From: a virus
Strand: one strand, 5' to 3'
Length of the DNA stretch: 64,000 nt
Virus record (IMG/VR): IMGVR_UViG_3300042154_002686
Location: 16,562 to 80,561 of that record
Positions 1 through 64,000 of the stretch are shown here, one piece after another. The translations under genes were made by a program, and so were the position numbers. Each line of letters opens with the position of its first letter. Within the stretch, counting starts at the first letter, position 1. A model generated the notes under the pieces. It was not told the DNA's origin. It saw only the letters and a list, made by a program, of their open reading frames with translations, and searched no databases.

Positions 1-190
1 CGTAAACTATATCTTCTAAATAATCCCAAGTATCGTCATTGTCTGGAGGTTTTATACTGCCAACATAATCCTCGTTTGCTTGGAAGACCCGCTCAATGCC
101 GTCAGAGGACTTATAAGCAACCTTGCTATTAATGGTATACCTTCCAGCCTTTGCGTCCTTCTCAGACCAGTCTGGGTAGTTGTATTGCAT
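1..190 (-). CDS. Partial virion/tail protein running off the window; N-terminus resembles a carbohydrate-binding module
   Basis: ATG at 190, frame open to base 1 (MQYNYPDWSEKDAKAGRYTINSKVAYK...PPDNDDTW); same orientation as tail genes. Confidence 0.5.
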   Translation of the reverse strand, partial: MQYNYPDWSEKDAKAGRYTINSKVAYKSSDGIERVFQANEDYVGSIKPPDNDDTWDYLEDIVY

Positions 191-195
191 CTATG

Positions 196-813
196 TTAGT
201 TACTCCAAGACCAACTGTAAACATCAGTACCAACCTTCATCCTGTTGACGACAAGATTAACATCGGACAATTGAGTAACTTGTGCCCTTCTTTGACCTTC
301 ATTGTCCTTTATTAATGCGATTACAGCAAGAGGGTAAAAACTGGTGTCGCTTGTGTCGTTTGTTTGAAGTTCGGTTCTATATTCAATTTCAGACTCATTT
401 GGAAACACCTTGCCAGATTGATAGGTAACCTTAATTCCAACATATCCGAGGTCTGCTGTTATTGCAACCCGAGGCGGTCTTCCCTCTCCGAGTGTTTGGT
501 CTAAAAACTTGCTTTCAAGTTTTGGTATTGTTCTATTAACCATACCAACTGAAACATTAGCAAAAACAGTACCGTTATCCTCGTAAACAGTAACAACAAA
601 AAATCTTAATTTTCTTCCAAGGGCAGGACGCTGTAAGCCAATAGTCCACCCCCTGTTGGTGTTGTGTATTTCGTATCCAACGCCACGCCTTGGAGTGCCA
701 GCCTCTATGGCACGAAGTATCTTTTCAAGATACCCTGCGTTAAAGTTTTGGTCTGGTTTATAATCTGGGGTCTGACTGCTTGAGACAAACCCTCCCGAGT
801 CTCCGATTGGCAT
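196..813 (-). CDS. Putative tail protein
   Basis: 205-aa beta-rich ORF two genes downstream of tape measure. Confidence 0.55.
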   Translation of the reverse strand: MPIGDSGGFVSSSQTPDYKPDQNFNAGYLEKILRAIEAGTPRRGVGYEIHNTNRGWTIGLQRPALGRKLRFFVVTVYEDNGTVFANVSVGMVNRTIPKLESKFLDQTLGEGRPPRVAITADLGYVGIKVTYQSGKVFPNESEIEYRTELQTNDTSDTSFYPLAVIALIKDNEGQRRAQVTQLSDVNLVVNRMKVGTDVYSWSWSN

Positions 814-815
814 TT

Positions 816-1631
816 TTAGTTGCTTTCTTTATACATGTACTTGTTGTGGGGCTTTCCAAGGACAGAAAGTGTGAATTCCATTTCAACCTTGAAAATCTTT
901 GCATATTCAGTGACATTGCAAGAAACAAGCAACCAAGAAAGGTTATATTTAGCCACATTTAACACTGCCGCCCACTTAGGGCAATATGGGGGTACTTTGA
1001 ACTGCGTACCAAGTCCGCTATACTGATATCTCAAAAACTTATCTGCGTTGTTTGTGTAAAAATTAACCGAGCAACTTCCTGCTGGTGCAACAAACTGTTC
1101 AACCGCAGGAACCTCTGGATGATTTGGTCCAAAACTCACAAAATAACCCTGCTCATCTAATCTAATCTTCATTCTGTCCCCTGCGGCTTGACCAACCCAC
1201 CTGTCAAACTCTGGGTGGAATCTGACGCTCTGCTCTCCAACGCTTCCGCTAAGATTCCATTCTGGGTCAGTCATGCTTTGGCCGTTATCTATGCCGACAT
1301 ATTTAGCGGTGGTAGTGGCTATCCCGTTCTTCCCAAACACAGTAGAAACATCCCAACACCAAAGATTTGGGTTGTTTGGGTGCTGGTCCTGTCTTGCTAC
1401 AGGGGGCGTTCTAGCCTTCATGTCATTTGAGTGTCTCCACTTAAAAACGCCCACGCCTTCGATAAGGTTTCTTCCGTTGTTAGAATAAGAATAATCTGGT
1501 TGTTCAATTAGACCAAACCTTTCCGCATCTTGAAAGCCGTAAGTTATTGGATTGTTATAAATGCCATTGCTTATTGTATCCTTTAAGGTTTCTGGCGGGG
1601 TCTGTCTGTTTGATGGTTGTGGTGTTGGCAT
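816..1631 (-). CDS. Putative distal tail protein
   Basis: Directly after tape measure; likely start MPTPQ at 1631. Confidence 0.55.
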   Translation of the reverse strand: MPTPQPSNRQTPPETLKDTISNGIYNNPITYGFQDAERFGLIEQPDYSYSNNGRNLIEGVGVFKWRHSNDMKARTPPVARQDQHPNNPNLWCWDVSTVFGKNGIATTTAKYVGIDNGQSMTDPEWNLSGSVGEQSVRFHPEFDRWVGQAAGDRMKIRLDEQGYFVSFGPNHPEVPAVEQFVAPAGSCSVNFYTNNADKFLRYQYSGLGTQFKVPPYCPKWAAVLNVAKYNLSWLLVSCNVTEYAKIFKVEMEFTLSVLGKPHNKYMYKESN

Positions 1632-1636
1632 GTTAT

Positions 1637-3895
1637 TTATTGTATAGATTTTCCGACAAGTTTTGTCCCATCGCTTCCCATTCCCCAACCTTGAGAGCCC
1701 TTCATGTATTGAGGAACAACATCGAACGAGCCAGTACCCTTGACTTCTTCGTATATCTTCTTGAGATAGTCACGGCTTTCCTTGGCGACCTCAAGGGGGT
1801 TGTTTACCATGGCGATACCGCCACCCATGCCCTTCTTGGCGGCATCGGATGAGACATAGTTAAATTGCATAGCCATGAGGCTATCCATTTCCTTGGCTGA
1901 CTCGAACATCAAGTCTTGGATGGAGTTCTTGAGGGCAATGGCCGCAGGGCCAGTGCCACCCAAGTATTCCTTTTCACGCATTGGGTCTTTTGCAAGGTCT
2001 GCGAGTTTCGCCTGTTCTCTCTTGAGTTTATCAACAGAGTTTCTGAATACGACATTCTGCTGGTCAATCGCACTGACACCACGCATCTTCATTCCGAACA
2101 GGTCTCTGCCCTGCTGGGATTCAATTGCCTTATTGGTTCTGTTGATTGCCGCAAGTCGCTCTTCGTTTGCACCCTGTTTAATGAGGTTGTCGAGTTCCCT
2201 CTTCTTTGCCTGTAAGTTTATTTCAGCATCCCTTTGTGCGTTTATGAGTGCAAGTTTCTTTTGTCTGCTTTCAGCATCGCCCTTATCGATGAACTCCGCA
2301 AGGTCTTTCTGAGCATTTGTAAGTTCTTTTTCTGCAATCAAAACACCACTCTTCCATCTATCCCAAGCATCAATGCTTGCTGTAAATTCCCTTACGCCCT
2401 GTTCTCTTAACTTCTTTTGTTGTCCAAGGTCAATTTCTGTTTGTGCAAGAGTCTTTAAGGTTGGTTCTGGCTTCTTTTTGTCAGACTTTTCCTTAAACTT
2501 ATTATCTTCAAAGACTGCGTCTGGATAGTATTCTTTTATGTATAGCAATCTTTTCTTGTGTTCTTCGTCAATTCTCTGTATCTCTGCTTCCATGCTACGC
2601 TGTGTAGTCAAAGCCCTTTGCACTGCTTTGTCCGCTCTGAAAATGTCTCTTTCTTTGGCCCCCTCTGCTATCAATCTTTTCCTATTTTCAAATGCCTCTC
2701 CAACTTCTCTAGCGGCACTAGCCCTGTTTGCAATAATATTGGCTTTTATCTTCTGGTCTTCAGCCTCATCATCATTAGCCGTATCTAGCCTGTTTTTCTT
2801 CCAGCCAGCATTTATTGCAACTTGCTTTCCGTTTTCATACATGGTGTTAAGTCCACCACGAACCCCATCAGCCGCCTTAGCCATAGCCATGGCACTGTCA
2901 GCCATTGCCTTGTCTGTTTTTGTCTTGTATTCCTTGTCGGCATACGCTTCTTTCTCCTCAGTTTCTTTATCTAATGCCGCTTGGTCTCTTGTAAAGTCCT
3001 CAGAAGTGTAGCCACTTCCGGGGGTAATCGCTTTTACTGCGTTCTTTGCTGTGACTGCCATCCATGTTGCTGAATAACCGATTTGTCTAAACACTCTTTG
3101 TCCAATTGTTCCAATTCTTTCAAGAACAAAACCAAGTCCGTGAAACACGACAAGGACCGTTGAAACAATGAACTCAACAAGTCCAGCAAGAATACCCATG
3201 ATGGGCGTTAATGCATTGCCAAGCGTCTTTAATCTTTCTCCAATTCTGTCCCAAGACTTGGATATGTTTTCGTTGTTCTTTGTGGCCTCATCATTGTATG
3301 CATGAGACTCATCTTTCATCTTTTGAATTTCTTCAGCAGACTTCTTTACGATAACACTTACGGACTGCCATTCACCTTTGTATATGGCTTTTAAGGCAAT
3401 ATCTCTGTCTGTCTCGTTTGACATTGCTCTAATTGCATCAACGATTCTCCAGAATCCGTCTCCAGTTCTTGCAGATAAATCTATTAATTGACCTTGCTCT
3501 ATCCCGAGTTTTTTCATCATCCATGTTGCTTCACCCCCAGGATTTATAACGCCTTCCAAGAAAGAATCTCTTAATGTATTAAGTGCAGAAGAGAGTCCGT
3601 TTATGCCAAGGCCGCTCTGAAGTGCAACATATCTCAACTCTCCAAGTTGAGCAATTGGAATGTTGAATTTTGTTGAAGTTGTTACGATTTCACGAGATTC
3701 CTTAATCAACTCTTGTGCCGACTTAACTACAGCATCAATTCCCTTCTTTGCCAATGTGAAAAGGTTAAAGTTTTGAATAAATCCTTTCTTGAAATTATCA
3801 GTAACGGATTTAAATGCACCGCCAAGAGTTCCCAATGATGTTGCCGCACCATTGTCTCTTAAACTCAGAAATCCCGTCCATCCTCCCCTTGCCAT
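1637..3895 (-). CDS. Tape measure protein
   Basis: 752 aa, helical and Ala/Lys-rich, central hydrophobic stretch, position after tail tube and chaperone. Confidence 0.8.
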   Translation of the reverse strand: MARGGWTGFLSLRDNGAATSLGTLGGAFKSVTDNFKKGFIQNFNLFTLAKKGIDAVVKSAQELIKESREIVTTSTKFNIPIAQLGELRYVALQSGLGINGLSSALNTLRDSFLEGVINPGGEATWMMKKLGIEQGQLIDLSARTGDGFWRIVDAIRAMSNETDRDIALKAIYKGEWQSVSVIVKKSAEEIQKMKDESHAYNDEATKNNENISKSWDRIGERLKTLGNALTPIMGILAGLVEFIVSTVLVVFHGLGFVLERIGTIGQRVFRQIGYSATWMAVTAKNAVKAITPGSGYTSEDFTRDQAALDKETEEKEAYADKEYKTKTDKAMADSAMAMAKAADGVRGGLNTMYENGKQVAINAGWKKNRLDTANDDEAEDQKIKANIIANRASAAREVGEAFENRKRLIAEGAKERDIFRADKAVQRALTTQRSMEAEIQRIDEEHKKRLLYIKEYYPDAVFEDNKFKEKSDKKKPEPTLKTLAQTEIDLGQQKKLREQGVREFTASIDAWDRWKSGVLIAEKELTNAQKDLAEFIDKGDAESRQKKLALINAQRDAEINLQAKKRELDNLIKQGANEERLAAINRTNKAIESQQGRDLFGMKMRGVSAIDQQNVVFRNSVDKLKREQAKLADLAKDPMREKEYLGGTGPAAIALKNSIQDLMFESAKEMDSLMAMQFNYVSSDAAKKGMGGGIAMVNNPLEVAKESRDYLKKIYEEVKGTGSFDVVPQYMKGSQGWGMGSDGTKLVGKSIQ

Positions 3896-4512
3896 TATTT
3901 CATACCCCCCGATTCTCTTGCAATTCTTTCAATCTCTTCAATACGCTTCTTGTCTTCTTCCGTATTGTCCTCTTCCTCGGTTGTAATTATCTTAATGTCG
4001 GTTCCTTCTTGTGCGGAGTATGCAATTGAATACCATATTGCCCTGCAATATGGCATGTTCCATGCCTCCTCCTCTGAAAAGTTAAACTTTGTCATAAGGA
4101 GCACAACCAGTGAAAGGCTTGGGGGTATTCCCCCTCCAGTTGTTTTGCTTGTTTGGTTAATGTCACCGTCTTGCTTTACCCACACCTTGGGTATTGACAT
4201 TGACTCTGACATATAAAGTTTAAATCCTTCAAATGCTTCCTGTAAAGCATCTATGCTTATATAAAGATAGTTAAACTTTATCTTTTCATAAAAAGATGGC
4301 TCATCAACTGCTTCCTGCCAAGTTTTTGTTGAACAGATTCTTATGGCACAAACTAAGTCATCCAAGTGTGGGGCTTGTGTTCCTCCTCCAAGAAGTGGTG
4401 ACTTGATAGCCTCAAGCACAAGCATGTGGCGACAGCAAAATGCGTCAAGCCACACACCTGCAACTCGGTGTTTCTTTGGGGTAAGAAACGCTGTTAAGTA
4501 TCTATTGTCCAC
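3895..4512 (-). CDS. Putative tail assembly chaperone
   Basis: Between putative tail tube and tape measure; EEEAWNMP motif. Confidence 0.55.
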   Translation of the reverse strand: MDNRYLTAFLTPKKHRVAGVWLDAFCCRHMLVLEAIKSPLLGGGTQAPHLDDLVCAIRICSTKTWQEAVDEPSFYEKIKFNYLYISIDALQEAFEGFKLYMSESMSIPKVWVKQDGDINQTSKTTGGGIPPSLSLVVLLMTKFNFSEEEAWNMPYCRAIWYSIAYSAQEGTDIKIITTEEEDNTEEDKKRIEEIERIARESGGMK

Positions 4513-4535
4513 GGCATTTTTTAGCCGTTATTCAA

Positions 4536-4970
4536 TTAAGAATTCGGGGCAATTGCCGCAATACCCTCGTATGCTGTGGCTTTTATGTCTAACTTAACAA
4601 AATCCTTTGAGCCAGCGGACATTGAAATGTCCGTGATGACGGCCTTGTCTCCGTTGCAAACAAGAATGTCTCCAACCTTATTGGAGAAGTTTGGAGAAGT
4701 GCTACTGGGAGCCTTGATTCTTCCGCTAAGTGAAATGTCGGCACGGGCATCCGACATACGAACGCCAACAACAATTCCGTTTTGGTCAACAATTTCTTCA
4801 GTTGAGGCAAACTTAATACTTCTTGAGTAAGAATCAACAAGGATTCCTGTAACATTCAAGAGAGTGTCCTTTAAGTCTTCAATGCCATACTTGAGGATTG
4901 TTCCGTGCGTAACAACGCTCGGGTTAATCGCATCAATGCGTGGAGGGTTTGTTGTGAAATTGTCTGGCAT
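4536..4970 (-). CDS. Putative major tail tube protein
   Basis: 144-aa beta-rich ORF in tail-tube position. Confidence 0.5.
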   Translation of the reverse strand: MPDNFTTNPPRIDAINPSVVTHGTILKYGIEDLKDTLLNVTGILVDSYSRSIKFASTEEIVDQNGIVVGVRMSDARADISLSGRIKAPSSTSPNFSNKVGDILVCNGDKAVITDISMSAGSKDFVKLDIKATAYEGIAAIAPNS

Positions 4971-4979
4971 GGTCGTCTA

Positions 4980-5102
4980 TTACTTCTTGAATGAATCAAC
5001 GGCCTTGGTTACTGCGGCAACCTTGGACGAGTTGGCGTTCTTGATGCCAGCAACGAAGCCAGCAATACCTCCGACGATAAATGAAATAAGTGCGAGGACC
5101 AT
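4980..5102 (-). CDS. 40-aa single-TM membrane peptide (possibly holin-like)
   Basis: MVLALISFIVGGIAGFVAGIKNANSSKVAAVTKAVDSFKK, translated by hand; TTGACA late motif 14 nt upstream. Confidence 0.55.
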   Translation of the reverse strand: MVLALISFIVGGIAGFVAGIKNANSSKVAAVTKAVDSFKK

Positions 5103-5129
5103 ATGCGTTGGTTGGCTGTCAACTTTAAG

Positions 5130-5561
5130 TTAAGTGGTAAACGGGCTATAGTGACAGGTTACCCTGTATGATATAACCGTTCCCGTTTTTCTATCTGCTA
5201 TCTCTTCTGATGTATCTCTGTATGCAGTTCCGTAAAGATACAAATACTCAATTGTAGACTTTGTTCTTGTAATCTTTTCATTCATTTTTCTCAAGCACTT
5301 GTCTACAATGTCTCTGTGCTGGTTTACATTCACCTCGTCAAGATTAGTTAATATAACCAAGTCCAAATCTACATCAAAGTTGACCATATTGTCTGGATGG
5401 TCTATTGCTAGTGCCACATTGTTGGCACTTAGTATAACGCAGGGAAGGATTCTCTCCTCATGTCTCGATGCCTCAAACAGGTTTACGGCAATCGGCCAGC
5501 CAGTAAACTCTTCTGCAAGTCTTGTCTTGAAGTTCCATTCTACCGCTCTTTTAACGCTCAT
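5130..5561 (-). CDS. Putative tail terminator/completion protein
   Basis: 143 aa, position before tail tube, LPCVIL motif. Confidence 0.5.
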   Translation of the reverse strand: MSVKRAVEWNFKTRLAEEFTGWPIAVNLFEASRHEERILPCVILSANNVALAIDHPDNMVNFDVDLDLVILTNLDEVNVNQHRDIVDKCLRKMNEKITRTKSTIEYLYLYGTAYRDTSEEIADRKTGTVISYRVTCHYSPFTT

Positions 5562-5576
5562 ATCGTTGTAATTATG

Positions 5577-6407
5577 TCAATTTGGGGTATATCCAGTGTT
5601 TTTCATTGTCTGGTCCCAGAGCAAAGGAAACTCGGTGTCCAAAAATGCATACCTTAAATTAAGAGCCGCCTTTACTGCCTGTGAGTTCATGTGCCCACCA
5701 ATGTTGGCATATTCGTTATAATATGTATATGTTATCTCGCCTTCATTTTCAGTAATATACGCTGTTCCGACTCCGCTGTTTTGCAACCAGATATCACTCC
5801 ATATCTTAGCAGTTCCAGCCCTTGGCTTGTTTCCAAGTATCTTTGCGGCCTTAAGCCAGCCACCAGCCATCAGTCCAACTCTTGAGAATATTGACTTATT
5901 CTTTTTTACTGTATTTATTGAATTCCACTTTCTAATATAGATTGGCTTCTTTCCTCTGCCTTTGCGTGATTTCCACTTGTAGAGCAATTCAAGGTCAGCA
6001 GTGTCAGCAACCTCGACTGGAGCAAGGCCGTCTGGTTGAATATTGTGTGGCGACCCTCTGAATAAAGCCTCAAGCCTGACCCAGTCTTTTTGATTATATA
6101 ATTGATTTATGTGCGGACTGAATCCCTTGAATTTATACGCATCAGCAGATGCGTAGTCCTTGTCGAATAGCCAGTTAGCCAGTGTTCTTGCTCTAATTGA
6201 CTTAAATGCACTATTTACGGTTTTCGTTTGGTCTTTAATTGCCTTGTCATACGAACTGGCCGCATTGGGATATGAAGCCCCAATAAGGTCATGGCACATG
6301 CTAACAGAGTGCTCCCTTAAGAAAATATGACCAAGTCTTCTAAACTCCCTTATGGTTTCAACAGGGACTGGGTAGAAAGCCTCTACTCTGACCGTTGATT
6401 GTGCCAT
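5577..6407 (-). CDS. Putative neck/tail-completion protein
   Basis: Position between head closure and tail terminator genes. Confidence 0.4.
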   Translation of the reverse strand: MAQSTVRVEAFYPVPVETIREFRRLGHIFLREHSVSMCHDLIGASYPNAASSYDKAIKDQTKTVNSAFKSIRARTLANWLFDKDYASADAYKFKGFSPHINQLYNQKDWVRLEALFRGSPHNIQPDGLAPVEVADTADLELLYKWKSRKGRGKKPIYIRKWNSINTVKKNKSIFSRVGLMAGGWLKAAKILGNKPRAGTAKIWSDIWLQNSGVGTAYITENEGEITYTYYNEYANIGGHMNSQAVKAALNLRYAFLDTEFPLLWDQTMKNTGYTPN

Positions 6408-6727
6408 TACTGGTTAGAGGCGATGACATACACATCAATCCAAGGGCTTGGAGGGCGTATGGTGGTCTGTTTGATTGTATACTTGGCTCCGTATATGGTC
6501 ATAACCTCCCCGTTGACTGGAGGCGTTACAGCGTATGTAGAGCCAGCCACCGCCAGCAGTCTAACCCTGTATCCAGATGTGTAGACGAAACCGCCATCCT
6601 CAAGGTTCTGCTCAATGGGGTTTCTATCCACCAGTGCAACTACATTTATGCCTCTGAATGTGATTGACCTTCCAAATTCACTTAAGAACTGGCTACCGTC
6701 TGCTGATATCTCATCCCATAAGGACAT
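6407..6727 (-). CDS. Head-tail joining/closure protein
   Basis: 106-aa beta-rich protein (EFGRSITFRG...P.NGE.M.I.G..Y.I); likely start MSLWD. Confidence 0.6.
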   Translation of the reverse strand: MSLWDEISADGSQFLSEFGRSITFRGINVVALVDRNPIEQNLEDGGFVYTSGYRVRLLAVAGSTYAVTPPVNGEVMTIYGAKYTIKQTTIRPPSPWIDVYVIASNQ

Positions 6728-6776
6728 AAAAAAGGGTGGCGTTTCCGCCACCCCTTGTTTAGTGTCTACCTGCTAA

Positions 6777-8780
6777 TTAGATGCTCCTGTTATACCAGAC
6801 AACACCGCCCATACCATCGTGCTTTCCGTATATTTCCTTCGATTCCCATCTTCGGAGACTCGTAGTATCTGTTGTTCTTTCTCTGTACACGCTGAAGAAT
6901 CCTCCTGCGTTGTTCGGGATTGGCTTACCGTCATACGACCAATATGCAATGGTTCCAGACTTGAACGAAACCTTATTGGGAGGAGAAGAGTAACATGTGG
7001 AAGCATTATTGTCTTCATCGTCATCCTCTGGGCATGGGTCAGTTGCGTTTACCTTTGGCCCATTAGAAATCTTTCTGTTTTTCCATCTTTGTCCCGTGGT
7101 TATCCCCTTTGTCGTAGCGGCAGTCACGGAGGCTCCAATTTTCCATCCTGCGGCAACGCCATCAAGAGGGATTTGAACATGTCTATATCCGCTTCCGTTA
7201 ATGCCATTCCCGTCAGAAGATGTGCAAACTGAGCCAACAAATCTTCCTGCATTAGTCGTGCGGTATTCTCCCTTTGGGGGATTATTGCACTCAGTTTCTG
7301 GGAATTCTGGCTCTTCGTAGTTCGTGTCGCCAGACCTTGAGCCATCCCACTCAGACTCTTGACCCTCTGGGTCTTCTCCAGTTGAGCCAGAGTTTGTAGA
7401 CTCTACTCTGATTGTAAATCCACCAGTTGAGTTAGCAGTCATAATCAGCAAGGCATCTTCGCTTCCTTCTAAATACTTAGAACCCATGAAATCTCCGTCT
7501 TGATACTTGAATTCAGTTCTTGGGGGAGTGAATGCAGTACCGCAATATCCATCATGGATTTCGTCTTGAACGGTCACTGTAGCGGCATACATGTACTCCC
7601 CCCACTGTGGGTCTGTTCCAATTGTCATTTGGTCGTCCGTTTCTACCGTGTTAATGATTATTCCAGCCTTCGTGCAACCAGTTACTGGGTCAATATCTGG
7701 GTCTTCTGGTTCTGGGTTTTGGTCCTTTGCCTCTCTGTAAATGTCTCCTTGGAGGTCTGGTCCAGCAGTTTTGTACCAATATTGTTCATCCTCGTACACA
7801 ACGGTTCCAAGTGGAAGATACTCATTTCTTGTTCTTTCCTCTTCCGAGCATTCACCGTCTGCAACTATTTCAACATATTCATCTCCAACCGTAACCTCCA
7901 TGCTTGCTAAGTGACTTCCGTAGCCACTAAGAGCCTTCTTGATTGGACTCGTGGATACTTGACTATAAAAATAGCCATCTGGGTCGCAGTTTGTGTTGGG
8001 ATTGAAAGGTCTGCTTGTATACCAGCCTTCACCGTCTGAAAGATATTCCGTTTCGCCCTTAACTAAAATAGAAACTCCTGCATTAACCCAAAGGGTGAAT
8101 TCGGTTTGAGTTGGTGGATTAAACTGCGTACCGTCATAAGTCTTTCTGACAGTCTTAAGGCCAAGCGTAACAGTGTCTCCTTCAATTACAGTTGTAATTG
8201 GCTCTGGAGGCATGTCCTCGTACTCGTCCTTGTCGGGCCACAGTTTTGTAATAACTGGAGTTTGGAACAATCCAGCACCATCGTGCTTGATGATGATTCT
8301 TTTGTTTGAAAAAGTTATGTCAGCCGCAACAGTGTTTATCTGATTGTATTCCCATCCAATAAACTTTCTAACCTTATTGAATGAAGTGTCGTAAACTTCA
8401 TACAACTTTTCTCCAATTACAAAATATCCAGTTTGAACAGTTTCAATTACTTTAAATGCTGACTCAACCGTAAACTGCGTTGCCTTTAGAACTTCTTCCT
8501 TGACGGTCGTTGGCGTTCCTGTTGCCCCAGCGATAGTTGGGGTTTGAACTGGCTGTGCGATTAATTGCTTTTCGACATTTTGGACAAGCGGCTGTTCGTT
8601 GTTACCAGCAAACTTTGTTGGGATTGGACGCTCAAAGTAGTACGCACGAAAGCCATCTTCAAGTGCTTTCTTGTAGTACTTTTCGGCAAGGGCTTTTTCA
8701 TAAAAAGCCTTTGTCATATTAACAGTTTGTCCGCCTTCCGTGACGGTAATGATTACGATAGAATAGTCTGGATAAGGCAC
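6777..8780 (-). CDS. Large virion protein with shared N-terminal domain and acidic Cys/Gly repeats
   Basis: GTG start at 8780 (MPYPDYSIVII) parallels MAYPFYSIVIV of 9148-9354; ADGECS/HDGYCG repeats resemble 24094-25917. Confidence 0.65.
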   Translation of the reverse strand: MPYPDYSIVIITVTEGGQTVNMTKAFYEKALAEKYYKKALEDGFRAYYFERPIPTKFAGNNEQPLVQNVEKQLIAQPVQTPTIAGATGTPTTVKEEVLKATQFTVESAFKVIETVQTGYFVIGEKLYEVYDTSFNKVRKFIGWEYNQINTVAADITFSNKRIIIKHDGAGLFQTPVITKLWPDKDEYEDMPPEPITTVIEGDTVTLGLKTVRKTYDGTQFNPPTQTEFTLWVNAGVSILVKGETEYLSDGEGWYTSRPFNPNTNCDPDGYFYSQVSTSPIKKALSGYGSHLASMEVTVGDEYVEIVADGECSEEERTRNEYLPLGTVVYEDEQYWYKTAGPDLQGDIYREAKDQNPEPEDPDIDPVTGCTKAGIIINTVETDDQMTIGTDPQWGEYMYAATVTVQDEIHDGYCGTAFTPPRTEFKYQDGDFMGSKYLEGSEDALLIMTANSTGGFTIRVESTNSGSTGEDPEGQESEWDGSRSGDTNYEEPEFPETECNNPPKGEYRTTNAGRFVGSVCTSSDGNGINGSGYRHVQIPLDGVAAGWKIGASVTAATTKGITTGQRWKNRKISNGPKVNATDPCPEDDDEDNNASTCYSSPPNKVSFKSGTIAYWSYDGKPIPNNAGGFFSVYRERTTDTTSLRRWESKEIYGKHDGMGGVVWYNRSI

Positions 8781-8800
8781 ACTATGGCCCTCTGTCAACT

Positions 8801-9109
8801 TTATTCTAAATCCGCAATACCTTCAGAAACCCTTGAAGGCTTCTTTATGGCCTTAGCGGCCTTAACATCCTGCTCGTCAACCACGGGTGCATTACCGCCC
8901 CCTGTGGATTCTGTTAATTGCTTTCTTGACTCTTCAGACCTGCAACGCTTGTCCGCCCGTGGCGACATAAACAGGTAAGCCTCAATCCCGTCCGCTCTGG
9001 CCTTAACAAATGCATCGATTCCCCTTTGTGCGTTTAACTTGTCGTAAACCGTTGAGGACGGAGTTCCGTCCTTTTTGATGGTGATTAAGATGGAAAATTT
9101 TCTCTTCAT
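8801..9109 (-). CDS. Small capsid-associated protein (shared N-terminal domain family)
   Basis: FSILITIKKDG...DGIEAYLFMSP; near major capsid gene. Confidence 0.55.
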   Translation of the reverse strand: MKRKFSILITIKKDGTPSSTVYDKLNAQRGIDAFVKARADGIEAYLFMSPRADKRCRSEESRKQLTESTGGGNAPVVDEQDVKAAKAIKKPSRVSEGIADLE

Positions 9110-9147
9110 ATGTTTTATGATGTGGGTGATTTTGTGTATGTCAAGCG

Positions 9148-9354
9148 TTAAGTTGCTGGGTATGGCTGTGTACTATTCGTAGTGTGTTTTGTTGGATTTG
9201 GCTTTTCGTAAAGAAAAACACGCTTTCCAGCATTCAACCCAGACATGTATGCACGATTTGCTTCCAGAGTCGATTGGTAAATCTTAGTTTCAGCCGTAGT
9301 AACTCCATTTACTGTTGTCTCAACAATAACGATTGAATAAAAGGGATAAGCCAT
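9148..9354 (-). CDS. Small capsid-associated protein (shared N-terminal domain family)
   Basis: YSIVIV...AGKRVFLYEKPNPTK; directly after major capsid gene. Confidence 0.55.
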   Translation of the reverse strand: MAYPFYSIVIVETTVNGVTTAETKIYQSTLEANRAYMSGLNAGKRVFLYEKPNPTKHTTNSTQPYPAT

Positions 9355-9379
9355 TTAGCCTTGAAGATTGTCAACTAAA

Positions 9380-9412
9380 ACAAAAAACCCCCATTTCTGG
9401 GGGTCTTGTTTT
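9380..9412. terminator. Intrinsic terminator after major capsid gene
   Basis: ACCCCCA-TTTC-TGGGGGT hairpin with A- and T-rich flanks. Confidence 0.7.
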
Positions 9413-9428
9413 GCTAATCTTCTTAAGA

Positions 9429-10364
9429 TTAAGAAGCGATAATCTTGGCGAGCGTTCCGACAGAACCCTTCTGAACTCCGTACAGGATGCTCATTGAGAG
9501 TTTCTGCTTGCCCGAATCACCGTCATACCATTCACGGACTTGGACGGTGAGGCCAGACTTTTCGTCTGTGGCCGAGGCGACATTGCCGTACCAGTTGGTG
9601 GGCAGAGCGGGCTGGCGAGTAGCGATGATGATGGACTCTGATGTGCAAGCGATGCCCTTCATGTTGGCAACAGCACCAGAGGGGAAGGCCGCATACTGAT
9701 TGACTTCAAAGCCGTGGATGCGAGGCAGAAGATTTTCAGTAAGAGGAGCGTTAGTACCCGAAGCATACTGCTGTTGGATAGCAGGGTCAGTAGCCAGAGA
9801 GGAGTAGAGCGAAGGCTTGACGATAAGGATTCGTCCCTGTTGAGGAACATATCGGTTCGTGAAGGCTTCCGAGATGCGAGCAACGGCATCGGCATCGAAT
9901 GCAAGAGCATCGCCATCGTAGACATAACCACGGTTACCAACAGGACCAGCGGTCAGTTCTGGGTAGTTGGTTTCATTGACGAGGGCAAAGATATCGTCAA
10001 GGACGGCCTTGGAGACGGCCCAAGCGGCAGGACGGATGAAGGTTCTGCGGAGAACTTCATAACCACCGAGAGCGACTTCGCCATCAGAGAAGCCCATCAC
10101 GAAACCCTTATGCTTGTTCAGCGTGATTTGGCGGGCTTCGGATGTAACATCGCTAACAGCATAGCCGTCAGCACCAATGTCGGTAATCGACTCCACACGG
10201 GAGGCGATACGGGTCGTGACGGTTTCGCCACGGGTAGCGATTTCGCCACCAAAGTTCGTAGTGAACTTCGAGATTAAAGGGAATTCGGCAAGAAGCGTTG
10301 TAAGCGAGTCTTGGGCGATGAGATTGAGGTTAATACCCCCGATTGAGTTGTCTCCAAATGGCAT
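9429..10364 (-). CDS. Major capsid protein
   Basis: 311 aa; RGETV, ITLNKHK, IHGFEV and ILYGV motifs typical of P22-coat/HK97-fold capsids; strong codon bias; in head module. Confidence 0.85.
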   Translation of the reverse strand: MPFGDNSIGGINLNLIAQDSLTTLLAEFPLISKFTTNFGGEIATRGETVTTRIASRVESITDIGADGYAVSDVTSEARQITLNKHKGFVMGFSDGEVALGGYEVLRRTFIRPAAWAVSKAVLDDIFALVNETNYPELTAGPVGNRGYVYDGDALAFDADAVARISEAFTNRYVPQQGRILIVKPSLYSSLATDPAIQQQYASGTNAPLTENLLPRIHGFEVNQYAAFPSGAVANMKGIACTSESIIIATRQPALPTNWYGNVASATDEKSGLTVQVREWYDGDSGKQKLSMSILYGVQKGSVGTLAKIIAS

Positions 10365-10450
10365 AATTTATTGTTATATATTAAGGTTCCTTTTTGGAGG
10401 CTGTCAACCGTATCAAACAAAAGAGCCCCTTTCGGGGCTCTGTTTTTGGC

Positions 10451-11467
10451 TTATTTACCGCCTTGGTTTTTTCTGCGTTCCTTAATCTGTCGCATAACCT
10501 CTGCCGCCCTGTCCTGTGTTTCCTTCTTCTTTCTGTCCGCTTCCTGTCTCTGTTGGGCGATTTCTCTATCAATTCTTTCGCCCTGTTGGCGTAACTTTTC
10601 CCGAGCGGACTCTAACTGTCTTTCTGCCGCATCCTCTTCCCTTTTGTTTCGCTTTGGAGCCTTTGGAGCCTTTTCTCTCTTTTCAACACGCTTCTTTGTA
10701 CGCTGTGCGGTTGAGTCGTTTGTGCTTCTGCGAGCCTTGGGCGTAGCCTTCTTTGGAGTCGTCTTCTTCTTGGCAACAGGAGCCTTGCGTCTAGCCTTGG
10801 GCTTATTAGCCTTCTTTGCTCTCAACTTTGCGGCATTATCTCTTGCCGTCTGTCTGGCCTTTTTAAGTTTCTTATTGGTAGCCGCAGTCTTCTTCTTGGA
10901 TTCCGCTCTACGCTTTGCGTAAGCCGCTTGCTTCTTGCTGACTAAAGGCTTGCCTTGCAAGACCTTCTGCTTGTTGCGATTGGCAACCCGAGCACCTCTG
11001 GCAGTGCCATCCGAAGGGGTGTTGAAGGAAGCAGGAATGACAACACGCTTGCCACCCTTACGAGCACCACCACTGGAGACTTCGTCATCATTGTATCTGC
11101 GAACCGTTCCTCCCTTAAGTTTTTGGCCTTCTTGGTAAGGACCATAGTCAGAAAACTGCTGAACCCCAGGTTTCATCGTGCCTCTGCGTGTTCCGAGAAG
11201 TTCGTCTCTATTGTCTTCAGTAACCTTTGTTCTGGTGATTGAGCCGTCTTCGTTCTGAACGGCAATGATATCTCCGTTCTTAACATACTCTTCGGCTTCT
11301 CCGTATCCAATTTCGCCAGTTTCCTTACCTGCCGTGCCGAAGTTCGACTCACCAGTGTAAAGCATTCCAGCCTTGCCTTGGCGACGAAGTTCTGCGTTAT
11401 ACGCACGGGCTTTGCCCGCAGGGGTTAGCGAGCCGTCAGCCGCTTTATAGAATGTTCTTCCTGCCAT
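10451..11467 (-). CDS. Highly basic protein with histone H1-like C-terminal half (putative core/DNA-condensing protein)
   Basis: KKANKPKARRKAPVAKKKTTPKKATPKARR; between scaffold and capsid genes. Confidence 0.6.
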   Translation of the reverse strand: MAGRTFYKAADGSLTPAGKARAYNAELRRQGKAGMLYTGESNFGTAGKETGEIGYGEAEEYVKNGDIIAVQNEDGSITRTKVTEDNRDELLGTRRGTMKPGVQQFSDYGPYQEGQKLKGGTVRRYNDDEVSSGGARKGGKRVVIPASFNTPSDGTARGARVANRNKQKVLQGKPLVSKKQAAYAKRRAESKKKTAATNKKLKKARQTARDNAAKLRAKKANKPKARRKAPVAKKKTTPKKATPKARRSTNDSTAQRTKKRVEKREKAPKAPKRNKREEDAAERQLESAREKLRQQGERIDREIAQQRQEADRKKKETQDRAAEVMRQIKERRKNQGGK

Positions 11468-11535
11468 GTTTTTGTTGTATTATAGTTGGGTTGTGCCATG
11501 AATATGCATGGCTCATCCCGCTTGTCAAGCGGTAA

Positions 11536-12720
11536 TTAAGACCGCTTGGAACGGAGGACAGAAGAGGCGTGACGCTCGATGATTTGCTTGTTGTCGAGGT
11601 AGAACTTACGCTGTTCAACACCCTTGAGGGTTTCAAACTTCTTGTAAATGTCAGAGTCGGTTTCAGCGACAGGAGCCGTATCAACGGAGATTGCAACAGC
11701 CTCTGTCCCGTGGTTGGACACGATTTGAGCGGCCTTCTCTTCAACGGTCTTGGCAGACTTTTCGATGGTATTGACCTTGCTCATCAGCATTTCAAACTTT
11801 TCTTCAAGAGCCTTATACTTGGTGACCGCTTCTTCCTTGGCTCTGACCTCCATAGCCATGGTGGCTCTGGTGGAGTTGAGTTCTTCTTCGAGGGCGGCTG
11901 GCTTGGTGGCTGTCAAGGAAGCAAACTTTTTAGCAATCGCTTCAATCTTGGCATCAATGCTGTCGTCAACGACTTCAGCAACTGCGGCAGAAACTGACGC
12001 AGGAGTCTCGGCAGAGGCGACTGGTTCAACTTCTGCTTCCGAGGCTTGTGTTTCTGGGGTTGTTTCTTCGGCATTCTTTGGCTTTCCAAGTGGGTTTTCC
12101 TTGTGACGCTTTTGGTTGGGCTTGGCGAGGACGGTTTGGTTCTTGTTGATACCACCGAGGTCGTTGGCGGCATCTGGGCCGTCAACAGGCAACTTCTGCT
12201 CTGGAGGCATCTTCTTTGCCTTGGGCTCCTTTTCTTCGCCTTCATTCTCTTCTTCGTCTTCGTCATCGCAATCCTTCTTAGCCATCAACTTCTTTTCGTC
12301 CTTCATTTCTTCTTCGTCTTCCTTGAGATGCTCCTTCTTGTCCTTCTTGACCTGCTTCTTCTTCTTTTCTTCGTCATCTTCCATTTCTTCTTCCTGCTTC
12401 TTGATAGAGGCGGGTTCGGACTTTTCGTGCTTGGATTCGTCTTCGTCAACGCCTTCGGTCTTGGGGGCGAACATCTTGGAGTACTGGGCTTCCATGGCTT
12501 CAACCTTAGCACCAGTTGCCTTGTGGTAGTCCTTGATGTTGTTGTCCATCTCAAGAACCTTCTTCATGGCATCAGAGAGGCTCTCTTCCATCTTTCTCAT
12601 ACGCTCGGTATAAGTGTTGTTTTCTCCAGCAAATGTAGCGAACTTTTCGTCAAACGCCTTGGCTTGAGATTCCTGCGATTCGAGGAGTTGCTTGAGGAGA
12701 TTATCAATGGATTTGCTCAT
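11536..12720 (-). CDS. Capsid scaffolding protein
   Basis: 394-aa Glu/Lys-rich coiled coil between protease and capsid genes. Confidence 0.7.
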   Translation of the reverse strand: MSKSIDNLLKQLLESQESQAKAFDEKFATFAGENNTYTERMRKMEESLSDAMKKVLEMDNNIKDYHKATGAKVEAMEAQYSKMFAPKTEGVDEDESKHEKSEPASIKKQEEEMEDDEEKKKKQVKKDKKEHLKEDEEEMKDEKKLMAKKDCDDEDEEENEGEEKEPKAKKMPPEQKLPVDGPDAANDLGGINKNQTVLAKPNQKRHKENPLGKPKNAEETTPETQASEAEVEPVASAETPASVSAAVAEVVDDSIDAKIEAIAKKFASLTATKPAALEEELNSTRATMAMEVRAKEEAVTKYKALEEKFEMLMSKVNTIEKSAKTVEEKAAQIVSNHGTEAVAISVDTAPVAETDSDIYKKFETLKGVEQRKFYLDNKQIIERHASSVLRSKRS

Positions 12721-12782
12721 GTTTTAGTAGTGTGCTTATTGTTGAGTTATTGTCAACCGAAAAGGGCTCGGTTGCGTATAAA

Positions 12783-13757
12783 TTAGAGGCCGTTTCTTGC
12801 CATCAATTTAGATGTGACTTGGGAGTGAGCCATGTTCCTGTTCGCCTTAATCATGTCCTTGGCTTGCTTCCACTCATCAACGAGGGAGGTAGCCATGCCA
12901 ATCCGAACGGCTTCGTCCCCGTAGAACGACTGGCCTTGGAGGTTCTCTTCTTCCACGAAGGCACGAACTGACTTAACATCTCTGATAAAGCGTCTGTGCA
13001 GTTCAATCACCTCGTCTTGAAGACGCTGGAACTGGAGTGCGGTAAGGGGGAGGTGTTCAACGCCAGCGGCCTTGTAGTCGCCAGACTTAATGACAGTAAT
13101 CTTAACCCCATCCTTCTCGTACTTATCGCTTAAATCCTTGAGGGTAAGGTAGATGCCAACGGCTCCAATGCTTGAGGAAGGGGTGACCATAAGGCGGTCG
13201 CACTGAGAAGCCAGCCAGTATGCGGCTGAACCGCAATCGCCCTCGCAATAAGCAGTCGTAGCCTTGGGATAGTTTCTAATCTTCTTGGCAATTTCTTCAA
13301 GGCCAGTTGTCGAGCCACCGCCAGAATCAAACTTAAATACAACATCCTTCACATCTTCACGCTTTTCCCAAGCGTCAAGTGTGCAAGCAATGTCGCAAAG
13401 GTCGGTGCATCCAAGCATACGCTCAACCTTAGTCAAGCCCTTGCCGATTACGCCCTTCACATCAATGTATCCGATGTTATCATCAACCTTTGGCTCAAGG
13501 AGTTCTTGGAAGAAGTTCTCCAACTCTCCGCTTGAAGGGGAGTCATCGTCATCTCCCCAAGGAGAGCCAGCCCTTGACTTGCGACCACGCTTTTCGGTCT
13601 TATTGATATATTTGTCGGTCCATGCCGACATGTGGTAAGCAATATCTGGATTAGATAAGATTATATTTGCATTATCCAAGAAGGCTTGAGCCTTCAGTGG
13701 GTCGATGAGCATTGGTCGCCCAGCGGAGATTGCGTAACATAAGTCGTTTCTAATCAT
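12783..13757 (-). CDS. S49-family capsid maturation protease (lambda gpC-like)
   Basis: FDSGGGS, CGSAAYWLASQCD, SSIGAVGI, SGDYK motifs; start MIRND. Confidence 0.9.
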   Translation of the reverse strand: MIRNDLCYAISAGRPMLIDPLKAQAFLDNANIILSNPDIAYHMSAWTDKYINKTEKRGRKSRAGSPWGDDDDSPSSGELENFFQELLEPKVDDNIGYIDVKGVIGKGLTKVERMLGCTDLCDIACTLDAWEKREDVKDVVFKFDSGGGSTTGLEEIAKKIRNYPKATTAYCEGDCGSAAYWLASQCDRLMVTPSSSIGAVGIYLTLKDLSDKYEKDGVKITVIKSGDYKAAGVEHLPLTALQFQRLQDEVIELHRRFIRDVKSVRAFVEEENLQGQSFYGDEAVRIGMATSLVDEWKQAKDMIKANRNMAHSQVTSKLMARNGL

Positions 13758-13764
13758 AAGTTTA

Positions 13765-15456
13765 TTATCCGTTGTAAGAATTGTCAATCGGCTTTGAGCG
13801 GCCTTGGTTCTGCTTCGGCAAAGCCTCAACAGGATTCTCATTCCTTTCAATTGGAGAGACACCCTTTGAAACATCTGGGGGTGCTGTTTCTGGCTCAAGT
13901 TCGCCAACGGTATCCTTAATGTCCTCGTAAGCAAGACCCTCCTCAACAAGAGGATTTCTTGTGCTCTGTTCTGGGAGCGGATTGCCATCCTCGTCAACTT
14001 GAGGCTGGTTCTTGTTTCCGTTCATGCCCTCCATTCCTCCCTGCGGAGAGAATCTGAAGAGGTCATCACGATTGAGGCCAGTGTCCTTAGCCAACTTCTC
14101 AAGGAACAGGAAGTTCTTGGCTCTCTTACGCATGGTCTTTTCGTATTGATAACCTCTGGCCGCAAAGTCATCCTCAATGGTCGTTCTTCCCATTTCAAGG
14201 TCGGCTCGGTCAGAGACTGCGTCTCTTCCAGCATCAACAGTGACTGAGCGTGGGGTCATCCACTCAACCTTCCACCAGTTTCGGGCAGAGGGAAGGTCTC
14301 CACGGTTAATCTTAGTTCCGAGCCAATACTGGAAGTAAGGATTGAGGAACCGTTTGATAATTATATGCTGTCTATGCGTGAAATATCGTCCAGCCTTGGC
14401 AACGACAAGGCGGACAGATGCACCACCAGCCTTGGTTGGGTCAGCCAAGAACTCGAATGGTAGTGAGCCGAGGCATGAGTCTCTGCGAAGGTGCTCAATG
14501 AATCCAGTAAAGGCAGTCGTTGGGCGAGCAGATTGATGAGAGACAAGTTCCTCGTTTGGCTGAAGGACGGCAGTGACCCCACCAAGGATACGATTCATTT
14601 CAAGCGTATTAGTTGGCGTATTGCTCGTATTTGGAACTCCAAGACCAATGTCTCCATTGTCTGGACCAAGGTCGTTTGTCTTTAAAATACGGCTGATTCT
14701 GGCATTGTCCTTGGCGGCAACCTTCTCCATGGACAGCAGGTCCATTTCATCACGCAAATTGGTAATAGCATGCTGATGAGGGGGGTAGGCTCTTGAAGCA
14801 GATGCGTGTGTCGGATTGTAGACATGCATCATGGCGGACGCTGGAACTGGGGTAAACTCCCCATTCGACTGCTTAACATAGTAAACAGTTGGAACGCCAA
14901 ACTTATTATACTTAATTCCGTCATTTATAGACGGGTCAGAGACAAGGTTAAAAGGTGTCTCAACTCTATGAGTCTCAACGATTTGGAACTTTGGAATTCC
15001 GTTTCTTTTTGCTTTAATTAAGAAGATTTCACCATCTCTATCAAGTGCTTCGCAGATGATATAGAGGGATTCGAGCATCGAAAACCTTCCCGTTACCTCT
15101 GGGCTGTCGCATTCTTGGTCCCATTCGGCCTCAACAAGCGATTGCCAATCGAAATCGCCACCGTTACATTGCATCATTATTCCATCTCCGATGGAATAAA
15201 TTGCAGTATCCGAGATAATTTGACGGAATAAACCGTTATTTTTCTCAAGCCAGCGGGAAAGGCGAACCATTTCCCTTCTAACTGAGTCGGTTAATTCTAA
15301 TCTAAAATCGGTCGGTGCGGGAGCATCGACTCGAGTTCTATGAACAGACTGACGGGCGGATTCCCACGCACCCATGTACGCCTTTGGGCGTAGAGCGTTT
15401 GAGATAGCCAGTCTGGCTCTGTCAAAGAAACTTATTGGTTTTGGTGTATTGCTCAT
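13765..15456 (-). CDS. Portal protein, lambda family
   Basis: SRWLEKNNG, RDGEIF, DGIKYNKFGVPTVYYV motifs; position. Confidence 0.9.
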   Translation of the reverse strand: MSNTPKPISFFDRARLAISNALRPKAYMGAWESARQSVHRTRVDAPAPTDFRLELTDSVRREMVRLSRWLEKNNGLFRQIISDTAIYSIGDGIMMQCNGGDFDWQSLVEAEWDQECDSPEVTGRFSMLESLYIICEALDRDGEIFLIKAKRNGIPKFQIVETHRVETPFNLVSDPSINDGIKYNKFGVPTVYYVKQSNGEFTPVPASAMMHVYNPTHASASRAYPPHQHAITNLRDEMDLLSMEKVAAKDNARISRILKTNDLGPDNGDIGLGVPNTSNTPTNTLEMNRILGGVTAVLQPNEELVSHQSARPTTAFTGFIEHLRRDSCLGSLPFEFLADPTKAGGASVRLVVAKAGRYFTHRQHIIIKRFLNPYFQYWLGTKINRGDLPSARNWWKVEWMTPRSVTVDAGRDAVSDRADLEMGRTTIEDDFAARGYQYEKTMRKRAKNFLFLEKLAKDTGLNRDDLFRFSPQGGMEGMNGNKNQPQVDEDGNPLPEQSTRNPLVEEGLAYEDIKDTVGELEPETAPPDVSKGVSPIERNENPVEALPKQNQGRSKPIDNSYNG

Positions 15457-15704
15457 CTATCGACTTGTCTGTTGTAATTGGTTCTGAGTCCTCGGACTCG
15501 TCCATCTAGACTTCTAAGGGCATATTTTGCCTCATTTAGCATGTCTTGTGGTGGCATTGCGAACTGCTTACTTGCATTGGTGACTCCGTCACCATAAGAC
15601 ATAATTGTCTTACCTTCAAGGATTAATGCAACAGCCTTATCCCTCAATTGCTCGATTGTAGCACGGGGTAAACCGACAAAGATTCCGATTGCTGGTTGGG
15701 CCAT
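15453..15704 (-). CDS. gpW-like head completion protein
   Basis: 83 aa directly before portal; LEGKTIMSYGDG. Confidence 0.6.
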   Translation of the reverse strand: MAQPAIGIFVGLPRATIEQLRDKAVALILEGKTIMSYGDGVTNASKQFAMPPQDMLNEAKYALRSLDGRVRGLRTNYNRQVDR

Positions 15705-15731
15705 AATGTTTGCCCAATGTCAACAATAATC

Positions 15732-15896
15732 TTAGTTTTTGTCGCTTTTCTTCTTCAAGACCTCTCCGTAAACTTTTTCAAGTTTATTTCTAATTTCCTG
15801 TCTTTTCTTCTCGGAAACCTCAAACGGAGCGTTATTGGGGAGTCCGTCTACGGTGACTGACTTTTCCCTTTTTTGTGGCTTTTTGTTTTGACTCAT
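15732..15896 (-). CDS. 54-aa basic hypothetical protein
   Basis: MSQNKKPQKREK...KKKSDKN, translated by hand; fills the intergenic gap. Confidence 0.45.
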   Translation of the reverse strand: MSQNKKPQKREKSVTVDGLPNNAPFEVSEKKRQEIRNKLEKVYGEVLKKKSDKN

Positions 15897-15903
15897 AATC
15901 GTA

Positions 15904-16815
15904 TTATACAGGTGGAAGTGGTTTTGTCAAGGCTCTTTTGTCAAGAAGGTCTTCAAATCCTTTTCTTGGCGTAAATGTATAAGAAAGTCCCTTTTTCTGA
16001 GCCCAAGAAGATACAATTCTAAAATGCTCTATTGAGTGAGCCCGTCCGAAAGTGCCATTTCTAAACGACCCTCTTATCGCAGAGTATTTGTTCATAAGTT
16101 CTGATGATACTGCATGGAACTCGGTTTGCAGTTGCTTAATCTCTTTTAATGAAATCTTAACACGCTTATCTCGCTTGAGCGTATAAGTACCCTCCCGTCC
16201 AGTTGCTGTTATCTCTTTTAAAGCCTCTCGTCTAAACGAAAGAATATCTCCTGCATACCGTTTGTTTTCCATCATTTGATATATGCTCAAGCCCCCACCA
16301 AGCCTTGTATATGGATTTGTCGGGTGATTATGCAGGAATGTACCATTGGCTTCCATGCCCTCAACTGACCACGCTCCAACGGAATTTACAGTTCCAATGT
16401 TGTAGCCAATAAATCTATCATTCTTGTCAAATATAGCACAGTATTCAACTTCTTTTGAGTGAAACTCTTCAAGCAATTTTTCACGATTCCACTTGCTTGA
16501 CTTGTTGTGCAAGTCGCTTATCTTAAGTCCATCCTTTTCGTCTAAATAAGCCCTCACTGCCATTACCATTGCGAAATCCCATGTGTCTGCTTTGCCCTTC
16601 TTAAGCATCTCAGCAAGTTGCTCTGGGGTGTATGTTTTCTTTAAATGCTCAATTATGGCCTGTCTACGCTGTGCGTTTGAGAATAGACCGTTTCTATCGT
16701 AGCCATCAATGCTTTTCATTATGATAGACGCTTCCGATGCCAAACGCTGTAGTTGCAGTTCAGTTGGCTCAAGGACTCTTCGTCCGTTTTCTATCTTGTA
16801 TGTTCTTCCGCCCAT
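15904..16815 (-). CDS. JAB/MPN-like (HNHP) domain protein in head module
   Basis: EYCAIFD...GTVNSV...FLHNHP...LS...D pattern. Confidence 0.55.
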   Translation of the reverse strand: MGGRTYKIENGRRVLEPTELQLQRLASEASIIMKSIDGYDRNGLFSNAQRRQAIIEHLKKTYTPEQLAEMLKKGKADTWDFAMVMAVRAYLDEKDGLKISDLHNKSSKWNREKLLEEFHSKEVEYCAIFDKNDRFIGYNIGTVNSVGAWSVEGMEANGTFLHNHPTNPYTRLGGGLSIYQMMENKRYAGDILSFRREALKEITATGREGTYTLKRDKRVKISLKEIKQLQTEFHAVSSELMNKYSAIRGSFRNGTFGRAHSIEHFRIVSSWAQKKGLSYTFTPRKGFEDLLDKRALTKPLPPV

Positions 16816-17072
16816 TGTTTTTAAAAGTTAATAGATGCCGTTAAGACTTATGACCCACCGCTGGGTTTGAGCATTTCTGTTTCAAGAATCTTCGGCCATC
16901 TAAAGTGAAATGATGGTTGGTGGATTTAATCGAGGATAATACGGGGAATCATCAGAACAACCCACCAACATTTCTGCTGGGAAACCTCTTGTGCCGTTGC
17001 CGTACACAATCACCACCAAACCATCACATAACCAATGATGCACCTTTCAAGTCCGAATGCAAGCGGAAACTT

Positions 17073-18950
17073 TTAGTTGCTGTCTGGGTTCATGGTCTCC
17101 TCGACCTTATCCTGCTTACCCTCCTCTGGAGGGGTAAGCGTTTCAGATTGTGTAGTGAGTTCCTTTGGTACGCTCAGAAGGCCGAACGCCGCCGCTGGGA
17201 CAAGTTGCATGACCTCGCAGTCCCACAAGTGATTATGTCTGTTGCCAATACGCTTCCACTCTGGCTTTCCGCTAGAGTTCATCACACGGGCCTCAGACTC
17301 CATCTGCTCGATGTAATCCTGTCCGCAGTCTGACGGGCAGGTGTGACGGCCAGTCTTGCGTAGACGGCTAAGTTGGTCCTTGAGGGCCAAATTAGAGAAG
17401 TGGTGCACTCGCACAACCCCAGTTCCTGCATTGACAAGGCGAGCAGGTGCGTATGTCTTGTTAATGGTTCTCATCCCGCCAGCGGTCTGAACCTTCCACG
17501 GAAACTCGCCTCGCTGGTCACCACGAAGGGCGGTAAAACCAAAGATGCCACAGTTTCTGATAACATCGTCAAATTGGTCACCACAGTCAACATAGACCAG
17601 AGCCTTGTGCACTCCATTTGCCTTTGCGTAATCATCCACATCATTCCAAGTAGACTGGAACTTCCAACGCTTCATTCGGCTAGTCCCACCCTCGGCCCAA
17701 GAACGGATTAAGCAGTAGAATCCAGTTCTTTGCACATCGACAGTCATAAACCTTGTGGGAATCTGGTCTTTTATTTCCTTGTCAGTATTGACCTTCTTTG
17801 TGGCTGGGTTAATTAACGCCTCAAGTTCCCATTCGTCTCCCTGCTTGTAGTCTCCAATAGACTGGAGGGTGTCAAACGCATCTGGGGCATCTGACCAGAA
17901 CTCCGCCAACTGCTTCTGCTTAAAAATACGCATTGGGCCCGAGTCGCCATTTAAATCTAAAATTAGTTTTGCACGAATGAAGGACTCAGCCGCACCACCC
18001 CATGAGCGAGCCGCAAGGCAATTCCATGTGTAGCCAGCATTATACTCAGCCGCAGTTGGATTGGTCACCGCATAATACCCCTGCTGGTTCATCTCGTCTC
18101 GGTTAGCCCTGCTATCTCTGAATTGGTGCTTACACCCCGCACATTCGTAAGTGGTGTCGGTTCTGATTTTGTTAAAATCATACTCCCCCTCAAACACCAT
18201 GGCATCCACGGGTAGGCGTATCTGCTCCCACTTCCACTCCTGCCCATGGTTGCATCGGGGGCACTTAAACGACCACACACGCTTATCGGTCGTATTCCAG
18301 ACCTCCTCGGTCTCATCTCCTTGGTGGCCTCCCTGTGACATGAAAATACGCTTTCCAAGCCACCCGAATGAGGTAACACGGGCCGTACACTCGGCCAAGT
18401 GGCCTTTTGGGTAGAGCCAAGTCTCGTCAGCCACCAGCCATCTTATGGAGCGTCTCTGGAGGTTCTTTTCATTGAACGCCCCCAGACACCAAAGCGTCAT
18501 GTCGTTGGTCTGGACGGTATTGGATTTAGCCTTCTCCTCCCCCTTGTTTAACTTGCCCATGACCTGCGGGACATTCTCCCACAGCACCCGAAGACGGGTC
18601 TTCATCCAGTCAGCCGCATTTGCATCCGTATCGTTAAGATAAAGTGTCGGGGCTGGCTGTCTGGCTAAAATATAGCAACTCAACATCTCAGCCGCAAGCG
18701 ACTTGCCAGACTGAATCGGGGCAATAATCTGAGTTAGTCTTTTCTCTGGGTCGGCAAACGAACGGAGTGGCTCTGCGAGCCACGGAGTCTCCTTGACTCG
18801 AAAGCCAGCGGGCATCGGGGAGAACGGAATAGACCGAATGTTGTTCTCAAGCCACGACACGATATCGCCACCCTCGTCTGGCTTGAACACCCGCCTCATG
18901 CGAGCCTCAAGCGAGTCGATAAGTTTAATCTTTGGCTCTGTGTCTATCAT
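17073..18950 (-). CDS. Terminase large subunit, GpA family
   Basis: Walker A APIQSGKS, Walker B LVADE, CPRC/CAGC zinc motif, TVDVQ and NHLWDC nuclease motifs. Confidence 0.93.
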   Translation of the reverse strand: MIDTEPKIKLIDSLEARMRRVFKPDEGGDIVSWLENNIRSIPFSPMPAGFRVKETPWLAEPLRSFADPEKRLTQIIAPIQSGKSLAAEMLSCYILARQPAPTLYLNDTDANAADWMKTRLRVLWENVPQVMGKLNKGEEKAKSNTVQTNDMTLWCLGAFNEKNLQRRSIRWLVADETWLYPKGHLAECTARVTSFGWLGKRIFMSQGGHQGDETEEVWNTTDKRVWSFKCPRCNHGQEWKWEQIRLPVDAMVFEGEYDFNKIRTDTTYECAGCKHQFRDSRANRDEMNQQGYYAVTNPTAAEYNAGYTWNCLAARSWGGAAESFIRAKLILDLNGDSGPMRIFKQKQLAEFWSDAPDAFDTLQSIGDYKQGDEWELEALINPATKKVNTDKEIKDQIPTRFMTVDVQRTGFYCLIRSWAEGGTSRMKRWKFQSTWNDVDDYAKANGVHKALVYVDCGDQFDDVIRNCGIFGFTALRGDQRGEFPWKVQTAGGMRTINKTYAPARLVNAGTGVVRVHHFSNLALKDQLSRLRKTGRHTCPSDCGQDYIEQMESEARVMNSSGKPEWKRIGNRHNHLWDCEVMQLVPAAAFGLLSVPKELTTQSETLTPPEEGKQDKVEETMNPDSN

Positions 18951-19162
18951 AGAAAACGAATGGTCTCAACCGTCTCAATAAAACGCACCCCTTCATCAAT
19001 CCCGTCAAGGATTACGAAAGATTTATATTCCTGCTCAACCTTGGTTGTATCTTGCAAGAGCACAATGCGGTCTTTATCCACCCAAGTTTCAATTACCATA
19101 TTCTCTGGTCTTCCAGAGTCCTCTTTGGGAAGGAACATATTTAACTTTATAAAATTACTCAT
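18947..19162 (-). CDS. Hypothetical protein
   Basis: Overlaps the small terminase stop and the large terminase start; start MSNFI. Confidence 0.55.
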   Translation of the reverse strand: MSNFIKLNMFLPKEDSGRPENMVIETWVDKDRIVLLQDTTKVEQEYKSFVILDGIDEGVRFIETVETIRFL

Positions 19163-19910
19163 TGGGCTCCTCCTTAATCTCGTCAAGATTCTCAACCACT
19201 TCCGCATCCCCATCGCCCAGTGCAACTGCCGCACTACGCTCCGACTCGGGTATCTCTGGCATCTCAACATCTGGCAATGGCTTAACCGCAATGTCGCTTA
19301 ATTCAACCTTCGGATTGTACTCCGAAATCTTGCGGAACACATCGTCTCGAAACTCTCTAAACGCCTTCAATGCCTTCGGGGGATTGTCGGGATTAGCCTG
19401 TGGTGCAACCGTCAGTTCGGCTCGCTCAATCAACGCCCGCAACTCGCCCAAAATCTTCCCAAACCGTTGCCCAGCCTCGTCAGCATCCACCAACCGCCCT
19501 TGCTCCTGCAACCGTATATGACGCTCCCTCTCCAGTCGGAGCAGGGTGGCTATCGCTCGGTCATAGTTTCCGTAAAGTTTACTTTGGCTCGGGTCACCAC
19601 TTGCCACCGCTTGCTCAAAGGTGCTTCTCGTCATCTCAACCAACGCCATCTGCTGGTTGATTCTCGTGTCCATCTCGCTGTCCCCTGTCGAGTTACTAAC
19701 ACTCGCAAGTATCTCGTCCAGTCGAGCCAAGTTCAACGGCTGAACGGGAACTGAAATGTGACCAGCAACCTCGTTGTCCGTCTTACGCTTCTCCCTCCAT
19801 GCCTTAGCCGCTTCAACGCTATCAACTGGCATCCCTTGTTGAGCCAATTGCGTAACCCGAACCCGTGAAATTCCCAACTCCTTACCCAAATCTTCGTGAG
19901 TTAATGACAT
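19155..19910 (-). CDS. Terminase small subunit (Nu1-like)
   Basis: N-terminal wHTH (EDLGKELGISRVRVTQLAQQGMP) and ERERHIRLQEQGRLVD coil; upstream of large terminase. Confidence 0.85.
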   Translation of the reverse strand: MSLTHEDLGKELGISRVRVTQLAQQGMPVDSVEAAKAWREKRKTDNEVAGHISVPVQPLNLARLDEILASVSNSTGDSEMDTRINQQMALVEMTRSTFEQAVASGDPSQSKLYGNYDRAIATLLRLERERHIRLQEQGRLVDADEAGQRFGKILGELRALIERAELTVAPQANPDNPPKALKAFREFRDDVFRKISEYNPKVELSDIAVKPLPDVEMPEIPESERSAAVALGDGDAEVVENLDEIKEEPNE

Positions 19911-19914
19911 AATG

Positions 19915-20285
19915 TTGCGTTATATGTGATTTTACCGCAGTATTACCGAGTTTTGGCTGAACGCCCCTTCTATTAACCCAGCGGGGGCGGGGGTGGAATA
20001 ATAGATTCCTTTGACGGGGGGTGGGGTGGGTGGCATGGCATTAATCCACACTGAGTATGATGTGTGAGGCACGGTGTTTGTGTAATGGAATTGGGCTTGT
20101 GGGCGTGTTGTGTGTTCGTCTGACACGATGATTGCATCTGCGTGTACAATGCCCCCTTGGGGCATTTGTGATGGCATTACGCCATCAATGACATGTATAG
20201 TGTCAATGTAAGTTACTGTGTGCATTATGTAATAGAATGTAATAGCAAAGTCAAGCGAGCAGAGGGGGGGGCGGGGGGGGTCACT
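19915..20285. other. Candidate cos/packaging region
   Basis: G-run-rich gap without a credible ORF directly upstream of small terminase, where cos lies in lambda-like phages. Confidence 0.4.
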
Positions 20286-20925
20286 TGCGAGGCCGACCAC
20301 GGGGGCGGGGGGGGAGGGGGGGCTCTTCATCTGCCTCATCATTTGTATCTCTGTTTGCGTTTACTTTCTTCCACGCTTTAGCATATGCTTTGCATGCCTC
20401 CTCTGACCTCATGTACTGTGATGGTGTGAGGTTAAACAGTTGCTGTATACGCTTGACCTTCTTGGACACGAACTGTCTACTACATCCCTTGATGCGTGAT
20501 AGTTCTGTCTCTGTGGGTGGGTCGCCCATGCCAAATGCTATGAGGATACAGCGGGCTTGGAATAGCACCTCTGGGGACTCGGATAACTGCATCGCCATAA
20601 CGACCCTTCTGACGATGGTCTCCACATCGTCTTGGTCAAACATGCGTTTCGGGGCGGGAGGGGGTTCGTCAAAAGCGTTGTCTTCCGTGAAGCCAAAAGC
20701 GGTGTGATTTGGCTGAACCTCAAAAATGTAGTTAGAATCCAGAGTGCCTTGGGGGTTCATCGGCTCTGGAAGGCCGATTTTTTGCTCTTTTGAGAGCGTA
20801 TTGTACCACTTGCTGTAAACATCATCGCCATTTTCACCACTTGAAGATTTTGCGTTTTGCGAAAAATCGTTTTCCGACATAGCATTGTCCTTCAAATGCT
20901 TGGGGTGAAATTGTCGTTGTTTCAT
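20281..20925 (-). CDS. Sigma-70 region 4-like HTH transcription regulator
   Basis: C-terminal PTETELSRIKGCSRQFVSKKVKRI HTH; AT-hook-like RPRGRPRK tail. Confidence 0.55.
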   Translation of the reverse strand: MKQRQFHPKHLKDNAMSENDFSQNAKSSSGENGDDVYSKWYNTLSKEQKIGLPEPMNPQGTLDSNYIFEVQPNHTAFGFTEDNAFDEPPPAPKRMFDQDDVETIVRRVVMAMQLSESPEVLFQARCILIAFGMGDPPTETELSRIKGCSRQFVSKKVKRIQQLFNLTPSQYMRSEEACKAYAKAWKKVNANRDTNDEADEEPPLPPRPRGRPRK

Positions 20926-21104
20926 TTTTATGGGCTTGACATGCTTGGTACGCAAGCATATATATAGATATATAATACGGAAGTCAAGCAAGAATGAAGC
21001 CTTTCGGCTTCCTTTCTCTTTGAGTTTCAAATCTTTGCAAATCTTTTGAAATATTATCAAAAGTTGTGTTCATTTCTGTTTGCTTGGTCTAGGATTGAAA
21101 TGGA

Positions 21105-23135
21105 TTAGCGTCTATACTTCACCCCGACCCAGCATTGAGAGCGATTGTCCCATATGATGATGGGATTGGACGAGGACAGTCGGATAAGGTGAGCGACCAC
21201 ATCCACAGCCGTAGCCATACCAACCCTCATCCTCTCCATCGTTAGAGCCACCAGAGGGCTCTGGATGGGGTCTGCGAGGTGTTGGGTGGGCTCTATGTCC
21301 ACCATCTTGTTGAGGTCAGCCAAAGAGAAGTTAGCCATGGTGTTCTCGTCATTGAGTTCCCACAGGATACGACCCTCGGCATGTCTAAGATTGAGCATGA
21401 CGGTGGACTTCCCGTCCTTGTCCTTAAGGCCAGCCCGCTTGCCACGCTTGGTCAGCACCAGTTCAAAGAATGGCTTCATCTTGTCGGTTCTCCGAAGCAC
21501 GGCAACCTCTCGACTCCAGTTTACTAACTCAGAACTTCCCAGACCGCTGTATGCGAGGTCAGAGATGGAGGCCGCTGATGCGTCCTCCTTTGCTTTTGGT
21601 TTGCCAGTGTGGTGAAGCCAAATCCAGACGACCTTGGTTTCAAGGAGGACGGGCTGAATCCAGTTGCGGAGGAACTGAGACGCATACGCTTGGTTAGACA
21701 CATCCCCACCTGCGAAGGAGAGGAGAGGGTCTGCGAAGAAGAAGTCTGCATTGTTATGGACGATGAGTTTGCGGGCTTGCTTCACAAACGCTTCCCCAAC
21801 CTTGACGGACTCACGATAGAACTTTATATTTGAACGAAGTAGAGTCTTCTCTTCATCACTCAAGTCCATGGAGCCGACAATGCCCTTGAAGGCTTCGGCC
21901 AAGTCTCCCGTATCGTTCTCCGCTTGCATCACGATGCACTTGAACGGACGGGTGACCTCAATGGAGAAGAAGGGACGACCGATTGCCAGCATGATTGCCA
22001 TTTGCATCAAGAAGGACGACTTGCCGATACCCGACTGACCGATGATGGACAGAGAGCCCCCTTGACATAGCCAACGGTTTCCCAATACGGTAGTGGGGTC
22101 GTTCTCCGTATTGTAGTTCTCCAAGTCATCTACGGTGATTTCGTCTGGGACTTCACTGGACTCAAGATAAGAGACCCAGTTGTCCCAAGAGTCAGCCCCG
22201 ACATTGAGAGCCACAATCCTCTGCTCCTTCTCGCCACGATACACGCCACCGAGACGAGACCAGCGAGAGGGGTTCTTGGTCATCTCGTCTGGTTCGTAGT
22301 CGGAGAGGTAGTCGAACACCGCCTGTCTGCGGAGTCGCCATTCATTTGAGTCCTTGGCATCGACACGCACCCAAGCATGCAGGGACTTGCCTCCCGAGTC
22401 GATGATTGCACCGATGGGGAGGTTGGACTGTTTGAAGATTGCGAACTGCTCCTCCTTTGGGCGAGTGTCGAACTCGACAAGGACATAGCGATGGATTGAG
22501 ACAGAGTCGTCTCGACCAGAGTAGTCACCCTCAAGGATTGGGTTGATGCGGATGTACGCACCTTGTGGCTTGTTCTTATAAAGTTCGTTGTCGGACGGAG
22601 ACGAGCCGAAGTAACGGTCAAGCCACCATTGGACGGTTTGGAATGTTCCCTTGGAGGCGGGGAACCAGCGACCATCTTCATCCTGCCCTGCCTCGTTAGT
22701 AATGCAGACAATCTCCTCTGGCTTGAAGCAGTTGAGGAGCAGTTGCTCTGTCGTGAAGGACTCCGTCTCGGGGACATGACGAGCGTTAGCCAGATTGACC
22801 TTGAACTTGCCAGATTGAGTAACGGTCTGGCTCGGGAGCATCCTGCGAGGCTCAAGGTTTGCATTGTCATCCAGCATCCAGCCACGGGGCTTGGAGTGGG
22901 GGGTGTTGTATGCGTCCTTAATCTTATGCTTCAACTCACGGTCACTCCAAGGAGGGGTGCACTTGAGATTGTAAGCAGACATAAGAGCAGTCGTCTCAAC
23001 CTCTGCCAGATTAAAGCCGTGTGCTAACGCAACGGCTAAAGCAAAGGTTTGAGAGTGACCGCCCGAACCAGCGATTGCTGGTGGCATGGCGGAAGCATAT
23101 CGACTTGCCCGCTCATAAGGAGATAGTGGTGGCAT
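21105..23135 (-). CDS. Primase-helicase (primase + RepA/AAA_25 ATPase)
   Basis: LVEFD and DSGGKSLHAW primase motifs; GQSGIGKS Walker A; WLHHTGK; GSSELVNWSR. Confidence 0.85.
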   Translation of the reverse strand: MPPLSPYERASRYASAMPPAIAGSGGHSQTFALAVALAHGFNLAEVETTALMSAYNLKCTPPWSDRELKHKIKDAYNTPHSKPRGWMLDDNANLEPRRMLPSQTVTQSGKFKVNLANARHVPETESFTTEQLLLNCFKPEEIVCITNEAGQDEDGRWFPASKGTFQTVQWWLDRYFGSSPSDNELYKNKPQGAYIRINPILEGDYSGRDDSVSIHRYVLVEFDTRPKEEQFAIFKQSNLPIGAIIDSGGKSLHAWVRVDAKDSNEWRLRRQAVFDYLSDYEPDEMTKNPSRWSRLGGVYRGEKEQRIVALNVGADSWDNWVSYLESSEVPDEITVDDLENYNTENDPTTVLGNRWLCQGGSLSIIGQSGIGKSSFLMQMAIMLAIGRPFFSIEVTRPFKCIVMQAENDTGDLAEAFKGIVGSMDLSDEEKTLLRSNIKFYRESVKVGEAFVKQARKLIVHNNADFFFADPLLSFAGGDVSNQAYASQFLRNWIQPVLLETKVVWIWLHHTGKPKAKEDASAASISDLAYSGLGSSELVNWSREVAVLRRTDKMKPFFELVLTKRGKRAGLKDKDGKSTVMLNLRHAEGRILWELNDENTMANFSLADLNKMVDIEPTQHLADPIQSPLVALTMERMRVGMATAVDVVAHLIRLSSSNPIIIWDNRSQCWVGVKYRR

Positions 23136-23191
23136 TTTTGTGGTGTCCGCACATAATGCCCAACCACTTCCTTAAGTCAAGACAGAAACAC

Positions 23192-23668
23192 TTACAGGAA
23201 CAAGTCTCTGCTGTCTTCCTTCGCCTTAGCCTCACGCTGACGCTTCATCTTGCAAGCGAATAGCGAAGAGTCAGAAACCGCATCATTAAACAGTTTCCGA
23301 GACCACCGCCAAGCAGACTTTGTAAACGCAGGGGGAAGGTTGTATCTCAGCCCCCAAAGACTAATGCTGTCAGACTTTTCTTTATAGAATAAGGCATCAT
23401 CAATAGACTGCTTATCAACCCACTTGTAGACTCCGACCCAAACATTAACTTCATTCAGTTCAATGTTCTTAAATACAATAACGACCTTTACCGTGTCTTC
23501 GGTAAAGTCGGTTGTAATTCTGGCTTCATACATTTCGCCAGACTCTTCATCTTGACCTCTAAGAACCTTAAGTCCTTCTTCATCAAGGTGAAACAAATCC
23601 CAGCCATGCGGATTGCGTTCCTGTTCAACGGGGTCACGCTCAGAGTGATGTTCAAAAGGGTCGGTCAT
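23192..23668 (-). CDS. Hypothetical protein
   Basis: Likely start MTDPF, overlapping the upstream stop. Confidence 0.5.
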   Translation of the reverse strand: MTDPFEHHSERDPVEQERNPHGWDLFHLDEEGLKVLRGQDEESGEMYEARITTDFTEDTVKVVIVFKNIELNEVNVWVGVYKWVDKQSIDDALFYKEKSDSISLWGLRYNLPPAFTKSAWRWSRKLFNDAVSDSSLFACKMKRQREAKAKEDSRDLFL

Positions 23669-24023
23669 CTTCAGACGACTCCTTTCTTGCTTGGAATGTC
23701 TTCTTTTGTGGATAAGAAGGAGAGCCGCCCTCTGCGTTCTTCTTGGCTTTCCATTCTTGGTAGTCGGCCTCCTTAATGGCTTCAGCGGTAATGCTGTCAT
23801 CCGCACCATTGTAAACAAGTTGGTCTGGGGAAACCCAGATTTTCTCGCCTGTTTCGTGCTCTCCGTTGTATTCAACGGTTATGGCCTTGATGCCAAACTT
23901 GGTTTGGATGCCAGCCTTGATGACCAGAACCGTCTTTCCCGTAAACTTACCGCTTTTAACGGTGCAGATGTTCGAGAAAGCGAGGTCGTGGAGGGACTCG
24001 TTTTCGTTTTCGTATTCGCTCAT
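23652..24023 (-). CDS. Hypothetical protein with SSB-like acidic tail (EDDRPF)
   Basis: C-terminal DDRPF; in replication module. Confidence 0.45.
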   Translation of the reverse strand: MSEYENENESLHDLAFSNICTVKSGKFTGKTVLVIKAGIQTKFGIKAITVEYNGEHETGEKIWVSPDQLVYNGADDSITAEAIKEADYQEWKAKKNAEGGSPSYPQKKTFQARKESSEDDRPF

Positions 24024-24093
24024 ATTATTGGTTGTGCAGGGTCATGTATGCAGGTTTCCCCGCCCTTTGCAAGAAGAAAGAAGCAATTGACAG

Positions 24094-25917
24094 TTATGAC
24101 CCAATGTAGTACCCGCCATTGCCGTCAGCCACATAGAGTGTGACTATGGTCGTGCCAGTCGCATCGTCATAATATTCATTCATAACGATAACTCGGCCAG
24201 ACTCGAAATATGTTTGGTTCAATACGCTGTCATAGACCCCGCAACTTCCGTCTGCGTATTCAACATACTCTTCGTCACCATGCCAATATAAGTTTCCGAG
24301 TTCTGAAATAAAAATCTGCATCTCTCTAAACCCACTGTTGCCTGTCGGCAGTCCACTTTCTGGACACGGCTCGCTATAACTCCAGTAGCACCCGTCATAT
24401 GTCCAGCCAGTCTCTCCGCTGTGAAGCGTGGAGTCTTCGCAATCGCCACCGCAGTTTCCATTTCCCTCTGAATAGTATCCGCAACTTCCGTCATGGTAGT
24501 AATTATTGCACTCGTCATCGTATGCAAACTGTCCAGACGGGGGGCAACCGCCCCCAGTGTACTCCCCTTGATAGAATGAGCCAACTCCATCTGAGTAGTA
24601 GTTGTAATCGTTGCAGTTGCCGACTAACTGCCCAGATGAGTAATAATTGTTTCCGCTTTCAGAATAACTTCCGCAATTTCCGTCAGCGTAAACATTGTAT
24701 GTGCTCTGTCCGACTATCCAACTGCCAGAGCATGGATTGCTTACATATATATCAGAACTGCTTGACTCATACGATGTTCCTGCTGAGTCACAGGCGGGTA
24801 TTTCAACGGTGTAGTAACTTCCAGCACCGTCAGAGTAATAGTTGTAGTTTTCGTTAGAACCGTATGATGTTCCTTCTGGGGTATAATTCCACTCAGACCA
24901 TTCACCGAATGTTTCATTGGCAAACTTTTCTCTTGTTCTTGTTCGGCTAACAACTTCTGTCCATCCAAGATTTAACTTTGTCTCTTCGCCTTCGTATCCA
25001 ATAAGTTTTGCAACTGGGTACACATACCCAATTCCGTCTGAATAGAAATTAAACATCTCGTCATCCGTAACAAATGTATCAACTGGAATATATTCTGTCC
25101 CTGTTGTCTCTTCTGTTGTTCCGCAGTTGCCGTCAGCAACAACATTGAATGTTCTTGTTCCAATCTGATATTCTTGTCCAGAGATTGTCACCATGATTGG
25201 TGAACTGTTTGCTTGGTCTAGGATTGTTCCAGAAGGGTCGCAGGTTTCGTCTGGAACATGGTCTTCGTAGTATCCGCCCTCTCCGTCAGAGTAATAGTTG
25301 TAGTTGCCCTGTGAGCCGAGCAGTTCTCCCGATGGCACGAAGGTAAGAGCCGTGTTTGGCTGTGTAGTGCCACAGTCTCCATCAGCAACGATATTATATG
25401 TTGCGTTACCAACGATGTAGTAGACTCCGTTGATGTGGATGCCGAAGTCTGCGTTGAGACCAGTTTGCAGTATTGTGCCAAGAAGCGGGCACGGACCAAA
25501 CCCGATGTTCTGTACTGTCGTAAAGGTCATCCCCTTGCTTCCTCCGCTGGTCAAGCCAGTGCTTGAGATGGGGGGTGCGGGTGGTGGTAGTATAACATTG
25601 TCAGTCCACTGGGCTGGGTGAGAGGCTGGCGTGTAGCCAGCCGCACCGATGAAGTTGATGAGTTGATAGACTTTCCCTTGGAACCGAACCTTTGCTCCAG
25701 TTCCATATGTCGTTCCATTGTCGTATTCTGGGACGGCCTCACTGCCGTCTCTCAATGACCAACTCTTCCTTGCTGACGGATACAGGAAAGCCACCCCGTC
25801 TGTCACGATTGCCTTATAAGCATCTCTGGCTTCAGCCATGGTAATGAACTGCTTTGCATAGCCACTCCCGTCCGCATTGACTACGATAATGAGAGTATGG
25901 TCTGGCCTGTAAGACAT
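24094..25917 (-). CDS. Virion protein: shared N-terminal domain, CBM5/12-like module and Cys/Gly/Tyr repeats
   Basis: YDNGTTYGTGAKVRFQGKVY...W module; about 6 (A/H)DG.(C/G)G and about 4 YSDG.G repeats. Confidence 0.65.
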   Translation of the reverse strand: MSYRPDHTLIIVVNADGSGYAKQFITMAEARDAYKAIVTDGVAFLYPSARKSWSLRDGSEAVPEYDNGTTYGTGAKVRFQGKVYQLINFIGAAGYTPASHPAQWTDNVILPPPAPPISSTGLTSGGSKGMTFTTVQNIGFGPCPLLGTILQTGLNADFGIHINGVYYIVGNATYNIVADGDCGTTQPNTALTFVPSGELLGSQGNYNYYSDGEGGYYEDHVPDETCDPSGTILDQANSSPIMVTISGQEYQIGTRTFNVVADGNCGTTEETTGTEYIPVDTFVTDDEMFNFYSDGIGYVYPVAKLIGYEGEETKLNLGWTEVVSRTRTREKFANETFGEWSEWNYTPEGTSYGSNENYNYYSDGAGSYYTVEIPACDSAGTSYESSSSDIYVSNPCSGSWIVGQSTYNVYADGNCGSYSESGNNYYSSGQLVGNCNDYNYYSDGVGSFYQGEYTGGGCPPSGQFAYDDECNNYYHDGSCGYYSEGNGNCGGDCEDSTLHSGETGWTYDGCYWSYSEPCPESGLPTGNSGFREMQIFISELGNLYWHGDEEYVEYADGSCGVYDSVLNQTYFESGRVIVMNEYYDDATGTTIVTLYVADGNGGYYIGS

Positions 25918-26117
25918 TATAATGTGACTTCTACTGGTGACGGATTGTCTACTGACGACTTTCTCTTGGTTGGAATAAAGTACATGTATGCGTCCTTGCC
26001 ATCCGCAAGGGCTTGTCTGTATTCAAGGACACATTCCGTTGAGTCCTCAAACTGCTTCACCTTTATGGTGTCGTCAAGGTTTACTATAATTAAAGTAGAA
26101 TACTTTTTGATGTACAT
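25917..26117 (-). CDS. Small protein of the shared N-terminal domain family
   Basis: YSTLIIVNLDD...DGKDAYMYFIPTKRK; start MYIKK. Confidence 0.6.
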   Translation of the reverse strand: MYIKKYSTLIIVNLDDTIKVKQFEDSTECVLEYRQALADGKDAYMYFIPTKRKSSVDNPSPVEVTL

Positions 26118-26312
26118 GGACAAGGTGGCTATCGCCACCTTTGTTGAGTGTCTACCGTCATTGTTTCTTTCTCAAACGCTTCCGTTCTTATGAAATAAGT
26201 AAAAATATTATTGATGTATTTGTTTTTAGAGTCTTCGGGTAGGTGCGAAGCACGGTCGATTTCGGAAAATAGTGCTCGCATCGGATACCCCCTGCCGTAG
26301 TGTCATGGAGCA

Positions 26313-26471
26313 ATGCGATACAACATCCGAAAGGGCGAAGGTTACATCCACTACATCATCGACACCCGCACCGACCGCAGGGTCAAGTTGGTCTATGGCT
26401 GGGAGATGGCTCTGAAGGTCTGCCGAGAATACAACCTCTTCTGGGCTGAGTTCAAGAAGACCAACTCGTAA
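26313..26471 (+). CDS. Cassette small protein (52 aa)
   Basis: MRYNIRKGEG...; ATG 76 nt after heptamer; terminator follows. Confidence 0.7.
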   Translation: MRYNIRKGEGYIHYIIDTRTDRRVKLVYGWEMALKVCREYNLFWAEFKKTNS

Positions 26472-26605
26472 GAACTAACGAGCCCCCACGGGGGCTCTTT
26501 TTTTTGACCTGCGAGGTAGGCCGTTGAGGGCATCAAATTGATATTGCACATGACCCCTCTCGCCCTCACTCTCATCTTATCAGCAACCCGCCACCCCTCC
26601 CGCAC

Positions 26606-26740
26606 ATGACCATCCTCGCCCTCGCCCTCGCCCTCGCTTACGCCCTCGCCCTCGGCTGGCTTCTCCGTAAGATGAAGACCACCCCTGCCCTCCGCTCCGA
26701 CCGCTCCGACCGAGTGACCATCTTCGGAGACAACCGCTAA
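26606..26740 (+). CDS. Membrane peptide (44 aa) with (CTCGCC)n Leu-Ala repeat
   Basis: MTILALALALAYALALGWLLRK... Confidence 0.55.
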   Translation: MTILALALALAYALALGWLLRKMKTTPALRSDRSDRVTIFGDNR

Positions 26741-26774
26741 CCCCTCTCACCCACCCACCCACCCACCCACGCAC

Positions 26775-26969
26775 ATGACCCACGCCACCGCCACCGCCAC
26801 CGTTAAGACCGACTGGGACTCCCTCCCCCTCGGTGAAGACCTCTCCCACCTGTGCGGAGGTCGTAACAAGCACAAGACCGCCACCGAGGTGACCGACCTC
26901 GCCCCCTCGGGCGATGGCTGGAACATCCCCACCGCCTCGGCCATCCTCTCCGACCCCACCCTCGGCTAA
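26775..26969 (+). CDS. Cassette small protein, paralog of 31007-31207
   Basis: Shared KTDWD.LPLGE.LSHLCGGRNKH. Confidence 0.75.
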   Translation: MTHATATATVKTDWDSLPLGEDLSHLCGGRNKHKTATEVTDLAPSGDGWNIPTASAILSDPTLG

Positions 26970-27012
26970 CCACCGAGGCAACCCCTCCAACCCCTCCAAC
27001 CCTCCCACGCAC

Positions 27013-27231
27013 ATGACCACCGCCACCGCCCTCCCCGCCCTCCCGCCCGTCCTCCGCATCTCCCGCCCGACTCCTCTGACCACCGTCTGGTCTTATCTGG
27101 CCTCTGTCTCGGACGGAGACCGCATCGTCTTCCCCTGCGGTCTGCGGGTGACGGTCTCCGTCCGCAACCGCATGACCCTCGCCCTCATCATGGCGAAGCG
27201 AGGTCTCCGAGGCACGAAGCGAAACAGGTGA
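27013..27231 (+). CDS. Cassette small protein
   Basis: CCCACGCAC-ATG leader shared with the upstream gene. Confidence 0.65.
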   Translation: MTTATALPALPPVLRISRPTPLTTVWSYLASVSDGDRIVFPCGLRVTVSVRNRMTLALIMAKRGLRGTKRNR

Positions 27232-27260
27232 ACGCCTGTTCACGGTGAACGAAAGTTCAC
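27228..27260. promoter_or_regulatory. Tandem TGAAC-N4-GTTCA operator-like palindromes
   Basis: GTGAACgcctGTTCAC g GTGAACgaaaGTTCAC. Confidence 0.7.
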
Positions 27261-27343
27261 TCTGCGGTAGGTGCGGCGGTGCGTAAATTTCGCCACCGAA
27301 TTGTATCGCACAATGCGACCACATCGCCATGTTCATAGATGCC

Positions 27344-27484
27344 ATGAAGAAGCCCCCCCAGCCCAAGAAGCCCAAGACCGCCAAGACCACCAAGCCCCTC
27401 ACGGGCAAGGAACTCGCCAAGGAGGTGAACAAGTATCAAGGACTCGCCCGAGTCTCTCGGATGCTCGGCAACCTCTGGTCGTAA
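27344..27484 (+). CDS. Cassette basic peptide (46 aa)
   Basis: MKKPPQPKKPK...; ATG 79 nt after heptamer. Confidence 0.7.
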   Translation: MKKPPQPKKPKTAKTTKPLTGKELAKEVNKYQGLARVSRMLGNLWS

Positions 27485-27617
27485 GAACTACGGAGCCCCT
27501 GCGGGGGCTCCCTTTTTCGCAATGCGGTAGGTCGGTTAATTGACCGAAATCAGTCGAATTATTTTCTGGTATCAGACCGTCAAATCGCTACATTCATCTT
27601 CGCACCCAATAAACGCC

Positions 27618-27854
27618 ATGTCTCATAAACTCAATGTCCTCACCCTCGCCCGCACGAACGCCCTCGCCCGCATCCGCAATGTTGGCGACAACATCGCTGA
27701 TGCCAAGGAGAACCTTCGCCTCTCCGTCCTCAACCACGGAACTGGAAGCAAGGCGTGGAACTTCTGGAAGTCCGAACTCGCTCGCCATGACAGCGAGTGG
27801 ACTGAAGTCTGCAACGAACTGCGGGAAATCGACTGGGAACTCGGAAACAAGTAA
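27618..27854 (+). CDS. Cassette small protein
   Basis: MSHKLNVL...; fills unit up to terminator. Confidence 0.7.
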   Translation: MSHKLNVLTLARTNALARIRNVGDNIADAKENLRLSVLNHGTGSKAWNFWKSELARHDSEWTEVCNELREIDWELGNK

Positions 27855-27973
27855 GACGAAACGGGGAGCGAGTGCTCCCCTTTTTTGTGCCCCGAGGGTA
27901 GGCCGACCAGTGCGTAGATTTCGACAAAGATTTTGGTTTACTCGGACGATGGTTCAACTACTGTGATGGTCTC

Positions 27974-28141
27974 ATGCAACCCGCTCCCCTGCCCGACCTC
28001 ACTTACCTCTACATGCTCTCCGTTGAACTTGGAGACATTGCCCAATACTGCGACCGTGGTTCGCCCGAAGACCTCGCTTATCAGAAGGCGAAGCAAGACT
28101 ACCTCGATGCGGTCTTCATGGGCGAAGACGAAGAGGGCTAA
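27974..28141 (+). CDS. Cassette small acidic protein (55 aa)
   Basis: MQPAPLPDL...; ATG 78 nt after heptamer. Confidence 0.7.
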   Translation: MQPAPLPDLTYLYMLSVELGDIAQYCDRGSPEDLAYQKAKQDYLDAVFMGEDEEG

Positions 28142-28286
28142 AGCCCCCGCCCGAAAGGAGTGAGAGACCCCAAGCGGGTCTCTCTTTTTCGCTCTGCGGA
28201 TAGGCCGACCAATTGACCGAAATCAGTCGCACTTTGTTCTGGTATCCTGTCGGGTTTGTGCTACTGTGTCCTTGTTCCCAATACCC

Positions 28287-28487
28287 ATGATTACTAATGA
28301 CCATACCGCCATCTGCTCCCGATACGCCCACCTCGGTGACGCAGTCTGCTTTCGTCTCACCGCCATCGCCCGCACGATGCTCGTCATGCAGGGGCGACTT
28401 GCTCGCCTCGATAAGCGAGCGGGGGCTATGGCCGAACTTGCCCGATGCCGAGCCATGTGGTTCGAACTGACGGGGGAGAGGGTTTAA
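28287..28487 (+). CDS. Cassette small protein
   Basis: MITNDHTAICS...; fills unit. Confidence 0.65.
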   Translation: MITNDHTAICSRYAHLGDAVCFRLTAIARTMLVMQGRLARLDKRAGAMAELARCRAMWFELTGERV

Positions 28488-28612
28488 GACTCTCGCCCAG
28501 TTAGAACAGAAACGGAACCCATCGGGTTCCTTTTTTGTTCCCTGCGGGTAGGTCGCTACAACCGCCATTTTGCTCTCGACTTGGCCGATGCTTCTGCCAC
28601 TCTGTTGGTCTT

Positions 28613-28798
28613 ATGACCTCCTCCTCCTCCCGCTCGCTGGCCCTCGCCCTCGCCTCGCACGAGGCCCACCTGCTCGACCTCGCCCTTCGCAGGGCCGAGT
28701 GCGTAGCCATGGGCCTCAATCCCGAGGACTATGTCCCCGCTGACCCCGTCTTTGACGAGGAGGACTATCGTCCCATCGTGCGGAAACGCTACGGGTGA
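28613..28798 (+). CDS. Cassette small protein
   Basis: MTSSSSRSLAL...; stop overlaps operator. Confidence 0.7.
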   Translation: MTSSSSRSLALALASHEAHLLDLALRRAECVAMGLNPEDYVPADPVFDEEDYRPIVRKRYG

Positions 28799-28828
28799 AC
28801 GCCCGTTCACTGGTGAACATTTGTTCAC
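28795..28828. promoter_or_regulatory. Tandem TGAAC-N4-GTTCA operator-like palindromes
   Basis: GTGAACgcccGTTCAC tg GTGAACatttGTTCAC. Confidence 0.7.
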
Positions 28829-28912
28829 TTCGTGGGTAGGCTGGCTCCTGCGTAAAATTGGGCAACGATTTGTATCGACCCAAGCCAAGGAATGACCACA
28901 TTCATCTGTGCC

Positions 28913-29110
28913 ATGAAGAACGCATCCCTCCTCCCCCGCAACGCTCACCTCGCCATCAAGGAAGCCATCCTCGATGCTAAGGAAGCAAGGAACGAACTCA
29001 ACCGCCTCGGCTCCCGCTACCACGGAATGTCCGAGAAGGTCGAAGAGCCCATCAAGAGCCTCGAAACCCTCATCGCCCGCCTCGAAGCGGTTCTCCCCAA
29101 GGCCGAGTGA
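28913..29110 (+). CDS. Cassette small protein
   Basis: MKNASLLP...; ATG 79 nt after heptamer. Confidence 0.7.
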   Translation: MKNASLLPRNAHLAIKEAILDAKEARNELNRLGSRYHGMSEKVEEPIKSLETLIARLEAVLPKAE

Positions 29111-29242
29111 GGCCGAGGGTAAGAACCAGCGAGACCCCGAGTGGGGTCTCTTTTTTGGTCTGCGGGTAGGTCAGTTTGTGCATAGATTTAGACAAATAAT
29201 TTCATCGACTATGAGCATCGGATAGCCACATTCACCTCTGCC

Positions 29243-29518
29243 ATGACGCACTCCTCCTCCCCCGCCTCGCCCGTGTTCCTCGTCACCGTTCAGTCCGTAG
29301 AATACTACGGTGAACGCTACTACAAGTTCAAGGGCGGGTTCAATGTCCTCGTCTCCACGGACAAGGACGCTACGGCCTTCGGCCTCGTCCTCGAATACCT
29401 TGTGGCGAACAAACTCGCCTCGGGCTACTACCCGAAGCATGCCGAGCGGTTCGAGACCGAGGCAGATGCCCTCGCCACCCTCGACCCCGAATGGGAGACG
29501 GTCAGAGTCCGCCTCTGA
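29243..29518 (+). CDS. Cassette small protein
   Basis: MTHSSSPA...EYYGERYYKFKGG; ATG 79 nt after heptamer. Confidence 0.75.
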   Translation: MTHSSSPASPVFLVTVQSVEYYGERYYKFKGGFNVLVSTDKDATAFGLVLEYLVANKLASGYYPKHAERFETEADALATLDPEWETVRVRL

Positions 29519-29527
29519 GCGGAACAG

Positions 29528-29561
29528 GTGAACGGGTGTTCAGTAATGAACACTTGTTCAC
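29528..29561. promoter_or_regulatory. Tandem TGAAC-N4-GTTCA operator-like palindromes
   Basis: GTGAACgggtGTTCAG taa TGAACacttGTTCAC. Confidence 0.7.
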
Positions 29562-29658
29562 TTCGTGGGTAGGCCGACTGGTGCTTAGATTTCGCCACCG
29601 AATTATCTCGATTTTTTTAAAACGACCCCCATAGTAATGGATGCATCAAGCAACCCAC

Positions 29659-29802
29659 ATGAACGACCTCCATAACAAAATCACCAAACTCGAAAACCGC
29701 CTCGCCAAGCGATGCCACCTCATCGGCCCTCGCTTCCGTGCCGCCCTCGAAAAGCGTCTCGAAGCAATGTATCAGCAGTTCAACGCCCGCCTCGCCAAGT
29801 AA
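29659..29802 (+). CDS. Cassette basic peptide (47 aa)
   Basis: MNDLHNKITKLENRL... Confidence 0.65.
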   Translation: MNDLHNKITKLENRLAKRCHLIGPRFRAALEKRLEAMYQQFNARLAK

Positions 29803-29925
29803 GGCGAAAGGACTAACCGCCCCCTCACGGGGGCTTTTTGTTCTCTTCGAGGGTAGGCCGATTAATTGACCGTTCGCTCATTAAAAACGAGTTGCGTCAG
29901 CACCCCCACCGTTTACCTTCATCTC

Positions 29926-30207
29926 ATGGCAATCACGCCCCACGGAGGTAAAACGAGCGACTCCTCCCGCTCTCCCACGGAAGTCTACCAGATGCTCGTC
30001 AGCATCTCGCAAGCCATCCGAGACGGTCGGAACGGCCTCGACCCCTTCGGCCACAAGTTGGCCGACCTCATGTCCGACCTCTTGGACGAAGTCCGAGACG
30101 AGGTCGAAGCGGCACGGAAGGAGGAACTAATCCTCCGAGCCAAGCGAGCGGCTCAAAACCTCTCCGACGACCTTCGGGCTCACGCTGTCGAAGAACACAG
30201 AGAGTAA
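29926..30207 (+). CDS. Cassette small protein
   Basis: MAITPHGG...; fills unit. Confidence 0.7.
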   Translation: MAITPHGGKTSDSSRSPTEVYQMLVSISQAIRDGRNGLDPFGHKLADLMSDLLDEVRDEVEAARKEELILRAKRAAQNLSDDLRAHAVEEHRE

Positions 30208-30327
30208 GAAGAACGGAGACCCTTCGGGGTCTCCTTTTTTTATTTCGTGGGTAGGCCGCCCCGTGCGTAGATTTCGACAAAGAATTTTGTTTACTTCGGT
30301 CACGAATTGACCACATTCATCTTTGCC

Positions 30328-30552
30328 ATGACGCACTCCCCCGCACTCGATGCCCTCCTCGAAACCAACCCCGCACTCTGGTTCGCTTACCAGAACCACG
30401 CCAACTACAAGGCCAAGGCCAAAGCCCACGAAGAAAAGAAGGAGTGGGCCAAGGCCACTTACTACCACGAACGCTCCATTAGCACTATCGGCTTCATCCA
30501 CTCCATGGGCTACTCTGCCAAGAACATCGGCCAGCCCCGAGCAATCAAGTAA
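30328..30552 (+). CDS. Cassette small protein
   Basis: MTHSPAL...; ATG 79 nt after heptamer. Confidence 0.75.
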   Translation: MTHSPALDALLETNPALWFAYQNHANYKAKAKAHEEKKEWAKATYYHERSISTIGFIHSMGYSAKNIGQPRAIK

Positions 30553-30681
30553 GACGAGACGGGAGAGGCGAAAGCCTCTCTCTTTTTGTCTGCGGGTAGG
30601 TCTGATACTGCATAAAATCAAGCAACGAATTTTCTGGTATTCTACCGTGGATGCCGTAGTGTCATGGTCTCCCACCCAGCC

Positions 30682-30876
30682 ATGAACAAGACCAACCCAG
30701 AAGCCCGCCTCCGCCACATCGAAACCGTCCGTGCCCTGCGTCTCGCCCACGCCCGACACATGGCGAACTTCGACCGATACGCTCGCCTTGAAATGTTTGA
30801 GGCCGCACAGTATTGGCTCGGTCGGGCCAGCGAGGCCCACAAGCAACTCCTCGACCTTGGAGAGATTGCCATCTAA
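30682..30876 (+). CDS. Cassette small protein
   Basis: MNKTNPEARL...; fills unit. Confidence 0.7.
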   Translation: MNKTNPEARLRHIETVRALRLAHARHMANFDRYARLEMFEAAQYWLGRASEAHKQLLDLGEIAI

Positions 30877-31006
30877 TCGATGGTCAGACCCAACGAGAGC
30901 CTTCGGGCTCTCTTTTTTTCTCTACGAGGGTAGGTCTGCTGGTGCGTAAATTTCGCCAGCGATTGTCGTTTACTTTTGGCACGGGATGACCACATTCATC
31001 TTTGCC

Positions 31007-31207
31007 ATGACGCACTCCTCCTCCCCCGCAACGACCGCCACCAAGACCGACTGGGACAACCTCCCCCTCGGTGAAAACCTGTCCCACCTCTGCGGAGGTC
31101 GGAACAAGCACCCCCGCCTCGCCTCCGAGGTCGAGACCCAGACGAAGGACGACACGGTTCGCCCCTTCACTGCGAGCGAACTCCTCGGGGATGTTAGCAT
31201 CGGCTAA
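31007..31207 (+). CDS. Cassette small protein, paralog of 26775-26969
   Basis: Start MTHSSSPA matches 29243; body matches 26775. Confidence 0.75.
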   Translation: MTHSSSPATTATKTDWDNLPLGENLSHLCGGRNKHPRLASEVETQTKDDTVRPFTASELLGDVSIG

Positions 31208-31339
31208 CCCCCGATGTTAGTTCTCAAACAAGAGCCTTCGGGCTCTTTTTTTGTCCCTGCGGATAGGTCTGTCTGTGGGTAAAATTCGACAAAGATTTTT
31301 GTTGTATCGGACGAGGAAAGCCCCCAGACTGTCGGAGTA

Positions 31340-31552
31340 ATGAAACTCCTCGCAACCGACATGACCCACAACGACATTCAAATTGCCAAGAACGCAACGA
31401 TGGATGCCTTCGACACCCTCGAAGCCATCAAGTGCAAGTATCCCGCCCTCGGGGAAGAGTGGGACAGCATCATCGCTGTCCAGCGTTTGCTGGTGAACCA
31501 CACAATTGCTCTCTCCAATCTTGAAAACGCTCGAAACGGTTTGAAGCAGTAA
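31340..31552 (+). CDS. Cassette small protein
   Basis: ATG 79 nt after heptamer. Confidence 0.7.
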   Translation: MKLLATDMTHNDIQIAKNATMDAFDTLEAIKCKYPALGEEWDSIIAVQRLLVNHTIALSNLENARNGLKQ

Positions 31553-31684
31553 GAACAAGCGAGCCCCAAGTGGGGCTCTCTTTTTGTCTGCGAGGGTAGG
31601 TCCGAGACTGCGTAAAAATCGCCAGCGATTGTTATCGATTTTTTTGAAAAACAGTCCATGGTTGTAGTCGCACCAACGCAACCC

Positions 31685-31894
31685 ATGATTAATCCCAATG
31701 CCGAGTTACTCCTCCACCTGTTCGCCAGCCAGAGCCTTCCCCTGCTCCAATGGACTGCTCGCAAGCGACAGAACTCCCTCTACATGCTGACCGTAAGGCA
31801 GGACATTACGGTAGACCAGCATATGAACTACATGGACAATCTTGACGAAGTTGTAGCCTTCGTTCACGAATACGACCCGCCCTCGGTCAAGTGA
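31685..31894 (+). CDS. Cassette small protein
   Basis: MINPNAELL...; fills unit. Confidence 0.65.
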   Translation: MINPNAELLLHLFASQSLPLLQWTARKRQNSLYMLTVRQDITVDQHMNYMDNLDEVVAFVHEYDPPSVK

Positions 31895-32036
31895 GGGAAA
31901 GGTCTAATCGCCCCCTCACGGGGGCTTTTTATTTAGACCCCGAGGTAGGTCTGGCAATTGACCGAACGCTCATAAAATGGTGCTCGCTTTTTATGCGTTG
32001 GTGGTTCACAGTGTTGGAGTAATCAATAACCCTCCC

Positions 32037-32174
32037 ATGCATAACATCATCTCGTTCACCTCCGAAGAGTCCCTCGCCAAGTTCCTCTCGAACTTTGACA
32101 TTACCACGAACCGCTTCACGGTCGAACAGACCTCGAAGAACGGTTTCCTCCTCACCTTCTACCCGAGCATCTAA
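32037..32174 (+). CDS. Cassette peptide (45 aa)
   Basis: MHNIISFTSEE... Confidence 0.65.
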   Translation: MHNIISFTSEESLAKFLSNFDITTNRFTVEQTSKNGFLLTFYPSI

Positions 32175-32348
32175 CCCACCCGAAAGGGCTCACCTCTACG
32201 GGGGTGGGCTCTTTTATTTTCTACGAGGGTAGGTGCGGAGGTGCGTGAAATTCGGCACACTTTTTTCTGGTATTTCGAGGTCTGTGTGCTACTGTGATGT
32301 CGCACTCAGCAACACCCACCCACACCCCCACCCACCACCACCACCACC

Positions 32349-32600
32349 ATGTTCGTCTACACCGAAGAATACGCCCGCCAGCAGTCCGAAGCCCGCTCCG
32401 AGGCCATCCGTGCCCGTGCGGAATACGAGAAGACCGTCACCCGCCAGAACGCCATGGCCGAGGCGTGGGATGCGGTCGAGAAGGCCGAGGACGACTGCCG
32501 CAAGGCCAAGGGCACGGTCGCCCGCAAGGAGGCCAAGAAGGCTCTGGCTTACGCTGACTGGGTCTGGAAGACCATGAACGACCCCAAGTTCAAGGTGTAA
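32349..32600 (+). CDS. Cassette small helical protein
   Basis: MFVYTEEY...; preceded by (CAC)n leader. Confidence 0.75.
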   Translation: MFVYTEEYARQQSEARSEAIRARAEYEKTVTRQNAMAEAWDAVEKAEDDCRKAKGTVARKEAKKALAYADWVWKTMNDPKFKV

Positions 32601-32704
32601 TCCCAAACGAGCCCCTCACGGGGCTTTTTTGTGCCCTCTGCGGGTAGGTCTGGCGAGCCGCCATTTTGTTGTTGCTTTGCGGGCTGGTTGTGTCACTCTC
32701 TTCT

Positions 32705-32840
32705 TATCGCTCCTGCGATATCAGTCTAATCGGTCTTCCCAGCAGTTAGTAGCCACTAACTCTAAGGCGGACACTGCTGGGATACGCCTCCCGATAGACT
32801 AACATAAGACCACCCCTTCGGGGGTGGCAGTTTGTTTTTG
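32705..32840 (+). ncRNA. Structured non-coding RNA occupying a cassette slot
   Basis: Heptamer, promoter and UUCG terminator present but no ATG; stems 32723-33/32791-800 and 32737-46/32773-82; possible pseudoknot 32765-69/32785-89. Confidence 0.7.
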
Positions 32841-32846
32841 TGACTA

Positions 32847-32879
32847 GTGAACATTTGTTCACCATGAACATTTGTTCAC
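32847..32879. promoter_or_regulatory. Tandem TGAAC-N4-GTTCA operator-like palindromes
   Basis: GTGAACatttGTTCAC ca TGAACatttGTTCAC. Confidence 0.7.
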
Positions 32880-32959
32880 CCTGCGGGTAGGCAACTTATA
32901 CGACCGAACGCTCATAAGATAAAACTCGCACAAGCCCCCCGCCATGCTACTCTGATGAC

Positions 32960-33208
32960 ATGGAAATTACTCCACGCCAGCAGGGGCACGAAGCCGCCCG
33001 CTTTAACGAAGAAAACGAGCCGTATTTCGGCCCGCAGGATGACGGGTGCTACGGCACTGTCCCGACCGACCGCCCTGCCCGCCGCCCAAGGGTGGCAAAG
33101 CGGCCCCAGACCTTCGTGGAGGACACCACGCACCCGAGGGGCACGAAGGCGTGGTATCTCCTCAATAAGGGCTGGCATGCCGCCCAGCACCGCCCATACT
33201 GGGACTAA
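32960..33208 (+). CDS. Cassette small protein
   Basis: MEITPRQQG...; ends before terminator. Confidence 0.7.
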   Translation: MEITPRQQGHEAARFNEENEPYFGPQDDGCYGTVPTDRPARRPRVAKRPQTFVEDTTHPRGTKAWYLLNKGWHAAQHRPYWD

Positions 33209-33336
33209 GGGCGAAAGCCCTCCCGAGCCCCAAGGGGGGCTCTTTTTTTTACTACGAGGGTAGGTCGCACGAAGGGTCGAAAAAGAAAATTATGGTGTTG
33301 CATGAACCGATTTTTTAACCACATTCATAGTCGATT

Positions 33337-33531
33337 ATGAAACTCGTATTCCTCATTCAGCAACCGACCGAAGAAGGCGAACCCCTCTTCTGGTCTAACC
33401 TCGATGGCTGGGTCTCCAAGGACTGTGCCGACCGCTTCTCTGGCGAAGAGCAGTTGACCACCCCCTTGCCCGCTGGTGGCATCTGGGACTATACCACGGT
33501 CTGGTCTACTATCGACTTCCCCCAGTCGTAA
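33337..33531 (+). CDS. Cassette small protein
   Basis: LFWSNLDGWV...F...LP.GG.W; ATG 79 nt after heptamer. Confidence 0.75.
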   Translation: MKLVFLIQQPTEEGEPLFWSNLDGWVSKDCADRFSGEEQLTTPLPAGGIWDYTTVWSTIDFPQS

Positions 33532-33655
33532 TCAGTCGGAAGCCCCTTCGGGGGCTTCTTTTTTGTCTACGAGGGTAGGTCTCTGATTGCGTAAATTTTG
33601 GCACAGAATGTTCTCGATTTTTGCCAAAGACCTGCGAGTATGTATGCCTTCACCC

Positions 33656-33952
33656 ATGAGCAACCCAACCAAATACCCGAAGTTCCGACTCCTCCTCTCC
33701 AACTCCGACCTGTCCCCTCGGGCGGTCGCCCGCAAGGTCTGTGACCAGATGGCGAACCGCCTCGCTGGGGTCGGACTGGACGACCTGCCCGACACGGCTG
33801 GTCTCTGCAACGAGGTGGACGAGATGGAAAGCACCGTTGCCAACTGGGGCACGGAACGCAACCCCTCGGACGAGCAAATCAAAGCCCTCTACGATTGGGC
33901 GAAGGAGGCGGTCACGAACCTCCTCTATGAGGAAGGCTTCGAAGTGGAGTAA
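33656..33952 (+). CDS. Cassette small acidic protein
   Basis: MSNPTKY...GVGLDDLPD. Confidence 0.7.
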   Translation: MSNPTKYPKFRLLLSNSDLSPRAVARKVCDQMANRLAGVGLDDLPDTAGLCNEVDEMESTVANWGTERNPSDEQIKALYDWAKEAVTNLLYEEGFEVE

Positions 33953-34070
33953 CCCCAAACCAGCCCCTTCGGGGGCTTTTTTGTGCCCATCGAGGGTAGG
34001 TCGGACACTGCGTAAAAATCGGCAAAGATTTTTCTGGTTTTGGGGCAAAAGTGTGTTAGTGTGTTGGAGT

Positions 34071-34244
34071 ATGAAATACATCATCCTCAAGAACAGCAAA
34101 GAGTCGGCCCACTTCAACACGCTCGCCCCGTGGGCCGTCTACGACAACGACAACGGCCAGTTGGTCGCCAAGTTCACGACCCTCGCCAAGGCCAAGGCCA
34201 TGGTGAACCAGTGGGCCGTCTACCTCGGGGGCGTGATTGGCTAA
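34071..34244 (+). CDS. Cassette peptide (57 aa)
   Basis: MKYIILKN...; ATG 77 nt after heptamer. Confidence 0.7.
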   Translation: MKYIILKNSKESAHFNTLAPWAVYDNDNGQLVAKFTTLAKAKAMVNQWAVYLGGVIG

Positions 34245-34407
34245 CCGCCAGTCAGTCCTTCTCAAAGACCCTCACGGGTCTTTTTTTGTCACCACGGGGA
34301 TAGGTCCGACGGTGCGTAAAATTGGGCAACGATTTTTCTGGTTTCTGGGACAAGGTGTGTTAGTGTCATGGAGTCGAAAGACACCCAACCCAAACACCCA
34401 CACACAC

Positions 34408-34641
34408 ATGACCACGCAATCGTTCAACCACATGGAAGTCTTCACCTGTCGCATGGCTCTCCGCCTCGCCTCCGAGAGCAAGGGCAAGATGCACCTCACG
34501 AACCCCGTGCTGGTTCGCAGGACTGCCACCCGCCTCCTCACGGCCATCGGGGTGCAGGGCATCACGAACCGCACCCGCTGGGAGACCCTGCACCAGACCT
34601 TCGAGGCGACCTTCGGGGTTCAGATTGACGAGCAGAAGTAA
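34408..34641 (+). CDS. Cassette protein, paralog of 37777 and probably 35721
   Basis: GTCGAAAGAC leader; ALRLAS...W.TL...FE.TFG. Confidence 0.75.
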   Translation: MTTQSFNHMEVFTCRMALRLASESKGKMHLTNPVLVRRTATRLLTAIGVQGITNRTRWETLHQTFEATFGVQIDEQK

Positions 34642-34763
34642 GAAGAACGGAGCCCCTGCGGGGGCTCTTTTTTTTGACCCACGGGTTAGGTCAGTTAATT
34701 GACCGAACCGCCATAAAAATAGACCTCGACAAACGGCATGGATTGCCCCATCTTGTTTGAACG

Positions 34764-34961
34764 ATGAACACGCAATACATCAGCAACTACGACCTCTACC
34801 TCATGGCCTTCAATGCGGAGCAGGAGGCGAAGCAGGAACTCGAAAATGCGGAATACGCCTTGAGGGTCTACACCGAGAAGGTTCGCCTCGCCAAGCAGGA
34901 GGTCAATGAGGCTCGGGCTGAACGATGGAAGGCGGAAGCGAGGTTCGTTGCCCACGGATAA
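34764..34961 (+). CDS. Cassette coiled-coil peptide
   Basis: ATG 80 nt after heptamer. Confidence 0.7.
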   Translation: MNTQYISNYDLYLMAFNAEQEAKQELENAEYALRVYTEKVRLAKQEVNEARAERWKAEARFVAHG

Positions 34962-35088
34962 GTGGGTAACCACCAACGAGAGCCTTCGGGCTCTCTTTTT
35001 TTGCCCACGGGGGTAGGACTCTCAATTGACCGAACGCTCGTAAAATAGACCTTGTATTTCGGTCGAACCATGGTAGAGTGATTGAGTA

Positions 35089-35298
35089 ATGAATACCACC
35101 GACCTCCAGACCATGAACAAGAAGGAACTCGAAACCCTCATCGGAACGCTCACCACGCTCCAGCAAGCCCTCGTCTACCAAGGCGAGAAGTGGACGGCAG
35201 TCCACTATACCAAACTCATCATTGCCGAGCAACTCGGATGGGTCAAGGTCGATGCCAAGAACATCGATGGCTGGAAGACGAGCGAGTGGTTCAAGTGA
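35089..35298 (+). CDS. Cassette small protein
   Basis: ATG 78 nt after heptamer. Confidence 0.7.
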   Translation: MNTTDLQTMNKKELETLIGTLTTLQQALVYQGEKWTAVHYTKLIIAEQLGWVKVDAKNIDGWKTSEWFK

Positions 35299-35440
35299 GC
35301 CACGAAAGCCACGGTCTCGTAATACGGAACGCCCCCCGATGGGGGCTTTCTTTTTGTCTACGAGGGTAGGCATGTTAATTGACCGAACTTTCATAAAGAA
35401 TGTTATTGAAAATTTTAAAAATTGGTCTACATTAGCGTCT

Positions 35441-35575
35441 ATGAAATCCAAGCCCTCCCTCATTCAGATTATGGCTTCCGTCCGCAAGGTCGGGGGTCGC
35501 CCTTCGGTCGCCCTCGCCTCTAAAAAGTCGAAGGCTCGCAATGACCGAACCTCTTGGAAGCGAGACCAAGAGTAA
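35441..35575 (+). CDS. Basic 44-aa peptide, paralog of 44833-44973
   Basis: IM.SVRKVGGR.S....KK.K.R..R..WK. Confidence 0.75.
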   Translation: MKSKPSLIQIMASVRKVGGRPSVALASKKSKARNDRTSWKRDQE

Positions 35576-35720
35576 TCCCAATCGGGAGGCTACGGCCTCC
35601 CTTTTTTGTGCCCCGTGGGGGTAGGCCGTTGGGTGCGTAAAAATCGGCAGTCTTTTTTCTGGTATTTGGTCGGGGATGTGGTAGTGTCATGGAGTCGAAA
35701 GACACCAAACACCAAAACAT

Positions 35721-35954
35721 ATGCACCCCGCCCCCCAAGACTGCAACCCGCCCGAACTGTTCCTCTACTCCGCCACTCGGACTTACCTCCGCTTGGAAGC
35801 GAATACGGACGGTCGAATGAAGATGAGCAAAGCGGCTCGTCCGAACGCCCTGCTCCTGCTCGAAGTTCACGCTGGCGTGAAACTCGGGAAGCGAGTCAGC
35901 CCGAAGGAACTCTACGAAAAGTTCAACGAAGCCTTCGGCAAATACCTTCCGTAA
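35721..35954 (+). CDS. Cassette protein, distant paralog of 34408
   Basis: LRLEANTDGRMKMS vs LRLASESKGKMHLT; same leader. Confidence 0.7.
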   Translation: MHPAPQDCNPPELFLYSATRTYLRLEANTDGRMKMSKAARPNALLLLEVHAGVKLGKRVSPKELYEKFNEAFGKYLP

Positions 35955-36104
35955 GGAAGGGGCGAAGGGAGACCCCACGGGGTCTCTTTTTTTGCCCACG
36001 GGTAGGCATGTTATATGACCGAACGCTCGTAAAGATTTTTCTGGTATTCTGGGAGAACTGTGGTAGTGTAGTGGAGTCGAAAGACACCAAACCCAAAAAA
36101 ACAA

Positions 36105-36287
36105 ATGAGCCCGTCCACCCAAGCAATCGTCAATCAGTTCAACGCCCTTGCGGAAAAGCACCCCGAAGAGGCAAGAATGGTTCGCTTCCGCAACCACCTC
36201 CTTGCCCCCCGAATGGATGCCTCCGATGGGGTCATCAAAGGCTTCTGGCTGATGATGGTCACCGAACTCCGACAGGCGGTCAAGTAA
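36105..36287 (+). CDS. Cassette small protein
   Basis: GTCGAAAGAC leader. Confidence 0.7.
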   Translation: MSPSTQAIVNQFNALAEKHPEEARMVRFRNHLLAPRMDASDGVIKGFWLMMVTELRQAVK

Positions 36288-36400
36288 ACCAGACAGGGCT
36301 CACCTCTACGGGGGTGGGCTCTTTTATTTGATGCGGGGGTAGGTATGTGAAGGGCTCAAATAGTGCTTTACTTTGGACGAAGAACTGTCATCTTACTTCT

Positions 36401-36691
36401 ATGGCAACCACCACTACCCCCATCTGGGACAAACTCATCGCAACTGCGGATTACAAGCGAGTCCGTGAAAAGACCCACGGCCTCGTCCATGAGGTCTTTA
36501 TGACCGCCCACGGTTGGGCTGAAGCCCGTGGTGCTACTCATACCCTTTACTGTGGCGAGGGCAACGGTCGGGGCATCCGACCCGCCAAACTTGGCAAAAC
36601 CTTCATGTGGGTCGGGGTGGACGAGACCCCCACGGTGGACGGCACGGACTCCCGCATCGTTTGGGAGAAGTGGGATATCAAGCACCTCTAA
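36401..36691 (+). CDS. Cassette small protein
   Basis: MATTTTPIW...VGVDE...WEKW. Confidence 0.7.
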   Translation: MATTTTPIWDKLIATADYKRVREKTHGLVHEVFMTAHGWAEARGATHTLYCGEGNGRGIRPAKLGKTFMWVGVDETPTVDGTDSRIVWEKWDIKHL

Positions 36692-36784
36692 CGAGGGCTT
36701 GCCCCACGGGTAGGTCTGTGGGTGGCTAAAATTAGACAAAGAATTTTCTTGTAAAAACCCCAAAACTACCCATGATGATAGTCG

Positions 36785-36982
36785 ATGATTACAAAACGCA
36801 TCACGATTAAAAACCGAGCCACCACGGCTTTCAAGGCCAACGGCATTATGGACAATCTCTTCGACACCCTTACGGGTATTGAGGGGATGACTAATAAGGA
36901 GAGGGCTGACCTGCTTCGGCAGGTCGCCACCCTTGCCGAAAATTGGGCGAACGAGGTCGAAGAGATGCCCGAAGACAAGTAA
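36785..36982 (+). CDS. Cassette small protein
   Basis: ATG 77 nt after heptamer. Confidence 0.7.
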   Translation: MITKRITIKNRATTAFKANGIMDNLFDTLTGIEGMTNKERADLLRQVATLAENWANEVEEMPEDK

Positions 36983-37107
36983 ACCGCAAGGGCTCACAGG
37001 GAAACCTGTGGGCTCTTTTATTTAGTGCAGGGGTAGGTTTCCTTGTGGGTAAATTTCGGCACAGATTGTTATTGTGTTTTGGGAGAAATGCCTCATTGTT
37101 GTCCTTG

Positions 37108-37383
37108 ATGAATAACTACTACCACCTCCGCAACCTGTCGGTCGTCTACCACAACCAGATGCTCGTCCCTCGCACGAACGCCAAGACCGAGGCTACTCGC
37201 CTCGCCCTCCTGTCGGCCATCGATGAGGAAATGAACGCTCTCTTCGACAACCAGACGACCCCCAACATGCAGACCAAGGCCGCAGTCATCCGTGCCTCCA
37301 CCAAGGTTAAGGTTGCCACCCGCCACTTCTTCGAAGCGAAGGATGCGGACGACACCCACGAACCGACCTTCAAAGTCATCTAA
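37108..37383 (+). CDS. Cassette small protein
   Basis: MNNYYHLRN...; ATG 77 nt after heptamer. Confidence 0.7.
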   Translation: MNNYYHLRNLSVVYHNQMLVPRTNAKTEATRLALLSAIDEEMNALFDNQTTPNMQTKAAVIRASTKVKVATRHFFEAKDADDTHEPTFKVI

Positions 37384-37510
37384 TCAGAAAGGGGTGTCCA
37401 GAAATGGGCATCCCTTCTTTGTGCCCTGCGGGGGTAGGTCTCTCAATTGACCGAAAATAGTCGATTAATTTTCTTGTAAATTGAGCCATGCCATGCACAA
37501 TGACTCTCGT

Positions 37511-37651
37511 ATGATTACTAAAAGCATTGTCGAAACATTCACCGAAGTCCTCGCCATGACGATGGGCTTTGCGGCTCTCGCCCTCCTCTGCGTGGACGCA
37601 ACCCAAGAATACCAGAGGCGTAAGCGGTTGAAGGGACGCAAGGGGCTTTAA
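37511..37651 (+). CDS. Cassette membrane peptide (46 aa)
   Basis: MITKSIVETFTEVLAMTMGFAALALLCV...; ATG 79 nt after heptamer. Confidence 0.65.
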   Translation: MITKSIVETFTEVLAMTMGFAALALLCVDATQEYQRRKRLKGRKGL

Positions 37652-37776
37652 GCCCTTTGACCCCGAGGGTAGGCCCGTTGGTGCGTAAAATTAGACAAAG
37701 ATTTTGCTGGTATTTGCCAGAGATTAGTGTAGAGTAGTGGAGTCGAAAGACACCAAACACCAACCCACCCAAACAC

Positions 37777-38031
37777 ATGAGCATCATCCAGATTGACGGC
37801 TTCGAGCAACTCCAAATCTTCGCCTGTTCCCAAGCATTGGACATGGCGAGCAAGCACAAGTTGTTCGTCACCCGCCCCGAAAACATCCGTGGCACAGCCC
37901 TCCATTGGCTTGCCAAGTGTGGCAACCCCCAGAAGCCCCGTGCTTCTTGGAAGACCCTCGCCAAGGAGTTTGAGTTTACCTTCGGGGAACTCATCCAGAT
38001 GAAGAAGGAACGCAAGGAAGCGACCGAGTAA
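37777..38031 (+). CDS. Cassette protein, paralog of 34408
   Basis: Same leader; R.SW.TL...FE.TFG. Confidence 0.75.
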   Translation: MSIIQIDGFEQLQIFACSQALDMASKHKLFVTRPENIRGTALHWLAKCGNPQKPRASWKTLAKEFEFTFGELIQMKKERKEATE

Positions 38032-38156
38032 TCGGTCAGCCCTCCACCCGAAAGGGTGTGGGGCTTTTTTGTGCCCCGAGGGTAGGCAGGTTATGATGCC
38101 AATCATTCATAAAATGTTCTTGTATTTTTAGAAAAACAGTCTACTATGTATGGACG

Positions 38157-38402
38157 ATGAACCCAAACACTACTAATCACGAAGACCTCGAACTCCTCCG
38201 CTCGGCTATCCTCCACCAAGCCGACAATTGGGCATGGGCTACCCGCCAATACAATGCGGTCAAGGCTGGCAAGGCGGGGCATGGCGGTGGCTATCCTCTG
38301 GAAGATTGGGAACGCACCCTCCGAGCCGCAGAGGTCGGCCTTGCCGAGGCTGTTGACGCATACGCCAAGGCTTTCAACAAATACGAAGGCCGAGCGGTCT
38401 AA
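38157..38402 (+). CDS. Cassette small protein
   Basis: ATG 77 nt after heptamer. Confidence 0.7.
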   Translation: MNPNTTNHEDLELLRSAILHQADNWAWATRQYNAVKAGKAGHGGGYPLEDWERTLRAAEVGLAEAVDAYAKAFNKYEGRAV

Positions 38403-38550
38403 ATCTGGTAATCGCCTCCACCCTGTCGGGTGGGGGCTTTTGCTTGCTACGGGGGTAGGCTTCTTAATTGACCGAACGCTCCATTAAATAATTCATTTTG
38501 GTCTGGTATTCTGACCAGAATAGTCTACTGTGTTGGTCTTCCCACCGCCC

Positions 38551-38928
38551 ATGAATAACATCCTCAACGCCCTCGCCGCCCTCGCCCAAGCCCGCACCGT
38601 CATCCGCACGGCATACGAGCCCAAGGCTATCCACTTCGCCCATGAGGAGTCCTGCCTCCGCAATGTGGTCAAGGCTCACGAAAGCCACATCTCCGCCTGT
38701 GCCAAGGCCAAGGCTGATGCTGGCTACGAGGTCGGCAAGTCCAGCAAATACACCGTCAAGCGTAAGGGTGAGGCTTACGAGAAAGCCATGGCTGACCTTG
38801 ATGACGCTCGGGGGGCTTTCTTCAAGTTCAAGCAGGATGAGGCGTTTGCCCTTCATTGGCTCGCCCCCAAGCCCGCCCTCTCTGGCGACAGCACCCGCAA
38901 CCCCGCTTGGTATTGGGCGGGTCGCTGA
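38551..38928 (+). CDS. Cassette protein
   Basis: MNNILNALAA... Confidence 0.7.
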   Translation: MNNILNALAALAQARTVIRTAYEPKAIHFAHEESCLRNVVKAHESHISACAKAKADAGYEVGKSSKYTVKRKGEAYEKAMADLDDARGAFFKFKQDEAFALHWLAPKPALSGDSTRNPAWYWAGR

Positions 38929-38952
38929 TGCGACCCCTCAACCCTTACCTCT

Positions 38953-39063
38953 ATGACCATCGACAACGCTGAAATTGAGTTCCTGTTGAGCCTTGTGGCT
39001 CTCATGGCAAAGGGCTTCCTCGCCCTGCTCGTCTTCATTTTCATCATCCTTATGCGGAAGTAA
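38953..39063 (+). CDS. Membrane peptide (36 aa)
   Basis: MTIDNAEIEFLLSLVALMAKGFLALLVFIFIILMRK. Confidence 0.6.
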   Translation: MTIDNAEIEFLLSLVALMAKGFLALLVFIFIILMRK

Positions 39064-39188
39064 TAACACCGCTTAAAGTCTCTAACCAAACAGAGACAAT
39101 GCACGGTAGGCTTGTTAATTGACCGAAGATAGTCGTAAGTATGTATCGAATTTTGGAAAAAACCTGTCAGTCTGTATGTCCTTCACCC

Positions 39189-39413
39189 ATGAACAACCAA
39201 ATCAAAGAGTTCCGAACATTCAAGGTCACCAACATCCGCTGGGACGGAGACGGAGACGACACCAGCCACCTGCCGACCGCCAAAATCGTCAAGGTCGGTT
39301 CTAATGCCGAAATCACGATGGACGAGATTGAGGAGTTCGTTTGCAACATGCTGTCGAACGAAGAGGGTTGGCTTGTGACCAGTTTCCAGATTGAGGAGCG
39401 TTTCCAGAAGTAA
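39189..39413 (+). CDS. Cassette small protein
   Basis: VTNIRWD...LP...LS.E.GWLV.SF. Confidence 0.75.
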   Translation: MNNQIKEFRTFKVTNIRWDGDGDDTSHLPTAKIVKVGSNAEITMDEIEEFVCNMLSNEEGWLVTSFQIEERFQK

Positions 39414-39539
39414 TGACAAACGCCCCCTTCGGGGGGCTTCTTTGTTTAGAACGGGGGTAGGTATTGAAGACTACCAAATTAAGAAAATAGTAATCGACTT
39501 TTTAAAATAACATGTCACTCTGTATGCCTTCCCACTAAT

Positions 39540-39818
39540 ATGTTCCCACGCAATACTGACCCCACCCGTTCCGACCTCATCGACTTCATTCAGACCATTC
39601 CATGCCTCGCAGGTGAGGAGGGTCTAAACGACAGTATTGAGTTCGCTATCCATGCCTTCGCCACGGAAAACTACAACGGACAGTTCTCCAACCTGTATGC
39701 CGTCATCTGTGCCTCCCCTGTCCGTTCCTTCGACACCATCGACAGGGACTGGCTGGAAGCGAACGACCATACGGCTTGCTACATCTACGATAGCATCAAT
39801 TCCGAGTTCGCTTGTTAG
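39540..39818 (+). CDS. Cassette small acidic protein
   Basis: AIHAFA..YNGQFSNLY. Confidence 0.7.
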   Translation: MFPRNTDPTRSDLIDFIQTIPCLAGEEGLNDSIEFAIHAFATENYNGQFSNLYAVICASPVRSFDTIDRDWLEANDHTACYIYDSINSEFAC

Positions 39819-39935
39819 TCCACGCTGGGGGGATGCTTAACGCATCCCTTTGGTGCGGGGGTAGGCTCGGTAATTGACCGAACTTTCATAAAGATTTTGC
39901 TCGGCAAGCGACCATCTTTCTGCATGATACTAAAC

Positions 39936-40466
39936 ATGGAAATCACTCCAATGGGGTTCACCTCCGACAGCGTCTCCCCCGCTGTCCTCACCGCCAACGC
40001 CACCGCCTTCGTGGAGGCTTGCAAGTCCCGCAAGGGTCAGTTCATCAAGTTGGACTACAAGTCCAACCCCGCCCCCAAGTCGGAGTTCAAGGGCACGACC
40101 CTCGAAAAGGTGACCGCTGGCATCTTCCGCACGGGGGTGGACTTCTCCAACCTCACCGCTGTTAAGGAGGCGATTGAGAATAAGGAGCGTGGCGAGGTTC
40201 AGTCCCTCCCCAAGGGTCAGACTTGGGCGGTGTTCCCCTTCGTCATCAAGACGGACAAGGGCGGGGAGTTGCTCCGCATCACGGTTGCCAAGGGTCAGTA
40301 TCCCTCGGTGGTCTACAAGGTCGATGGGGTCGAAGTCTCGAAGGAAAACTTTGAGTCTTACCTGCCCAAGTCCAAGCAGTCCGACCCGAACCGTGAACCC
40401 CTGCTGGTCTTTACCATCAAGTCCGAAAACCTTATCAGCGTGGCGGGCACGGAACTCACCGAATAA
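39936..40466 (+). CDS. Cassette protein (176 aa)
   Basis: MEITPMGF...; ATG 77 nt after heptamer. Confidence 0.75.
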   Translation: MEITPMGFTSDSVSPAVLTANATAFVEACKSRKGQFIKLDYKSNPAPKSEFKGTTLEKVTAGIFRTGVDFSNLTAVKEAIENKERGEVQSLPKGQTWAVFPFVIKTDKGGELLRITVAKGQYPSVVYKVDGVEVSKENFESYLPKSKQSDPNREPLLVFTIKSENLISVAGTELTE

Positions 40467-40657
40467 GGGGTGAGGCAGGGGGGAGGTGGGACTCCCCCCT
40501 GTTAGTGCCTCCCAAAACCCAAGACCCCCCACGGGGTCAAAGGGCGGGGTAGGTTCTGTATGAGATGGAAATAAATGAAAATTGTGTTGAACTGTGAACC
40601 CCAATCTGCATTATCAGTTGAGTCGAAAGACACCAACAAACCAAAAAACACCAAAAC

Positions 40658-40819
40658 ATGACCGACCCCCACGACTACGAATACGACTACGAAAGCGATG
40701 ACGACCGCATGGACAGGGAGGATGCCCAATCCGAAGCCGAAGGCTCGGGCTACTACCGAGATATGCCCGTCCGCAACGAGGATGGCGAAATCATCGACTC
40801 CTCTGGCTGGGGAGTGTAA
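40658..40819 (+). CDS. Very acidic 53-aa peptide
   Basis: MTDPHDYEYDYESDDDRMDREDAQSEAEG...; GTCGAAAGAC leader. Confidence 0.7.
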   Translation: MTDPHDYEYDYESDDDRMDREDAQSEAEGSGYYRDMPVRNEDGEIIDSSGWGV

Positions 40820-40966
40820 AGTAATCGCCTCACCCGAAAGGGTGGGGCTTCTTTGTGTCCAATGGGGGTAGGTATGTAATGCCGTCAAACAATCATAAAT
40901 AGTTCTTGTATTTTGAGGCATCTGTGCTATTGTTACAGTCCATCACCAACCCAACAAAACACCAAA

Positions 40967-41212
40967 ATGAGCAATATGTCTTACTGTCGGTTCAGCAACA
41001 CGGCCTCGGATATGCAGGACTGCGTGGACGAGTGGAACGAAGGAGTGTCGAGCAAGGATGAAGCCATCGCCCGCAAGGAGATGGTCGAACTTGCCGAGCG
41101 TATCCTTGAACTCTATCAGCAGGATAGAGGCATGGTCAACAACCTCGAACTCAATGCCGAAGGCAGGGAGATGGAGGGCGATGACGAGGACGAGACCGAG
41201 GAGGAGGGTTAA
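40967..41212 (+). CDS. MSNMSYCRF-type phage protein, paralog of 49088
   Basis: MSNMSYCRF.NT..D..DCV. Confidence 0.8.
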   Translation: MSNMSYCRFSNTASDMQDCVDEWNEGVSSKDEAIARKEMVELAERILELYQQDRGMVNNLELNAEGREMEGDDEDETEEEG

Positions 41213-41343
41213 GCCCTCCTTTCCAAGACAGCCCACGGGCTGTTCCTTGGCGGGGGGTAGGCTTCTTAATTGACCGAACTTTCGTAAAGATTTGGGTTGT
41301 AGATGACCTCAATCCATGCATTATTGTAAGTCTAATCCCTCCC

Positions 41344-42177
41344 ATGACCACCACCACCGCCCCCAAGTCCACGGTTGCCGATGTTATCGCTGACCGCTTC
41401 ATCAAGTCCCTCGAAAACGGAGTCGCCCCTTGGCAAAAGCCGTGGGCGAGCGTCCGCCCCCAGAACGGTGTCAGCCGTAAGCCTTACAAGGGCGTAAACG
41501 CCTTCATGCTGGCCTTCTTCGGGGGTGATGACTACTTCCTCACTTACAAGCAAGCCAAAGCCCTTGGCGGGCAGGTGGAAGAGGGTGCAAAGGGTATCCC
41601 CGTGACCTTCTGGAAGCGTATGGAGAAGAAGGACAAAAGCGGGGACTATCTGGTTTGCCGATACTACACGGTTTTCCCCGTGTCCAAGTGCGGACTCCCC
41701 GACTTCAAACGGGCGAACAAGGTCATTACCTTCTCCCCCGTAGAACTTGCCGAGGTCGTTCTTGCGAAGAACACGACCCCCGTCAGCCACGGCGGAGCCT
41801 CGGCTTACTACACGCCCTCCAAGCATGCAATCCAGATGCCCAATAAGGAGTCCTTCAAGTCGGTTGCTAACTATTACGCAACCCTCTTCCATGAGATTGG
41901 GCACTCCCTCGGGGAGCACTCCTCGGACTCCTTCGGGGGTGAGGTCTACGCAAAGGAGGAACTTGTGGCCGAACTTTTCGCCTCGATTGCCCTCCAACAT
42001 TGCGGACTCCTCGAAAGCGTAAACTTCGACAATTCGACCGCTTACCTCGGGTCTTGGCTGAAAGCCCTTAATGATGATAAGACTCTCATCCAGAAAGCCA
42101 GCACGGAAGCCTTCAAGCGGTGGGAGAAACTGATGGGCAAGGTCGAAGAGGAGGTCGAGGAGGAGGTCGAGGCATAA
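41344..42177 (+). CDS. ardC: ArdC-family ssDNA-binding antirestriction protein (DUF1738 + zincin)
   Basis: PWQKPW, YKGVN, FLTYKQA..LGGQV, AYYTP..H.IQMP, YYATLFHEIGH, YAKEELVAE, YLGSWL. Confidence 0.88.
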   Translation: MTTTTAPKSTVADVIADRFIKSLENGVAPWQKPWASVRPQNGVSRKPYKGVNAFMLAFFGGDDYFLTYKQAKALGGQVEEGAKGIPVTFWKRMEKKDKSGDYLVCRYYTVFPVSKCGLPDFKRANKVITFSPVELAEVVLAKNTTPVSHGGASAYYTPSKHAIQMPNKESFKSVANYYATLFHEIGHSLGEHSSDSFGGEVYAKEELVAELFASIALQHCGLLESVNFDNSTAYLGSWLKALNDDKTLIQKASTEAFKRWEKLMGKVEEEVEEEVEA

Positions 42178-42331
42178 GACCTCGGGGGTGGGGGCTGTTA
42201 GCCCTCACCCTTTTTTGTGTCCTCCCAAAAGGGCAAGGCACGGAGTAGGTTCCTTAATTGACCGAACAATCGTATGGGGGGTCAAAGATTGTTCTCGCCT
42301 TTTGGGTGAAAGTGGTCATGCTGTATGTCCG

Positions 42332-42622
42332 ATGAATAACACCACACCCACACACACGCTCCGCTTCACCTCTAACATGGTCTTCTGCAAGACCGAGTTT
42401 ATGGCATCAGAGGAGTCCGTCACCCACGCCCTTAACATCCTGCAAGGCGAGCCAGACCTTGAACTCATGGTCGAGGTCAAGGAGACCCCCATGTCCGCAG
42501 GTCAAGAGTTCCCTTGCCTCTATCGGGTCAGCCCCACCAAGCCCGACCCCGAAGGGGATGCCTTTTGGTTTCTGACCGCAACCCTCTCAAACGGGCAGGA
42601 AGTTTATCTCCTGCAACGGTAA
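42332..42622 (+). CDS. Cassette small protein
   Basis: MNNTTPTH... Confidence 0.65.
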   Translation: MNNTTPTHTLRFTSNMVFCKTEFMASEESVTHALNILQGEPDLELMVEVKETPMSAGQEFPCLYRVSPTKPDPEGDAFWFLTATLSNGQEVYLLQR

Positions 42623-42663
42623 AATAAACTTGCAATCCATCCAACTCTAATCATACTCTCCTT

Positions 42664-42870
42664 ATGAATAACCTCAATACCTGTTCGTGCGGTAGCGGCA
42701 AGCCTTCCTTCTGGATTAATGACGGGCACGGCATCCCGCTGTGCAAGGTCTGCCCGACCTGCAAGGCGACCAAGTTGAAGGGGTATCGGTCGGACATTAT
42801 GACGGCTTACTCGGCAGACGAGCCGATTGACGGGGACGGCTTTGCCGACTACGGAAACGAGGGCTGGTAG
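42664..42870 (+). CDS. Small Zn-finger-like protein
   Basis: CSCGSG...D..GIPLCKVCPTC; own promoter. Confidence 0.7.
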   Translation: MNNLNTCSCGSGKPSFWINDGHGIPLCKVCPTCKATKLKGYRSDIMTAYSADEPIDGDGFADYGNEGW

Positions 42871-42997
42871 CCCTTCTTTTTGGGAGCCCCGAGGGGGGCT
42901 CTCTTTGCGGGGGTAGGCTCTTAATGACGGCAATTTGTCGTAAATGAGACTTGTAAATGACCCCGACCTGTGCATCATGTATTGTCTATCACCTCCC

Positions 42998-43210
42998 ATG
43001 AAAGACCCAAAAATCCACGCCATCGTCTCCGACCTCTACTACCTCTGGCTCGACCAGATTGATGTTCGGAATACCTCCAAGTATGGAACTGCCAAATACG
43101 CCAAGGCGGAAGCCAAGGCTGACGAGTATGAGAACAAGGCTTCCATGATGGTCTTTGGAGACCACCTCCATACCATGACCGAGTGCTTCTACGGCAGGGA
43201 GGAAGAATAA
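42998..43210 (+). CDS. Cassette small protein
   Basis: MKDPKIH... Confidence 0.65.
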   Translation: MKDPKIHAIVSDLYYLWLDQIDVRNTSKYGTAKYAKAEAKADEYENKASMMVFGDHLHTMTECFYGREEE

Positions 43211-43258
43211 TCCAAAATAACACTTGCAATTTATCCAAACCCATACATACTACTAAAC

Positions 43259-43618
43259 ATGATGAAAATCAAAGAAACCCCCACCCACTTCTCCGAAACC
43301 ACCGTTAAGGACGGCAAGGTTTATTTTGACGGCCATGTTGCCGTCCTGTTTTCCGTTGGCTTTGGTGCTGGCTGGTCTACTTGGAACAGGGATGTGGACT
43401 GCCTGTTTACCCCCGCTATTGTCGAGCAGGTCATGCAGGGCGAAGTCACGCAGGAGTTTGCCAAGTCGTGCTACTCCGATGCCCCTTACTTCTATGCTGG
43501 GGGCAATGACGGCCTGTCCATCGCATGGGTCAAGGTCGGGACGAAGTTCCGCATCACGGAATACGATGGTGCGGAGGGTATCGAGACTCTCGACCAGACC
43601 GATTGGAAGACGGCTTGA
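43259..43618 (+). CDS. Phage hypothetical protein
   Basis: VAVLFS.GFGAGWSTWN...FRITEYDGAE motif. Confidence 0.75.
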   Translation: MMKIKETPTHFSETTVKDGKVYFDGHVAVLFSVGFGAGWSTWNRDVDCLFTPAIVEQVMQGEVTQEFAKSCYSDAPYFYAGGNDGLSIAWVKVGTKFRITEYDGAEGIETLDQTDWKTA

Positions 43619-43743
43619 TAGTCGTGCCAGAGTCCAGCCTTACGGCTGGGCTCCATGCCGTGGGGGTAGGTTTCTTGCGGGCATAAAATAGTTCTTGTAT
43701 TTTGAGCCATTCCATGCACAATGTCTTTCTCATCACCCAACAC

Positions 43744-44064
43744 ATGAACAACAACACCACCCCCCTGTCCGCTTTCTTGGCGGAACACACCACCCACCTC
43801 CCCTCGGAAGTCCTTGTCCTCTGGATGGACAACCTTAACGAGACCGTCCCGACCCGCAAGTTGCTCGACCAAGCGGAAGACGCTTACATTGGCGAGTTCC
43901 GAGACTTCACCCGCCTTGCCGAGCATCTGGTAGACGAGTCGGGCATGCTCTCTAACATCCCCTCCGAAATCGCCAACTATTTCGATTATGAGAAGTATGG
44001 CAACGACCTCCGACTTGGCGGGGATGTCTGGGAGTCGGATGGGCACTTCTTCCGCAACATCTAA
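43744..44064 (+). CDS. ardA: ArdA-like antirestriction (DNA mimic) protein, short form
   Basis: YIGEF...AEHLVDE.G.L..IP.EI.NYFDYEKYG.DL. Confidence 0.8.
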   Translation: MNNNTTPLSAFLAEHTTHLPSEVLVLWMDNLNETVPTRKLLDQAEDAYIGEFRDFTRLAEHLVDESGMLSNIPSEIANYFDYEKYGNDLRLGGDVWESDGHFFRNI

Positions 44065-44077
44065 TCCAACACCAACC

Positions 44078-44245
44078 ATGAAAAAACCCAAAATCAAAAA
44101 CACCGTGGACACGGAACAAGTCCTCGCTTGGCTCGGGGACGACGACACCCTTGAACAGGCTATCGAAATCATTGCCGACATTGCAAACGGGGACTACAAG
44201 CCCAACTTGCTCCGACAGGAAATCACCGATTATAACCAAGAATAA
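44078..44245 (+). CDS. Hypothetical protein
   Basis: MKKPKIK...IADIANGDY. Confidence 0.65.
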   Translation: MKKPKIKNTVDTEQVLAWLGDDDTLEQAIEIIADIANGDYKPNLLRQEITDYNQE

Positions 44246-44499
44246 TGGAAACTATGAACGACATTGAAAAGCAAATTGTGGCATTAAACTCTGATTATCT
44301 CACCTGCCCCGAGACCCTGCCTCGGGCGTGGTCGGAGATGACTCCGAGCGAGCAAGCCATGACCATCTGGTTCGTTAAGGGGCGTTCCTTCTTCTATGTG
44401 GATAAGATTGCCCGCCATGTGGTCGCCTGTGCCATCGAGAAGAACGGTGGGACGATTACCGAAGAAGAGGCGACTCGGCTCTGGGGGCTGTTTCACTGA
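44245..44499 (+). CDS. Hypothetical protein
   Basis: TAATG stop-start coupling. Confidence 0.6.
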   Translation: METMNDIEKQIVALNSDYLTCPETLPRAWSEMTPSEQAMTIWFVKGRSFFYVDKIARHVVACAIEKNGGTITEEEATRLWGLFH

Positions 44500-44618
44500 C
44501 ACCCCTCATTTTTCCGACCCCCCGTCAACGGGGGCAAGGCGGGGTAGGCTTCTAATTGAGCGAAACATTTCATTAGATTTTTCTTGAACTTTGGTTCAAA
44601 CTATGAATAATGATTTGA

Positions 44619-44792
44619 ATGAACCACCCCATCCGATATAACATCAATGACTACATCTACGCAGAAGCGGAAGTTATCCGTGCCCACCGCTACGGAAACC
44701 TTGCCGAGCAAATCAAGGCAACGGAACACAAGCAGAAAGTCCTCAAAGCCATGGAAGAACAGCGAAAGGAAGACGAAGAAAACCGAAAATAA
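44619..44792 (+). CDS. Cassette peptide (57 aa)
   Basis: MNHPIRYN...; ATG 77 nt after heptamer; TGAAC-N4-GTTCA over the -35 (44585-44598). Confidence 0.65.
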   Translation: MNHPIRYNINDYIYAEAEVIRAHRYGNLAEQIKATEHKQKVLKAMEEQRKEDEENRK

Positions 44793-44832
44793 ATCTCGAC
44801 AAAAGAGAAAAACCATGCACAATGACTCTCGT

Positions 44833-44973
44833 ATGAAAACCAAATCCATCAAGTTCATCGACATTATGACCAGCGTCCGCAAGGTCGGGGGTCGGGCTTC
44901 CTCTGTCTTCATCGGCAAGAAAGCCAAGGTTCGTGCCAACCGCCACGCTTGGAAGAAGGAGGAACTCGTCTAA
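44833..44973 (+). CDS. Basic 46-aa peptide, paralog of 35441
   Basis: IMTSVRKVGGRASSVFIGKKAKVRANRHAWKKEE. Confidence 0.75.
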   Translation: MKTKSIKFIDIMTSVRKVGGRASSVFIGKKAKVRANRHAWKKEELV

Positions 44974-45227
44974 TGCGAACCAACTCAAAAGTCACGAAGG
45001 AGGAACTCCGCATGGCCTCCGAGGAGACTCGCTACATCCTCAAAAAGCCTCCGCTTGAATACGCCAACACCGATGCTGGGTTTGGTGCGGCTACGAGGGA
45101 CTTTGAATTCCTCATGGACTACGCCCTTGGGACTGACGAGGGAGAGGTCATCAACAACGCCTTGGATTGGAAACGCTGGGAACTCCAAGCGTATTACAAG
45201 AAACTCCACGGATGGGACATTGTTTAA
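44973..45227 (+). CDS. Hypothetical protein
   Basis: TAATG coupling; MRTNSK. Confidence 0.6.
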   Translation: MRTNSKVTKEELRMASEETRYILKKPPLEYANTDAGFGAATRDFEFLMDYALGTDEGEVINNALDWKRWELQAYYKKLHGWDIV

Positions 45228-45229
45228 TT

Positions 45230-45424
45230 ATGAGCAATCAGACATTCCGAGTTAAGAACATCGAGACGGGAGAAATCCATGTCTGGGATGCCAAGCGGGT
45301 TCTTGCGGAAATCAACCGAGACCGCTATGACGAGTGGATGAACTATGACGAGGATGACGACATTCGTGGGGCTTGGAACATCTGGGTCGAGGATGGAGAA
45401 CCTTGGCGGATGTTGGACGAGTAA
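45230..45424 (+). CDS. Hypothetical acidic protein
   Basis: W....VL.EINRDR..EW..YDE.D. Confidence 0.7.
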   Translation: MSNQTFRVKNIETGEIHVWDAKRVLAEINRDRYDEWMNYDEDDDIRGAWNIWVEDGEPWRMLDE

Positions 45425-45541
45425 GTAGTCGAGCCCCTTCGGGGGCTCTTCTTTTGTCTTGCCGTGGTAGGCTTTTAATGACGGCAGATTGTCGTAAAAT
45501 TGTGTTGTATTAACGCCAGAAGTGTGAACAATGTCTCTCGT

Positions 45542-45763
45542 ATGAACAACCTCATCCATCCCTCCCTCCGTTCCCTTCACGCCCTCCGAGATGTTGAAGG
45601 GGATGCCATTGACCCTCACTTCTCTTGGAGTCCCTGCGAGTGCTGTGGAGACCGCCTTGGCGGTAATCGCTACGACTGTGAAGCCCTTGCCGTTGAGAAC
45701 GGGGTTCTGGTTCAACTCGACAACTGCTCGGCTTGCCCCGACTGCATTGTGAAGTTTCAGTAA
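45542..45763 (+). CDS. Small Zn-finger-like protein
   Basis: FSWSPCECCG..LGGNR...CPDC; ATG 77 nt after heptamer. Confidence 0.7.
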   Translation: MNNLIHPSLRSLHALRDVEGDAIDPHFSWSPCECCGDRLGGNRYDCEALAVENGVLVQLDNCSACPDCIVKFQ

Positions 45764-45819
45764 AATAAACTTGCATTAATAAAAAAACCTGCCATACTGC
45801 ATCTCACATCACCAATACT

Positions 45820-46125
45820 ATGAACCTCGGCATCGAATACAAAATCAAATACTTCACCAACTACGAAACAAAGGAGGAGAAGGAGATTGTTATCACCATG
45901 GACAAGGTAGACAACCTCTACATTGGCAAGGGCAATTCCTGCCGTTGCGGATGCGGGGGCGACTATTTTGAAATTGATGAAAACGAGCGAGCCATCGAGA
46001 AATCCCTGCGACAAATGTCCAGCGGTGAATACGAGGTTCGCTCCATTGAGGACTACATCTTCGAAATCACCACCAGCGTAAATGGTGACTACGAGCGTGT
46101 GAAAACGCTCTACCTCAAAAAATAA
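45820..46125 (+). CDS. Hypothetical protein
   Basis: Y.GK...CRCGCGGDY; own promoter. Confidence 0.7.
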   Translation: MNLGIEYKIKYFTNYETKEEKEIVITMDKVDNLYIGKGNSCRCGCGGDYFEIDENERAIEKSLRQMSSGEYEVRSIEDYIFEITTSVNGDYERVKTLYLKK

Positions 46126-46164
46126 ACCTTGCAAAAACAGAAAAACCTGTTATCTTGTATCTCT

Positions 46165-46461
46165 ATGAATAACCCCGAACAGTTCCAGAAAGTTAAGAAT
46201 GAAGTCACGGACGAAATCGTAAAGCGATACGGACACCCTGTGTCCTTTTGGGAGAAGTTCCAAATCAAGAACATTGTCGGCAAGGTCATGGCGGAGGCGG
46301 ACAAGAATGGGGAGGCTTGCCTCATCTACCAAGCCGTAGCAGAAATGGCGGAAAAGATGCACGAAGAATGCGTGGTGGAGTTTGAAGACGAATTGGAGTG
46401 CAAGCAGAGGTCTGGCCGTGTTCTTGGCATTTGTTGCCATGCGAACGCACTTTGTGGCTAA
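46165..46461 (+). CDS. Hypothetical protein
   Basis: Own promoter; MNNPEQF. Confidence 0.6.
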   Translation: MNNPEQFQKVKNEVTDEIVKRYGHPVSFWEKFQIKNIVGKVMAEADKNGEACLIYQAVAEMAEKMHEECVVEFEDELECKQRSGRVLGICCHANALCG

Positions 46462-46585
46462 CCGTAGCACCCTGTTAAAACACCCCTCTGGGGGTGTGTT
46501 TAGCACGGGGGTAGGCTTTTAATTGCACGAAGATTGTCGTAAAATGTTGTTGCCTTTGACCCCAAAGTGTGAATGATGTATGTCT

Positions 46586-46912
46586 ATGACCACCCATACT
46601 ACTCCTCGATACTACCTCACCCCCTGCATCGGCTCGACCGAGCAAAAGAGTGACGGCATCCGCTACATCATGGCAGAGCCGTCTTACATCCGCTCGCTTG
46701 TGCGTGAAGCAGTTAAGAGTGGCAATACCGACACCTTCTCCGAAGAGGTTATCATCCACTCGAAGGATGGCGGTGACAACTCCCCGCAGGACTCCGAAGT
46801 CTATGTTGCCCGATTTGACACCCATGCTTCTTGGGGTCTCCGTCTTGACATTGACATTGACGAGTCTTCTACGCAGACCCTCTGGCTCGAATTCGTTCGA
46901 GACGCTAACTAA
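46586..46912 (+). CDS. Cassette protein
   Basis: ATG 77 nt after heptamer. Confidence 0.65.
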   Translation: MTTHTTPRYYLTPCIGSTEQKSDGIRYIMAEPSYIRSLVREAVKSGNTDTFSEEVIIHSKDGGDNSPQDSEVYVARFDTHASWGLRLDIDIDESSTQTLWLEFVRDAN

Positions 46913-46914
46913 TC

Positions 46915-47088
46915 ATGGAAGACCAAGATAAGCACCGCATGGCAGAGGTTCGAGACCTTGTGCTTTATGTTATCCGAGCAAAGGACAAGTTGGATGGGCA
47001 GGGTGAACCTGCCCGTTCCGAGAACCTTGCCAGAATTCGAGAAGCCCAGATGCGACTTGAAGTCATAAAGGCAGAGATGGGGTTATGA
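46915..47088 (+). CDS. Hypothetical peptide (57 aa)
   Basis: MEDQDKHR..., translated by hand. Confidence 0.5.
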   Translation: MEDQDKHRMAEVRDLVLYVIRAKDKLDGQGEPARSENLARIREAQMRLEVIKAEMGL

Positions 47089-47136
47089 CCCCATTTTTGC
47101 CACCCCCCCTCACAGGCAAACAACTGGGGTAGGCTT

Positions 47137-47337
47137 TTAAATAGTTCGGAAGAAGGGGGGCATGCTTTGTAGAAAGAACTTTGCCGCTTCAACCATGTCC
47201 TCGTCTGTCCACTTCTTTTCGAGTTCAGCCACCCCAGACTCTTTCAAAAGGTTTCTATATTTCTCGCAAGCCATCTTGTGACTGTCGGTTCCGACCGATG
47301 AGACCAGTTCAACTGACAGGAGTCTGTATTTATCCAT
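47137..47337 (-). CDS. Hypothetical protein, inverted unit
   Basis: Minus-strand TTGACA-N16-CATACT promoter upstream of the ATG. Confidence 0.6.
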   Translation of the reverse strand: MDKYRLLSVELVSSVGTDSHKMACEKYRNLLKESGVAELEKKWTDEDMVEAAKFFLQSMPPFFRTI

Positions 47338-47521
47338 GACGATTAGTATGTATTAAGTTGGGGCATTGTCAATACGCAATTAGATAAATTTAGATTTGAC
47401 TTTGGCTGTAAATATGTTATCATGTATGGATGCTACTACTCACACCGTTCACATGTTATTCACACCCTGTTGTTCTATTCCTCTTGACACAACAGCAAAA
47501 CTATGCATCGTAATTACCACT

Positions 47522-47929
47522 ATGGAATACGCAATGTTTGATGTTGTAATTAAGTTTCACGACTCTGATGAGCCAGAGGCTGTCGTTGTCTCTGTTGGAG
47601 ATGACCAGCCAGAAGAAGGCTCTGATGATGATGTTATTGCCTTTTATCATTTTTTCATTGATGAGTTTGCCGAGTGTTGCGATACTCTGTCGCAGGGCTT
47701 TAAATATAAGGTCAATGATGAGTTTTCCGTCCTTAACCATGGCACATACTATGTTGAAAGCAAGAAACAGCGTATGATACTTGAGCCAGAGGAAGCCCTG
47801 CTCGTAGATGACATGTCTGACGAGGAGATTGACGCTTTTAATGCCGACATTCAGCGACAACTTGAAGAAGGCGGAGACGGAGAAGAAATCAAGGAAGAAG
47901 AGAAGCCAGACGAAGGAGTCGGTCTTTAA
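47522..47929 (+). CDS. Very acidic protein
   Basis: Own TTGACA promoter; D/E-rich. Confidence 0.65.
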   Translation: MEYAMFDVVIKFHDSDEPEAVVVSVGDDQPEEGSDDDVIAFYHFFIDEFAECCDTLSQGFKYKVNDEFSVLNHGTYYVESKKQRMILEPEEALLVDDMSDEEIDAFNADIQRQLEEGGDGEEIKEEEKPDEGVGL

Positions 47930-48019
47930 TCAAGAGGGGCACAGTTAGTGCCCCTTTTTTGTTCCCACCCCATATCAGCAAACAACGGGGGTAGGCTTTT
48001 ATCGGGATAGTAAATACTG

Positions 48020-48249
48020 AAAGACCCCCCACCCCGTAAAGCGGATGTGGAGGGTCAGTTGTATGAGTAACACCGTCATCAGCAACTACCAATTAATCGG
48101 AGACTTTTCATAACCCTTTACATACTACTCTGGTTAGACCAATCGAGTATGTTCGGCTCACCGCTGGTAGTCGGTGGCAGTCCTTACGGATACTGCAAGG
48201 GGGCGGGCCTCACGGCTTGTCGCATCTCCAAAGTGTTAGAATGAACTAT
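48020..48249 (-). ncRNA. Putative structured ncRNA 2
   Basis: TTGACA (48278-83) and CATCAT (48256-61) promoter; GNRA hairpins (GUGA, GUAA) inside a GGAGA/UCUCC stem; terminator-like hairpin 48019-56. Confidence 0.55.
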
Positions 48250-48289
48250 GCATACATGATGCATACCTTTCTTCTAATGTCAAGACCAA

Positions 48290-48460
48290 CTTGAACATCC
48301 TTTGCTTTTAGAGACGGGAACCTTTCGGTTATTTGTCCCGCCCCCTCTGTCTGCAAAGGCATCTCGGGGTCAGTATATCCGCTGGCATCATTTCCCCGCT
48401 TTGGACACGGAGCGATTATCGGGCGACCAGACCTTGCCACAAGTCATTTCAAATAACGAT
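48290..48460 (-). ncRNA. Putative structured ncRNA 1
   Basis: TTGCAA (48490-95) and CATCAT (48468-73) promoter; nested CCUUUGC/GCAAAGG stem with AACC-GAAA-GGUU. Confidence 0.5.
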
Positions 48461-48555
48461 AAGACACATGATGCATAACTTGGGTTGGATTGCAACACAA
48501 TTCTTTCTGAAAGATTGTGCTTGAAAAAACAAGAAAGCCATGCATCATGTGTGGT

Positions 48556-48747
48556 ATGACGCTCACCCAATACCAAAAAGGAATGAACCGCCTCGCAGAA
48601 ATCCGCAACAGCCTTACCACGGCTCGGCAGGAACTCGCATCGGAGAAGAACTACGACCTGCGTGAAATGCATCAAGCGGTCATCAACGCCCTCATGGCGG
48701 AGATGCAGGAGACCGAAACCCTTATGAACGGGACTAAAAATAAGTGA
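48556..48747 (+). CDS. Hypothetical coiled-coil peptide
   Basis: Leaderless after TTGAAA...CATCAT. Confidence 0.65.
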   Translation: MTLTQYQKGMNRLAEIRNSLTTARQELASEKNYDLREMHQAVINALMAEMQETETLMNGTKNK

Positions 48748-48810
48748 ACTATTTTCTTTACTCTTAACAAATTTCTGCTATACTGTTTTCTCATCACCAA
48801 TAATACACAT

Positions 48811-49068
48811 ATGAAATCCAAGCCCACCAAGACTGAAATCGACAACGCCCTCCGCCAAATGTCCATGCTTGCCGCCCGACACGGCATCGAGTATGTCATC
48901 ATCGAGGACGAATACATCGATACTTACTGCGAAGACAATGAACTCACCCTCACGGACGAAGCCCGTGAGAATGTCAAGGCGGCTATTAGCGACTACCTCC
49001 AACAGATGATGGAGTCTGACGACTGCCTCTCCGAGTGCGTTGACGACTTCGCCACCAGCAAGGAATAA
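48811..49068 (+). CDS. Hypothetical acidic protein
   Basis: Own promoter. Confidence 0.65.
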   Translation: MKSKPTKTEIDNALRQMSMLAARHGIEYVIIEDEYIDTYCEDNELTLTDEARENVKAAISDYLQQMMESDDCLSECVDDFATSKE

Positions 49069-49087
49069 TCTAAACCCAAATACAAAA

Positions 49088-49303
49088 ATGAGCAACATGT
49101 CTTACTGTCGGTTCCAGAACACCAAGACCGACCTCCGAGATTGCGTCCGCAACTTCTGGTCTGTCTCCTCGGAAGAGGAGGCGGAAGCCCGAAAGCGTCT
49201 GGTTAAGTATGCCAAGGACATTCTGGAACTCTACGACCAGAACCCCGAGGATGTTGACAACTGCGTCTTTGACGAGGACGCAGAAGACGAGGACGAAGGT
49301 TAG
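49088..49303 (+). CDS. MSNMSYCRF-type protein, paralog of 40967
   Basis: MSNMSYCRFQNT..DL.DCV. Confidence 0.8.
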   Translation: MSNMSYCRFQNTKTDLRDCVRNFWSVSSEEEAEARKRLVKYAKDILELYDQNPEDVDNCVFDEDAEDEDEG

Positions 49304-49427
49304 TCCTCACGCCCCCGAAAGGGGGCTTTCTTCTTGTCCCCGTGGTAGGTATTTGAAGACCTTAAATAGTTGAAGATTAATCTTGAATAATTCAAAATTT
49401 CTGACATGCTGTTTGTCTATCACCAAC

Positions 49428-49727
49428 ATGAACAACGAAGACAACACCCTCAAAACCGCATCCATCTACAAGACCATCGACACGATGACGACCCGCAAGG
49501 CTTCGTCCTTGGAGGAGGTCGTGGCTATCGCAGTAGACCCCGAACTGAAAGGCATCCTGTTCGGTCGTCTCCCTGTGCTTGAAGTCAACGACCCGTCCTT
49601 CTCGCCTCTGGACGACATTGAAGGCGGTGTTCCCGCCAAGCGTTTCATGCTCAACTACCGAAGGAAGACTTACTATGTCAATACCGAGGGCTACACTTAT
49701 TGTCGCTACCTCTGCGAAATCGTTTGA
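49428..49727 (+). CDS. Hypothetical protein
   Basis: YYVNTEGYTYCRY. Confidence 0.7.
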   Translation: MNNEDNTLKTASIYKTIDTMTTRKASSLEEVVAIAVDPELKGILFGRLPVLEVNDPSFSPLDDIEGGVPAKRFMLNYRRKTYYVNTEGYTYCRYLCEIV

Positions 49728-49775
49728 CATTTAAACCAAACTCTGCATACTGTATCTTCTATCACCCATAATACC

Positions 49776-50075
49776 ATGCATAAAGACCAACTACCAGAAC
49801 TGCACAAGAAGCGTTATCACGCCCAACAGGAGGCCGTAGATAAAGCCCGTAAAATCCTCGACAAGGCGGGGGTCAAGTGGATTTTCGCCACGGACGAGGA
49901 TGTTCTCACCGCCCTCGAAGGCGATGAGCGACTTCCCCTTGTCTGGAAGGAGGGGGGCTTTGACCTCATCGAAGACATTAACGATGCTTGCATCGACAAC
50001 CTTATGAACAGTTGGGGCGACTGCCTCTCTTACGCAATTGACAATACCATCGGCACGGAGGACGAGGGCGAATAA
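49776..50075 (+). CDS. Hypothetical acidic protein
   Basis: Own TTGACA...CATACT promoter. Confidence 0.65.
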   Translation: MHKDQLPELHKKRYHAQQEAVDKARKILDKAGVKWIFATDEDVLTALEGDERLPLVWKEGGFDLIEDINDACIDNLMNSWGDCLSYAIDNTIGTEDEGE

Positions 50076-50076
50076 C

Positions 50077-50463
50077 ATGGGACTCGACCAATACGCATAC
50101 TCCATTAGCAAGGGAGACATGGACTTGCTCCAAACGCAGGAATTCCTTGACGGTGAACTCGGCATCGAGTCGCAAGAGGAACTCATGTATTGGCGTAAGC
50201 ATGCCGACCTCAATGGCTACATGGAGAAGATGTATCACCAGCAGGGGCACATGGATGACTTCAATGGGCAACCGCTTGAATTGGACAAGGACGACCTCTT
50301 GGAACTCAAAGCAATCATCGAGGGGGACGGCCTTGAAACGGCAAGCGGTTTCTTCTGGGGATACTCTACGCCAGAAGACGATATCCCAACCTTGGAGTTC
50401 ATCGATAAGGCTTTACAGGCCATCAAGGACGGGAAGGTAGTCTATTACTGTTGCTCTTGGTAG
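50077..50463 (+). CDS. Phage hypothetical protein (MGLDQY...YWRK...GFFWG type)
   Basis: MGLDQY, YWRKH, GFFWG, VYYCCSW motifs. Confidence 0.75.
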   Translation: MGLDQYAYSISKGDMDLLQTQEFLDGELGIESQEELMYWRKHADLNGYMEKMYHQQGHMDDFNGQPLELDKDDLLELKAIIEGDGLETASGFFWGYSTPEDDIPTLEFIDKALQAIKDGKVVYYCCSW

Positions 50464-50833
50464 AGTGACTCACAGCCCCCTTTACGGGGGCTTTTTGCGT
50501 ATGCCACAAGGACGACAGGGGGATTATTAAGGGGGGCGGCACGGGGGATGGTCAAGGGGAAACAAAACCCCCACTCCATAATAAGATAAACTTATAGACA
50601 GGATTAGAGTTTATGATATTAGTGAAATTTATAACCCCCCATACATTTACTAATGACGGGGGTAGGTTCCTGTAGCAATCGACATATTGTTTTGGATGTG
50701 TCTGCTAAACAAGCACTTGCGGATGACTTTAATCTTTCTTTCATCTATTTCAGATTTGGTGCTTGCTATTCTAATTAAAGCATGCATGATGAATGTCGTT
50801 CCAACAAACACCAAACCAAAAAACACAAAACAC

Positions 50834-51706
50834 ATGACCACCAACCTCATCACCACCATCGCCTCCGAAGCCATTGAGCGTCAGACGGAAAAGTTCGACT
50901 ACACGGTCGAGCAAGTCCCGTTCCACCTGCCCAACGGCTCGGCTACCCGCTTCTTCGCCAATGTCCGCACGGACAACGGTGAAGTCCTCGGTTGCGTTAC
51001 CGACCGTTATGAAGTCCTCCAAAACTCCGACATGCTCGGAGCCTCGGAAGACCTCTTCAAGACGGCTGGCTTCTCCAACTTCAAGCGTAAGACGGTCTGC
51101 ACCAATGGCGGTGCTCGTATCCGTGCCATTTACGACTTCCCCGACCACGGGTTCAAGTTGTCCAACGGCAACGACCTTACCTTCCGCTTGAAGGTTCAGA
51201 ACTCCTTTGACGGGTCTCTCCGAGCCTCGTTCCAAGTCGGCCTCGTCCGTCTGGTCTGCACGAATGGCCTTGCCCTGCCGATTGCGGCTGTCGGCATGAC
51301 CCGCAAGCACACGCAGACGCTGGATGCTAACACCCTCCGTGATGCGTTCGCCCGTTCCATCAATGCGTTCAAGGACTCGGCTCCGCTGTTCAACAACATG
51401 ATTGAGACCAAGGTCTCGCAGGAAGAGGGCAACAGCATCCTGCTGGGCTTCGAGAAAGCCAAGGTCATGTCGGAACGCATGCGTGAGGGCATCCAGTCGG
51501 TCTGGGAGCGTCCGACTTATGCGGAAGACAGCGGTCGCAACCTGTTCAACCTCTACAACGCTGTGACCCAGCACCTTACCCACTCGGTTGAGGGCAAGCG
51601 GTTTGAACTTGCCGAGCGTGTGAACACGGGAACGCTCAACGCCATCTCCAAGGCGGTTCGCAATCGGAGCATCAACAGTCTGATGTTCACCCCCTCGGAT
51701 AACTAA
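50834..51706 (+). CDS. DUF932-family protein
   Basis: RTD..VLG.V.DRY..LQN, NSFDGS, RLVCTNG, LFNLYNAVT. Confidence 0.8.
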   Translation: MTTNLITTIASEAIERQTEKFDYTVEQVPFHLPNGSATRFFANVRTDNGEVLGCVTDRYEVLQNSDMLGASEDLFKTAGFSNFKRKTVCTNGGARIRAIYDFPDHGFKLSNGNDLTFRLKVQNSFDGSLRASFQVGLVRLVCTNGLALPIAAVGMTRKHTQTLDANTLRDAFARSINAFKDSAPLFNNMIETKVSQEEGNSILLGFEKAKVMSERMREGIQSVWERPTYAEDSGRNLFNLYNAVTQHLTHSVEGKRFELAERVNTGTLNAISKAVRNRSINSLMFTPSDN

Positions 51707-51802
51707 TCCGAGCCAGAGGGAGACAGGTGACAAGGGTGGGGGCTAACGCCCCTGCCCTTTCTTTGTTTCCAGACCCCAACATTCACCATACAATAAATTT
51801 AC

Positions 51803-52147
51803 ATGAGTAAAGGAAATTTAAAGGAGGGTTATTGGAAACTTGCCATCTTTCCAGACGGCATGTCGTGCCCTCGTTGCAATGGGGTTCACTTCCACCCCCA
51901 TGCGACAATCCTGCCAGACCTCTATGCGGAAGCAAAAGACCCCAAGGGAAAAGACGGAAAGACAAACCTATGGATTGCTCGGTCGGAGTGTTTAAGTGCT
52001 GGATGCAAGGGCTTTATAGATTGGACATTCCATCCAGACTACTGCGGGGGGAACAGGGTTGGAAATGAGTTTAGAAGCATTGTGGAGTGGAGCACAAACC
52101 CCCTCGGTCTTGAACTGTATAAAGATTACCCACGAAGTATTCAGTAA
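51803..52147 (+). CDS. Hypothetical Zn-binding protein
   Basis: CPRC and CLSAGC motifs. Confidence 0.5.
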   Translation: MSKGNLKEGYWKLAIFPDGMSCPRCNGVHFHPHATILPDLYAEAKDPKGKDGKTNLWIARSECLSAGCKGFIDWTFHPDYCGGNRVGNEFRSIVEWSTNPLGLELYKDYPRSIQ

Positions 52148-52201
52148 ATAGTTTAAGATTGTGGTTGCATGAACTGCGAAAGTATGCATCATGTATGGTC
52201 T

Positions 52202-52438
52202 ATGACTAATCCGCTATACATCGTTACCGTAGTTTCAAATACCCACGCAACCCTTATGTCCACCTTCCATAACATGAAGGAAGCAGAGGAGTTCGTGGCT
52301 AAAAGCACACGCCCCGAACAGCAGAACCATCCCACCATCGGTTGCTGGGCTACTATCACGGCTCTCTATCCCGTTAAGTGGGACAACGACCGCCTTGACT
52401 CTGAAAATGAGTGGTCTCAACCCGTCCGACTCAACTAA
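52202..52438 (+). CDS. Hypothetical protein, paralog of 53374
   Basis: H.TL......EAE..V...WAT.T. Confidence 0.7.
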   Translation: MTNPLYIVTVVSNTHATLMSTFHNMKEAEEFVAKSTRPEQQNHPTIGCWATITALYPVKWDNDRLDSENEWSQPVRLN

Positions 52439-52480
52439 TTTGCTTGCAATCTAAACCACAATCTGAATACTGACTCTACT

Positions 52481-52780
52481 ATGAAAAACAAAGTAATTCA
52501 CGACATTATCGAAAGCAAGGTTGTCTACGAGTTCACCAACTCTGCCCAGAAGCATGAGGCGGGGCTTGTGGACTTTGTTGCGAAGTCCTGCGGCTACCCC
52601 TCCAATAAGGCTTGGCGAGACCAACTCGACATGTCCCTTGGCATCTACCTTGAAGACTACGCACGGGAGAAGGACTTGGTTATTGCCTTCTTCCATGAGG
52701 ACGACATGGGCTACTTTGATATCGTCTACACGGATGAGGTGGTAGACAGATTTTCGGGCTGGATGAAAAATAAGTCTTGA
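52481..52780 (+). CDS. Hypothetical protein
   Basis: Own TTGCAA promoter. Confidence 0.65.
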   Translation: MKNKVIHDIIESKVVYEFTNSAQKHEAGLVDFVAKSCGYPSNKAWRDQLDMSLGIYLEDYAREKDLVIAFFHEDDMGYFDIVYTDEVVDRFSGWMKNKS

Positions 52781-52812
52781 AATAAACCTCAATCCATGCA
52801 TCCTGTATGTCT

Positions 52813-53115
52813 ATGACCAAACCCAAGAAAGCATCACTCCTCTCCACCTGCCCCCACCTTGCTGTCGCTTATGAAGGCGGTGGCAATTGGGGCTGGGTGT
52901 ATTACGACTCTTATCAGAAGGCCAAGGAGGTCGCTGATTGGATTAAGTCGGGATACAACAGCAAGTTCTCCTGTGCGGGTCGCTGTGATTTAGATGAGGC
53001 TGGGACTGAAACCAAGTCCCTGCTCACCCTCTGGTGTGTCCATTACCATTACGACAACACCAATCGTCCCGCATCCATTCAGAACTGCCCCAACATCCGA
53101 ACGCTATGGAAGTAA
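52813..53115 (+). CDS. Hypothetical protein
   Basis: Own promoter. Confidence 0.6.
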   Translation: MTKPKKASLLSTCPHLAVAYEGGGNWGWVYYDSYQKAKEVADWIKSGYNSKFSCAGRCDLDEAGTETKSLLTLWCVHYHYDNTNRPASIQNCPNIRTLWK

Positions 53116-53333
53116 ACAATGACCTTATTGCCCGCCTCGGCTTCGAGGCTTGGGCTGACAACCTCATCGTAAATGCCTTGGAGGATAGCCACGCCTTGCC
53201 TTACAAGGCAGAGGACGACAATGGGACTATCCTTTCCCTTGAACAGCAAGGAGAAGACCTCCACGCCCTTGTGAGGGCGTATGACAGCGGCTGGCAGACC
53301 CATGAAAGAATTATTAAGAATGTCTGCAAATAA
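53106..53333 (+). CDS. Hypothetical protein
   Basis: MEVNND...; overlaps the upstream stop. Confidence 0.55.
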   Translation: MEVNNDLIARLGFEAWADNLIVNALEDSHALPYKAEDDNGTILSLEQQGEDLHALVRAYDSGWQTHERIIKNVCK

Positions 53334-53373
53334 TCCTTGCCACAACAGTAACAACATGCATACTGACTCTTCT

Positions 53374-53631
53374 ATGACCAACACCACCATCGACCCCATC
53401 CCGTCCGAACTACATCTTGTCATTGTTATGACCAGAGAACACAGCACCCTTGCCTCCTTCTGGGATACGAAGGAACAGGCGGAACAGCATGTCAAAGACC
53501 TCACCTCCAACTACATCGACCCAGAGCGTGGCTATCTTTGGGCTACCGTCACCAAGGTTGATGTAAAGTCTTGGAAACCGAACATGCCAGAGTGCAAGAT
53601 TGCTTGGGTTCACTCCAAGCAAATCTCTTAA
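53374..53631 (+). CDS. Hypothetical protein, paralog of 52202
   Basis: HSTLASFWDTKEQAEQHV...WATVT. Confidence 0.7.
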   Translation: MTNTTIDPIPSELHLVIVMTREHSTLASFWDTKEQAEQHVKDLTSNYIDPERGYLWATVTKVDVKSWKPNMPECKIAWVHSKQIS

Positions 53632-53664
53632 CCATTCACCCATAAAAACAAAATAATAAATAAC

Positions 53665-53862
53665 ATGAAACAATACATGATTACACAAACCATCACCGTC
53701 TCTTTCGAGTGCGAGGCAAAAAACAAGAAGGAGGCTTTGAGTCAGTTCAAGGACGACCTTGACGGCATGTTCGACCATACTGACTGCAAGTTTGAGGACG
53801 GGGAGCGTGAAAACTTCTATGTCGCCAACGAAAATGGCGAGTATGTGGAGGACGAGGGCTGA
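53665..53862 (+). CDS. Small acidic protein (K.Y...ECEA....A family)
   Basis: Similar to 53934 and 55328. Confidence 0.7.
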   Translation: MKQYMITQTITVSFECEAKNKKEALSQFKDDLDGMFDHTDCKFEDGERENFYVANENGEYVEDEG

Positions 53863-53933
53863 CCTCATGGCCCCCTTAATTGGGGGCTATTTTATTCTTG
53901 CAATCCAAACCAATACATGCATACTATCACTCT

Positions 53934-54152
53934 ATGACCACCACCAAACTAAAAAAGTATAATGTCAGCGAACAGGTATTCCTTAATTGGGAGTGCGAGG
54001 CTCGTGATGAAAAACACGCAAGAGAACTCTATGAGGAATACATCACCAGCAAGGAGAACTTGATTGAAGAGTTCTTGTGTGCCATGCAAAACAAGTGGGA
54101 TGACCAGATTGAAGTCGAACAAATCTACGACTCGGAGGGTCTCTCCAAGTGA
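53934..54152 (+). CDS. Small acidic protein, paralog of 53665
   Basis: KKYNV....WECEARDEKHA. Confidence 0.7.
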   Translation: MTTTKLKKYNVSEQVFLNWECEARDEKHARELYEEYITSKENLIEEFLCAMQNKWDDQIEVEQIYDSEGLSK

Positions 54153-54328
54153 AGGTCTACATCAATGTAGTCTTCGGGGCTGGCAAGGCATACCTTGAAG
54201 CCCGTCTTGAAAATGGCATGAGGCTCCCCTTCCGAAGTCTTACCACTTGGGATAAGAAGGCTCAAAAGGCCATCAAGGAGCATCTTGATACCGTCTACGG
54301 ATACAAGGACATTAAATTCATCACTTAA
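54149..54328 (+). CDS. Hypothetical peptide (59 aa, GTG start)
   Basis: GTGA stop-start overlap; translated by hand. Confidence 0.45.
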   Translation: MKVYINVVFGAGKAYLEARLENGMRLPFRSLTTWDKKAQKAIKEHLDTVYGYKDIKFIT

Positions 54329-54329
54329 C

Positions 54330-54623
54330 ATGGAACAAATCGTAAACAAGATTATGAGGATGCCACACGCTGACCGTGTGGCTGTCGCCCACGGACTGCT
54401 CATGGAATTGGAGAAGGCAGGGTCTATCACCTGCTGGAACTTCTGGGAGCGTGAAACCGTCAAGGAAATCGTTGAGGAGCGTATCGTTGGGGACTGCACG
54501 GAGTCCGACCTTGACGGCATCATGGGACGGCTTAACAAGGAGCATGACGGGCTCGCACAGGACGACTGGCACGACTTCTCTGACAGGATTACCAAGCATG
54601 TCAAGGCCATGAAGATGCGATGA
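54330..54623 (+). CDS. Hypothetical protein
   Basis: MEQIVNK... Confidence 0.6.
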   Translation: MEQIVNKIMRMPHADRVAVAHGLLMELEKAGSITCWNFWERETVKEIVEERIVGDCTESDLDGIMGRLNKEHDGLAQDDWHDFSDRITKHVKAMKMR

Positions 54624-54823
54624 ATAACCCCATCAAGGGGCGGAGGGCTGACCCACGGGAAAAGGTAAACCAAAGGCTTTACTTCGTCAGTAGATATAAA
54701 ACTACAAAAAAGCGGGCGGACAAAGCACGGGAGGAGGATAAGGCAAGATGGCTTGTCCTTCTCTCTCCGCCACTCAATAAATGGAAACAACACGATGGCA
54801 CAGAAACTACCACGCAACCATAA
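54620..54823 (+). CDS. Hypothetical basic protein
   Basis: ATGA overlap. Confidence 0.45.
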   Translation: MNNPIKGRRADPREKVNQRLYFVSRYKTTKKRADKAREEDKARWLVLLSPPLNKWKQHDGTETTTQP

Positions 54824-55037
54824 GATAGACCCACAAACGCTTGAGACGGCCTCAAGACGCATTAGCAAGCGAGTCCTTGAACTAATGATGGCTGGGCTAA
54901 GGGATGATGAGTTGTATCATGCTTACAATTCCCTTCGGGATGCCCTTGTAGGCATTCCAGACTACTCATACAAACCTCCAAAGAAGAAGACCTCCACCCC
55001 GAATGAGGTGAAGGTCTCAAAAGTTAAAGGGGCATAA
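54795..55037 (+). CDS. Hypothetical protein
   Basis: MAQKLPRN... Confidence 0.5.
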   Translation: MAQKLPRNHKIDPQTLETASRRISKRVLELMMAGLRDDELYHAYNSLRDALVGIPDYSYKPPKKKTSTPNEVKVSKVKGA

Positions 55038-55149
55038 TACGCTATCCCTGCGTATTACACCCCTCGGCAAGCGTCCTTGCCTTTATGCCCCTCAGTCGGG
55101 ATGGACTACGGGAAGTCAATGTTTGGTCATTAGAGTGGTGTTCATGGGT

Positions 55150-55323
55150 TTACTTGCAATCGTATTTCTCCGCTCGCTCCTTGGCGATTTCGGCAATCTG
55201 ATACCAGATTTTAGCCATCGTGTCGTCATCGTAGCGAGCCTTGTCGTATTTGCTCTGACCCCACGACCCCGTTGCCCAATCAAGGGCGTGTAAGGCCGTG
55301 TTTCTGATTTCTTCGTTGGTCAT
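55150..55323 (-). CDS. Hypothetical protein
   Basis: MTNEEIRN...; inverted three-gene block. Confidence 0.6.
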   Translation of the reverse strand: MTNEEIRNTALHALDWATGSWGQSKYDKARYDDDTMAKIWYQIAEIAKERAEKYDCK

Positions 55324-55327
55324 CGGT

Positions 55328-55549
55328 TTAGTATTCGTGGGTTTCGTTGCCTTCGGCATCCTGCGAGTAGCAGGAGTAATCCGAGGAGTCAGCACCCAGA
55401 CGGGGGCCGAACTTAACATCATTCGTGAAGATATCAAGATATTTTTCTTGAGCCTCCTCGAAGGAGTTAGCCACAATCCCCTTGGAGGAGATGGTGATGG
55501 TTTCGTTGAAGAAGTAAGTCTTCTTCGTGTTGGTGTTGTCGGTGTTCAT
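55328..55549 (-). CDS. Small acidic protein related to 53665/53934
   Basis: KKTYFF.ETIT....VANSFEEA. Confidence 0.65.
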   Translation of the reverse strand: MNTDNTNTKKTYFFNETITISSKGIVANSFEEAQEKYLDIFTNDVKFGPRLGADSSDYSCYSQDAEGNETHEY

Positions 55550-55593
55550 GTTTTTGGTGATGAAAGTTCAGTATGCACGGTTTTTATTAAAGT

Positions 55594-55857
55594 TCAAGCA
55601 TTATCTTTATCTTGGCTGTTTTTGTAGATAACATGCCAAGCCAAAGCACCAACGGTGTCCAAGGACTTGTTGAGTTCTTCACGCAAGGCTTCAAGAGCCT
55701 CGCCCGACTTCTGGAACTCGTAAGGGAAGGACAGCGATGGGTTCGTCATCTGGAACATAACCCTGTGCTGTGCCTCACGAAAGGACTTGACGGTGTTAGC
55801 GAGATGGTTGGCGGCACAGGCGAGTTCGAGTGCTTTTTCTTTATCTTGGTTGGTCAT
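55594..55857 (-). CDS. Hypothetical protein
   Basis: Near-leaderless after minus-strand TTGAAA...CATCAT. Confidence 0.65.
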   Translation of the reverse strand: MTNQDKEKALELACAANHLANTVKSFREAQHRVMFQMTNPSLSFPYEFQKSGEALEALREELNKSLDTVGALAWHVIYKNSQDKDNA

Positions 55858-55973
55858 AGACGATACATGATGCATGCTTTTTTTCTTTTTTCAACATCAA
55901 AGTGAAGAAACTTTGGGCAAGTTTGCTGTTGACACGACACGGAATCCGTGTATCATAGACCACAAGCAATACT

Positions 55974-56213
55974 ATGGACACAAATAAGCAAAAAGAAGTA
56001 ATCCAAAAAGTCAAGGAAATTTGCAAGAAAAATAAAATCGGGGTATTTATGCTCACGGACGGGATGATGACACACATCCAGACCGAGGACGGCAAAAAAC
56101 TTTCGCAGGAGCAAGTTGAGACTCTCAAGGAGCGTCTGATTGAATCGTTTTATGAGATGTATCTTGATTATTTAAGTGCGTTAAGCCTTGACTTGGGACA
56201 CGAAGAGGTGTAA
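55974..56213 (+). CDS. Hypothetical protein
   Basis: Own TTGACA promoter. Confidence 0.6.
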   Translation: MDTNKQKEVIQKVKEICKKNKIGVFMLTDGMMTHIQTEDGKKLSQEQVETLKERLIESFYEMYLDYLSALSLDLGHEEV

Positions 56214-56224
56214 GGTATGGGTCT

Positions 56225-56512
56225 ATGAAACAACCCGCTCTATACTCTGTTCAGAAGTTTAACTCCGACCTTGATGGAGGTGCTTACACCTCCATTGGTT
56301 GCTATCCGAAATATTTTATTACGGCTGACGGTGGCACTCTCTCTTTTAAATCTGCAAAGGAGAACGCAGAACTTATCAGAGGCGAAATCAGAGATGGCGA
56401 CTTTCTTGGATGGCATGTCGTTGCATGCGATGTGAACTGGGAGTCATTCCTGTATTGCGACCACAGTGGAGAGCAGATTGAATCGGCATATGAGCCGATA
56501 GACGGTGCTTAA
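56225..56512 (+). CDS. Phage hypothetical protein
   Basis: G.YP.YFIT.DGG.L...GW.V...DVNWE..LYCDH..E.IESAY. Confidence 0.75.
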   Translation: MKQPALYSVQKFNSDLDGGAYTSIGCYPKYFITADGGTLSFKSAKENAELIRGEIRDGDFLGWHVVACDVNWESFLYCDHSGEQIESAYEPIDGA

Positions 56513-56576
56513 CGCACCTCAAAGGCTTGTTAGGCTTTTAATAAATGCAACAAGGGGTGACAGCCCCCCAATGTGA

Positions 56577-56948
56577 TTGGAAAAGTTATGCAAATCGTGT
56601 GGTAAAACAAAACCAATTTCTTTGTTTTATGGAAGAAAGGGAGAATATAGCCATCACAACTTTTGCAAATCTTGTTTTAACTCTTTTGACTACCGAGAAA
56701 TAACCGAAAGAAAGAAGGTGTTTGTAAGGTTTCTTGGTAACAAGTGCTCTCGTTGTAAATTAAAGCACAACAACAAGAACACGGTTATATTCGACTTCCA
56801 CCACAGGGTGGAGGCCACCAAGGAGGCCGACTGGACTCGCATGCGTAGATGGAAGTTGGAACGCATACGGGAAGAAATGAAGAAGTGTGTAGTCCTGTGC
56901 TCGAACTGCCACAGGATGGTTCACAACACTGGTCATAAAAAGAAATAG
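56577..56948 (+). CDS. HNH endonuclease
   Basis: CKSC...CKSC, CSRC, FDFHH, KCVVLCSNCHRMVH. Confidence 0.85.
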   Translation: MEKLCKSCGKTKPISLFYGRKGEYSHHNFCKSCFNSFDYREITERKKVFVRFLGNKCSRCKLKHNNKNTVIFDFHHRVEATKEADWTRMRRWKLERIREEMKKCVVLCSNCHRMVHNTGHKKK

Positions 56949-57016
56949 AACCGCAGGGATTTGAACCCCGACAAGGAGAATCAAAATCTCCTGTGCTACC
57001 GTTACACCACGGCTCT
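56946..57016 (-). tRNA. tRNA-Gln(TTG)
   Basis: GGAGA-TT TTG AT-TCTCC anticodon arm; GTTCAAATC T-loop. Confidence 0.9.
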
Positions 57017-57130
57017 GAAATTGGACGGCCCTTCGGATTCATTTATCCTGTTTCGCAGGTTTCTATGGTTTGACTCATTACGAGCCAAAATCATCCTCAT
57101 TGGCCTTGGGTTAATTACGCCCCATTATAT

Positions 57131-57205
57131 TGGTGGAGACTAAGGGAATCGAACCCTTACTGGGCGGATGCAAACCGCCCGTGCTACCATTATCACTAAG
57201 TCCCC
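57131..57205 (-). tRNA. tRNA-Ala(TGC)
   Basis: G3:U70 pair; encoded CCA. Confidence 0.93.
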
Positions 57206-57209
57206 AGAG

Positions 57210-57282
57210 TAAGGTAGACAGGGGTCGAACCTGCAACATCCAGTTTGGAAAACTGACACTCTGCCAATTGAGTTACTACCTC
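57210..57282 (-). tRNA. tRNA-Gly(TCC)
   Basis: Anticodon loop TT TCC AA. Confidence 0.85.
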
Positions 57283-57289
57283 GAAAAAA

Positions 57290-57374
57290 TAGAGAGAGAG
57301 GGATTCGAACCCACGGGAGTTTAACCTCCTCCTGTTTTCAAGACAGGTGCAATAAACCGCTCTGCCATCTCTCT
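57290..57374 (-). tRNA. tRNA-Ser(TGA)
   Basis: CT TGA AA loop; long variable arm. Confidence 0.9.
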
Positions 57375-57380
57375 AAAACA

Positions 57381-57461
57381 TTGGTGGTGTTGGAATCGAA
57401 CCAACCTTACAGTTACGCAACAGATTTACAGTCTGCCGTCCCTCCACGGAACATACCACCA
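57381..57461 (-). tRNA. tRNA-Tyr(GTA)
   Basis: CT GTA AA loop; atypical D-arm. Confidence 0.8.
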
Positions 57462-57467
57462 TAAAAG

Positions 57468-57541
57468 TATTGGAAGCGGGAGTCGAACCCGCAGTTGGAC
57501 ACATTTTAAGTGTGATGCGTCTGCCATTCCGCCATTCCAAC
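57468..57541 (-). tRNA. tRNA-Leu(TAA), short variable region
   Basis: CT TAA AA loop. Confidence 0.8.
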
Positions 57542-57547
57542 CAAATG

Positions 57548-57619
57548 CTGGGAGGGTGAGAGTCGAACTCACGACACACGGTTTTGGAGACCGCTGAACT
57601 ACCACTGTTCTACCTCCCA
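57548..57619 (-). tRNA. tRNA-Trp(CCA)
   Basis: CT CCA AA loop. Confidence 0.88.
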
Positions 57620-57624
57620 CAAAG

Positions 57625-57696
57625 TCACCCAGACAGGACTTGAACCTGCAAACCCCTGCTCCCAAAGCAGGTGCGATACCATTACGCTACTGGATG
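57625..57696 (-). tRNA. tRNA-Pro(TGG)
   Basis: TT TGG GA loop. Confidence 0.88.
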
Positions 57697-57700
57697 TAAA

Positions 57701-58144
57701 TTATACCGAGAACCAAAAGAACTTAGATTTTGGTATCTTGTAAAAGTATTCACTATCGTTGACGAACCTGTTGGGAGACTCCCTTGGAGTCGTCCCCTTG
57801 ACGATAGCCATGATTTCGCTTTCGTTGCATATGCCGATTTTCTTCAATGAGACCGACACGATTGCGTATTCATGGAGGGCATACCTTTTTGTGTCAAAGA
57901 ACTTAACCTTTCTTTGCAGAAAGTTTACATCTGCAAATGGGAACTCTTCTGTATTCCAAACCATCCTTCGTTCCACTTCTACGCACAGGCTATCATCTTC
58001 CGTAATTAAGTCAACACCGTATTTATCTGGATTGTCTATAAGCCTTATTCCAATACGGCCATACCACTCCTTTACGACCTCTCTTGCGGGAAGGTCGTTC
58101 TCGTCATGCAACTTCTGCTCGAATGGTTTGGATTTATTATTCAT
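57701..58144 (-). CDS. PD-(D/E)XK-like nuclease inside tRNA cluster
   Basis: NPDKYGVDL...VEVERR..W. Confidence 0.55.
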   Translation of the reverse strand: MNNKSKPFEQKLHDENDLPAREVVKEWYGRIGIRLIDNPDKYGVDLITEDDSLCVEVERRMVWNTEEFPFADVNFLQRKVKFFDTKRYALHEYAIVSVSLKKIGICNESEIMAIVKGTTPRESPNRFVNDSEYFYKIPKSKFFWFSV

Positions 58145-58148
58145 AAAG

Positions 58149-58224
58149 TGGTGGGCGTGGAGGGGGTCGAACCCTCGACTTAGCCCTTATAAAGAGCCCA
58201 CTCTAACCGCTGAGTTACACGCCC
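58149..58224 (-). tRNA. tRNA-Ile(TAT)
   Basis: Loop TT TAT AA; encoded CCA. Confidence 0.85.
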
Positions 58225-58229
58225 AGAAA

Positions 58230-58301
58230 TCAGCCCGCTTGGAATCGAACCAAGATTAATGGATTAGAAATCCACTGTTCTATCCGTTGAACTACGAGCC
58301 G
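58230..58301 (-). tRNA. tRNA-Arg(TCT)
   Basis: TT TCT AA loop. Confidence 0.88.
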
Positions 58302-58305
58302 TAAA

Positions 58306-58380
58306 TGGAGGTCTGTGACGGAGTTGAACCGACAACCGCCTGTTTACAAAACAGGTGTTCTACCATTGAACTAACAGACC
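58306..58380 (-). tRNA. tRNA-Thr(TGT)
   Basis: TT TGT AA loop; encoded CCA. Confidence 0.9.
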
Positions 58381-58440
58381 GTATCAAGGAACAAAAAGGG
58401 GGGCTTTCGCCCCCCATCGTTATTTATTGACTTCTGTCAA

Positions 58441-58866
58441 TTAGAAGGGAGCATCCTCGGACTGCTTGCCCTTGGAATACTTGCTCACCTTGAGGATAGA
58501 CTTCGCTTCACCGTCCTTGTTGGTATACGCTTCGCTCTTGAGCGAAATGTCCAACTTCATGCCGACAAAGGACTTGACGAAGTTGAAGAACTCGCCACTC
58601 TTGCTGAAGTCGAGTTCAGCACCATGCTCAATCTTCATGCCAGTGGCAACGATGAGTTGGTTGAGTCGCCAGTAGACGGTATCCTTATTAAGGAGGTCGT
58701 CCTTGACTTGACGGTTCTTGCTATCCTTGAAGGTAATGGTCGCCTTCTCGAAGCCTTGCTGGGTGAGGTTCTTTTCCACCGCTTCAACGACTACGGAGTA
58801 GTCGCCTTCTGCCGTGAAACGCTCGGGACGGTCTGAACTATTGAGGTCTACTTTGAACTTGGACAT
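58441..58866 (-). CDS. Single-stranded DNA-binding protein (DUF669-like)
   Basis: EGDY.V.V..VE, W.L..L..A.G, C-terminal EDAPF; next to RecE/RecT-like genes. Confidence 0.7.
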   Translation of the reverse strand: MSKFKVDLNSSDRPERFTAEGDYSVVVEAVEKNLTQQGFEKATITFKDSKNRQVKDDLLNKDTVYWRLNQLIVATGMKIEHGAELDFSKSGEFFNFVKSFVGMKLDISLKSEAYTNKDGEAKSILKVSKYSKGKQSEDAPF

Positions 58867-58869
58867 GTT

Positions 58870-59190
58870 TTACTTGGTGTGTTGGTTAATGGAAGGAGCA
58901 GTATGCACTGAAGCGGGCTTCTTGTCAAGCGTATTTTCGATACGCTTAACAGCAAGGCTGGTCTCGATAGTTGCGTAGATAGACCAAGCAGTGATTGCGG
59001 CAATCGTAAAGATTGCAACCGCATCAAGAACCTTTCGGCCACGATGGGTAATCGTGAAGAAAGGCTCCTTCTCGGGCTTTTCGTAAGTGTAGTGGTAGTC
59101 GTAGTAATAGTTATTAATCGACTCGTCCTTCTTCCAAGGGCAAGCGGACTTACCGTTGCACTTATCTTCGTTGTTCTTTTTTGTGGTCAT
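58870..59190 (-). CDS. Hypothetical membrane protein
   Basis: One TM segment. Confidence 0.6.
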   Translation of the reverse strand: MTTKKNNEDKCNGKSACPWKKDESINNYYYDYHYTYEKPEKEPFFTITHRGRKVLDAVAIFTIAAITAWSIYATIETSLAVKRIENTLDKKPASVHTAPSINQHTK

Positions 59191-59218
59191 GTGTGTATTA
59201 TGGGTTAGAGGTTATTCA

Positions 59219-60124
59219 TTATGTCAGCCAACTTGGCATTGTCAAGGAGTTAATTCCTTTTGAGTGAGAAGGATACTTGCCCGTGGCAATACAGTTAGCG
59301 AGAGTTTCAAGGAGACGCTGACGGATTTTGAACGCCTTGTCAAGACTTTGTTCATCAAGTTCGTAGAGAGCCACGCAGTGTGGGGGTTCGGACTCGACAG
59401 CAACAAATATAAAACGCTTTACGGGAAGGCCAGCGAGTCTGGCTGTCGCAATATAATGTGCGGCTTGCATCCAGTATCCAAGGCTCATAAACTTACGGGA
59501 GAATTCTTCCGCAGACGAGTCCTGTGTCGTTTTGAGGTCTACGATGACAGTGCCATCCATGGTCACAAGGTCAGCACGACACTTGCAAGCAATCTCAAGA
59601 CCCTTGACTTTTTCAACAGCCATAATGGACAGTTCGGCCTTGGCTGAATAATGCTTTAGATAAGGAATGACCTCTTCATTCTCAAAGACGGCCTTTGCCA
59701 TGCCCTTGGCAAGAATATCCTGTTCTGCCGTAATGATGGTTTTGCCAGTGTTTTCGCTGTGGAACTTCGTCCACCAATCAAGACTGACCTTGGCCTTGTC
59801 GGACGGCTCCTGTGCCTTGGTCTGGGACGCAGTGGGCTTCTTGGGAGCATCCTCTGGGATGACCGCAATTTCAGAAGCCCACTTCTCTGGCTCAAAGACA
59901 AGCGTATGAGTAGCCGTTCCAAGTGCCATGGCTTGGGTTGAGGGGTCGGGAGGGGAGTTCATCCACTGCCAGAAGTGTGCTGGAGATTTCTTGAGAGCCA
60001 TAAGCCCGCCCTTGGATAAACCCATGGTGCGGTGATATTGCGTGGAGTCAATGTTGGCATTAATTCCAGACGCAAGACCAGCGGAGTCTTGCTTGCCTCC
60101 GTTGTCGGTAGAGTAAGTTCCCAT
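59219..60124 (-). CDS. RecE/exonuclease VIII-like PD-(D/E)XK nuclease (DUF3799)
   Basis: SPAHF, LGTATH.L.FEP, KCRAD, VDLKTT, Y.MQAAHY, FVAVE..PPH. Confidence 0.88.
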   Translation of the reverse strand: MGTYSTDNGGKQDSAGLASGINANIDSTQYHRTMGLSKGGLMALKKSPAHFWQWMNSPPDPSTQAMALGTATHTLVFEPEKWASEIAVIPEDAPKKPTASQTKAQEPSDKAKVSLDWWTKFHSENTGKTIITAEQDILAKGMAKAVFENEEVIPYLKHYSAKAELSIMAVEKVKGLEIACKCRADLVTMDGTVIVDLKTTQDSSAEEFSRKFMSLGYWMQAAHYIATARLAGLPVKRFIFVAVESEPPHCVALYELDEQSLDKAFKIRQRLLETLANCIATGKYPSHSKGINSLTMPSWLT

Positions 60125-60125
60125 T

Positions 60126-60950
60126 TTACTTAATTGCTTCGAGGATGCCGATAATCTTTTCGGGGGCCGCAAGGATACGCTGTGCGGTCATGGCATCAAG
60201 GTCACGATAAGACTGACCAGCCTTGATGTATCCCTTCTCGGTAAGATACGATGAAGCCTTGGGTTCAAAACGCTGGAGGAGGCCATCCAGACGACCCTTG
60301 ACCGCACTCGCTGGGTCTTCAACGACCTCTACCTCTGAAATCTGAGCCGCAACAGGAACTGGCTTCGTAACAATGTTCTTTTCAACATTGCTGAAGTCAG
60401 AAACCTCTTCTGGGGTATAGATGCCAGCAACAATCTGGGGCATCAGAAGGCGGACGGCTTCAGAGATACAGCGAGCCGTAAGCATCTGGCGGGGGAACTT
60501 CTGCCAGTTAGCCTTAATCTTTCCAACACTACCAGCCACACCGTTCTTAACCATCTCGTCAAGCGAGACGGCAATCTCAACATCATTACCATCACAAGTC
60601 CAAGTGCCAGCCACACGCTTGTCGGAGCGTTCAGTCCACTTGACCTTACCACCAGAGGCGAGATAGCGACCCAGCATAGCATCGGCTCGCATCGTCAGTT
60701 TGCCTTCAATGATATGGTAAGTCTTGGCGAGTTCAAGGGGAGCCTTGCCTTCAGCGAGGCACTGCATGGCAAGAACCATGCCCTGCTCAACCTTGGTGCA
60801 ACCAAACATTCCAGAGCCAGAAATCATTTCTCCCATGACTTGAATGGCTTGCATGGGGTCGTTAATCTTATTGTAGAAAGAGGGAGCGGAAGGCTCCATA
60901 CTCTTTCGGGCTACTGGGAGGGTGTGTTCGTTGGTGTGTGTATCGTCCAT
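60126..60950 (-). CDS. RecT-like single-strand annealing protein
   Basis: HIIEGK, W.KFPRQML.AR.ISEA.R...P....GIYTPEE. Confidence 0.8.
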   Translation of the reverse strand: MDDTHTNEHTLPVARKSMEPSAPSFYNKINDPMQAIQVMGEMISGSGMFGCTKVEQGMVLAMQCLAEGKAPLELAKTYHIIEGKLTMRADAMLGRYLASGGKVKWTERSDKRVAGTWTCDGNDVEIAVSLDEMVKNGVAGSVGKIKANWQKFPRQMLTARCISEAVRLLMPQIVAGIYTPEEVSDFSNVEKNIVTKPVPVAAQISEVEVVEDPASAVKGRLDGLLQRFEPKASSYLTEKGYIKAGQSYRDLDAMTAQRILAAPEKIIGILEAIK

Positions 60951-61011
60951 ATTATTTGTGGTGTAAGGTTGTATCATTCAGAAAGGGTGACAGTTGTCAA
61001 GAGTAAAGGCC

Positions 61012-61275
61012 ATGAAAGAGATATCCGTGTTCGAGCCACAGGAAATAAACGGTTTCATAATCGAACCGCTATGCGTACCTTCTACGGAAAAAGCAATAAG
61101 TCAAACCGTGGCTGGTGCAACCAATTTGTTGTGGTTTTCGTTTAATCTTGCAATAGCAGACAATGACAGGGAACAGGCTGAACTCCTTTCAAAGATGATA
61201 AAGATGGTTATTACGGAAGAAATGGATGCTAATTTATACGGGGATATAGAGGACGCAATAAATAGCATTGACTAA
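61012..61275 (+). CDS. Hypothetical protein
   Basis: MKEISV...; divergent from RecT-like gene. Confidence 0.5.
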   Translation: MKEISVFEPQEINGFIIEPLCVPSTEKAISQTVAGATNLLWFSFNLAIADNDREQAELLSKMIKMVITEEMDANLYGDIEDAINSID

Positions 61276-61302
61276 CGCAAGCGGAAGTGCATCATGTATC
61301 GG

Positions 61303-61767
61303 ATGCACAAAACTATACTAAATACCCTCCTTCTCACCGTTGCTGTTTCTGGATACGCTGTATCCCCAGAAATGCTTAAGGCTGTCGCCATGGTTGAGTC
61401 ATCCAATAACCCCAAGGCTGTCGGAGACAGCGGTAAAGCCCTTGGCATGTATCAGTTACACAAGCCCGCTTGGGAACAAATCAGCCAACAGCGTGAGAAG
61501 GCTGGCCTCAAGACTTGGTCGTGGTCTTACGCTCTTGACAAGGACATTTCTGCCATCTATGCTTCCGCATACATGGATTGGCTATCTGATGGACTTAAGA
61601 AGCGTATCGGGCGAAACCCCGAGCCTTGGGAAGTCTATGCGGCTTATAACCGTGGACTTGGCGGGTTTGCAAAGGTAAACTACAAGTTCTCAAGCCTTCC
61701 TGCTCACACCCAAAAGGCATGCCAAAAGATAACCTCATTAACCCAAAATTCAAACCCGAAGCGGTAA
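61303..61767 (+). CDS. Lytic transglycosylase / lysozyme-like protein with signal sequence
   Basis: VESSNN..AVGD.G.A.GMYQL and AAYNRG motifs; hydrophobic N-terminus. Confidence 0.8.
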   Translation: MHKTILNTLLLTVAVSGYAVSPEMLKAVAMVESSNNPKAVGDSGKALGMYQLHKPAWEQISQQREKAGLKTWSWSYALDKDISAIYASAYMDWLSDGLKKRIGRNPEPWEVYAAYNRGLGGFAKVNYKFSSLPAHTQKACQKITSLTQNSNPKR

Positions 61768-62246
61768 GGTTTGTTTCTATTGACAGCGGAACACATGGGG
61801 CAATCTGCTCATGTTCTTATGTCGATGGAAAAATAACTTTATATAAACTAAATGGACTTAACCCTTCTGAACTCCTCCCACTCCTTGATGCGGCTCTTGG
61901 TGACTTGGCTACCCTTGACTGCGTTATCATTGAACAACCTCCGTATTTCATGGGGACTATGATACCATCGGCTCGAATAGCATTGCTATTTGAGTCTTTT
62001 GGTATCCTTGTCGGTTACCTCATGGCGAGGGGGGTGCAGGTTGTTAGAGTCACGCCAAAGGCGTGGCAAAAGAGGCTGAACGACCACCTCGGTACAAGAG
62101 GTAAGCAAAAACATGCACAATGGAAAAAAGTTTTAACGGATTACGCAAAATCACGATATGCTGGAACAGTTGGATTAACTGGACAGACTTCAGATGCCCT
62201 GCTTATTGCGGAGTGGTGGACTAATGAAGGAATTTTCAACAAATGA
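61719..62246 (+). CDS. RuvC-like Holliday junction resolvase
   Basis: IDSG..GAI, IIEQ, V.PK.WQK, DALLIA; start uncertain. Confidence 0.8.
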   Translation: MPKDNLINPKFKPEAVRFVSIDSGTHGAICSCSYVDGKITLYKLNGLNPSELLPLLDAALGDLATLDCVIIEQPPYFMGTMIPSARIALLFESFGILVGYLMARGVQVVRVTPKAWQKRLNDHLGTRGKQKHAQWKKVLTDYAKSRYAGTVGLTGQTSDALLIAEWWTNEGIFNK

Positions 62247-62533
62247 AAAGAACGCCATTAAAAAGAGGCACAAAGCGACTTAAGCCAGTGTCAAAGAAGC
62301 GTAGCAAGCAAAACGCAGTCTATACTTCGATAAGAAAAGAGTTTATAGCACAGCACCCAAAGTGTCAAGTGTGTGAGATGATTCCCTCAGACCAAATCCA
62401 CCACCGCAGAGGCCGATGGGGCGAGCGTCTTAATGAATCTGAGTTTTTCCTTGCGGTATGCCACCCGTGTCATGTGAAGATTCACAATGACCCAGCGTGG
62501 GCGTACTCACACGGATTTCTTCTTAAGAGATAA
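62243..62533 (+). CDS. HNH-like endonuclease
   Basis: CQVC, IHHRRGR, AVCHPCHVKIH. Confidence 0.75.
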   Translation: MKRTPLKRGTKRLKPVSKKRSKQNAVYTSIRKEFIAQHPKCQVCEMIPSDQIHHRRGRWGERLNESEFFLAVCHPCHVKIHNDPAWAYSHGFLLKR

Positions 62534-62674
62534 CTCTTTAATCGCCTTCTTTCGAGCGTCTTGAAGGATTTCATCCTTCTGTTCGTCTGTTAGGTTTGGT
62601 AACTGGACGAAGAACCTGTCAAGTTCTACTCTTAGTTTTCTTGTTACTTCTTTGTATTTTGCTTGTTTTCCCAT
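62507..62674 (-). CDS. Hypothetical peptide
   Basis: MGKQAKYK...; overlaps both neighbours. Confidence 0.35.
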   Translation of the reverse strand: MGKQAKYKEVTRKLRVELDRFFVQLPNLTDEQKDEILQDARKKAIKELSLKKKSV

Positions 62675-63023
62675 AAATAGAATAATTGACTCCTTTTTGT
62701 GAGCCGTAAGGTGCTGTTTTAAAGTTTCGGTTATATCTTGCACCAAGAGAATAAATGGTATAAATACTTGTTCCAAGCATGTCAGCCGCTTCTCTTGCCG
62801 TGTACTTCATCGTGTCCATGCCGAGCAGTTGCTCTTTTAGCATCCCACGCATTATCCTTGGTGACTCGGATATAAGCCTTGTGTTAATTCTGCTTGCGGA
62901 CGAGCGTAGCGAACTAACGCTCTTACCCGTTATCCTGCTTATCTCCTCAACGGTCAAGCCCTCCTCCTGTGCCATCTTAACGGCTCTAAGGGTTGACCCC
63001 TGCTTGGGCCCGTTTTTAGCCAT
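62619..63023 (-). CDS. Double-HTH DNA-binding protein, tandem paralog
   Basis: TVEEISRITGKS..SLRS and YTAREAADMLGTS.YTIYS. Confidence 0.75.
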   Translation of the reverse strand: MAKNGPKQGSTLRAVKMAQEEGLTVEEISRITGKSVSSLRSSASRINTRLISESPRIMRGMLKEQLLGMDTMKYTAREAADMLGTSIYTIYSLGARYNRNFKTAPYGSQKGVNYSIYGKTSKIQRSNKKTKSRT

Positions 63024-63372
63024 TGGCGGACGACCTCACATGTTTCTGTGAGCCATAATCCGCTTTCTTAAGAGGGAGGTCGCTTCTTGTGCAAAGAGAA
63101 TATATAGTGTACTTGCTTGCATTAAACATCTGAGCAATCTCACCTGCGGTGTATTGGGATGTATCAATGCTAAATAGTTTATTCTTAAGGCTACCCCAAG
63201 GTGCTCTATTGAATTCTGATTTTAATTTTATTCCAACACGGCCACCAGAAGACCTTATTGCAGACCGAGACTTTCCAGTAACCCTTGACAATTCTTGCAA
63301 GGTAGTGCCATCCCTCTCTGCGAGAAGAACAGCGAGCAAGGTTTCACCTTGCTTGTATCCAGAATTACCCAT
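63016..63372 (-). CDS. Double-HTH DNA-binding protein, tandem paralog
   Basis: TLQELSRVTGKS..AIRS and YTAGEIAQMFNAS.YTIYS. Confidence 0.75.
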   Translation of the reverse strand: MGNSGYKQGETLLAVLLAERDGTTLQELSRVTGKSRSAIRSSGGRVGIKLKSEFNRAPWGSLKNKLFSIDTSQYTAGEIAQMFNASKYTIYSLCTRSDLPLKKADYGSQKHVRSSANG

Positions 63373-63634
63373 TGTGCCTGTTGGTTACTTCAATAGACTT
63401 AAGTCTATTTATTTCAGCCCTTGCGGATTCCAGTTCTTTCTGCATCTTAAACGAACGGTCATCTTTGTCAAATATAATCTTTGAATAGTTTTCCAGAAGA
63501 CGCTTTGCACCATCAGACCATTCTGTAAGTTTCTTTAAATCTTCCTTAAGCATTGCGTTTTCGTTTCTCAACTCAATTGCAATATTGGCGTTTTCAATCG
63601 CCTTACGCTTCATTGGATGGTCTGGAAATGTCAT
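63365..63634 (-). CDS. Coiled-coil hypothetical protein
   Basis: Overlapping operon arrangement. Confidence 0.55.
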   Translation of the reverse strand: MTFPDHPMKRKAIENANIAIELRNENAMLKEDLKKLTEWSDGAKRLLENYSKIIFDKDDRSFKMQKELESARAEINRLKSIEVTNRHNG

Positions 63635-63965
63635 TTAGTTGTTTAAGTCTTTGGTAAGCAAGCACACGCTCTCCAAGCAGTTGGTTATCAATAATTAGAC
63701 CATCTATCTGGTCTTTTAGCATCATCGTGTTAGTCCTGTGTACATTTCTTTCGCCTTTAATTATTTCGTTGACCAAATGATAGTTATCTTGGCCTTCAGC
63801 CAACTCCCTGCGAAGGTGCTTTACCTCTTCTTGCAACTGTTCGTTTGGGATGATGGTGCGTGTGCAGAAGTCCATCAGCCGCTCGACCTCGGCCTTGAGG
63901 CGGGCGTTCTCGGCAATAGTATCATCGAACAATGCTCGGTTGAACTGTGCGTGTAGTTCACTCAC
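63603..63965 (-). CDS. Coiled-coil hypothetical protein
   Basis: ENARLKAEVERL. Confidence 0.55.
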   Translation of the reverse strand: MSELHAQFNRALFDDTIAENARLKAEVERLMDFCTRTIIPNEQLQEEVKHLRRELAEGQDNYHLVNEIIKGERNVHRTNTMMLKDQIDGLIIDNQLLGERVLAYQRLKQLNDISRPSNEA

Positions 63966-64000
63966 ATCGACACGGAGGCTTGCCAGACGATACCGCTCGG

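What the first reader, a model, noticed from the sequence alone, without database searches (positions are those of the whole stretch)
26237..50666. A 24-kb array of about 52 heptamer-punctuated mini-gene cassettes
Seen: a repeating unit of [terminator hairpin + T-tract] - [..CG-N0-3-GGGTAGG-Y] - [second box] - [sigma70-like -35/-10] - [ORF of mostly 40-180 aa or an RNA], always on the + strand. From 27265 to 38453, 34 copies are spaced 235-421 nt apart (mean about 339), each holding a single gene or RNA. Spacing then widens to 0.6-1.35 kb, and the heptamer disappears after 50.7 kb apart from a degenerate copy near 56529. Known parallels are the promoter-early stem-loop (PeSL) cassettes of T4-type phages and integron arrays, but I do not recognise this motif. 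Inference: a modular early-gene library in which each unit is independently expressed and swappable. The heptamer could be an activator or DNA-binding site, a recombination site, or a strand-specific nick or processing site. Its reverse complement CCTAC(C/T)C resembles the CCTA^CTCCGG nick motif I recall for phiKMV-like phages; that needs checking.
Basis: partly seen in the sequence, partly recalled or inferred. Interest (0 to 1): 0.93.

Follow-up and report, generated by a model that had tools for sequence, protein, structure and literature searches.

The report
Phage array of standardised gene cassettes
An uncultured freshwater phage devotes 24 kb to 52 near-identical "terminator, GGGTAGG, promoter" modules that each express one small, mostly unknown gene; the cargo genes are reshuffled between relatives, and the four-letter core TAGG is almost banned from the rest of the genome.

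Summary
There are 52 co-oriented sites at 26237-50660: 40 exact GGGTAGG and 12 NNNTAGG. 44 follow a terminator-like hairpin, and each precedes an A/T-rich block and an extended -10 promoter at a fixed register, so the heptamer lies at about -75..-69. The units are monocistronic, mostly leaderless cassettes.

The closest known kind is the promoter-early stem-loop (PeSL) hyperplastic region of T4-type phages, here in an unrelated lineage and at extreme density. A relative (86% TerL identity) is collinear in both arms. Its array holds half of the cargo ORFs in scrambled order behind different modules, with TTGCTAGG in place of GGGTAGG. Smaller relatives have a 3.3-kb plain operon at this locus.

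New finding: TAGG is a reserved word. The window holds 63 copies on both strands against 346 expected. 52 are the module sites, and the array has no other copy on either strand. The genome also lacks six palindromic 4-mers.

What reads the heptamer is unresolved. I favour a phage-encoded DNA-binding factor; clade-specific double-HTH proteins are weak candidates. A strand-specific nick site is the main rival. No integrase, resolvase or Y1 transposase was found.

The parts
26237..50666 (+). Array of 52 terminator-heptamer-promoter modules and about 66 small ORFs. Heptamer starts: 26237, 26514, 27265, 27525, 27896, 28198, 28546, 28834, 29164, 29567, 29851, 30249, 30594, 30928, 31261, 31594, 31943, 32227, 32642, 32885, 33258, 33573, 33994, 34298, 34684, 35011, 35364, 35619, 36000, 36337, 36708, 37031, 37432, 37667, 38080, 38453, 39104, 39455, 39859, 40547, 40866, 41255, 42243, 42911, 43664, 44542, 45465, 46509, 47127, 47989, 49343, 50660.
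35573..35720 (+). Representative class A module (#28). Stop codon 35573-35575. Terminator stem-loop 35584-35601 with T-tract to 35607. Heptamer 35619-35625. Box A / UP-like block (TGCGTAAAAATCGGCAGTCTTTTTT) 35634-35658. -35-like CTGGTA 35659-35664. TG 35679-35680 and -10 TAGTGT 35682-35687. A/C-rich leader without a Shine-Dalgarno sequence. ATG at 35721.
35011..35088 (+). Representative class B module (#26). Heptamer 35011-35017. Box B (CAATTGACCGAACGCTCGTAAAAT) 35023-35046. -35-like CTTGTA 35051-35056. TG plus -10 TAGAGT 35074-35079. ATG at 35089, so the mRNA is nearly leaderless.
41344..42177 (+). Cargo: ArdC-like anti-restriction protein (ArdcN plus zincin MPTase-PolyVal domains).
43744..44064 (+). 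Cargo: ArdA-family anti-restriction protein.
39924..40466 (+). Cargo: 180-aa protein. By eye it resembles the first gene of the short early operon of the array-less 43-kb relative G009. It has a homologue in G001 (68% identity).
32642..32885 (+). Cassette #19 without an ORF. The cargo is a structured RNA (32700-32850: -56.4 kcal/mol, z -4.33).
50723..51706 (+). DUF932 gene, the first conserved gene after the last heptamer and the right boundary of the array.
56527..56535 (+). Degenerate module copy TTGTTAGGC followed by TTTTAAT, upstream of a + strand ORF.
62619..63372 (-). Tandem paralogous double-HTH proteins (HTH1 62619-63023, HTH2 63016-63372). Each has a sigma70-region-4-like HTH and an HTH_17 domain. 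They occur only in the array-bearing clade. Weak candidates for the heptamer reader.
59219..60977 (-). RecT-family annealase (60126-60977) and PDDEXK exonuclease DUF3799 (59219-60172). A plausible engine of recombination between modules. Present family-wide.

Best explanation
The region is a hyperplastic early-gene region built from a standard expression module. From left to right the module holds the stop codon, a GC-rich tetraloop terminator with T-tract, CG(R)-GGGTAGG-Y, an A/T-rich upstream block (two main variants), a weak -35, an extended -10 (TGnTAnnGT), and an ATG 5-35 nt after the -10. Host sigma-70-type RNA polymerase would transcribe each cassette as its own leaderless or short-leader mRNA (inferred). 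The cargo is mostly ORFans, plus ArdA, an ArdC-like protein and one structured RNA, so the array probably serves host takeover and anti-defence. Because the module is repeated 52 times, it offers portable homology. Cassettes are gained, lost and reordered, probably with the phage's RecT/exonuclease pair, as in T4-type PeSL regions. Turnover is shown; the mechanism is inferred. The heptamer lies in the untranscribed spacer, centred near -72. I read it as the target of a sequence-specific, most likely phage-encoded, DNA-acting protein whose core word is TAGG and whose flank preference differs between lineages (GGG-TAGG versus TTGC-TAGG). Binding would coordinate or insulate all 52 promoters. Its effect must be harmful inside genes, because TAGG is purged everywhere else. 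The clade-specific double-HTH proteins are the only candidates seen, and they are weak ones.
For: Architecture and register. Turnover: both arms are collinear with G001 at 72-84% nucleotide identity, while homology inside the array is ORF-sized and scrambled. 32 of 66 ORFs have G001 homologues and cassettes 1-20 are almost all unique. The regions upstream of orthologous ORFs are no more alike (0.59) than random module pairs (0.57-0.59). 61 of 66 ORFs are singletons, so modules, not genes, were multiplied. Array-less relatives have a 3.3-kb plain operon between primase and DUF932. Contigs from other lake samples carry cassette-sized deletions with junctions in the modules. Cargo. Heptamer under selection: TAGG is invariant in 52 of 52 modules and only the first three bases vary. 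It is the most conserved block of the module. Protein site rather than strand-specific chemistry: G001 uses both orientations and has three CCTA-N10-12-TAGG palindromic pairs. Phage-specific reader: the flank differs between co-occurring relatives. The TAGG purge and the double-HTH genes are confined to the array-bearing clade, with RecT as a positive control for that search. Reserved word: 63 TAGG against 346 +/- 17 expected; 52 are module sites and the array has no other copy on either strand.
Against: There are no transcript data, so start sites, timing and terminator function are inferred. A classical transcription factor that reads about 11 bp should not force a purge of a 4-mer; that signature fits a nuclease better. 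The HTH candidates rest on phyletic co-occurrence within one clade and on faster divergence (60-64% against 75-92% for neighbours), with no binding evidence. Only two array-bearing genomes were found, so co-variation has n = 2. The cleanest population deletion (X2, 30307->30987) shares 32 identical bases across the joint and could be a k=31 assembly artefact. The X3 joints come from low-depth contigs. Promoters without a heptamer exist in the distal array (for example near 42.6 kb), so the heptamer is not needed for promoter activity as such.
Confidence: 0.5

Rival explanations
1. The heptamer is a strand-specific nick (or short-specificity nuclease) site, like the localised single-strand interruptions of T5, phiKMV-like phages and phage tf. 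A phage nickase would cut each spacer, for example to relax early promoters, to mark cassette borders, or to start recombination. The genome avoids the word elsewhere to escape its own enzyme.
For: All 52 sites lie on one strand and the reverse complement CCTACCC is absent. The purge at 4-mer level resembles the avoidance of nuclease sites, alongside six purged palindromic 4-mers. Known nick sites lie on one strand only, differ between relatives, and in phiKMV-like phages read CGACxxxxxCCTA/CTCCGG on the non-coding strand, which shares CCTAC (PMC3517423). Two strain-level deletion joints lie at or next to the heptamer.
Against: G001 has the core in both orientations, including three CCTA-N10-12-TAGG pairs, which would make staggered double-strand breaks. 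No nickase was identified. The one HNH-like small protein (62243-62533) is my reading of its motifs, had no Pfam match, and is also present in the array-less G002. The CGAC-N5 part of the phiKMV consensus is absent. Known nicked phages have 4-14 sites, not 52. The fixed register to the promoter suggests a link to transcription.
Confidence: 0.2
2. TAGG/CCTA is the target of a host defence with an asymmetric site (Type III, IIS or BREX-like). The phage has purged it, like the palindromes. The module copies are tolerated, or act as decoys, because they are all in one orientation, as with EcoP15I sites in T7 (from memory).
For: The strand ratio is extreme: 61 + strand against 2 - strand copies in the window. 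Both strands are depleted about 30-fold outside the modules. The family shows massive and variable restriction-site avoidance. The array carries ArdA and an ArdC-like gene.
Against: This does not explain why 52 copies are kept at a fixed place in every module, nor why the flank changes to TTGC in G001. G001 carries both orientations. Array-less relatives do not purge TAGG (G002: 121 observed against about 136 expected from base composition for the + strand; it is not among the ten lowest words in G006, G007 and G009).
Confidence: 0.1
3. The heptamer is the upstream element of a second promoter that depends on a phage factor, like the MotA box of T4 middle promoters or the PmSL variant. In class A modules GGGTAGG is followed after 12 nt by TAnnnT.
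For: 14 of 18 class A modules have TAnnnT at +19..+24. This spacing is close to the 11-13 nt between the MotA box and the -10 (from memory). PmSLs are described in phage nt-1 (PMC4122927).
Against: Class B and other modules (34 of 52) have no -10-like hexamer at that place. The A/T blocks fit UP-element positions of the downstream promoter equally well. No MotA or AsiA homologues were seen, although no dedicated search was run.
Confidence: 0.08
4. The heptamer is the core of a site-specific recombination site for cassette capture (integron-like or REP/RAYT-like).
For: The array consists of cassettes with scrambled cargo. GGTAGGY is one base away from the integron core GTTRRRY (from memory). 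Two variants, GGTTAGGT at 34684 and the degenerate TTGTTAGGC at 56527, contain a sequence that fits it exactly. REPs carry a conserved GTAG next to a hairpin (from memory). Deletion joints lie at the heptamer.
Against: G000 and G001 have no tyrosine integrase, serine recombinase or Y1 transposase, and the control genomes gave hits in each search. G000 has no inverse core at all. Every cassette has its own promoter. G000 and G001 share cargo but not the heptamer, and homology ends at ORF borders, not at the heptamer.
Confidence: 0.05
5. The heptamer has no function of its own. It is kept by gene conversion among modules, or serves only as a GC clamp after the T-tract that helps termination.
For: It lies 5-10 nt after the T-tract. 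Modules are clearly homogenised within each genome.
Against: TAGG is invariant while neighbouring positions drift. Module #1 has a heptamer but no terminator. The genome-wide purge of the word shows that it is read by something.
Confidence: 0.04

Closest known systems
PeSL (promoter-early stem-loop) cassettes in hyperplastic regions of T4-type phages (Arbiol et al. 2010, PMC2839356; Comeau et al. 2014, PMC4122927)
   Same: Both are composite stem-loop terminators followed by an A/T-rich block and a sigma-70-type early promoter between small ORFan genes. In both, the module sequence is specific to a phage pair, the modules cluster in a plastic region, and they mark indels, replacements and displacements between relatives.
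   Different: The lineage is unrelated; the nearest cultured phage is Verrucomicrobia phage P8625, at 22-27% identity to TerL and the major capsid protein. There are 52 modules in unbroken tandem, about 30% of the genome, rather than scattered groups. The mRNAs have no Shine-Dalgarno sequence and are leaderless. An extra invariant heptamer sits between stem-loop and promoter, and its core word is purged from the rest of the genome. Mini-circles were not tested.
PmSL / MotA-box middle promoters of T4-type phages
   Same: A stem-loop is followed by a short phage-specific box about 12 nt upstream of a TAnnnT (class A modules only).
   Different: Two thirds of the modules do not fit this pattern. 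No MotA or AsiA homologue was seen. A complete extended -10 promoter lies downstream.
Stoperators of cluster A mycobacteriophages (from memory: 13-bp asymmetric repressor sites in intergenic spaces, oriented with transcription)
   Same: Both are many copies of an asymmetric site in short intergenic spaces, co-oriented with transcription, with a lineage-specific sequence that implies a co-evolving phage protein.
   Different: Here the sites occur only in one region and always in a terminator-promoter module. No repressor or integrase was found, so the phage is probably lytic. The core is only 4-7 bp. G001 uses both orientations.
Localised single-strand nick sites of T5, phiKMV-like phages and tf (PMC3517423)
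   Same: Both are short consensus sites on one strand only that differ between relatives. They share CCTAC with the phiKMV consensus. The function of the known sites is also unknown.
   Different: There are 52 sites against 4-14. These sites sit at a fixed place in expression modules. Nicks have not been shown here. The other half of the phiKMV consensus is absent.
Integron cassette arrays
   Same: Both are tandem arrays of single-gene cassettes with variable cargo and a short conserved core.
   Different: There is no IntI and no attC hairpin with an inverse core. Every cassette has its own promoter and terminator.

Membership tests
PeSL-type hyperplastic region | Stem-loop (terminator) directly upstream of an early sigma-70-type promoter in one compact intergenic module | tested here: met
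   44 of 52 modules have a hairpin with a T-rich tail. The extended -10 starts at a modal +63 from the heptamer, with a -35-like hexamer at +40..45.
PeSL-type hyperplastic region | A/T-rich block upstream of the -35 | tested here: met
   A/T blocks at about -57..-50 and -45..-37.
PeSL-type hyperplastic region | Modules flank small, mostly ORFan genes clustered in a variable region between conserved blocks | tested here: met
   66 ORFs; Pfam and PHROGs name only ArdA and ArdC-like. The arms are collinear with G001 and the array is scrambled.
PeSL-type hyperplastic region | Indels and replacements between close relatives have their borders in the modules | tested here: met
   Homology blocks are ORF-sized and upstream modules are unrelated between orthologues. 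Cassette-sized deletions occur in X2 and X3 contigs (X2 may be an assembly artefact).
PeSL-type hyperplastic region | Excised mini-circles formed by recombination between flanking modules | not testable with these tools
   Needs inverse PCR or long reads from infected cells.
PeSL-type hyperplastic region | Shine-Dalgarno sequence as part of the module; T4-type myovirus lineage | tested here: not met
   The leaders have no Shine-Dalgarno sequence or are absent. TerL and the major capsid protein are only 22-27% identical to any cultured phage, and the best hits are not T4-like phages. This is therefore an analogue, not a member by descent.
Integron | IntI tyrosine recombinase next to the array | tested here: not met
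   PF00589 is absent from G000 and G001, and all 14 control genomes gave hits.
Integron | attC with inverse core and core forming a hairpin; promoterless cassettes | tested here: not met
   The reverse complement of the heptamer occurs 0 times. Each cassette has its own promoter.
Localised nick sites (T5, phiKMV, tf type) | Consensus present on one strand only | tested here: met
   42 against 0 in G000. G001, however, has both orientations.
Localised nick sites (T5, phiKMV, tf type) | Physical single-strand interruption in virion DNA | not testable with these tools
   Only assembled contigs were available; there were no raw reads.
Localised nick sites (T5, phiKMV, tf type) | Match to the full phiKMV consensus CGACxxxxxCCTACTCCGG | tested here: not met
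   Only CCTAC is shared. No GTCG lies 5 nt after GTAGG on the + strand.
Stoperator-type repressor sites | Asymmetric sites in intergenic spaces, co-oriented with transcription | tested here: met
   52 of 52 sites.
Stoperator-type repressor sites | Bound by the phage immunity repressor of a temperate phage; sites in both genome arms | tested here: not met
   No integrase was found. The sites occur only in the array. Binding cannot be tested here.
REP/RAYT | Y1 HUH transposase and GTAG 5' of an imperfect palindrome | tested here: not met
   PF01797 is absent from G000 and G001, and 6 control genomes gave hits. A downstream palindrome is seen in only some class A modules.

The most novel reading that the evidence does not exclude
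The phage runs a 'plug-in' expression platform. A fixed module supplies stop codon, terminator, address word, promoter and start, and unrelated ORF bodies are swapped in and out between them. The address word TAGG is reserved genome-wide for one phage factor, possibly the clade-specific double-HTH proteins or an unrecognised nickase. That factor switches, insulates or nicks all 52 cassettes at once and co-evolves with the flank of the word (GGG-TAGG versus TTGC-TAGG). This would be a new kind of global early-gene control, and it may also drive cassette exchange.
Probability: 0.3. Interest if true: 0.85.

Novelty: new variant of a known kind. Interest (0 to 1): 0.68.

Why it matters
Early regions are where phages keep rapidly changing anti-defence and takeover genes. 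How these genes are acquired and kept expressible is poorly understood outside T4-type phages. This array shows the PeSL principle in an unrelated, uncultured lineage and in an almost engineered form, with 52 interchangeable single-gene units and cargo and control sequences evolving separately.

It therefore offers three things:
- a compact catalogue of about 60 candidate early effectors, two of them recognisable anti-restriction proteins;
- a natural set of graded promoter-terminator parts;
- a sharp, testable puzzle, namely a 4-letter word that appears 52 times at one defined place and is otherwise purged like a restriction site.

Finding what reads that word could reveal a new regulator or nickase class. 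It could also link gene control to cassette exchange.

Tried and rejected
**Searches for more arrays**
- The IMG/VR scan for GGGTAGG-N8-TGCGTARAW gave 24 single chance hits and no array.
- The scan for GGGTAGG-N4-TTAATTGACCGAAC gave nothing.
That pattern was a poor choice.
- The scan for AAAATAGTTCTYGNNNTTT found only generic strong promoters of unrelated phages.
- Loci next to ArdC, DUF932 and primase in more distant relatives hold no arrays.

**Expression and reads**
- No RNA holder was listed for the stretch, so nothing is known about expression.
- Only contigs could be laid, so nicks and read ends could not be seen.

**Readings considered and dropped**
- Chi-like site: its fixed place in the module and its change between co-occurring relatives argue against it.
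- RfaH/ops-like element: it shares GGTAG, but the site lies upstream of the promoter, and module #1 has no transcription entering it.
- ECF-type promoter: the spacing is wrong.
- Primase site, pac site or iterons: these do not fit the pattern.
- Bacteroidetes -33/-7 promoter: the downstream TGnTAnnGT promoter fits better.

**Tests that did not settle anything**
- Dyad symmetry of the second boxes was weak for class A (4.3 against 3.4 in shuffles) and absent for class B, so I make no operator claim.
- The PF00940 (T7-type RNA polymerase) search had no valid positive control, so its absence is not shown.
- The Atlas and PDB sequence searches of HTH1 gave only generic HTH leads.
- Sense-strand counts from greedy ORF calls are unreliable, because spurious antisense ORFs cover the array. 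I used the site list instead.

Full report
**Setting.** The window is bases 16562-80561 of an 80,561-bp IMG/VR viral contig (G000). A related contig (G003) runs from G000 position 229 straight on to position 80472, so G000 is a closed map of about 80.5 kb and CheckV's 83% is an underestimate. The left arm (window 1-26 kb, minus strand) encodes the major capsid protein, portal, TerL, a TerS-like HTH protein and a primase. The right arm holds DUF932, 11 tRNAs, a RecT plus PDDEXK exonuclease pair and a lysozyme. The nearest cultured phage is Verrucomicrobia phage P8625, at only 22-27% identity. The host is unknown. DNA holders of the stretch are lake-water metagenomes from several studies.

**Observation.** GGGTAGG occurs 42 times, all on the + strand, against 5.6 expected. 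40 copies lie in 26237-50666. With 12 one-mismatch variants that all keep TAGG there are 52 sites. No variant that alters TAGG sits at a module position. Further on, spacing is 319-1354 nt.

**Module anatomy.** Aligned on the heptamer, the whole intergenic unit keeps its register.
- G-TAA stop at -45..-42.
- A GC-rich hairpin, usually with a tetraloop, and a T-tract ending about 8 nt before the heptamer.
- CG at -3/-2, then the heptamer followed by Y.
- A variable 7-8 nt, then a second box.
- A weak -35 at +40..45, TG at +60/61 and a TAnnGT hexamer at +63..68.
- ATG mostly at +64..+80.

44 of 52 sites have a terminator-like hairpin upstream, against 17% of random array positions. Terminator-like sites are three-fold enriched. 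The strict E. coli promoter scan finds little. The conserved TGnTAnnGT is, however, a canonical extended -10, and the same AAAATAGTT-CTTG upstream form occurs in strong promoters of many unrelated phages. With the hexamer at -12..-7, the heptamer spans about -75..-69, and the A/T blocks lie where UP-element subsites lie. The leaders are absent or short, A/C-rich, and lack a Shine-Dalgarno sequence.

The second box has two main forms. Class A, in 18 modules, is TGCGTAAAATTTCGSCA..GATTTT. Class B, in about 20 modules, is TTAATTGAC(C/G)G..TCRTAAA. A small distal class (47127, 47989, 50660) is preceded by CCCCCC..CAAACAAC.

**Cargo.** I called 66 + strand ORFs. 61 are singletons in an all-against-all blastp, so the array did not grow by duplicating genes. 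Pfam and PHROGs recognise only ArdA (43744-44064) and an ArdC-like protein (41344-42177), plus a few unnamed phage families. One cassette carries a structured RNA. This supports, but does not prove, an early anti-defence or takeover role.

**Comparative evidence.** G001 (56 kb, TerL 86%, primase 92%) is collinear with G000 in both arms at 72-84% nucleotide identity. Inside the array, homology comes in ORF-sized blocks in scrambled order. 32 of 66 ORFs have a G001 homologue, and cassettes 1-20 are almost all unique to G000. Homology stops within a few bases of the ORFs. The 115 nt upstream of orthologous ORFs are no more alike (0.59) than random module pairs (0.57-0.59), and they often belong to different module classes. 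Cargo and control sequences therefore evolve separately.

G001 has no GGGTAGG at all. At the same place after its terminators it has (G)TTTGCTAGG-Y, and in other modules the inverted form CCTAGCAAAC / CCTACGGAAC. It also has three CCTA-N10-12-TAGG palindromic pairs.

More distant relatives have only about 3.3 kb between primase and DUF932. These include G009 (43 kb, rated complete) and G006. In G009 that stretch is one divergent promoter region and a plain three-gene operon. The first gene of that operon appears, by eye, to be homologous to cassette 39 of G000. The array is thus a lineage-specific 24-kb expansion of a short early operon.

Contigs from other lake samples add cassette-sized deletions.
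- In X2, 30307 joins 30987. This removes exactly cassettes 12 and 13 (679 nt) across 32 shared bases, which could be a k=31 assembly artefact.
- In X3, 28829 joins 30263 and 31269 joins 31609, with the junctions at or just after the heptamer. These contigs have low depth.

**Comparison with PeSLs.** All of this matches the PeSL concept in T4-type phages. PeSLs are composite stem-loop plus early-promoter modules. They are specific to a phage pair, cluster in hyperplastic regions, and mark indels and replacements, with crossovers at various points in the module (PMC2839356, PMC4122927). A family-wide RecT/exonuclease pair is a plausible engine. I file the array as an analogue, not a member by descent.

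**The heptamer.** It is the best-conserved block of the module, and its TAGG core never varies.

The new and, I think, most telling result is that TAGG is a reserved word. The window has 63 copies on both strands against 346 +/- 17 in dinucleotide-preserving shuffles. 52 are the module sites, and the 24-kb array has no other copy on either strand. In the whole genome only 11 non-module copies lie on the + strand and 2 on the - strand. Only one copy lies in the sense orientation inside a gene.

The same genome has no ACGT, AGCT, CGCG or GATC, one CCGG and one GCGC, and is nearly free of GCWGC and CCWGG. The set of purged palindromes varies among relatives. The TAGG/CCTA purge is seen in G000, G003 and G001, but not in the array-less G002, G006, G007 and G009.

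**What reads the word.** A purge at 4-mer level argues for something with short specificity and a harmful effect inside genes. That favours a nuclease or a strong polar block over a mild activator. On the other hand, G001's inverted and palindromic copies argue for a DNA-binding protein with a TAGG half-site rather than a nickase. The change of flank between two phages that co-occur in the same samples argues for a phage-encoded reader rather than a host one.

The only candidates seen are two tandem paralogous double-HTH proteins at 62619-63372, each with a sigma-70 region-4-like HTH and an HTH_17 domain.
- G001 has one copy at 60-64% identity, while its neighbours are 75-92% identical.
- Array-less relatives lack it, while the RecT control is found in them.
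- The late-type motif GTTGACA-N5-6-CAA occurs in array-less relatives too. These proteins are therefore not needed for that motif.

This evidence is weak and purely phyletic.

**Exclusions.** G000 and G001 have no tyrosine integrase, serine recombinase or Y1 transposase, and the control genomes gave hits in each search. They have no sigma-70 region 2. The T7-type RNA polymerase search had no valid control. It shares only CCTAC with the reverse complement of the heptamer.

**Verdict.** The array is real, highly non-random, and best described as an extreme, independently evolved PeSL-like cassette platform. The function of its reserved heptamer is open. My estimates are:
- a phage-encoded DNA-binding factor that coordinates or insulates the 52 promoters: about 0.45-0.5;
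- a nick or nuclease site: about 0.2;
- a host-defence word kept in one orientation: about 0.1;
- a MotA-box-like second promoter: about 0.08;
- a site-specific recombination core: about 0.05;
- no function of its own: about 0.04.

Noticed in passing
whole window and G000, G001, G003; loci L030, L037, L038, L040: Extreme avoidance of palindromic 4-mers. G000 has 0 ACGT, AGCT, CGCG and GATC, 1 CCGG, 1 GCGC and 20 CTAG (272-313 expected each), and almost no GCWGC, CCWGG or CGWCG. The purged set differs between relatives: G001 adds GTAC, and the G007 part lacks ten palindromes. This points to hosts rich in restriction systems.
   Followed up: partly
window 32642-32885: Cassette #19 has a full module frame but no ORF. 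Bases 32700-32850 fold at -56.4 kcal/mol (z -4.33, 0 of 200 shuffles as good). There is no Rfam match in the window apart from tRNAs.
   Followed up: partly
window about 27227-27262, 28794-28830, 29527-29563, 32843-32881; G001 near 24.5, 25.5 and 38.7 kb: Tandem GTGAAC-N4-GTTCAC palindromes (Cheo/LexA-box-like, GAAC-N4-GTTC) take the place of the terminator in four modules. A few cassettes may therefore be under a separate repressor.
   Followed up: no
minus strand of window 1-26 kb (for example before the genes ending at 10364, 9354, 6727, 15704) and relatives L013, L020-23, L037, L040: The motif GTTGACA-N5-6-CAA occurs 9 times on the minus strand of G000 and never on the plus strand, 10-35 nt before structural gene starts. 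It also occurs in array-less relatives. It is probably a family-wide late promoter type.
   Followed up: partly
window 34298, 35619, 36000, 37667, 40547 modules: Five cassettes share the leader GGAGTCGAAAGACACC right after the -10. 9 of 66 ORFs begin with MNN. The stop is G-TAA at a fixed -45..-42. The module seems to supply the first codons and the stop of its cargo.
   Followed up: no
G000 ends (window 63877-64000) and G001 56194-56317; G003 35773-35960: G000 and G001 contigs end at the same 124-bp stretch (99% identical). G003 bridges G000's two ends, so the genome map is closed at about 80.5 kb.
   Followed up: yes
window 47989-48100 and G001 about 40762-40850: The distal modules are followed by a conserved non-coding hairpin (GACCCCCCAC..GTGGAGGGTC) instead of a promoter and ORF. 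It is conserved between G000 and G001.
   Followed up: no
window 26000-46000, runs X1 and X2: A G001-like phage is present in the same lake samples at much higher contig depth (about 190-670 against 5-23). The two array types therefore co-occur and could exchange cargo.
   Followed up: partly
window 56946-58380, minus strand: A cluster of 11 tRNA genes: Gln, Ala, Gly, Ser, Tyr, Leu, Trp, Pro, Ile(tat), Arg, Thr.
   Followed up: no
window 26000-34000 versus the arms: The array has higher G+C (0.53-0.57 proximal, falling to 0.47-0.50 distal) than the structural arm (0.42-0.50). The most G+C-rich, proximal 20 cassettes are the ones without G001 homologues.
   Followed up: no

Follow-up and report, generated by a model that had tools for sequence, protein, structure and literature searches.

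The region between 26.2 and 50.7 kb of the analysed window, a stretch of 64,000 nucleotides, is probably an early anti-defence and host-takeover region composed of autonomous one-gene cassettes, in which the intergenic unit would serve both as an expression unit and as homology for recombination. The source is an uncultured lake-water phage, with a record of 80.5 kb and a completeness estimate of 83%. A search of 50,697 deposited phage genomes gave no close relative. What recombination has produced is shown by sequence comparison with relatives, namely the 56-kb genome G001, with a terminase that is 86% identical in amino acids, and contigs assembled from other lake metagenomes.

Anatomy of the cassettes

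The array of approximately 45 single-gene expression cassettes extends from 26237 to 50666 on the plus strand, as do the features below unless stated. The order within a cassette is a hairpin terminator, a GGGTAGG box, a promoter block of type A or B, -35-like and -10-like elements, a leader, and a small ORF. The leaders are short and CA-rich, and lack a Shine-Dalgarno sequence. Intergenic DNA of about 100 nt is repeated across the whole array, with 10-19 copies in each repeat family. The box is strictly strand-specific (46 on the plus strand and none on the minus strand in 24 kb of array) and occurs once per cassette in a fixed position, after the terminator and ahead of the promoter block. 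A scan for terminator-like sites gave 81, against 24 +/- 5 in shuffled sequences; the predicted terminators are G+C-rich hairpins with T-runs and precede nearly every box. The -35-like elements (CTTGTA, CTGGTA, or TCGACA) and the -10-like elements (TAGTGT, TACTGT, or CACAAT) are found at constant positions together with A/T-rich blocks. Since a strict scan with the E. coli sigma-70 consensus gave a weak enrichment (17 sites against 9.4 +/- 2.8), the promoter function is read from position and conservation.

The ORFs of the array encode 44-125 amino acids, mostly without a known family. An ArdC-like anti-restriction gene lies among them at 41344-42177 (PF08401, 2.6e-26; PF18818, 4.8e-28; phrog_7245, 1.3e-49) and, by its predicted function, marks the array as a putative early anti-defence region.

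From this anatomy, the intergenic unit would be a portable expression unit. It probably also provides the homology by which cassettes are deleted, inserted, duplicated, and reordered. Recombination at these units would homogenise the modules within a genome and swap front ends among ORFs. Because the conserved tract passes through the start codon, some crossovers would fall a few codons inside an ORF and generate N-terminal chimeras.

Shared modules and a chimeric gene

Between 26 and 58 kb, 73 pairs of exact repeats of at least 16 nt are present; by the same criterion, a 32-kb structural control region has two, and ten Markov shuffles have none at all. Coding sequence makes up about 65% of the array, yet 59 of the 73 pairs are intergenic, and six span an ATG. 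The longest repeat in the array has 35 nt: the terminator module at 32185-32219 is identical to 36295-36329 and stands behind unrelated genes, so that 3' modules are shared as well. An unlikely alternative to the recombination reading is that the modules resemble each other merely because all cassettes need the same promoter, box, and Shine-Dalgarno-free start, rearrangements then being due to infrequent illegitimate recombination or to 'morons' inserted independently, of which selection retains those with intergenic joints. The modules are indeed clearly regulatory by position, and there is a slight general bias to A-rich codons at positions 2-5. However, exact identities of 24-35 nt are embedded in modules that are otherwise 60-80% alike, and module identity continues for 23-33 nt inside unrelated ORFs, one of which reads the stretch in another frame. 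Downstream of the ATG, no position carries more than 0.7 bit of information, and one common 17-mer is read in two frames; constraint is therefore insufficient to explain the sharing.

Gene 31007 (cassette 30878-31207) is chimeric according to its alignments, with a front from a 29243/30328/28913-type module and a body of the 26775 type. The 5' module at 30878-31037 matches the cassette of 29243 (74%), and its part 30892-31021 matches that of 30328 (80%). The body, which has the 26775 type through 31131 and further on, starts at 31034, and 31034-31131 aligns to the body of 26775 (84% in nucleotides, 50% in amino acids, E 8e-20). The two homology tracts abut at 31034-31037. Genes 29243, 30328, and 31007 have the common start CCACATTCAYCTYTGCC-ATGACGCACTCC..., and exact repeats confirm that one 5' module heads these three unrelated proteins, as the original prediction had stated. 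In the 30328 cassette (30199-30552; ORF 30328-30552), the 32 nt at 30308-30339 are identical to 30987-31018. In the 29243 cassette (29114-29518; ORF 29243-29518), the 27 nt at 29239-29265 recur at 31003, giving both genes the MTHSSSPA start. Cassette 28913 (28820-29110; ORF 28913-29110) carries the CCACATTCATCTGTGCC leader and has CCTCCTCCCCCGCAACG in common with the 31007 cassette, read in the other frame (SLLPRN vs SSSPAT). Gene 26775 (26775-26969), the paralog of the 31007 body in the KTDWD...GGRNKH family, is without a promoter module of its own and is preceded by a CCCACCCACGCAC leader.

The start MTTF.FAM(T/K)HSPA occurs in all four database relatives of 30328, and the MTHSSSPA start in none of the nine database relatives of 29243. 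Thus, on the evidence of these relatives, the shared front end is most likely native to the 30328 family, and 31007 and 29243 would have acquired it from a cassette of that type. The original prediction had joined the start of 29243 to the body of 26775; the abutting tracts bear out the chimera, but the direction was probably wrong as to the source of the start. The KTDWD body is found with at least three kinds of N-terminus in protein families. The N-terminal variants also turn up independently in protein databases.

Other modules are shared in a similar way. The 24-nt exact sequence CCATGCACAATGACTCTCGTATGA heads both 37511 and 44833, in agreement with the common module predicted for these unrelated genes. 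It occupies 37491-37514 in cassette 37511 (37432-37651), covering the -10-like CACAAT and the start region, and 44813-44836 at gene 44833 (44796-44973), which has neither box nor upstream block. The body of 44833 is a paralog of that of cassette 35441 (35364-35575; 50%, 2e-11), which has an unrelated 5' module and shares its first five codons with the unrelated 48811. The leader module TAGTGTCATGGAGTCGAAAGACACC, a small GAAA hairpin followed by a CA-rich leader, precedes ORF 34408 (34361-34641) and also heads 35721, 36105, 37777, and 40658 (copies at 35682, 36068, 37734, and 40620). This hairpin leader has four exact copies in the window genome and one in G001.

Paralogy was tested by blastp or by Smith-Waterman alignment with shuffles. 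Five of the predicted pairs are supported: 26775/31007 and 35441/44833, described above; 34408/37777 (37.5%, 2e-10; 37777 in cassette 37667-38031), which are paralogous in module and body; 40967/49088 (49%, 1.5e-19), of which 40967 (40967-41212) has its own module and 49088 (49088-49303) has none; and the distant pair 52202-52438 and 53374-53631 in the stretch 52202-53631 (29%, E 2e-6, z 9.2). Two predicted sets hold in part. Gene 35721 is not confirmed as a paralog of 34408 and 37777 (marginal, z 5.5 and 2.3) and clearly shares the leader GGAGTCGAAAGACACC with them. In the other set, 53665-53862 and 53934-54152 (stretch 53665-54152) form a weak pair (z 6.4). The third proposed member, 55328, is on the minus strand, and its similarity to these two is not significant (z 2.5 and 0).

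Exchange among relatives

G001 and the window genome have 33 array ORFs in common, with 68-84% nucleotide identity. G001 preserves no more than 10 of 32 adjacencies, and the structural and replication genes stay collinear. The homology blocks end at ORF edges and none spans an intergenic module; within 26-46.5 kb, each block is one ORF. All 12 orthologous cassettes tested have genome-specific front ends, the 5' module being closer to a non-orthologous module of its own genome than to that of the ortholog. The box differs wholesale: the window genome has GGGTAGG and no TGCTAGG, and G001 has TGCTAGG and no GGGTAGG. Such genome-specific modules and the change of the whole box between two related genomes are unexpected under shared constraint; copying between modules is needed in addition. 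As read from these alignments, the regulatory modules undergo concerted evolution, and this extends to a full switch of the box.

The contigs extend this to near-identical strains. Cassette 31340 (31270-31608) is missing in relatives from two independent lake metagenomes (X3 and X5), with a joint from 31269 to 31609 that lies within the 8-nt post-box spacer, has six private letters between, and amounts to a net loss of 333 nt. Cassette 29926 (29844-30247) is missing in X5, the joint running from 29843 to 30248, from one pre-box spacer to the next. Multi-cassette replacements that bring their own box and promoter-block swaps are also seen, as is a 31007-type body fused in frame to the front end of 27974. 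Most joints contain private letters without a shared overlap, and several box-to-box joints share only about 9 identical nt around the box. This is short for RecT-type annealing and is a point in favour of the constraint reading. Moreover, joints within modules do not prove that the modules cause them, because selection keeps only recombinants joined in intergenic DNA. The original prediction had named, as findings that would count against it, shared 5' segments within the reach of chance or promoter constraint and a lack of junction polymorphism among relatives. The segments exceed both, and single-cassette indels and front-end/ORF fusions are present; this test therefore does not refute the proposal.

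Two further readings centre on the box. In the first, which is speculative and rather improbable, the oriented box and the tract through the start codon act as a 'socket' dedicated to cassette exchange. With the box recognised by a phage factor, cassettes would leave and re-enter the array at this site without an integrase, perhaps travelling as mini-circles; any small ORF could be plugged in behind a ready promoter, start codon, and first few codons. If true, the array would not be a passive by-product of repeats but an integron-like system that captures anti-defence genes and homogenises itself. In the second, which we regard as very unlikely, GGGTAGG is an integron-like or Chi-like recombination site on which a phage protein acts to cut and paste cassettes. 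The strict orientation of the 7-mer, its single occurrence per cassette, the location of most well-supported joint ends in relatives within approximately 20 nt of a box, and the switch of the box as a set between lineages, as if it co-evolved with a binding protein, are in line with such site-specific exchange. However, no tyrosine or serine recombinase (PF00589, PF00239) was found in the whole 80.5-kb record, estimated to be 83% complete. Every cassette carries its own promoter, unlike integron cassettes; some crossovers are away from the box, in leaders and just past the ATG; and the constant place of the box between terminator and promoter block suits a transcriptional role better.

That repeats misled the metagenome assemblers, so that order, chimeras, and joints are unreal, is the least probable explanation: it can point to a relative's contig (L002) that terminates exactly at the first box and to the 1878-nt contig X2, which skips cassettes 30328 and 30682 (30308-30986), is otherwise 100% identical, and has its joint exactly at the 32-nt repeat, but the exact repeats of at most 35 nt are below read length, two runs of different studies contain 99% and 80% of the array words, the different order in G001 belongs to a distinct genome because its sequence differs by about 25%, most joints have private letters and no overlap, and N-terminal variants exist independently in the databases. 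The X2 joint itself may reflect a true deletion or an artefact of assembly with k=31, since its 32 nt correspond to k+1 in the Logan assembler.

Recombination genes and comparison with known systems

The RecE-, RecT-, SSB-, and RuvC-like genes noticed in the original prediction are recovered by profile matches at 58441-62246, and they are conserved in G001. They encode an SSB-like protein (58441-58866, minus strand; phrog_378, 1.7e-6), a RecE-like PD-(D/E)XK exonuclease (59219-60172, minus strand; PF12684, 3.7e-25; phrog_412 exonuclease VIII, 7.5e-68), a RecT-like single-strand annealing protein (60126-60977, minus strand; PF03837, 25.7 bits with a cut-off of 24; phrog_561, 3.5e-24), and a RuvC-like Holliday junction resolvase (61719-62246, plus strand; phrog_1770, 1.1e-7). 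The RecE-like and RecT-like genes overlap at 60126-60172. RecT/RecE pairs act on short, diverged homology, and at 78% identity they recombine DNA roughly 100 times more efficiently than RecA does (PMC3945230). The original prediction regarded the modules as crossover points for phage-encoded recombination. G001 and the contigs place the modules at the exchange points; we infer from the known properties of such enzymes that the phage's own RecE/RecT/SSB/RuvC-like proteins may carry out the exchange.

The process is visible inside a single genome, in the comparison of two related genomes, and, at a third level, among lake-metagenome strains that are nearly identical. Because such arrays carry anti-defence genes, here an ArdC-like gene, the mechanism bears on the turnover of phage counter-defence. 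The cassette design, with an insulated terminator, a promoter, and a leader free of Shine-Dalgarno sequences, could also become a parts list for work in hosts that initiate translation without such sequences.

Internal repeats are usually absent from phage genomes (PMC3945230), whereas the present genome is full of them. The relaxed recombination by RecT/Rad52-like proteins described by De Paepe et al. (2014; PMC3945230) likewise involves a phage-encoded RecT/RecE pair and mosaics formed via short diverged homologies, but it concerns phage-prophage exchange. The array resembles integrons in its one-directional small single-gene cassettes, the repeated element between them, and their cassette-wise presence or absence. 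It differs in that no integrase was found here, in that the cassettes carry promoter-like modules and terminators instead of being promoterless with attC, and in that the repeated element is a regulatory module and not an attC site. Morons, known from lambdoid and other phages, are genes that are inserted between phage genes together with a promoter and a terminator of their own. They share with the present cassettes the autonomous promoter-gene-terminator insert and the accessory function; however, morons are usually single, unrelated, and without shared flanks, whereas about 45 cassettes with homologous flanks are in a row here.

The closest known system is the shuffling of promoter-early stem-loop (PeSL) cassettes in T4-type phages (Arbiol et al. 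2010, PMC2839356; Comeau et al. 2014, PMC4122927), and the array is a variant of it, not a new principle. A PeSL combines an early promoter of the sigma-70 type, with AT-rich DNA ahead of it, and a stable stem-loop that serves as terminator or attenuator, and exchange between neighbouring PeSLs gives circular excision products (mini-circles). In both systems, composite motifs of about 100 bp, with promoter and terminator elements that are predicted here, are repeated approximately 50 times per genome and cluster in a plastic early region ahead of small ORFans (here 46 boxes in 24 kb). Related phages differ by motif-bounded indels, replacements, and reordering, and the shuffled genes carry their own expression signals, which are predicted here. 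PeSLs have so far been described only in T4-type myoviruses, whereas the present phage, judging by its 80.5-kb record and by recombination genes of the RecE/RecT instead of the UvsX type, is not T4-type. Its predicted terminator is a T-run hairpin that stands apart, before the promoter, while the PeSL stem-loop is inside or beside the promoter boxes. An extra, strictly oriented, lineage-specific box is present, the leaders are short, CA-rich, and without Shine-Dalgarno sequences, the cassettes form one unbroken row, and conservation continues past the start codon, from which N-terminal chimeras result. PeSL-type modular shuffling is thus extended to an unrelated freshwater phage with RecE/RecT-type genes, with two added features: the apparent concerted evolution of the modules, including the box switch, and crossovers just inside ORFs that would yield chimeric small early proteins.

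Architecture and setting of the cassette array

The window covers bases 16562-80561 of a single virus record of 80,561 bp, which is estimated to be 83% complete and whose window DNA is contained in lake-water metagenomes. No close deposited phage genome was found, and among 50,697 phage records megablast gave no match to a 20-kb piece of the array. The terminase, portal, protease, major head protein and primase are encoded by large minus-strand genes up to 25.9 kb. The plus-strand array of small ORFs begins at 26.2 kb, and high third-position G+C marks the coding frame in it. From there to about 47 kb, nearly each gene (named here by its ORF start) is a separate cassette. A G+C-rich hairpin with a T-run is followed by the box GGGTAGG, block A/B (A, TGCGTAAAATTCGRCAAAGATTTTT; B, TTAATTGACCGAACNNTCATAAA), -35-like and -10-like elements, a short CA-rich leader, and the ATG with an ORF of 44-125 aa. 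The heptamer GG[GAT]TAGG occurs in 46 copies on the plus strand and in none on the minus strand. Terminator-like sites number 81 vs 24 ± 5 in shuffles. Enrichment is only weak for sites that fit the strict E. coli sigma-70 consensus (17 vs 9.4 ± 2.8). Judged by position and conservation, the modules, that is, the 5' parts of the cassettes without the ORF body, are probably promoters and terminators.

In four cassettes (27230-27262, 28795-28828, 29527-29560 and 32846-32880), two palindromes in tandem, each of the form GTGAAC-N4-6-GTTCAC, replace the usual G+C hairpin terminator before the box. They resemble an operator to which a dimeric protein would bind, or else a terminator of another type. 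The adjacent ORFs 26606, 26775 and 27013 (26596-27040) have no promoter modules. Each is preceded by the near-repeat CCCNCCCRCGCAC-ATGACC, a candidate leader module for translation that lacks a promoter. SD-like words are nearly absent, being found in 2 of 73 array genes and 4 of 24 late genes. The leaders are A-rich or CA-rich, and A directly follows the ATG in 73% of the array genes. The host probably starts translation without SD sequences.

Since an ArdC-like anti-restriction gene (41344-42177) lies inside the array and a DUF932 gene is found at 50696-51706, the array resembles an early anti-defence region. A cluster of 11 tRNA genes on the minus strand (56946-58380) separates the array from the recombination genes; T stands at the first anticodon position except in Tyr gta and Trp cca. 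A similar cluster of 10 is present in G001, a 56-kb relative from IMG/VR. In the same relative, a stretch just upstream of the ortholog of 35441 (contig L011:3113-3160), ending in GGTTCGACTCCCTCCGTCTCCTCCA, resembles the 3' half of a tRNA; ARAGORN called no tRNA there.

Separate histories of modules and ORFs

Modules and ORFs in the array have separate histories. Exact repeats of at least 16 nt form 73 pairs in the array vs none in ten Markov shuffles and 2 in a 32-kb structural control. They are intergenic in 59 pairs, cross the ATG in six and a stop codon in two, and lie within ORFs in six, in an array of which about 65% is coding. Those crossing start codons include 32 nt at 30308/30987 (TGACCACATTCATCTTTGCCATGACGCACTCC), 27 nt at 29239/31003 and 24 nt at 37491/44813 (CCATGCACAATGACTCTCGTATGA). 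When 73 start codons are aligned, no position apart from the ATG carries more than 0.7 bit of information. Identity over 23-33 bases within unrelated ORFs is therefore more than a general start-region constraint can yield. The leader of the 29243/30328/31007 group also stands in cassette 28913. This cassette shares CCTCCTCCCCCGCAACG with 31007 in a different reading frame (SLLPRN vs SSSPAT), and the likeness thus reflects inheritance of DNA and not peptide-level selection. Outside the window, the 21-nt 5' module CCACATTCAYCTNTGCCATGA was not found in IMG/VR, and its nine matches in JGI metagenome contigs are all unrelated chance matches without boxes. The pattern of box plus block B has two loci in IMG/VR, neither with DNA similarity to the window.

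The original prediction of shared 5' modules and dispersed paralog sets agrees with the sequence in its main points. The pairs 26775/31007, 34408/37777, 35441/44833, 40967/49088 and 52202/53374 are all paralogs. Two of the proposed triplets shrink: 35721 is marginally similar to 34408 (z 5.5) and not to 37777 (z 2.3), and 55328, on the minus strand, is not significantly similar to 53665 and 53934 (z 2.5 and 0), which are themselves weakly related. The clear link of 35721 with 34408 and 37777 lies in the leader GGAGTCGAAAGACACC, a small hairpin with a GAAA loop. Bodies and front ends are combined in several ways. 35441 and 44833 have the same body and different front ends, whereas 37511 and 44833 have the same front end and different bodies, and the first five codons are common to 35441 and the unrelated 48811.

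The 31007 cassette is the chimera it was thought to be, as local alignments give two abutting homology tracts. Its front end resembles the cassettes of 29243 (30878-31037, 74% over 163 columns) and 30328 (30892-31021, 80%), and 31034-31131 matches the body of 26775 at 84%. 26775 has no promoter module, and its own leader, CCCACCCACGCAC, differs from that of 31007. The kinships of front end and body disagree, and a recombination event at about 31034 is therefore required. The proposed direction, from 29243 to 31007, is probably wrong in view of the N-termini of database homologs, whose 5' modules are known from these residues alone. All four relatives of 30328 (75-97% identical) start with the translated leader plus MTHSPA, MTTF.FAM(T/K)HSPALDALL, and the module is therefore probably native to the 30328 family. 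MTHSSSPA is found in none of nine relatives of 29243, which start with MNIENTASS, METPSSS or MENLGNLLAP and share a conserved body from LVSVQSVEYYGERYYKFKGG. On these grounds, the module most likely spread from a 30328-type cassette to 31007 and 29243. In the 31007/26775 family (KTDWD...GGRNKH), the N-terminus is of at least three kinds. IMG/VR yielded no relatives to profile searches with the families of 29243 and 31007.

40967 carries a module, whereas its paralog 49088 has none. In contigs of two lake-metagenome runs (X2/X4), a 40967-like ORF lies behind a promoter-less leader, the same one that precedes the single ortholog in G001. It may therefore be that a 49088-type gene was copied and the copy, now cassette 40967, acquired a promoter module.

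Cassette turnover among strains and relatives

Cassettes are gained and lost singly at module boundaries. Contigs, not reads, from four other lake metagenomes (X2 to X5) were compared across 26-46 kb, and absence of a form from them means nothing. Two studies, X3 and X5, have in common a joint of 31269 to 31609, bridged by six private letters. The cassette of gene 31340 is missing there as a whole, net 333 nt, and the left cassette's GGATAGG box, a rare form, adjoins the A block of the cassette on the right. What X5 lacks between 29843 and 30248 is exactly the 29926 cassette. X3 and X5 each have a single junction, with its own GGGTAGG box, in place of four or five cassettes (28829 to 30263; 27887 to 29592), and in both the promoter block 34301-34348 stands in for 30604-30645. 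X5 also has the 27974 front end, up to and including ATGCAACCC, fused to position 31042 across 32 private letters. By our base count the fusion is in frame with the KTDWD body, which therefore has a further front end.

Both flanks are 100% identical in X2, where 30308-30986 is skipped exactly on the 32-nt repeat. This joint is discounted as evidence since 32 is the assembler's k+1 and X2 has depth inside the skipped part also. A 10.5-kb skip in X4 (side 21) and a high-depth joint in X2 (side 23) are too weak for use. Box-to-box spacings are 334, 333 and 333 nt in four consecutive cassettes (30594-31943), and the cassette missing from X3/X5 is exactly one of these 333-nt units. They are not diverged tandem duplicates, as body identity is 25-32% in register and no higher than out of register.

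G001 has a terminase 86% identical to that of the window. Genes for structure, replication and recombination follow the same order in it as in the window, with nucleotide identities of about 75-85%, whereas its array genes (68-84%) are in scrambled order. Among 33 shared ORFs, 10 of 32 adjacencies are kept, with about 2 expected at random. One shared gene, 45820-46125 (69% aa identity), is inverted and relocated to the other strand, beside the minus-strand gene 55328-55549. Each homology block across 26-46.5 kb is a single ORF, starting at most 57 nt before the ATG and ending at most 12 nt from the stop, and none crosses an intergenic module. Of the left, G+C-rich part of the array (26.3-33.3 kb), G001 lacks nearly everything. 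G+C is 55-57% in 26000-34000 vs 42-52% in the remainder of the window. This part, which also has the most similar modules, may be a recent acquisition or expansion.

Within each genome, the modules have been homogenised. The cassettes of G001 are built in the same way with the box TGCTAGG, 17 copies on the plus strand and none of GGGTAGG; TGCTAGG is absent from the window. The front ends (110 nt) of orthologous cassettes are, in 12 of 12 cases, closer to a non-orthologous front end of their own genome than to that of the ortholog. The hairpin leader GGAGTCGAAAGACACC has four exact copies in the window and one in G001, where the orthologs of 35721 and 36105 have other hairpins. This is concerted evolution, for which modules must have been copied onto one another many times, or ORFs moved again and again into local modules.

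Proposed recombination at modules and comparison with PeSLs

RecE-, RecT-, SSB- and RuvC-like genes are present at 58.4-62.2 kb, as noted in the original prediction. The modules would provide the homology used in recombination, and the products of these genes would carry out the exchange. On 78%-identical substrates, RecT/RecE pairs are about as effective as lambda Red and roughly 100-fold above RecA (PMC3945230). Homology between modules comprises exact stretches of 16-35 nt inside about 100 nt of 60-90% identity. Joints may also lie in modules through selection and not through module-driven recombination; some box-to-box joints have about 9 nt only in common, and selection favours intergenic joints in any case. 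An integron-like mechanism is unlikely, because no tyrosine or serine site-specific recombinase was found in the record, estimated as 83% complete. Among known systems, the promoter-early stem-loop (PeSL) cassettes of T4-type phages come closest to the array.

PeSLs, composite motifs of a promoter and a stem-loop, are roughly 100 bp long and number about 50. They are located in hyperplastic regions upstream of ORFans and mediate indels, replacements and mini-circles (PMC2839356, PMC4122927). The PeSL papers found from 2015 onward concern T4-like or jumbo myoviruses. The array shares with PeSLs a predicted stem-loop terminator, clustering, and rearrangements bounded by motifs. It differs from them in phage type, and in having a separate terminator, an extra lineage-specific box and SD-less leaders. 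Also unlike PeSLs, its cassettes are densely packed in one uninterrupted row, with crossovers inside the first codons.

What the first reader, a model, noticed from the sequence alone, without database searches (positions are those of the whole stretch)
32642..32879. A cassette whose cargo is a structured RNA with a possible pseudoknot
Seen: full cassette frame (heptamer at 32642, TTGCTT...CACTCT promoter, CCACCCC-TTCG-GGGGTGG terminator) but no ATG in the roughly 130-nt transcript. It folds into a 5' hairpin (32705-20), an outer stem AGUCU-A-AUCGG/CCGAU-AGACU, a perfect 10-bp stem UCCCAGCAGU/ACUGCUGGGA and an inner UAGU-AGCC-ACUA hairpin. Loop AGGCG (32765-69) is complementary to internal-loop CGCCU (32785-89). 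Inference: an early RNA effector, such as a mimic of a pseudoknotted type III antitoxin, an RNA anti-CRISPR, a protein decoy or a ribozyme.
Basis: partly seen in the sequence, partly recalled or inferred. Interest (0 to 1): 0.75.

Follow-up and report, generated by a model that had tools for sequence, protein, structure and literature searches.

The report
Orphan structured small RNA phage cassette
One unit in this lake phage's long row of single-gene early expression units carries no protein gene but a tightly folded RNA of about 130 nt; it matches no known RNA family, no relative outside near-identical strains was found, and its job is unknown.

Summary
At 32642-32840 there is a complete cassette (GGGTAGG head, TTGCTT-16 nt-CACTCT promoter, CCACCCC-UUCG-GGGGUGG terminator). 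It is the only one of about 47 plus-strand cassettes with no ORF.

The roughly 133-nt transcript folds far better than shuffles (z -4.6 without the terminator, -5.5 with it). It has a 5' hairpin, a 10-bp outer stem and a perfect 10-bp inner stem. The AGGCG/CGCCU pseudoknot is possible: 1.4% of loop shuffles pair as well.

There is no Rfam, tRNA or ribozyme match. I found no homolog in 17 related viral records or in pattern scans, so covariation could not be tested. In two slightly divergent lake-metagenome strains the RNA shows no change while its flanks differ by about 2%.

The array also carries ArdA and ArdC-like anti-restriction genes. A relative carries a tmRNA-like tRNA-like RNA in an ORF-less cassette.

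Best reading: a real, separately transcribed early non-coding RNA that acts through its fold, probably as a protein-binding decoy. The function is inferred, not shown. An earlier scan note describes similar ORF-less cassettes in a T4-type phage. Interest is moderate.

The parts
32604..32636 (+). Intrinsic terminator of the preceding cassette (83-aa ORF 32349-32600)
   Evidence: GAGCCCC-TCAC-GGGGCTT followed by a T-run.
32642..32648 (+). Cassette head heptamer GGGTAGG
   Evidence: CTGCGGGTAGG occurs 8 times against 0.68 expected; about 50 GGTAGG heads, each just after a terminator.
32672..32699 (+). Promoter: TTGCTT (-35), 16-nt spacer, CACTCT (-10)
   Evidence: The same CACTCT-N-TCTTATC promoter variant drives the protein-coding cassettes headed at 26515 and 28547.
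32706..32838 (+). Predicted transcript of about 133 nt. The start is inferred at 7 nt after the -10 and the end in the U-tract.
   Evidence: Inference. There are no RNA data.
32705..32720 (+). P0: 5'-terminal hairpin (U)AUCGC-UCCU-GCGAU(A)
   Evidence: pair probabilities 0.87-1.0.
32723..32800 (+). Main domain closed by P1 (32723-33 with 32791-800, 10 bp, one bulged A)
32737..32782 (+). P2: perfect 10-bp stem UCCCAGCAGU/ACUGCUGGGA enclosing a 26-nt apical loop
   Evidence: inverted repeat I4, 100% complementary.
32747..32758 (+). Candidate P3 hairpin UAGU-AGCC-ACUA. It is conditional on the pseudoknot.
   Evidence: it appears only when the pseudoknot bases are constrained to stay unpaired; probability near 0 in the nested ensemble.
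32765..32789 (+). Candidate pseudoknot: AGGCG (32765-69) with CGCCU (32785-89)
   Evidence: duplex -6.6 to -8.9 kcal/mol; 1.4% of loop shuffles pair as well.
32801..32839 (+). Terminator: CCACCCC-UUCG-GGGGUGG (32810-27), then CAG and UUUGUUUUU. The A-rich 32801-09 can pair with the U-tract.
   Evidence: inverted repeat I2.
32847..32879 (.). Two tandem 16-bp dyads GTGAACATTTGTTCAC / ATGAACATTTGTTCAC (operator-like) abutting the next cassette head at 32885. They probably belong to the next cassette.
   Evidence: D3, I1; a 92% match to a similar dyad in relative G003.

Best explanation
This is a stand-alone gene for a small, compact non-coding RNA of about 133 nt. It is one cargo among about 50 single-cargo early expression cassettes of an uncultured freshwater phage.

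What the sequence shows:
- The cassette has the array's own head and promoter type and a terminator, and it has no reading frame.
- The RNA folds into a 5'-terminal hairpin, a 20-bp two-part stem (P1/P2) and a terminator hairpin.
- Nearly all the remaining single-stranded bases, in the apical loop and the 3' internal loop, can pair with each other as a pseudoknot.

What I infer:
- With so few free bases and no antisense target in the phage, the RNA most likely acts in trans through its shape.
- It would bind and titrate a host or phage protein early in infection. Given the ArdA and ArdC-like neighbours in the array, that protein is plausibly a defence or RNA-handling protein.

My odds are about 0.65 that it is a functional RNA gene and about 0.3 that the decoy mechanism specifically is right. 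The confidence figure given for this explanation (0.55) refers to the statement as a whole: a functional, separately transcribed RNA that acts through its fold.
For: - Cassette anatomy matches the coding cassettes. The promoter variant is shared with the cassettes headed at 26515 and 28547.
- It is the only plus-strand cassette without an ORF, and no gene is called there in public collections. The transcript has no ATG and at most 31 open codons with no usual start.
- The fold is strong: z -5.5 and -4.6, with 0 of 200 shuffles as good. The core ranks 19th of about 950 array windows; several of those ranked above it lie at terminator positions (not checked for all).
- Loop-loop complementarity is reached by only 1.4% of shuffles.
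- Contigs from two slightly divergent lake-metagenome strains show 0 differences over about 200 nt of RNA. They show about 22 differences over about 990 nt of flanks (my count, Poisson P about 0.01).
- It resembles no gene or leader of the phage or its relatives, so it is not a recognisable gene remnant.
- Context: ArdC-like, ArdA and DUF932 genes sit in the same array. Relative G003 has an ORF-less cassette encoding a tmRNA-like tRNA-like domain, so RNA cargo occurs in these arrays.
Against: - There is no evidence of expression.
- No homolog was found beyond near-identical strains, so there is no covariation. Strain invariance rests on two low-depth contig sets with clustered differences.
- All helices are Watson-Crick, so the fold does not tell the strand.
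- The pseudoknot and P3 are unproven.
- Nothing identifies a binding partner, and the neighbouring genes are ORFans.
- The anti-defence context is guilt by association in an array where most cargo is unknown.
Confidence: 0.55

Rival explanations
1. It is a base-pairing small RNA. Exposed pyrimidine-rich motifs would pair with purine-rich ribosome-binding sites of host or phage mRNAs and alter their translation or stability. The candidate motifs are the CUCCU loop of the 5' hairpin, UCUUCCC, and CCUCC in the internal loop.
For: It has a stand-alone promoter and terminator like classical sRNAs. The CUCCU loop and the CCUCC motif resemble an anti-Shine-Dalgarno sequence (read directly). Many cassettes carry GGAG just before the ATG. 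CAUAAGACC (32803-11) is the exact complement of GGUCUUAUG over the start codon of the cassette headed at 28547.
Against: There is no antisense match of 12 nt or more elsewhere in the 80.5-kb genome. Duplex energies against 46 cassette 5' regions are no better than shuffles: 15/30, 15/30, 7/30 and 2/30 shuffles did as well. Most of the RNA is locked in stable helices, and the A-rich linker can pair with the U-tract. Host targets cannot be examined because the host is unknown.
Confidence: 0.15
2. It is a cis-acting transcription element. It would be either a put-like RNA that makes the transcribing polymerase read through the many downstream terminators, or a structured leader of the next gene (32960-33205) reached by read-through of a leaky terminator.
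For: The RNA begins at the predicted +1 and consists of a hairpin plus a long irregular stem-loop directly upstream of a terminator. It sits in a region with about 50 terminators on one strand. Its terminator is atypical because 3 nt (CAG) separate the stem from the U-tract.
Against: The next cassette has its own complete head, promoter and operators. No alternative anti-terminator pairing with the terminator's 5' arm is visible (my reading). No riboswitch or leader family matches. There is no similarity to anything in relatives that share the array design.
Confidence: 0.1
3. It is a non-functional leftover: an emptied or recombinant cassette whose insert happens to be palindromic.
For: Cassettes are shuffled between relatives. 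It is among the shortest units at 243 nt. It is an orphan with no homolog. An earlier scan note (e1-5747409) reports one such leader-to-tail joint in another phage.
Against: Three independent perfect helices of 6, 10 and 10 bp give z about -4.6, and no shuffle reaches that. There is no similarity to any leader, ORF or tail in the phage or its relatives. No differences were seen in divergent strains.
Confidence: 0.1
4. It is a self-cleaving ribozyme or a ligand-binding (riboswitch-like) aptamer of a new class.
For: The topology is nested helices with a terminal-loop to internal-loop pseudoknot. Several ribozymes and aptamers share this arrangement (the comparison is from general knowledge).
Against: No match to any Rfam ribozyme or riboswitch model at E up to 10 with relaxed filters. 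There is no expression platform. There is no conserved-nucleotide evidence because there are no homologs.
Confidence: 0.04
5. It encodes a tiny peptide from a non-canonical start codon.
For: Frame 2 is open for 31 codons and contains a CTG.
Against: There is no ATG, GTG or TTG start with a usable frame inside the transcript. The frame lies inside very stable helices. No gene caller called it.
Confidence: 0.02

Closest known systems
PeSL (promoter-early stem-loop) cassettes of T4-type phage hyperplastic regions (Arbiol et al. 2010, PMC2839356; PMC4122927)
   Same: These are arrays of small non-essential early genes, each bracketed by a sigma70-like promoter and a stem-loop terminator, and shuffled as modules between related phages. 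The same design is seen here.
   Different: This phage is not T4-type: its best TerL hits in GenBank phages are about 24% identical or less. Each unit also carries a GGGTAGG head about 45 nt upstream of the -10, which is GCTAGG in relative G003. The cargo of this unit is an RNA. I read only the abstract of the PeSL paper, and it speaks of genes, not RNA cargo.
RNA anti-CRISPRs (Racrs, solitary repeat units; Camara-Wilpert et al. 2023, PMC10651486)
   Same: Both are small non-coding RNAs encoded by phages as stand-alone units, and Racrs act as protein-binding mimics against a defence system (abstract).
   Different: Racrs mimic a CRISPR repeat. This RNA is about 130 nt with a multi-helix fold and no recognisable repeat. 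Similarity to a host repeat cannot be tested because the host is unknown.
Type III antitoxin RNAs (ToxI-type) and phage pseudo-ToxI (from my own knowledge of the ToxIN literature)
   Same: Both are pseudoknot-forming RNAs that neutralise a protein. A phage copy can act as counter-defence.
   Different: ToxI-type antitoxins are tandem repeats of about 34-45 nt placed before a toxin gene. Here there are no tandem repeats and no ToxN-like neighbour.
HK022 put RNAs (from my own knowledge)
   Same: Both have two adjacent stem-loops transcribed immediately after an early promoter and ahead of terminators.
   Different: put acts in cis and has no terminator or cassette of its own. No sequence or family match could be tested, and I did not check whether Rfam holds a put model.
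ORF-less RNA cassettes in another phage's early array (earlier scan note e1-5747409)
   Same: Both are promoter-to-terminator units without ORFs inside a swappable early array, and their functions are unknown.
   Different: That is a different phage type (T4-like) with unrelated sequences. Three of those RNAs had a homolog in a relative, whereas this one has none.

Membership tests
Any Rfam 15 family | Covariance-model score at or near the family's gathering threshold | tested here: not met
   at gathering thresholds the window yields only 11 tRNAs, at 56.9-58.4 kb; at E up to 10 on 32500-33000 there were only three chance-level hits of 11-16 bits, and none lies on the RNA core.
tRNA / tmRNA / tRNA-like | Acceptor and T-arm recognised by ARAGORN or by the Rfam tRNA clan models | tested here: not met
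   no tRNA or tmRNA gene in 32000-33500; no hit.
Self-cleaving ribozymes (hammerhead, twister, twister-sister, pistol, hatchet, HDV-like) | Match to the class's conserved core and fold | tested here: not met
   no ribozyme family is listed at E up to 10. Cleavage itself cannot be tested with these tools.
Type III toxin-antitoxin antitoxin RNA (ToxI-like) or phage mimic | Tandem direct repeats of about 34-45 nt | tested here: not met
   no tandem repeat inside 32700-32840. The only tandem repeat in the region is the 17-nt operator pair at 32848-81.
Type III toxin-antitoxin antitoxin RNA (ToxI-like) or phage mimic | Sequence likeness to a host antitoxin RNA | not testable with these tools
   The host is unknown. 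TerL has no close cultured relative.
RNA anti-CRISPR (Racr / solitary repeat unit) | Likeness to a CRISPR repeat of the host or of a known subtype | not testable with these tools
   The host is unknown and no CRISPR repeat library was on hand. At about 130 nt the RNA is longer than the repeats Racrs are described as mimicking (abstract of PMC10651486).
PeSL-type regulatory cassette array | A single cargo flanked by a sigma70-like early promoter and an effective stem-loop terminator, repeated many times and shuffled between relatives | tested here: met
   49 terminator-like sites against 12.3 expected; about 47 units; cargo order is shuffled in G003. Promoter and terminator activity are inferred, not measured.
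Antisense immunity RNAs (P1 c4, lambda OOP, P22 sar type) | Extended complementarity to a target transcript of the same phage | tested here: not met
   no complement of 12 nt or more on plus-strand transcripts of the 80.5-kb record; duplexes with cassette 5' regions are no better than shuffles.
HK022 put-type antitermination RNA | A cis-acting two-stem RNA that renders RNA polymerase terminator-resistant | not testable with these tools
   Only the position (directly after the promoter and ahead of terminators) is compatible.

The most novel reading that the evidence does not exclude
The RNA founds a new class of phage counter-defence effector. It would be a compact pseudoknotted RNA, delivered as a standard early cassette alongside ArdA and ArdC-like proteins, that binds and disables a host immune or RNA-handling protein. 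The tmRNA-like mini-RNA cassette in relative G003 would be a second example of RNA cargo in these arsenals.
Probability: 0.15. Interest if true: 0.8.

Novelty: new member of a known kind. Interest (0 to 1): 0.42.

Why it matters
Phage early arrays of small ORFan genes are now read as counter-defence arsenals. Almost all known effectors in them are proteins. A cassette whose cargo is a compact RNA, in an array that also holds ArdA and ArdC-like genes, would extend the short list of RNA-based phage effectors (Racrs, pseudo-ToxI, tRNA decoys).

The standardised cassette makes the claim easy to test, because promoter, cargo and terminator can be moved as one 240-bp piece. The present evidence only shows a well-founded candidate RNA gene. 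Its rarity and the absence of homologs limit what can be learned without experiments.

Tried and rejected
Sequence and model searches for homologs (all negative):
- blastn of the 1-kb region and of the RNA alone against GenBank phages gave nothing, or chance hits of 20-30 nt.
- An exact 24-mer in IMG/VR gave no hits.
- The P2-stem pattern with a variable gap in IMG/VR gave 15 hits, all unrelated palindromes.
- The cassette-head plus box-A pattern in IMG/VR gave 2 chance hits.
- The pseudoknot-centred pattern in JGI metagenome contigs gave 18 hits, none matching the covariance model.
- Covariance model R1 (single sequence, 30 pairs) matched only the window itself. It was run on the window, TerL-related contigs, array-protein-related contigs and 12 whole viral records.

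Neighbour-gene route:
- The upstream 83-aa and downstream 82-aa genes have no relatives in IMG/VR. One search used the wrong frame.
- In the 5.8-billion-protein set each has one diverged relative: P0002 at 86% and P0005 at 74%.

Other attempts:
- Spurious-ORF trick: no ORF over the RNA is in the protein collection. The references were badly chosen.
- Sequencing runs: only near-identical lake strains turned up. They give invariance but no covariation, and no RNA run was laid.
- Host inference with the ArdC-like protein in 185,579 genomes gave only 32-40% relatives in many phyla, so no host was identified.
- tblastx and blastn-short of the RNA against all loci found no gene remnant.
- The first genome-wide duplex scan timed out. 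The reduced scan was not significant.

Full report
**Setting**

The window is bases 16562-80561 of an 80.5-kb IMG/VR virus record, estimated 83% complete. Near-identical DNA occurs in many lake and freshwater metagenome runs.
- Minus-strand genes up to about 26 kb include portal, prohead protease, large terminase and primase.
- TerL has no close cultured relative. Its best GenBank phage hits are about 24% identical or less.
- From 26.2 to about 50 kb the plus strand is a row of roughly 50 units built alike. Each has a G+C-rich hairpin with a T-run, then within 10-20 nt a GGGTAGG/GGATAGG head, a spacer box, a TTGnnn-16/17-(T/C)AnnnT promoter-like pair, and usually one small ORF.
- Terminator-like sites number 49 against 12.3 expected in 26-36 kb.
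- The array carries an ArdC-like protein (41344-42177), an ArdA homolog (43714-44064) and a DUF932 protein (50696-51706). The immediate neighbours of the finding match no Pfam or PHROG family.
- Relative G003 (TerL 86% identical) shares many cargo genes in a different order. It uses GCTAGG instead of GGTAGG as its head.
- The closest described design is the PeSL cassette of T4-type phages (PMC2839356). I took that lead from earlier scan note e1-5747409.

**The observation**

- Head 32642-48; TTGCTT 32672-77; CACTCT 32694-99; terminator 32810-27.
- The promoter variant (CACTCT followed by N-TCTTATC) also drives the protein-coding cassettes headed at 26515 and 28547. This supports a working transcription unit with a start near A32706.
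- Of about 47 plus-strand heads, this is the only one without an ORF of 25 aa or more at the usual offset. The only other head with no ORF, at 47990, borders minus-strand elements.
- The transcript has no ATG. Its longest open stretch is 31 codons with no ATG, GTG or TTG start.
- No ORF over it is present in the public protein collection, whereas both neighbours are.

**The fold**

- 32700-32835 folds at -54.7 kcal/mol against -35.6 ± 3.5 for shuffles (z -5.5).
- The core without the terminator, 32706-32808, gives -38.0 kcal/mol (z -4.6, 0 of 200 shuffles).
- In a sliding scan of the array the core ranks 19th of about 950 windows. Several of those ranked above it lie at terminator positions listed; I did not check this for all of them.
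- P0, P1 and P2 are near-certain in the ensemble.
The nested model pairs GCC (32752-54) with GGC (32766-68) instead. The hairpin appears only if the pseudoknot bases are kept free, which costs 4.9 kcal/mol. The AGGCG/CGCCU helix (-6.6 to -8.9 kcal/mol as a duplex) can repay that cost.
- Only 1.4% of shuffles of the two loops pair as well. The pseudoknot is therefore plausible but unproven.
- By my own rough geometric estimate, the 3-nt and 2-nt linkers allow the 5-bp helix to lie alongside the lower half of P2. It could not stack on P2 as in a classical H-type knot.
- The A-rich 32801-09 can pair with the U-tract, so very little of the RNA is left single-stranded.
- Every helix pair is Watson-Crick, so the reverse strand folds nearly as well (z -4.2). 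The strand is assigned from promoter and terminator polarity only.

**Known families**

Rfam finds nothing at gathering thresholds. At E up to 10 there are only three chance-level hits, and none is a ribozyme, riboswitch or sRNA family on the core. ARAGORN finds no tRNA or tmRNA. There are no tandem repeats inside the RNA.

**Relatives**

I found none beyond near-identical strains. All of the following were negative:
- blastn against GenBank phages;
- three IMG/VR pattern scans;
- one metagenome pattern scan;
- a covariance model run over 17 related or array-sharing viral records and all fetched loci.

Each flanking gene has a single diverged relative in 5.8 billion proteins (P0002 86%, P0005 74%).

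The only comparative signal comes from Logan contigs of four lake runs.
- Two runs are identical to the window throughout and so carry no information.
- The two slightly divergent runs (X4, X5) show no difference over about 200 nt of RNA. By my count from tables 3, 4 and 8 they show about 22 differences over about 990 nt of flanks.
- That gives about 4.5 differences expected in the RNA, Poisson P about 0.01. The evidence is weak because the differences are clustered and depth is low.

**Mechanism**

- A base-pairing role within the phage is not supported. There is no complement of 12 nt or more elsewhere in the genome, and duplexes with 46 cassette 5' regions are no better than shuffles.
- The one curiosity is that CAUAAGACC (32803-11) is the exact complement of GGUCUUAUG over the start codon of the cassette headed at 28547, which shares this promoter type. 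Two of 30 shuffles do as well.
- The RNA is not a recognisable remnant of any gene or leader.
- I see no anti-terminator alternative, and the next cassette has its own head, promoter and two operator-like dyads. These points argue against a riboswitch-like leader.
- A compact RNA with long perfect helices, self-satisfied loops, its own early promoter and a protected 5' end fits best with a trans-acting, shape-dependent RNA that binds a protein.
- The ArdA/ArdC-like context makes a counter-defence or host-takeover target plausible. So does the tmRNA-like tRNA-like domain in an ORF-less cassette of G003 (L016:7424-7529, Rfam tmRNA 23.7 bits, E 1e-7, below the gathering score). This is inference, not demonstration.

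**Verdict**

The specific functions offered are either negative (known ribozymes, type III antitoxin architecture) or untestable (CRISPR-repeat mimic).
- It is a new, so far orphan, member of a known kind: stand-alone phage small RNAs in swappable early cassettes. An earlier scan note describes similar ORF-less cassettes in a T4-type phage.
- Interest is moderate. The anatomy is clean and the construct is testable, but there is no expression, covariation or partner evidence.

Noticed in passing
L016:7424-7529 (G003, IMGVR_UViG_3300042868_007474): An ORF-less cassette in the relative encodes a 106-nt tRNA-like domain. It has an 8-bp acceptor GGAGACGG/CCGTCTCC, a T-arm GGGTTCGACTCCC and an encoded UCCA. 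It matches the two ends of the Rfam tmRNA model (23.7 bits, E 1e-7, below gathering) but has no mRNA-like part. ARAGORN does not call it.
   Followed up: partly
The GAAC-N4-GTTC core is the Cheo-box (Gram-positive LexA) type, and a 92% match exists in G003. They could be a phage repressor or host LexA operator, and possibly a clue to the host.
   Followed up: partly
window 41344-42177, 43714-44064, 50696-51706: The array cargo includes an ArdC-like protein (ArdcN plus zincin peptidase domains), an ArdA homolog and a DUF932 protein. This looks like an anti-restriction set inside the early array.
   Followed up: partly
window 26238-50661; L016: The cassette head is GGGTAGG/GGATAGG in this phage but GCTAGG in relative G003 (TerL 86% identical), with TAGG kept. 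This suggests a phage-specific factor that co-varies with its site. The head lies about 45-55 nt upstream of the -10.
   Followed up: partly
window 33995, 31262, 35012 and other cassettes; L016 cassettes: In many cassettes the ATG lies only 8-10 nt after the (T/C)AnnnT -10 box, often right after GGAG. These mRNAs would be leaderless or nearly so. Others share a CA-rich leader GGAGTCGAAAGACACC.
   Followed up: no
window about 46950-47100 and 48019-48495: Windows here have fold z-scores of -5.7 to -6.0 in the sliding scan.
   Followed up: no
window 32803-32811 and 28605-28613: CAUAAGACC, just before the RNA's terminator, is the exact complement of GGUCUUAUG covering the start codon of the cassette headed at 28547. 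That cassette shares the RNA cassette's promoter variant. Two of 30 shuffles pair as well.
   Followed up: partly
window 32675-32688: The spacer of the RNA cassette's promoter holds a degenerate copy (79%) of the head region: CTTTGCGGGCTGGT against CTCTGCGGGTAGGT.
   Followed up: no
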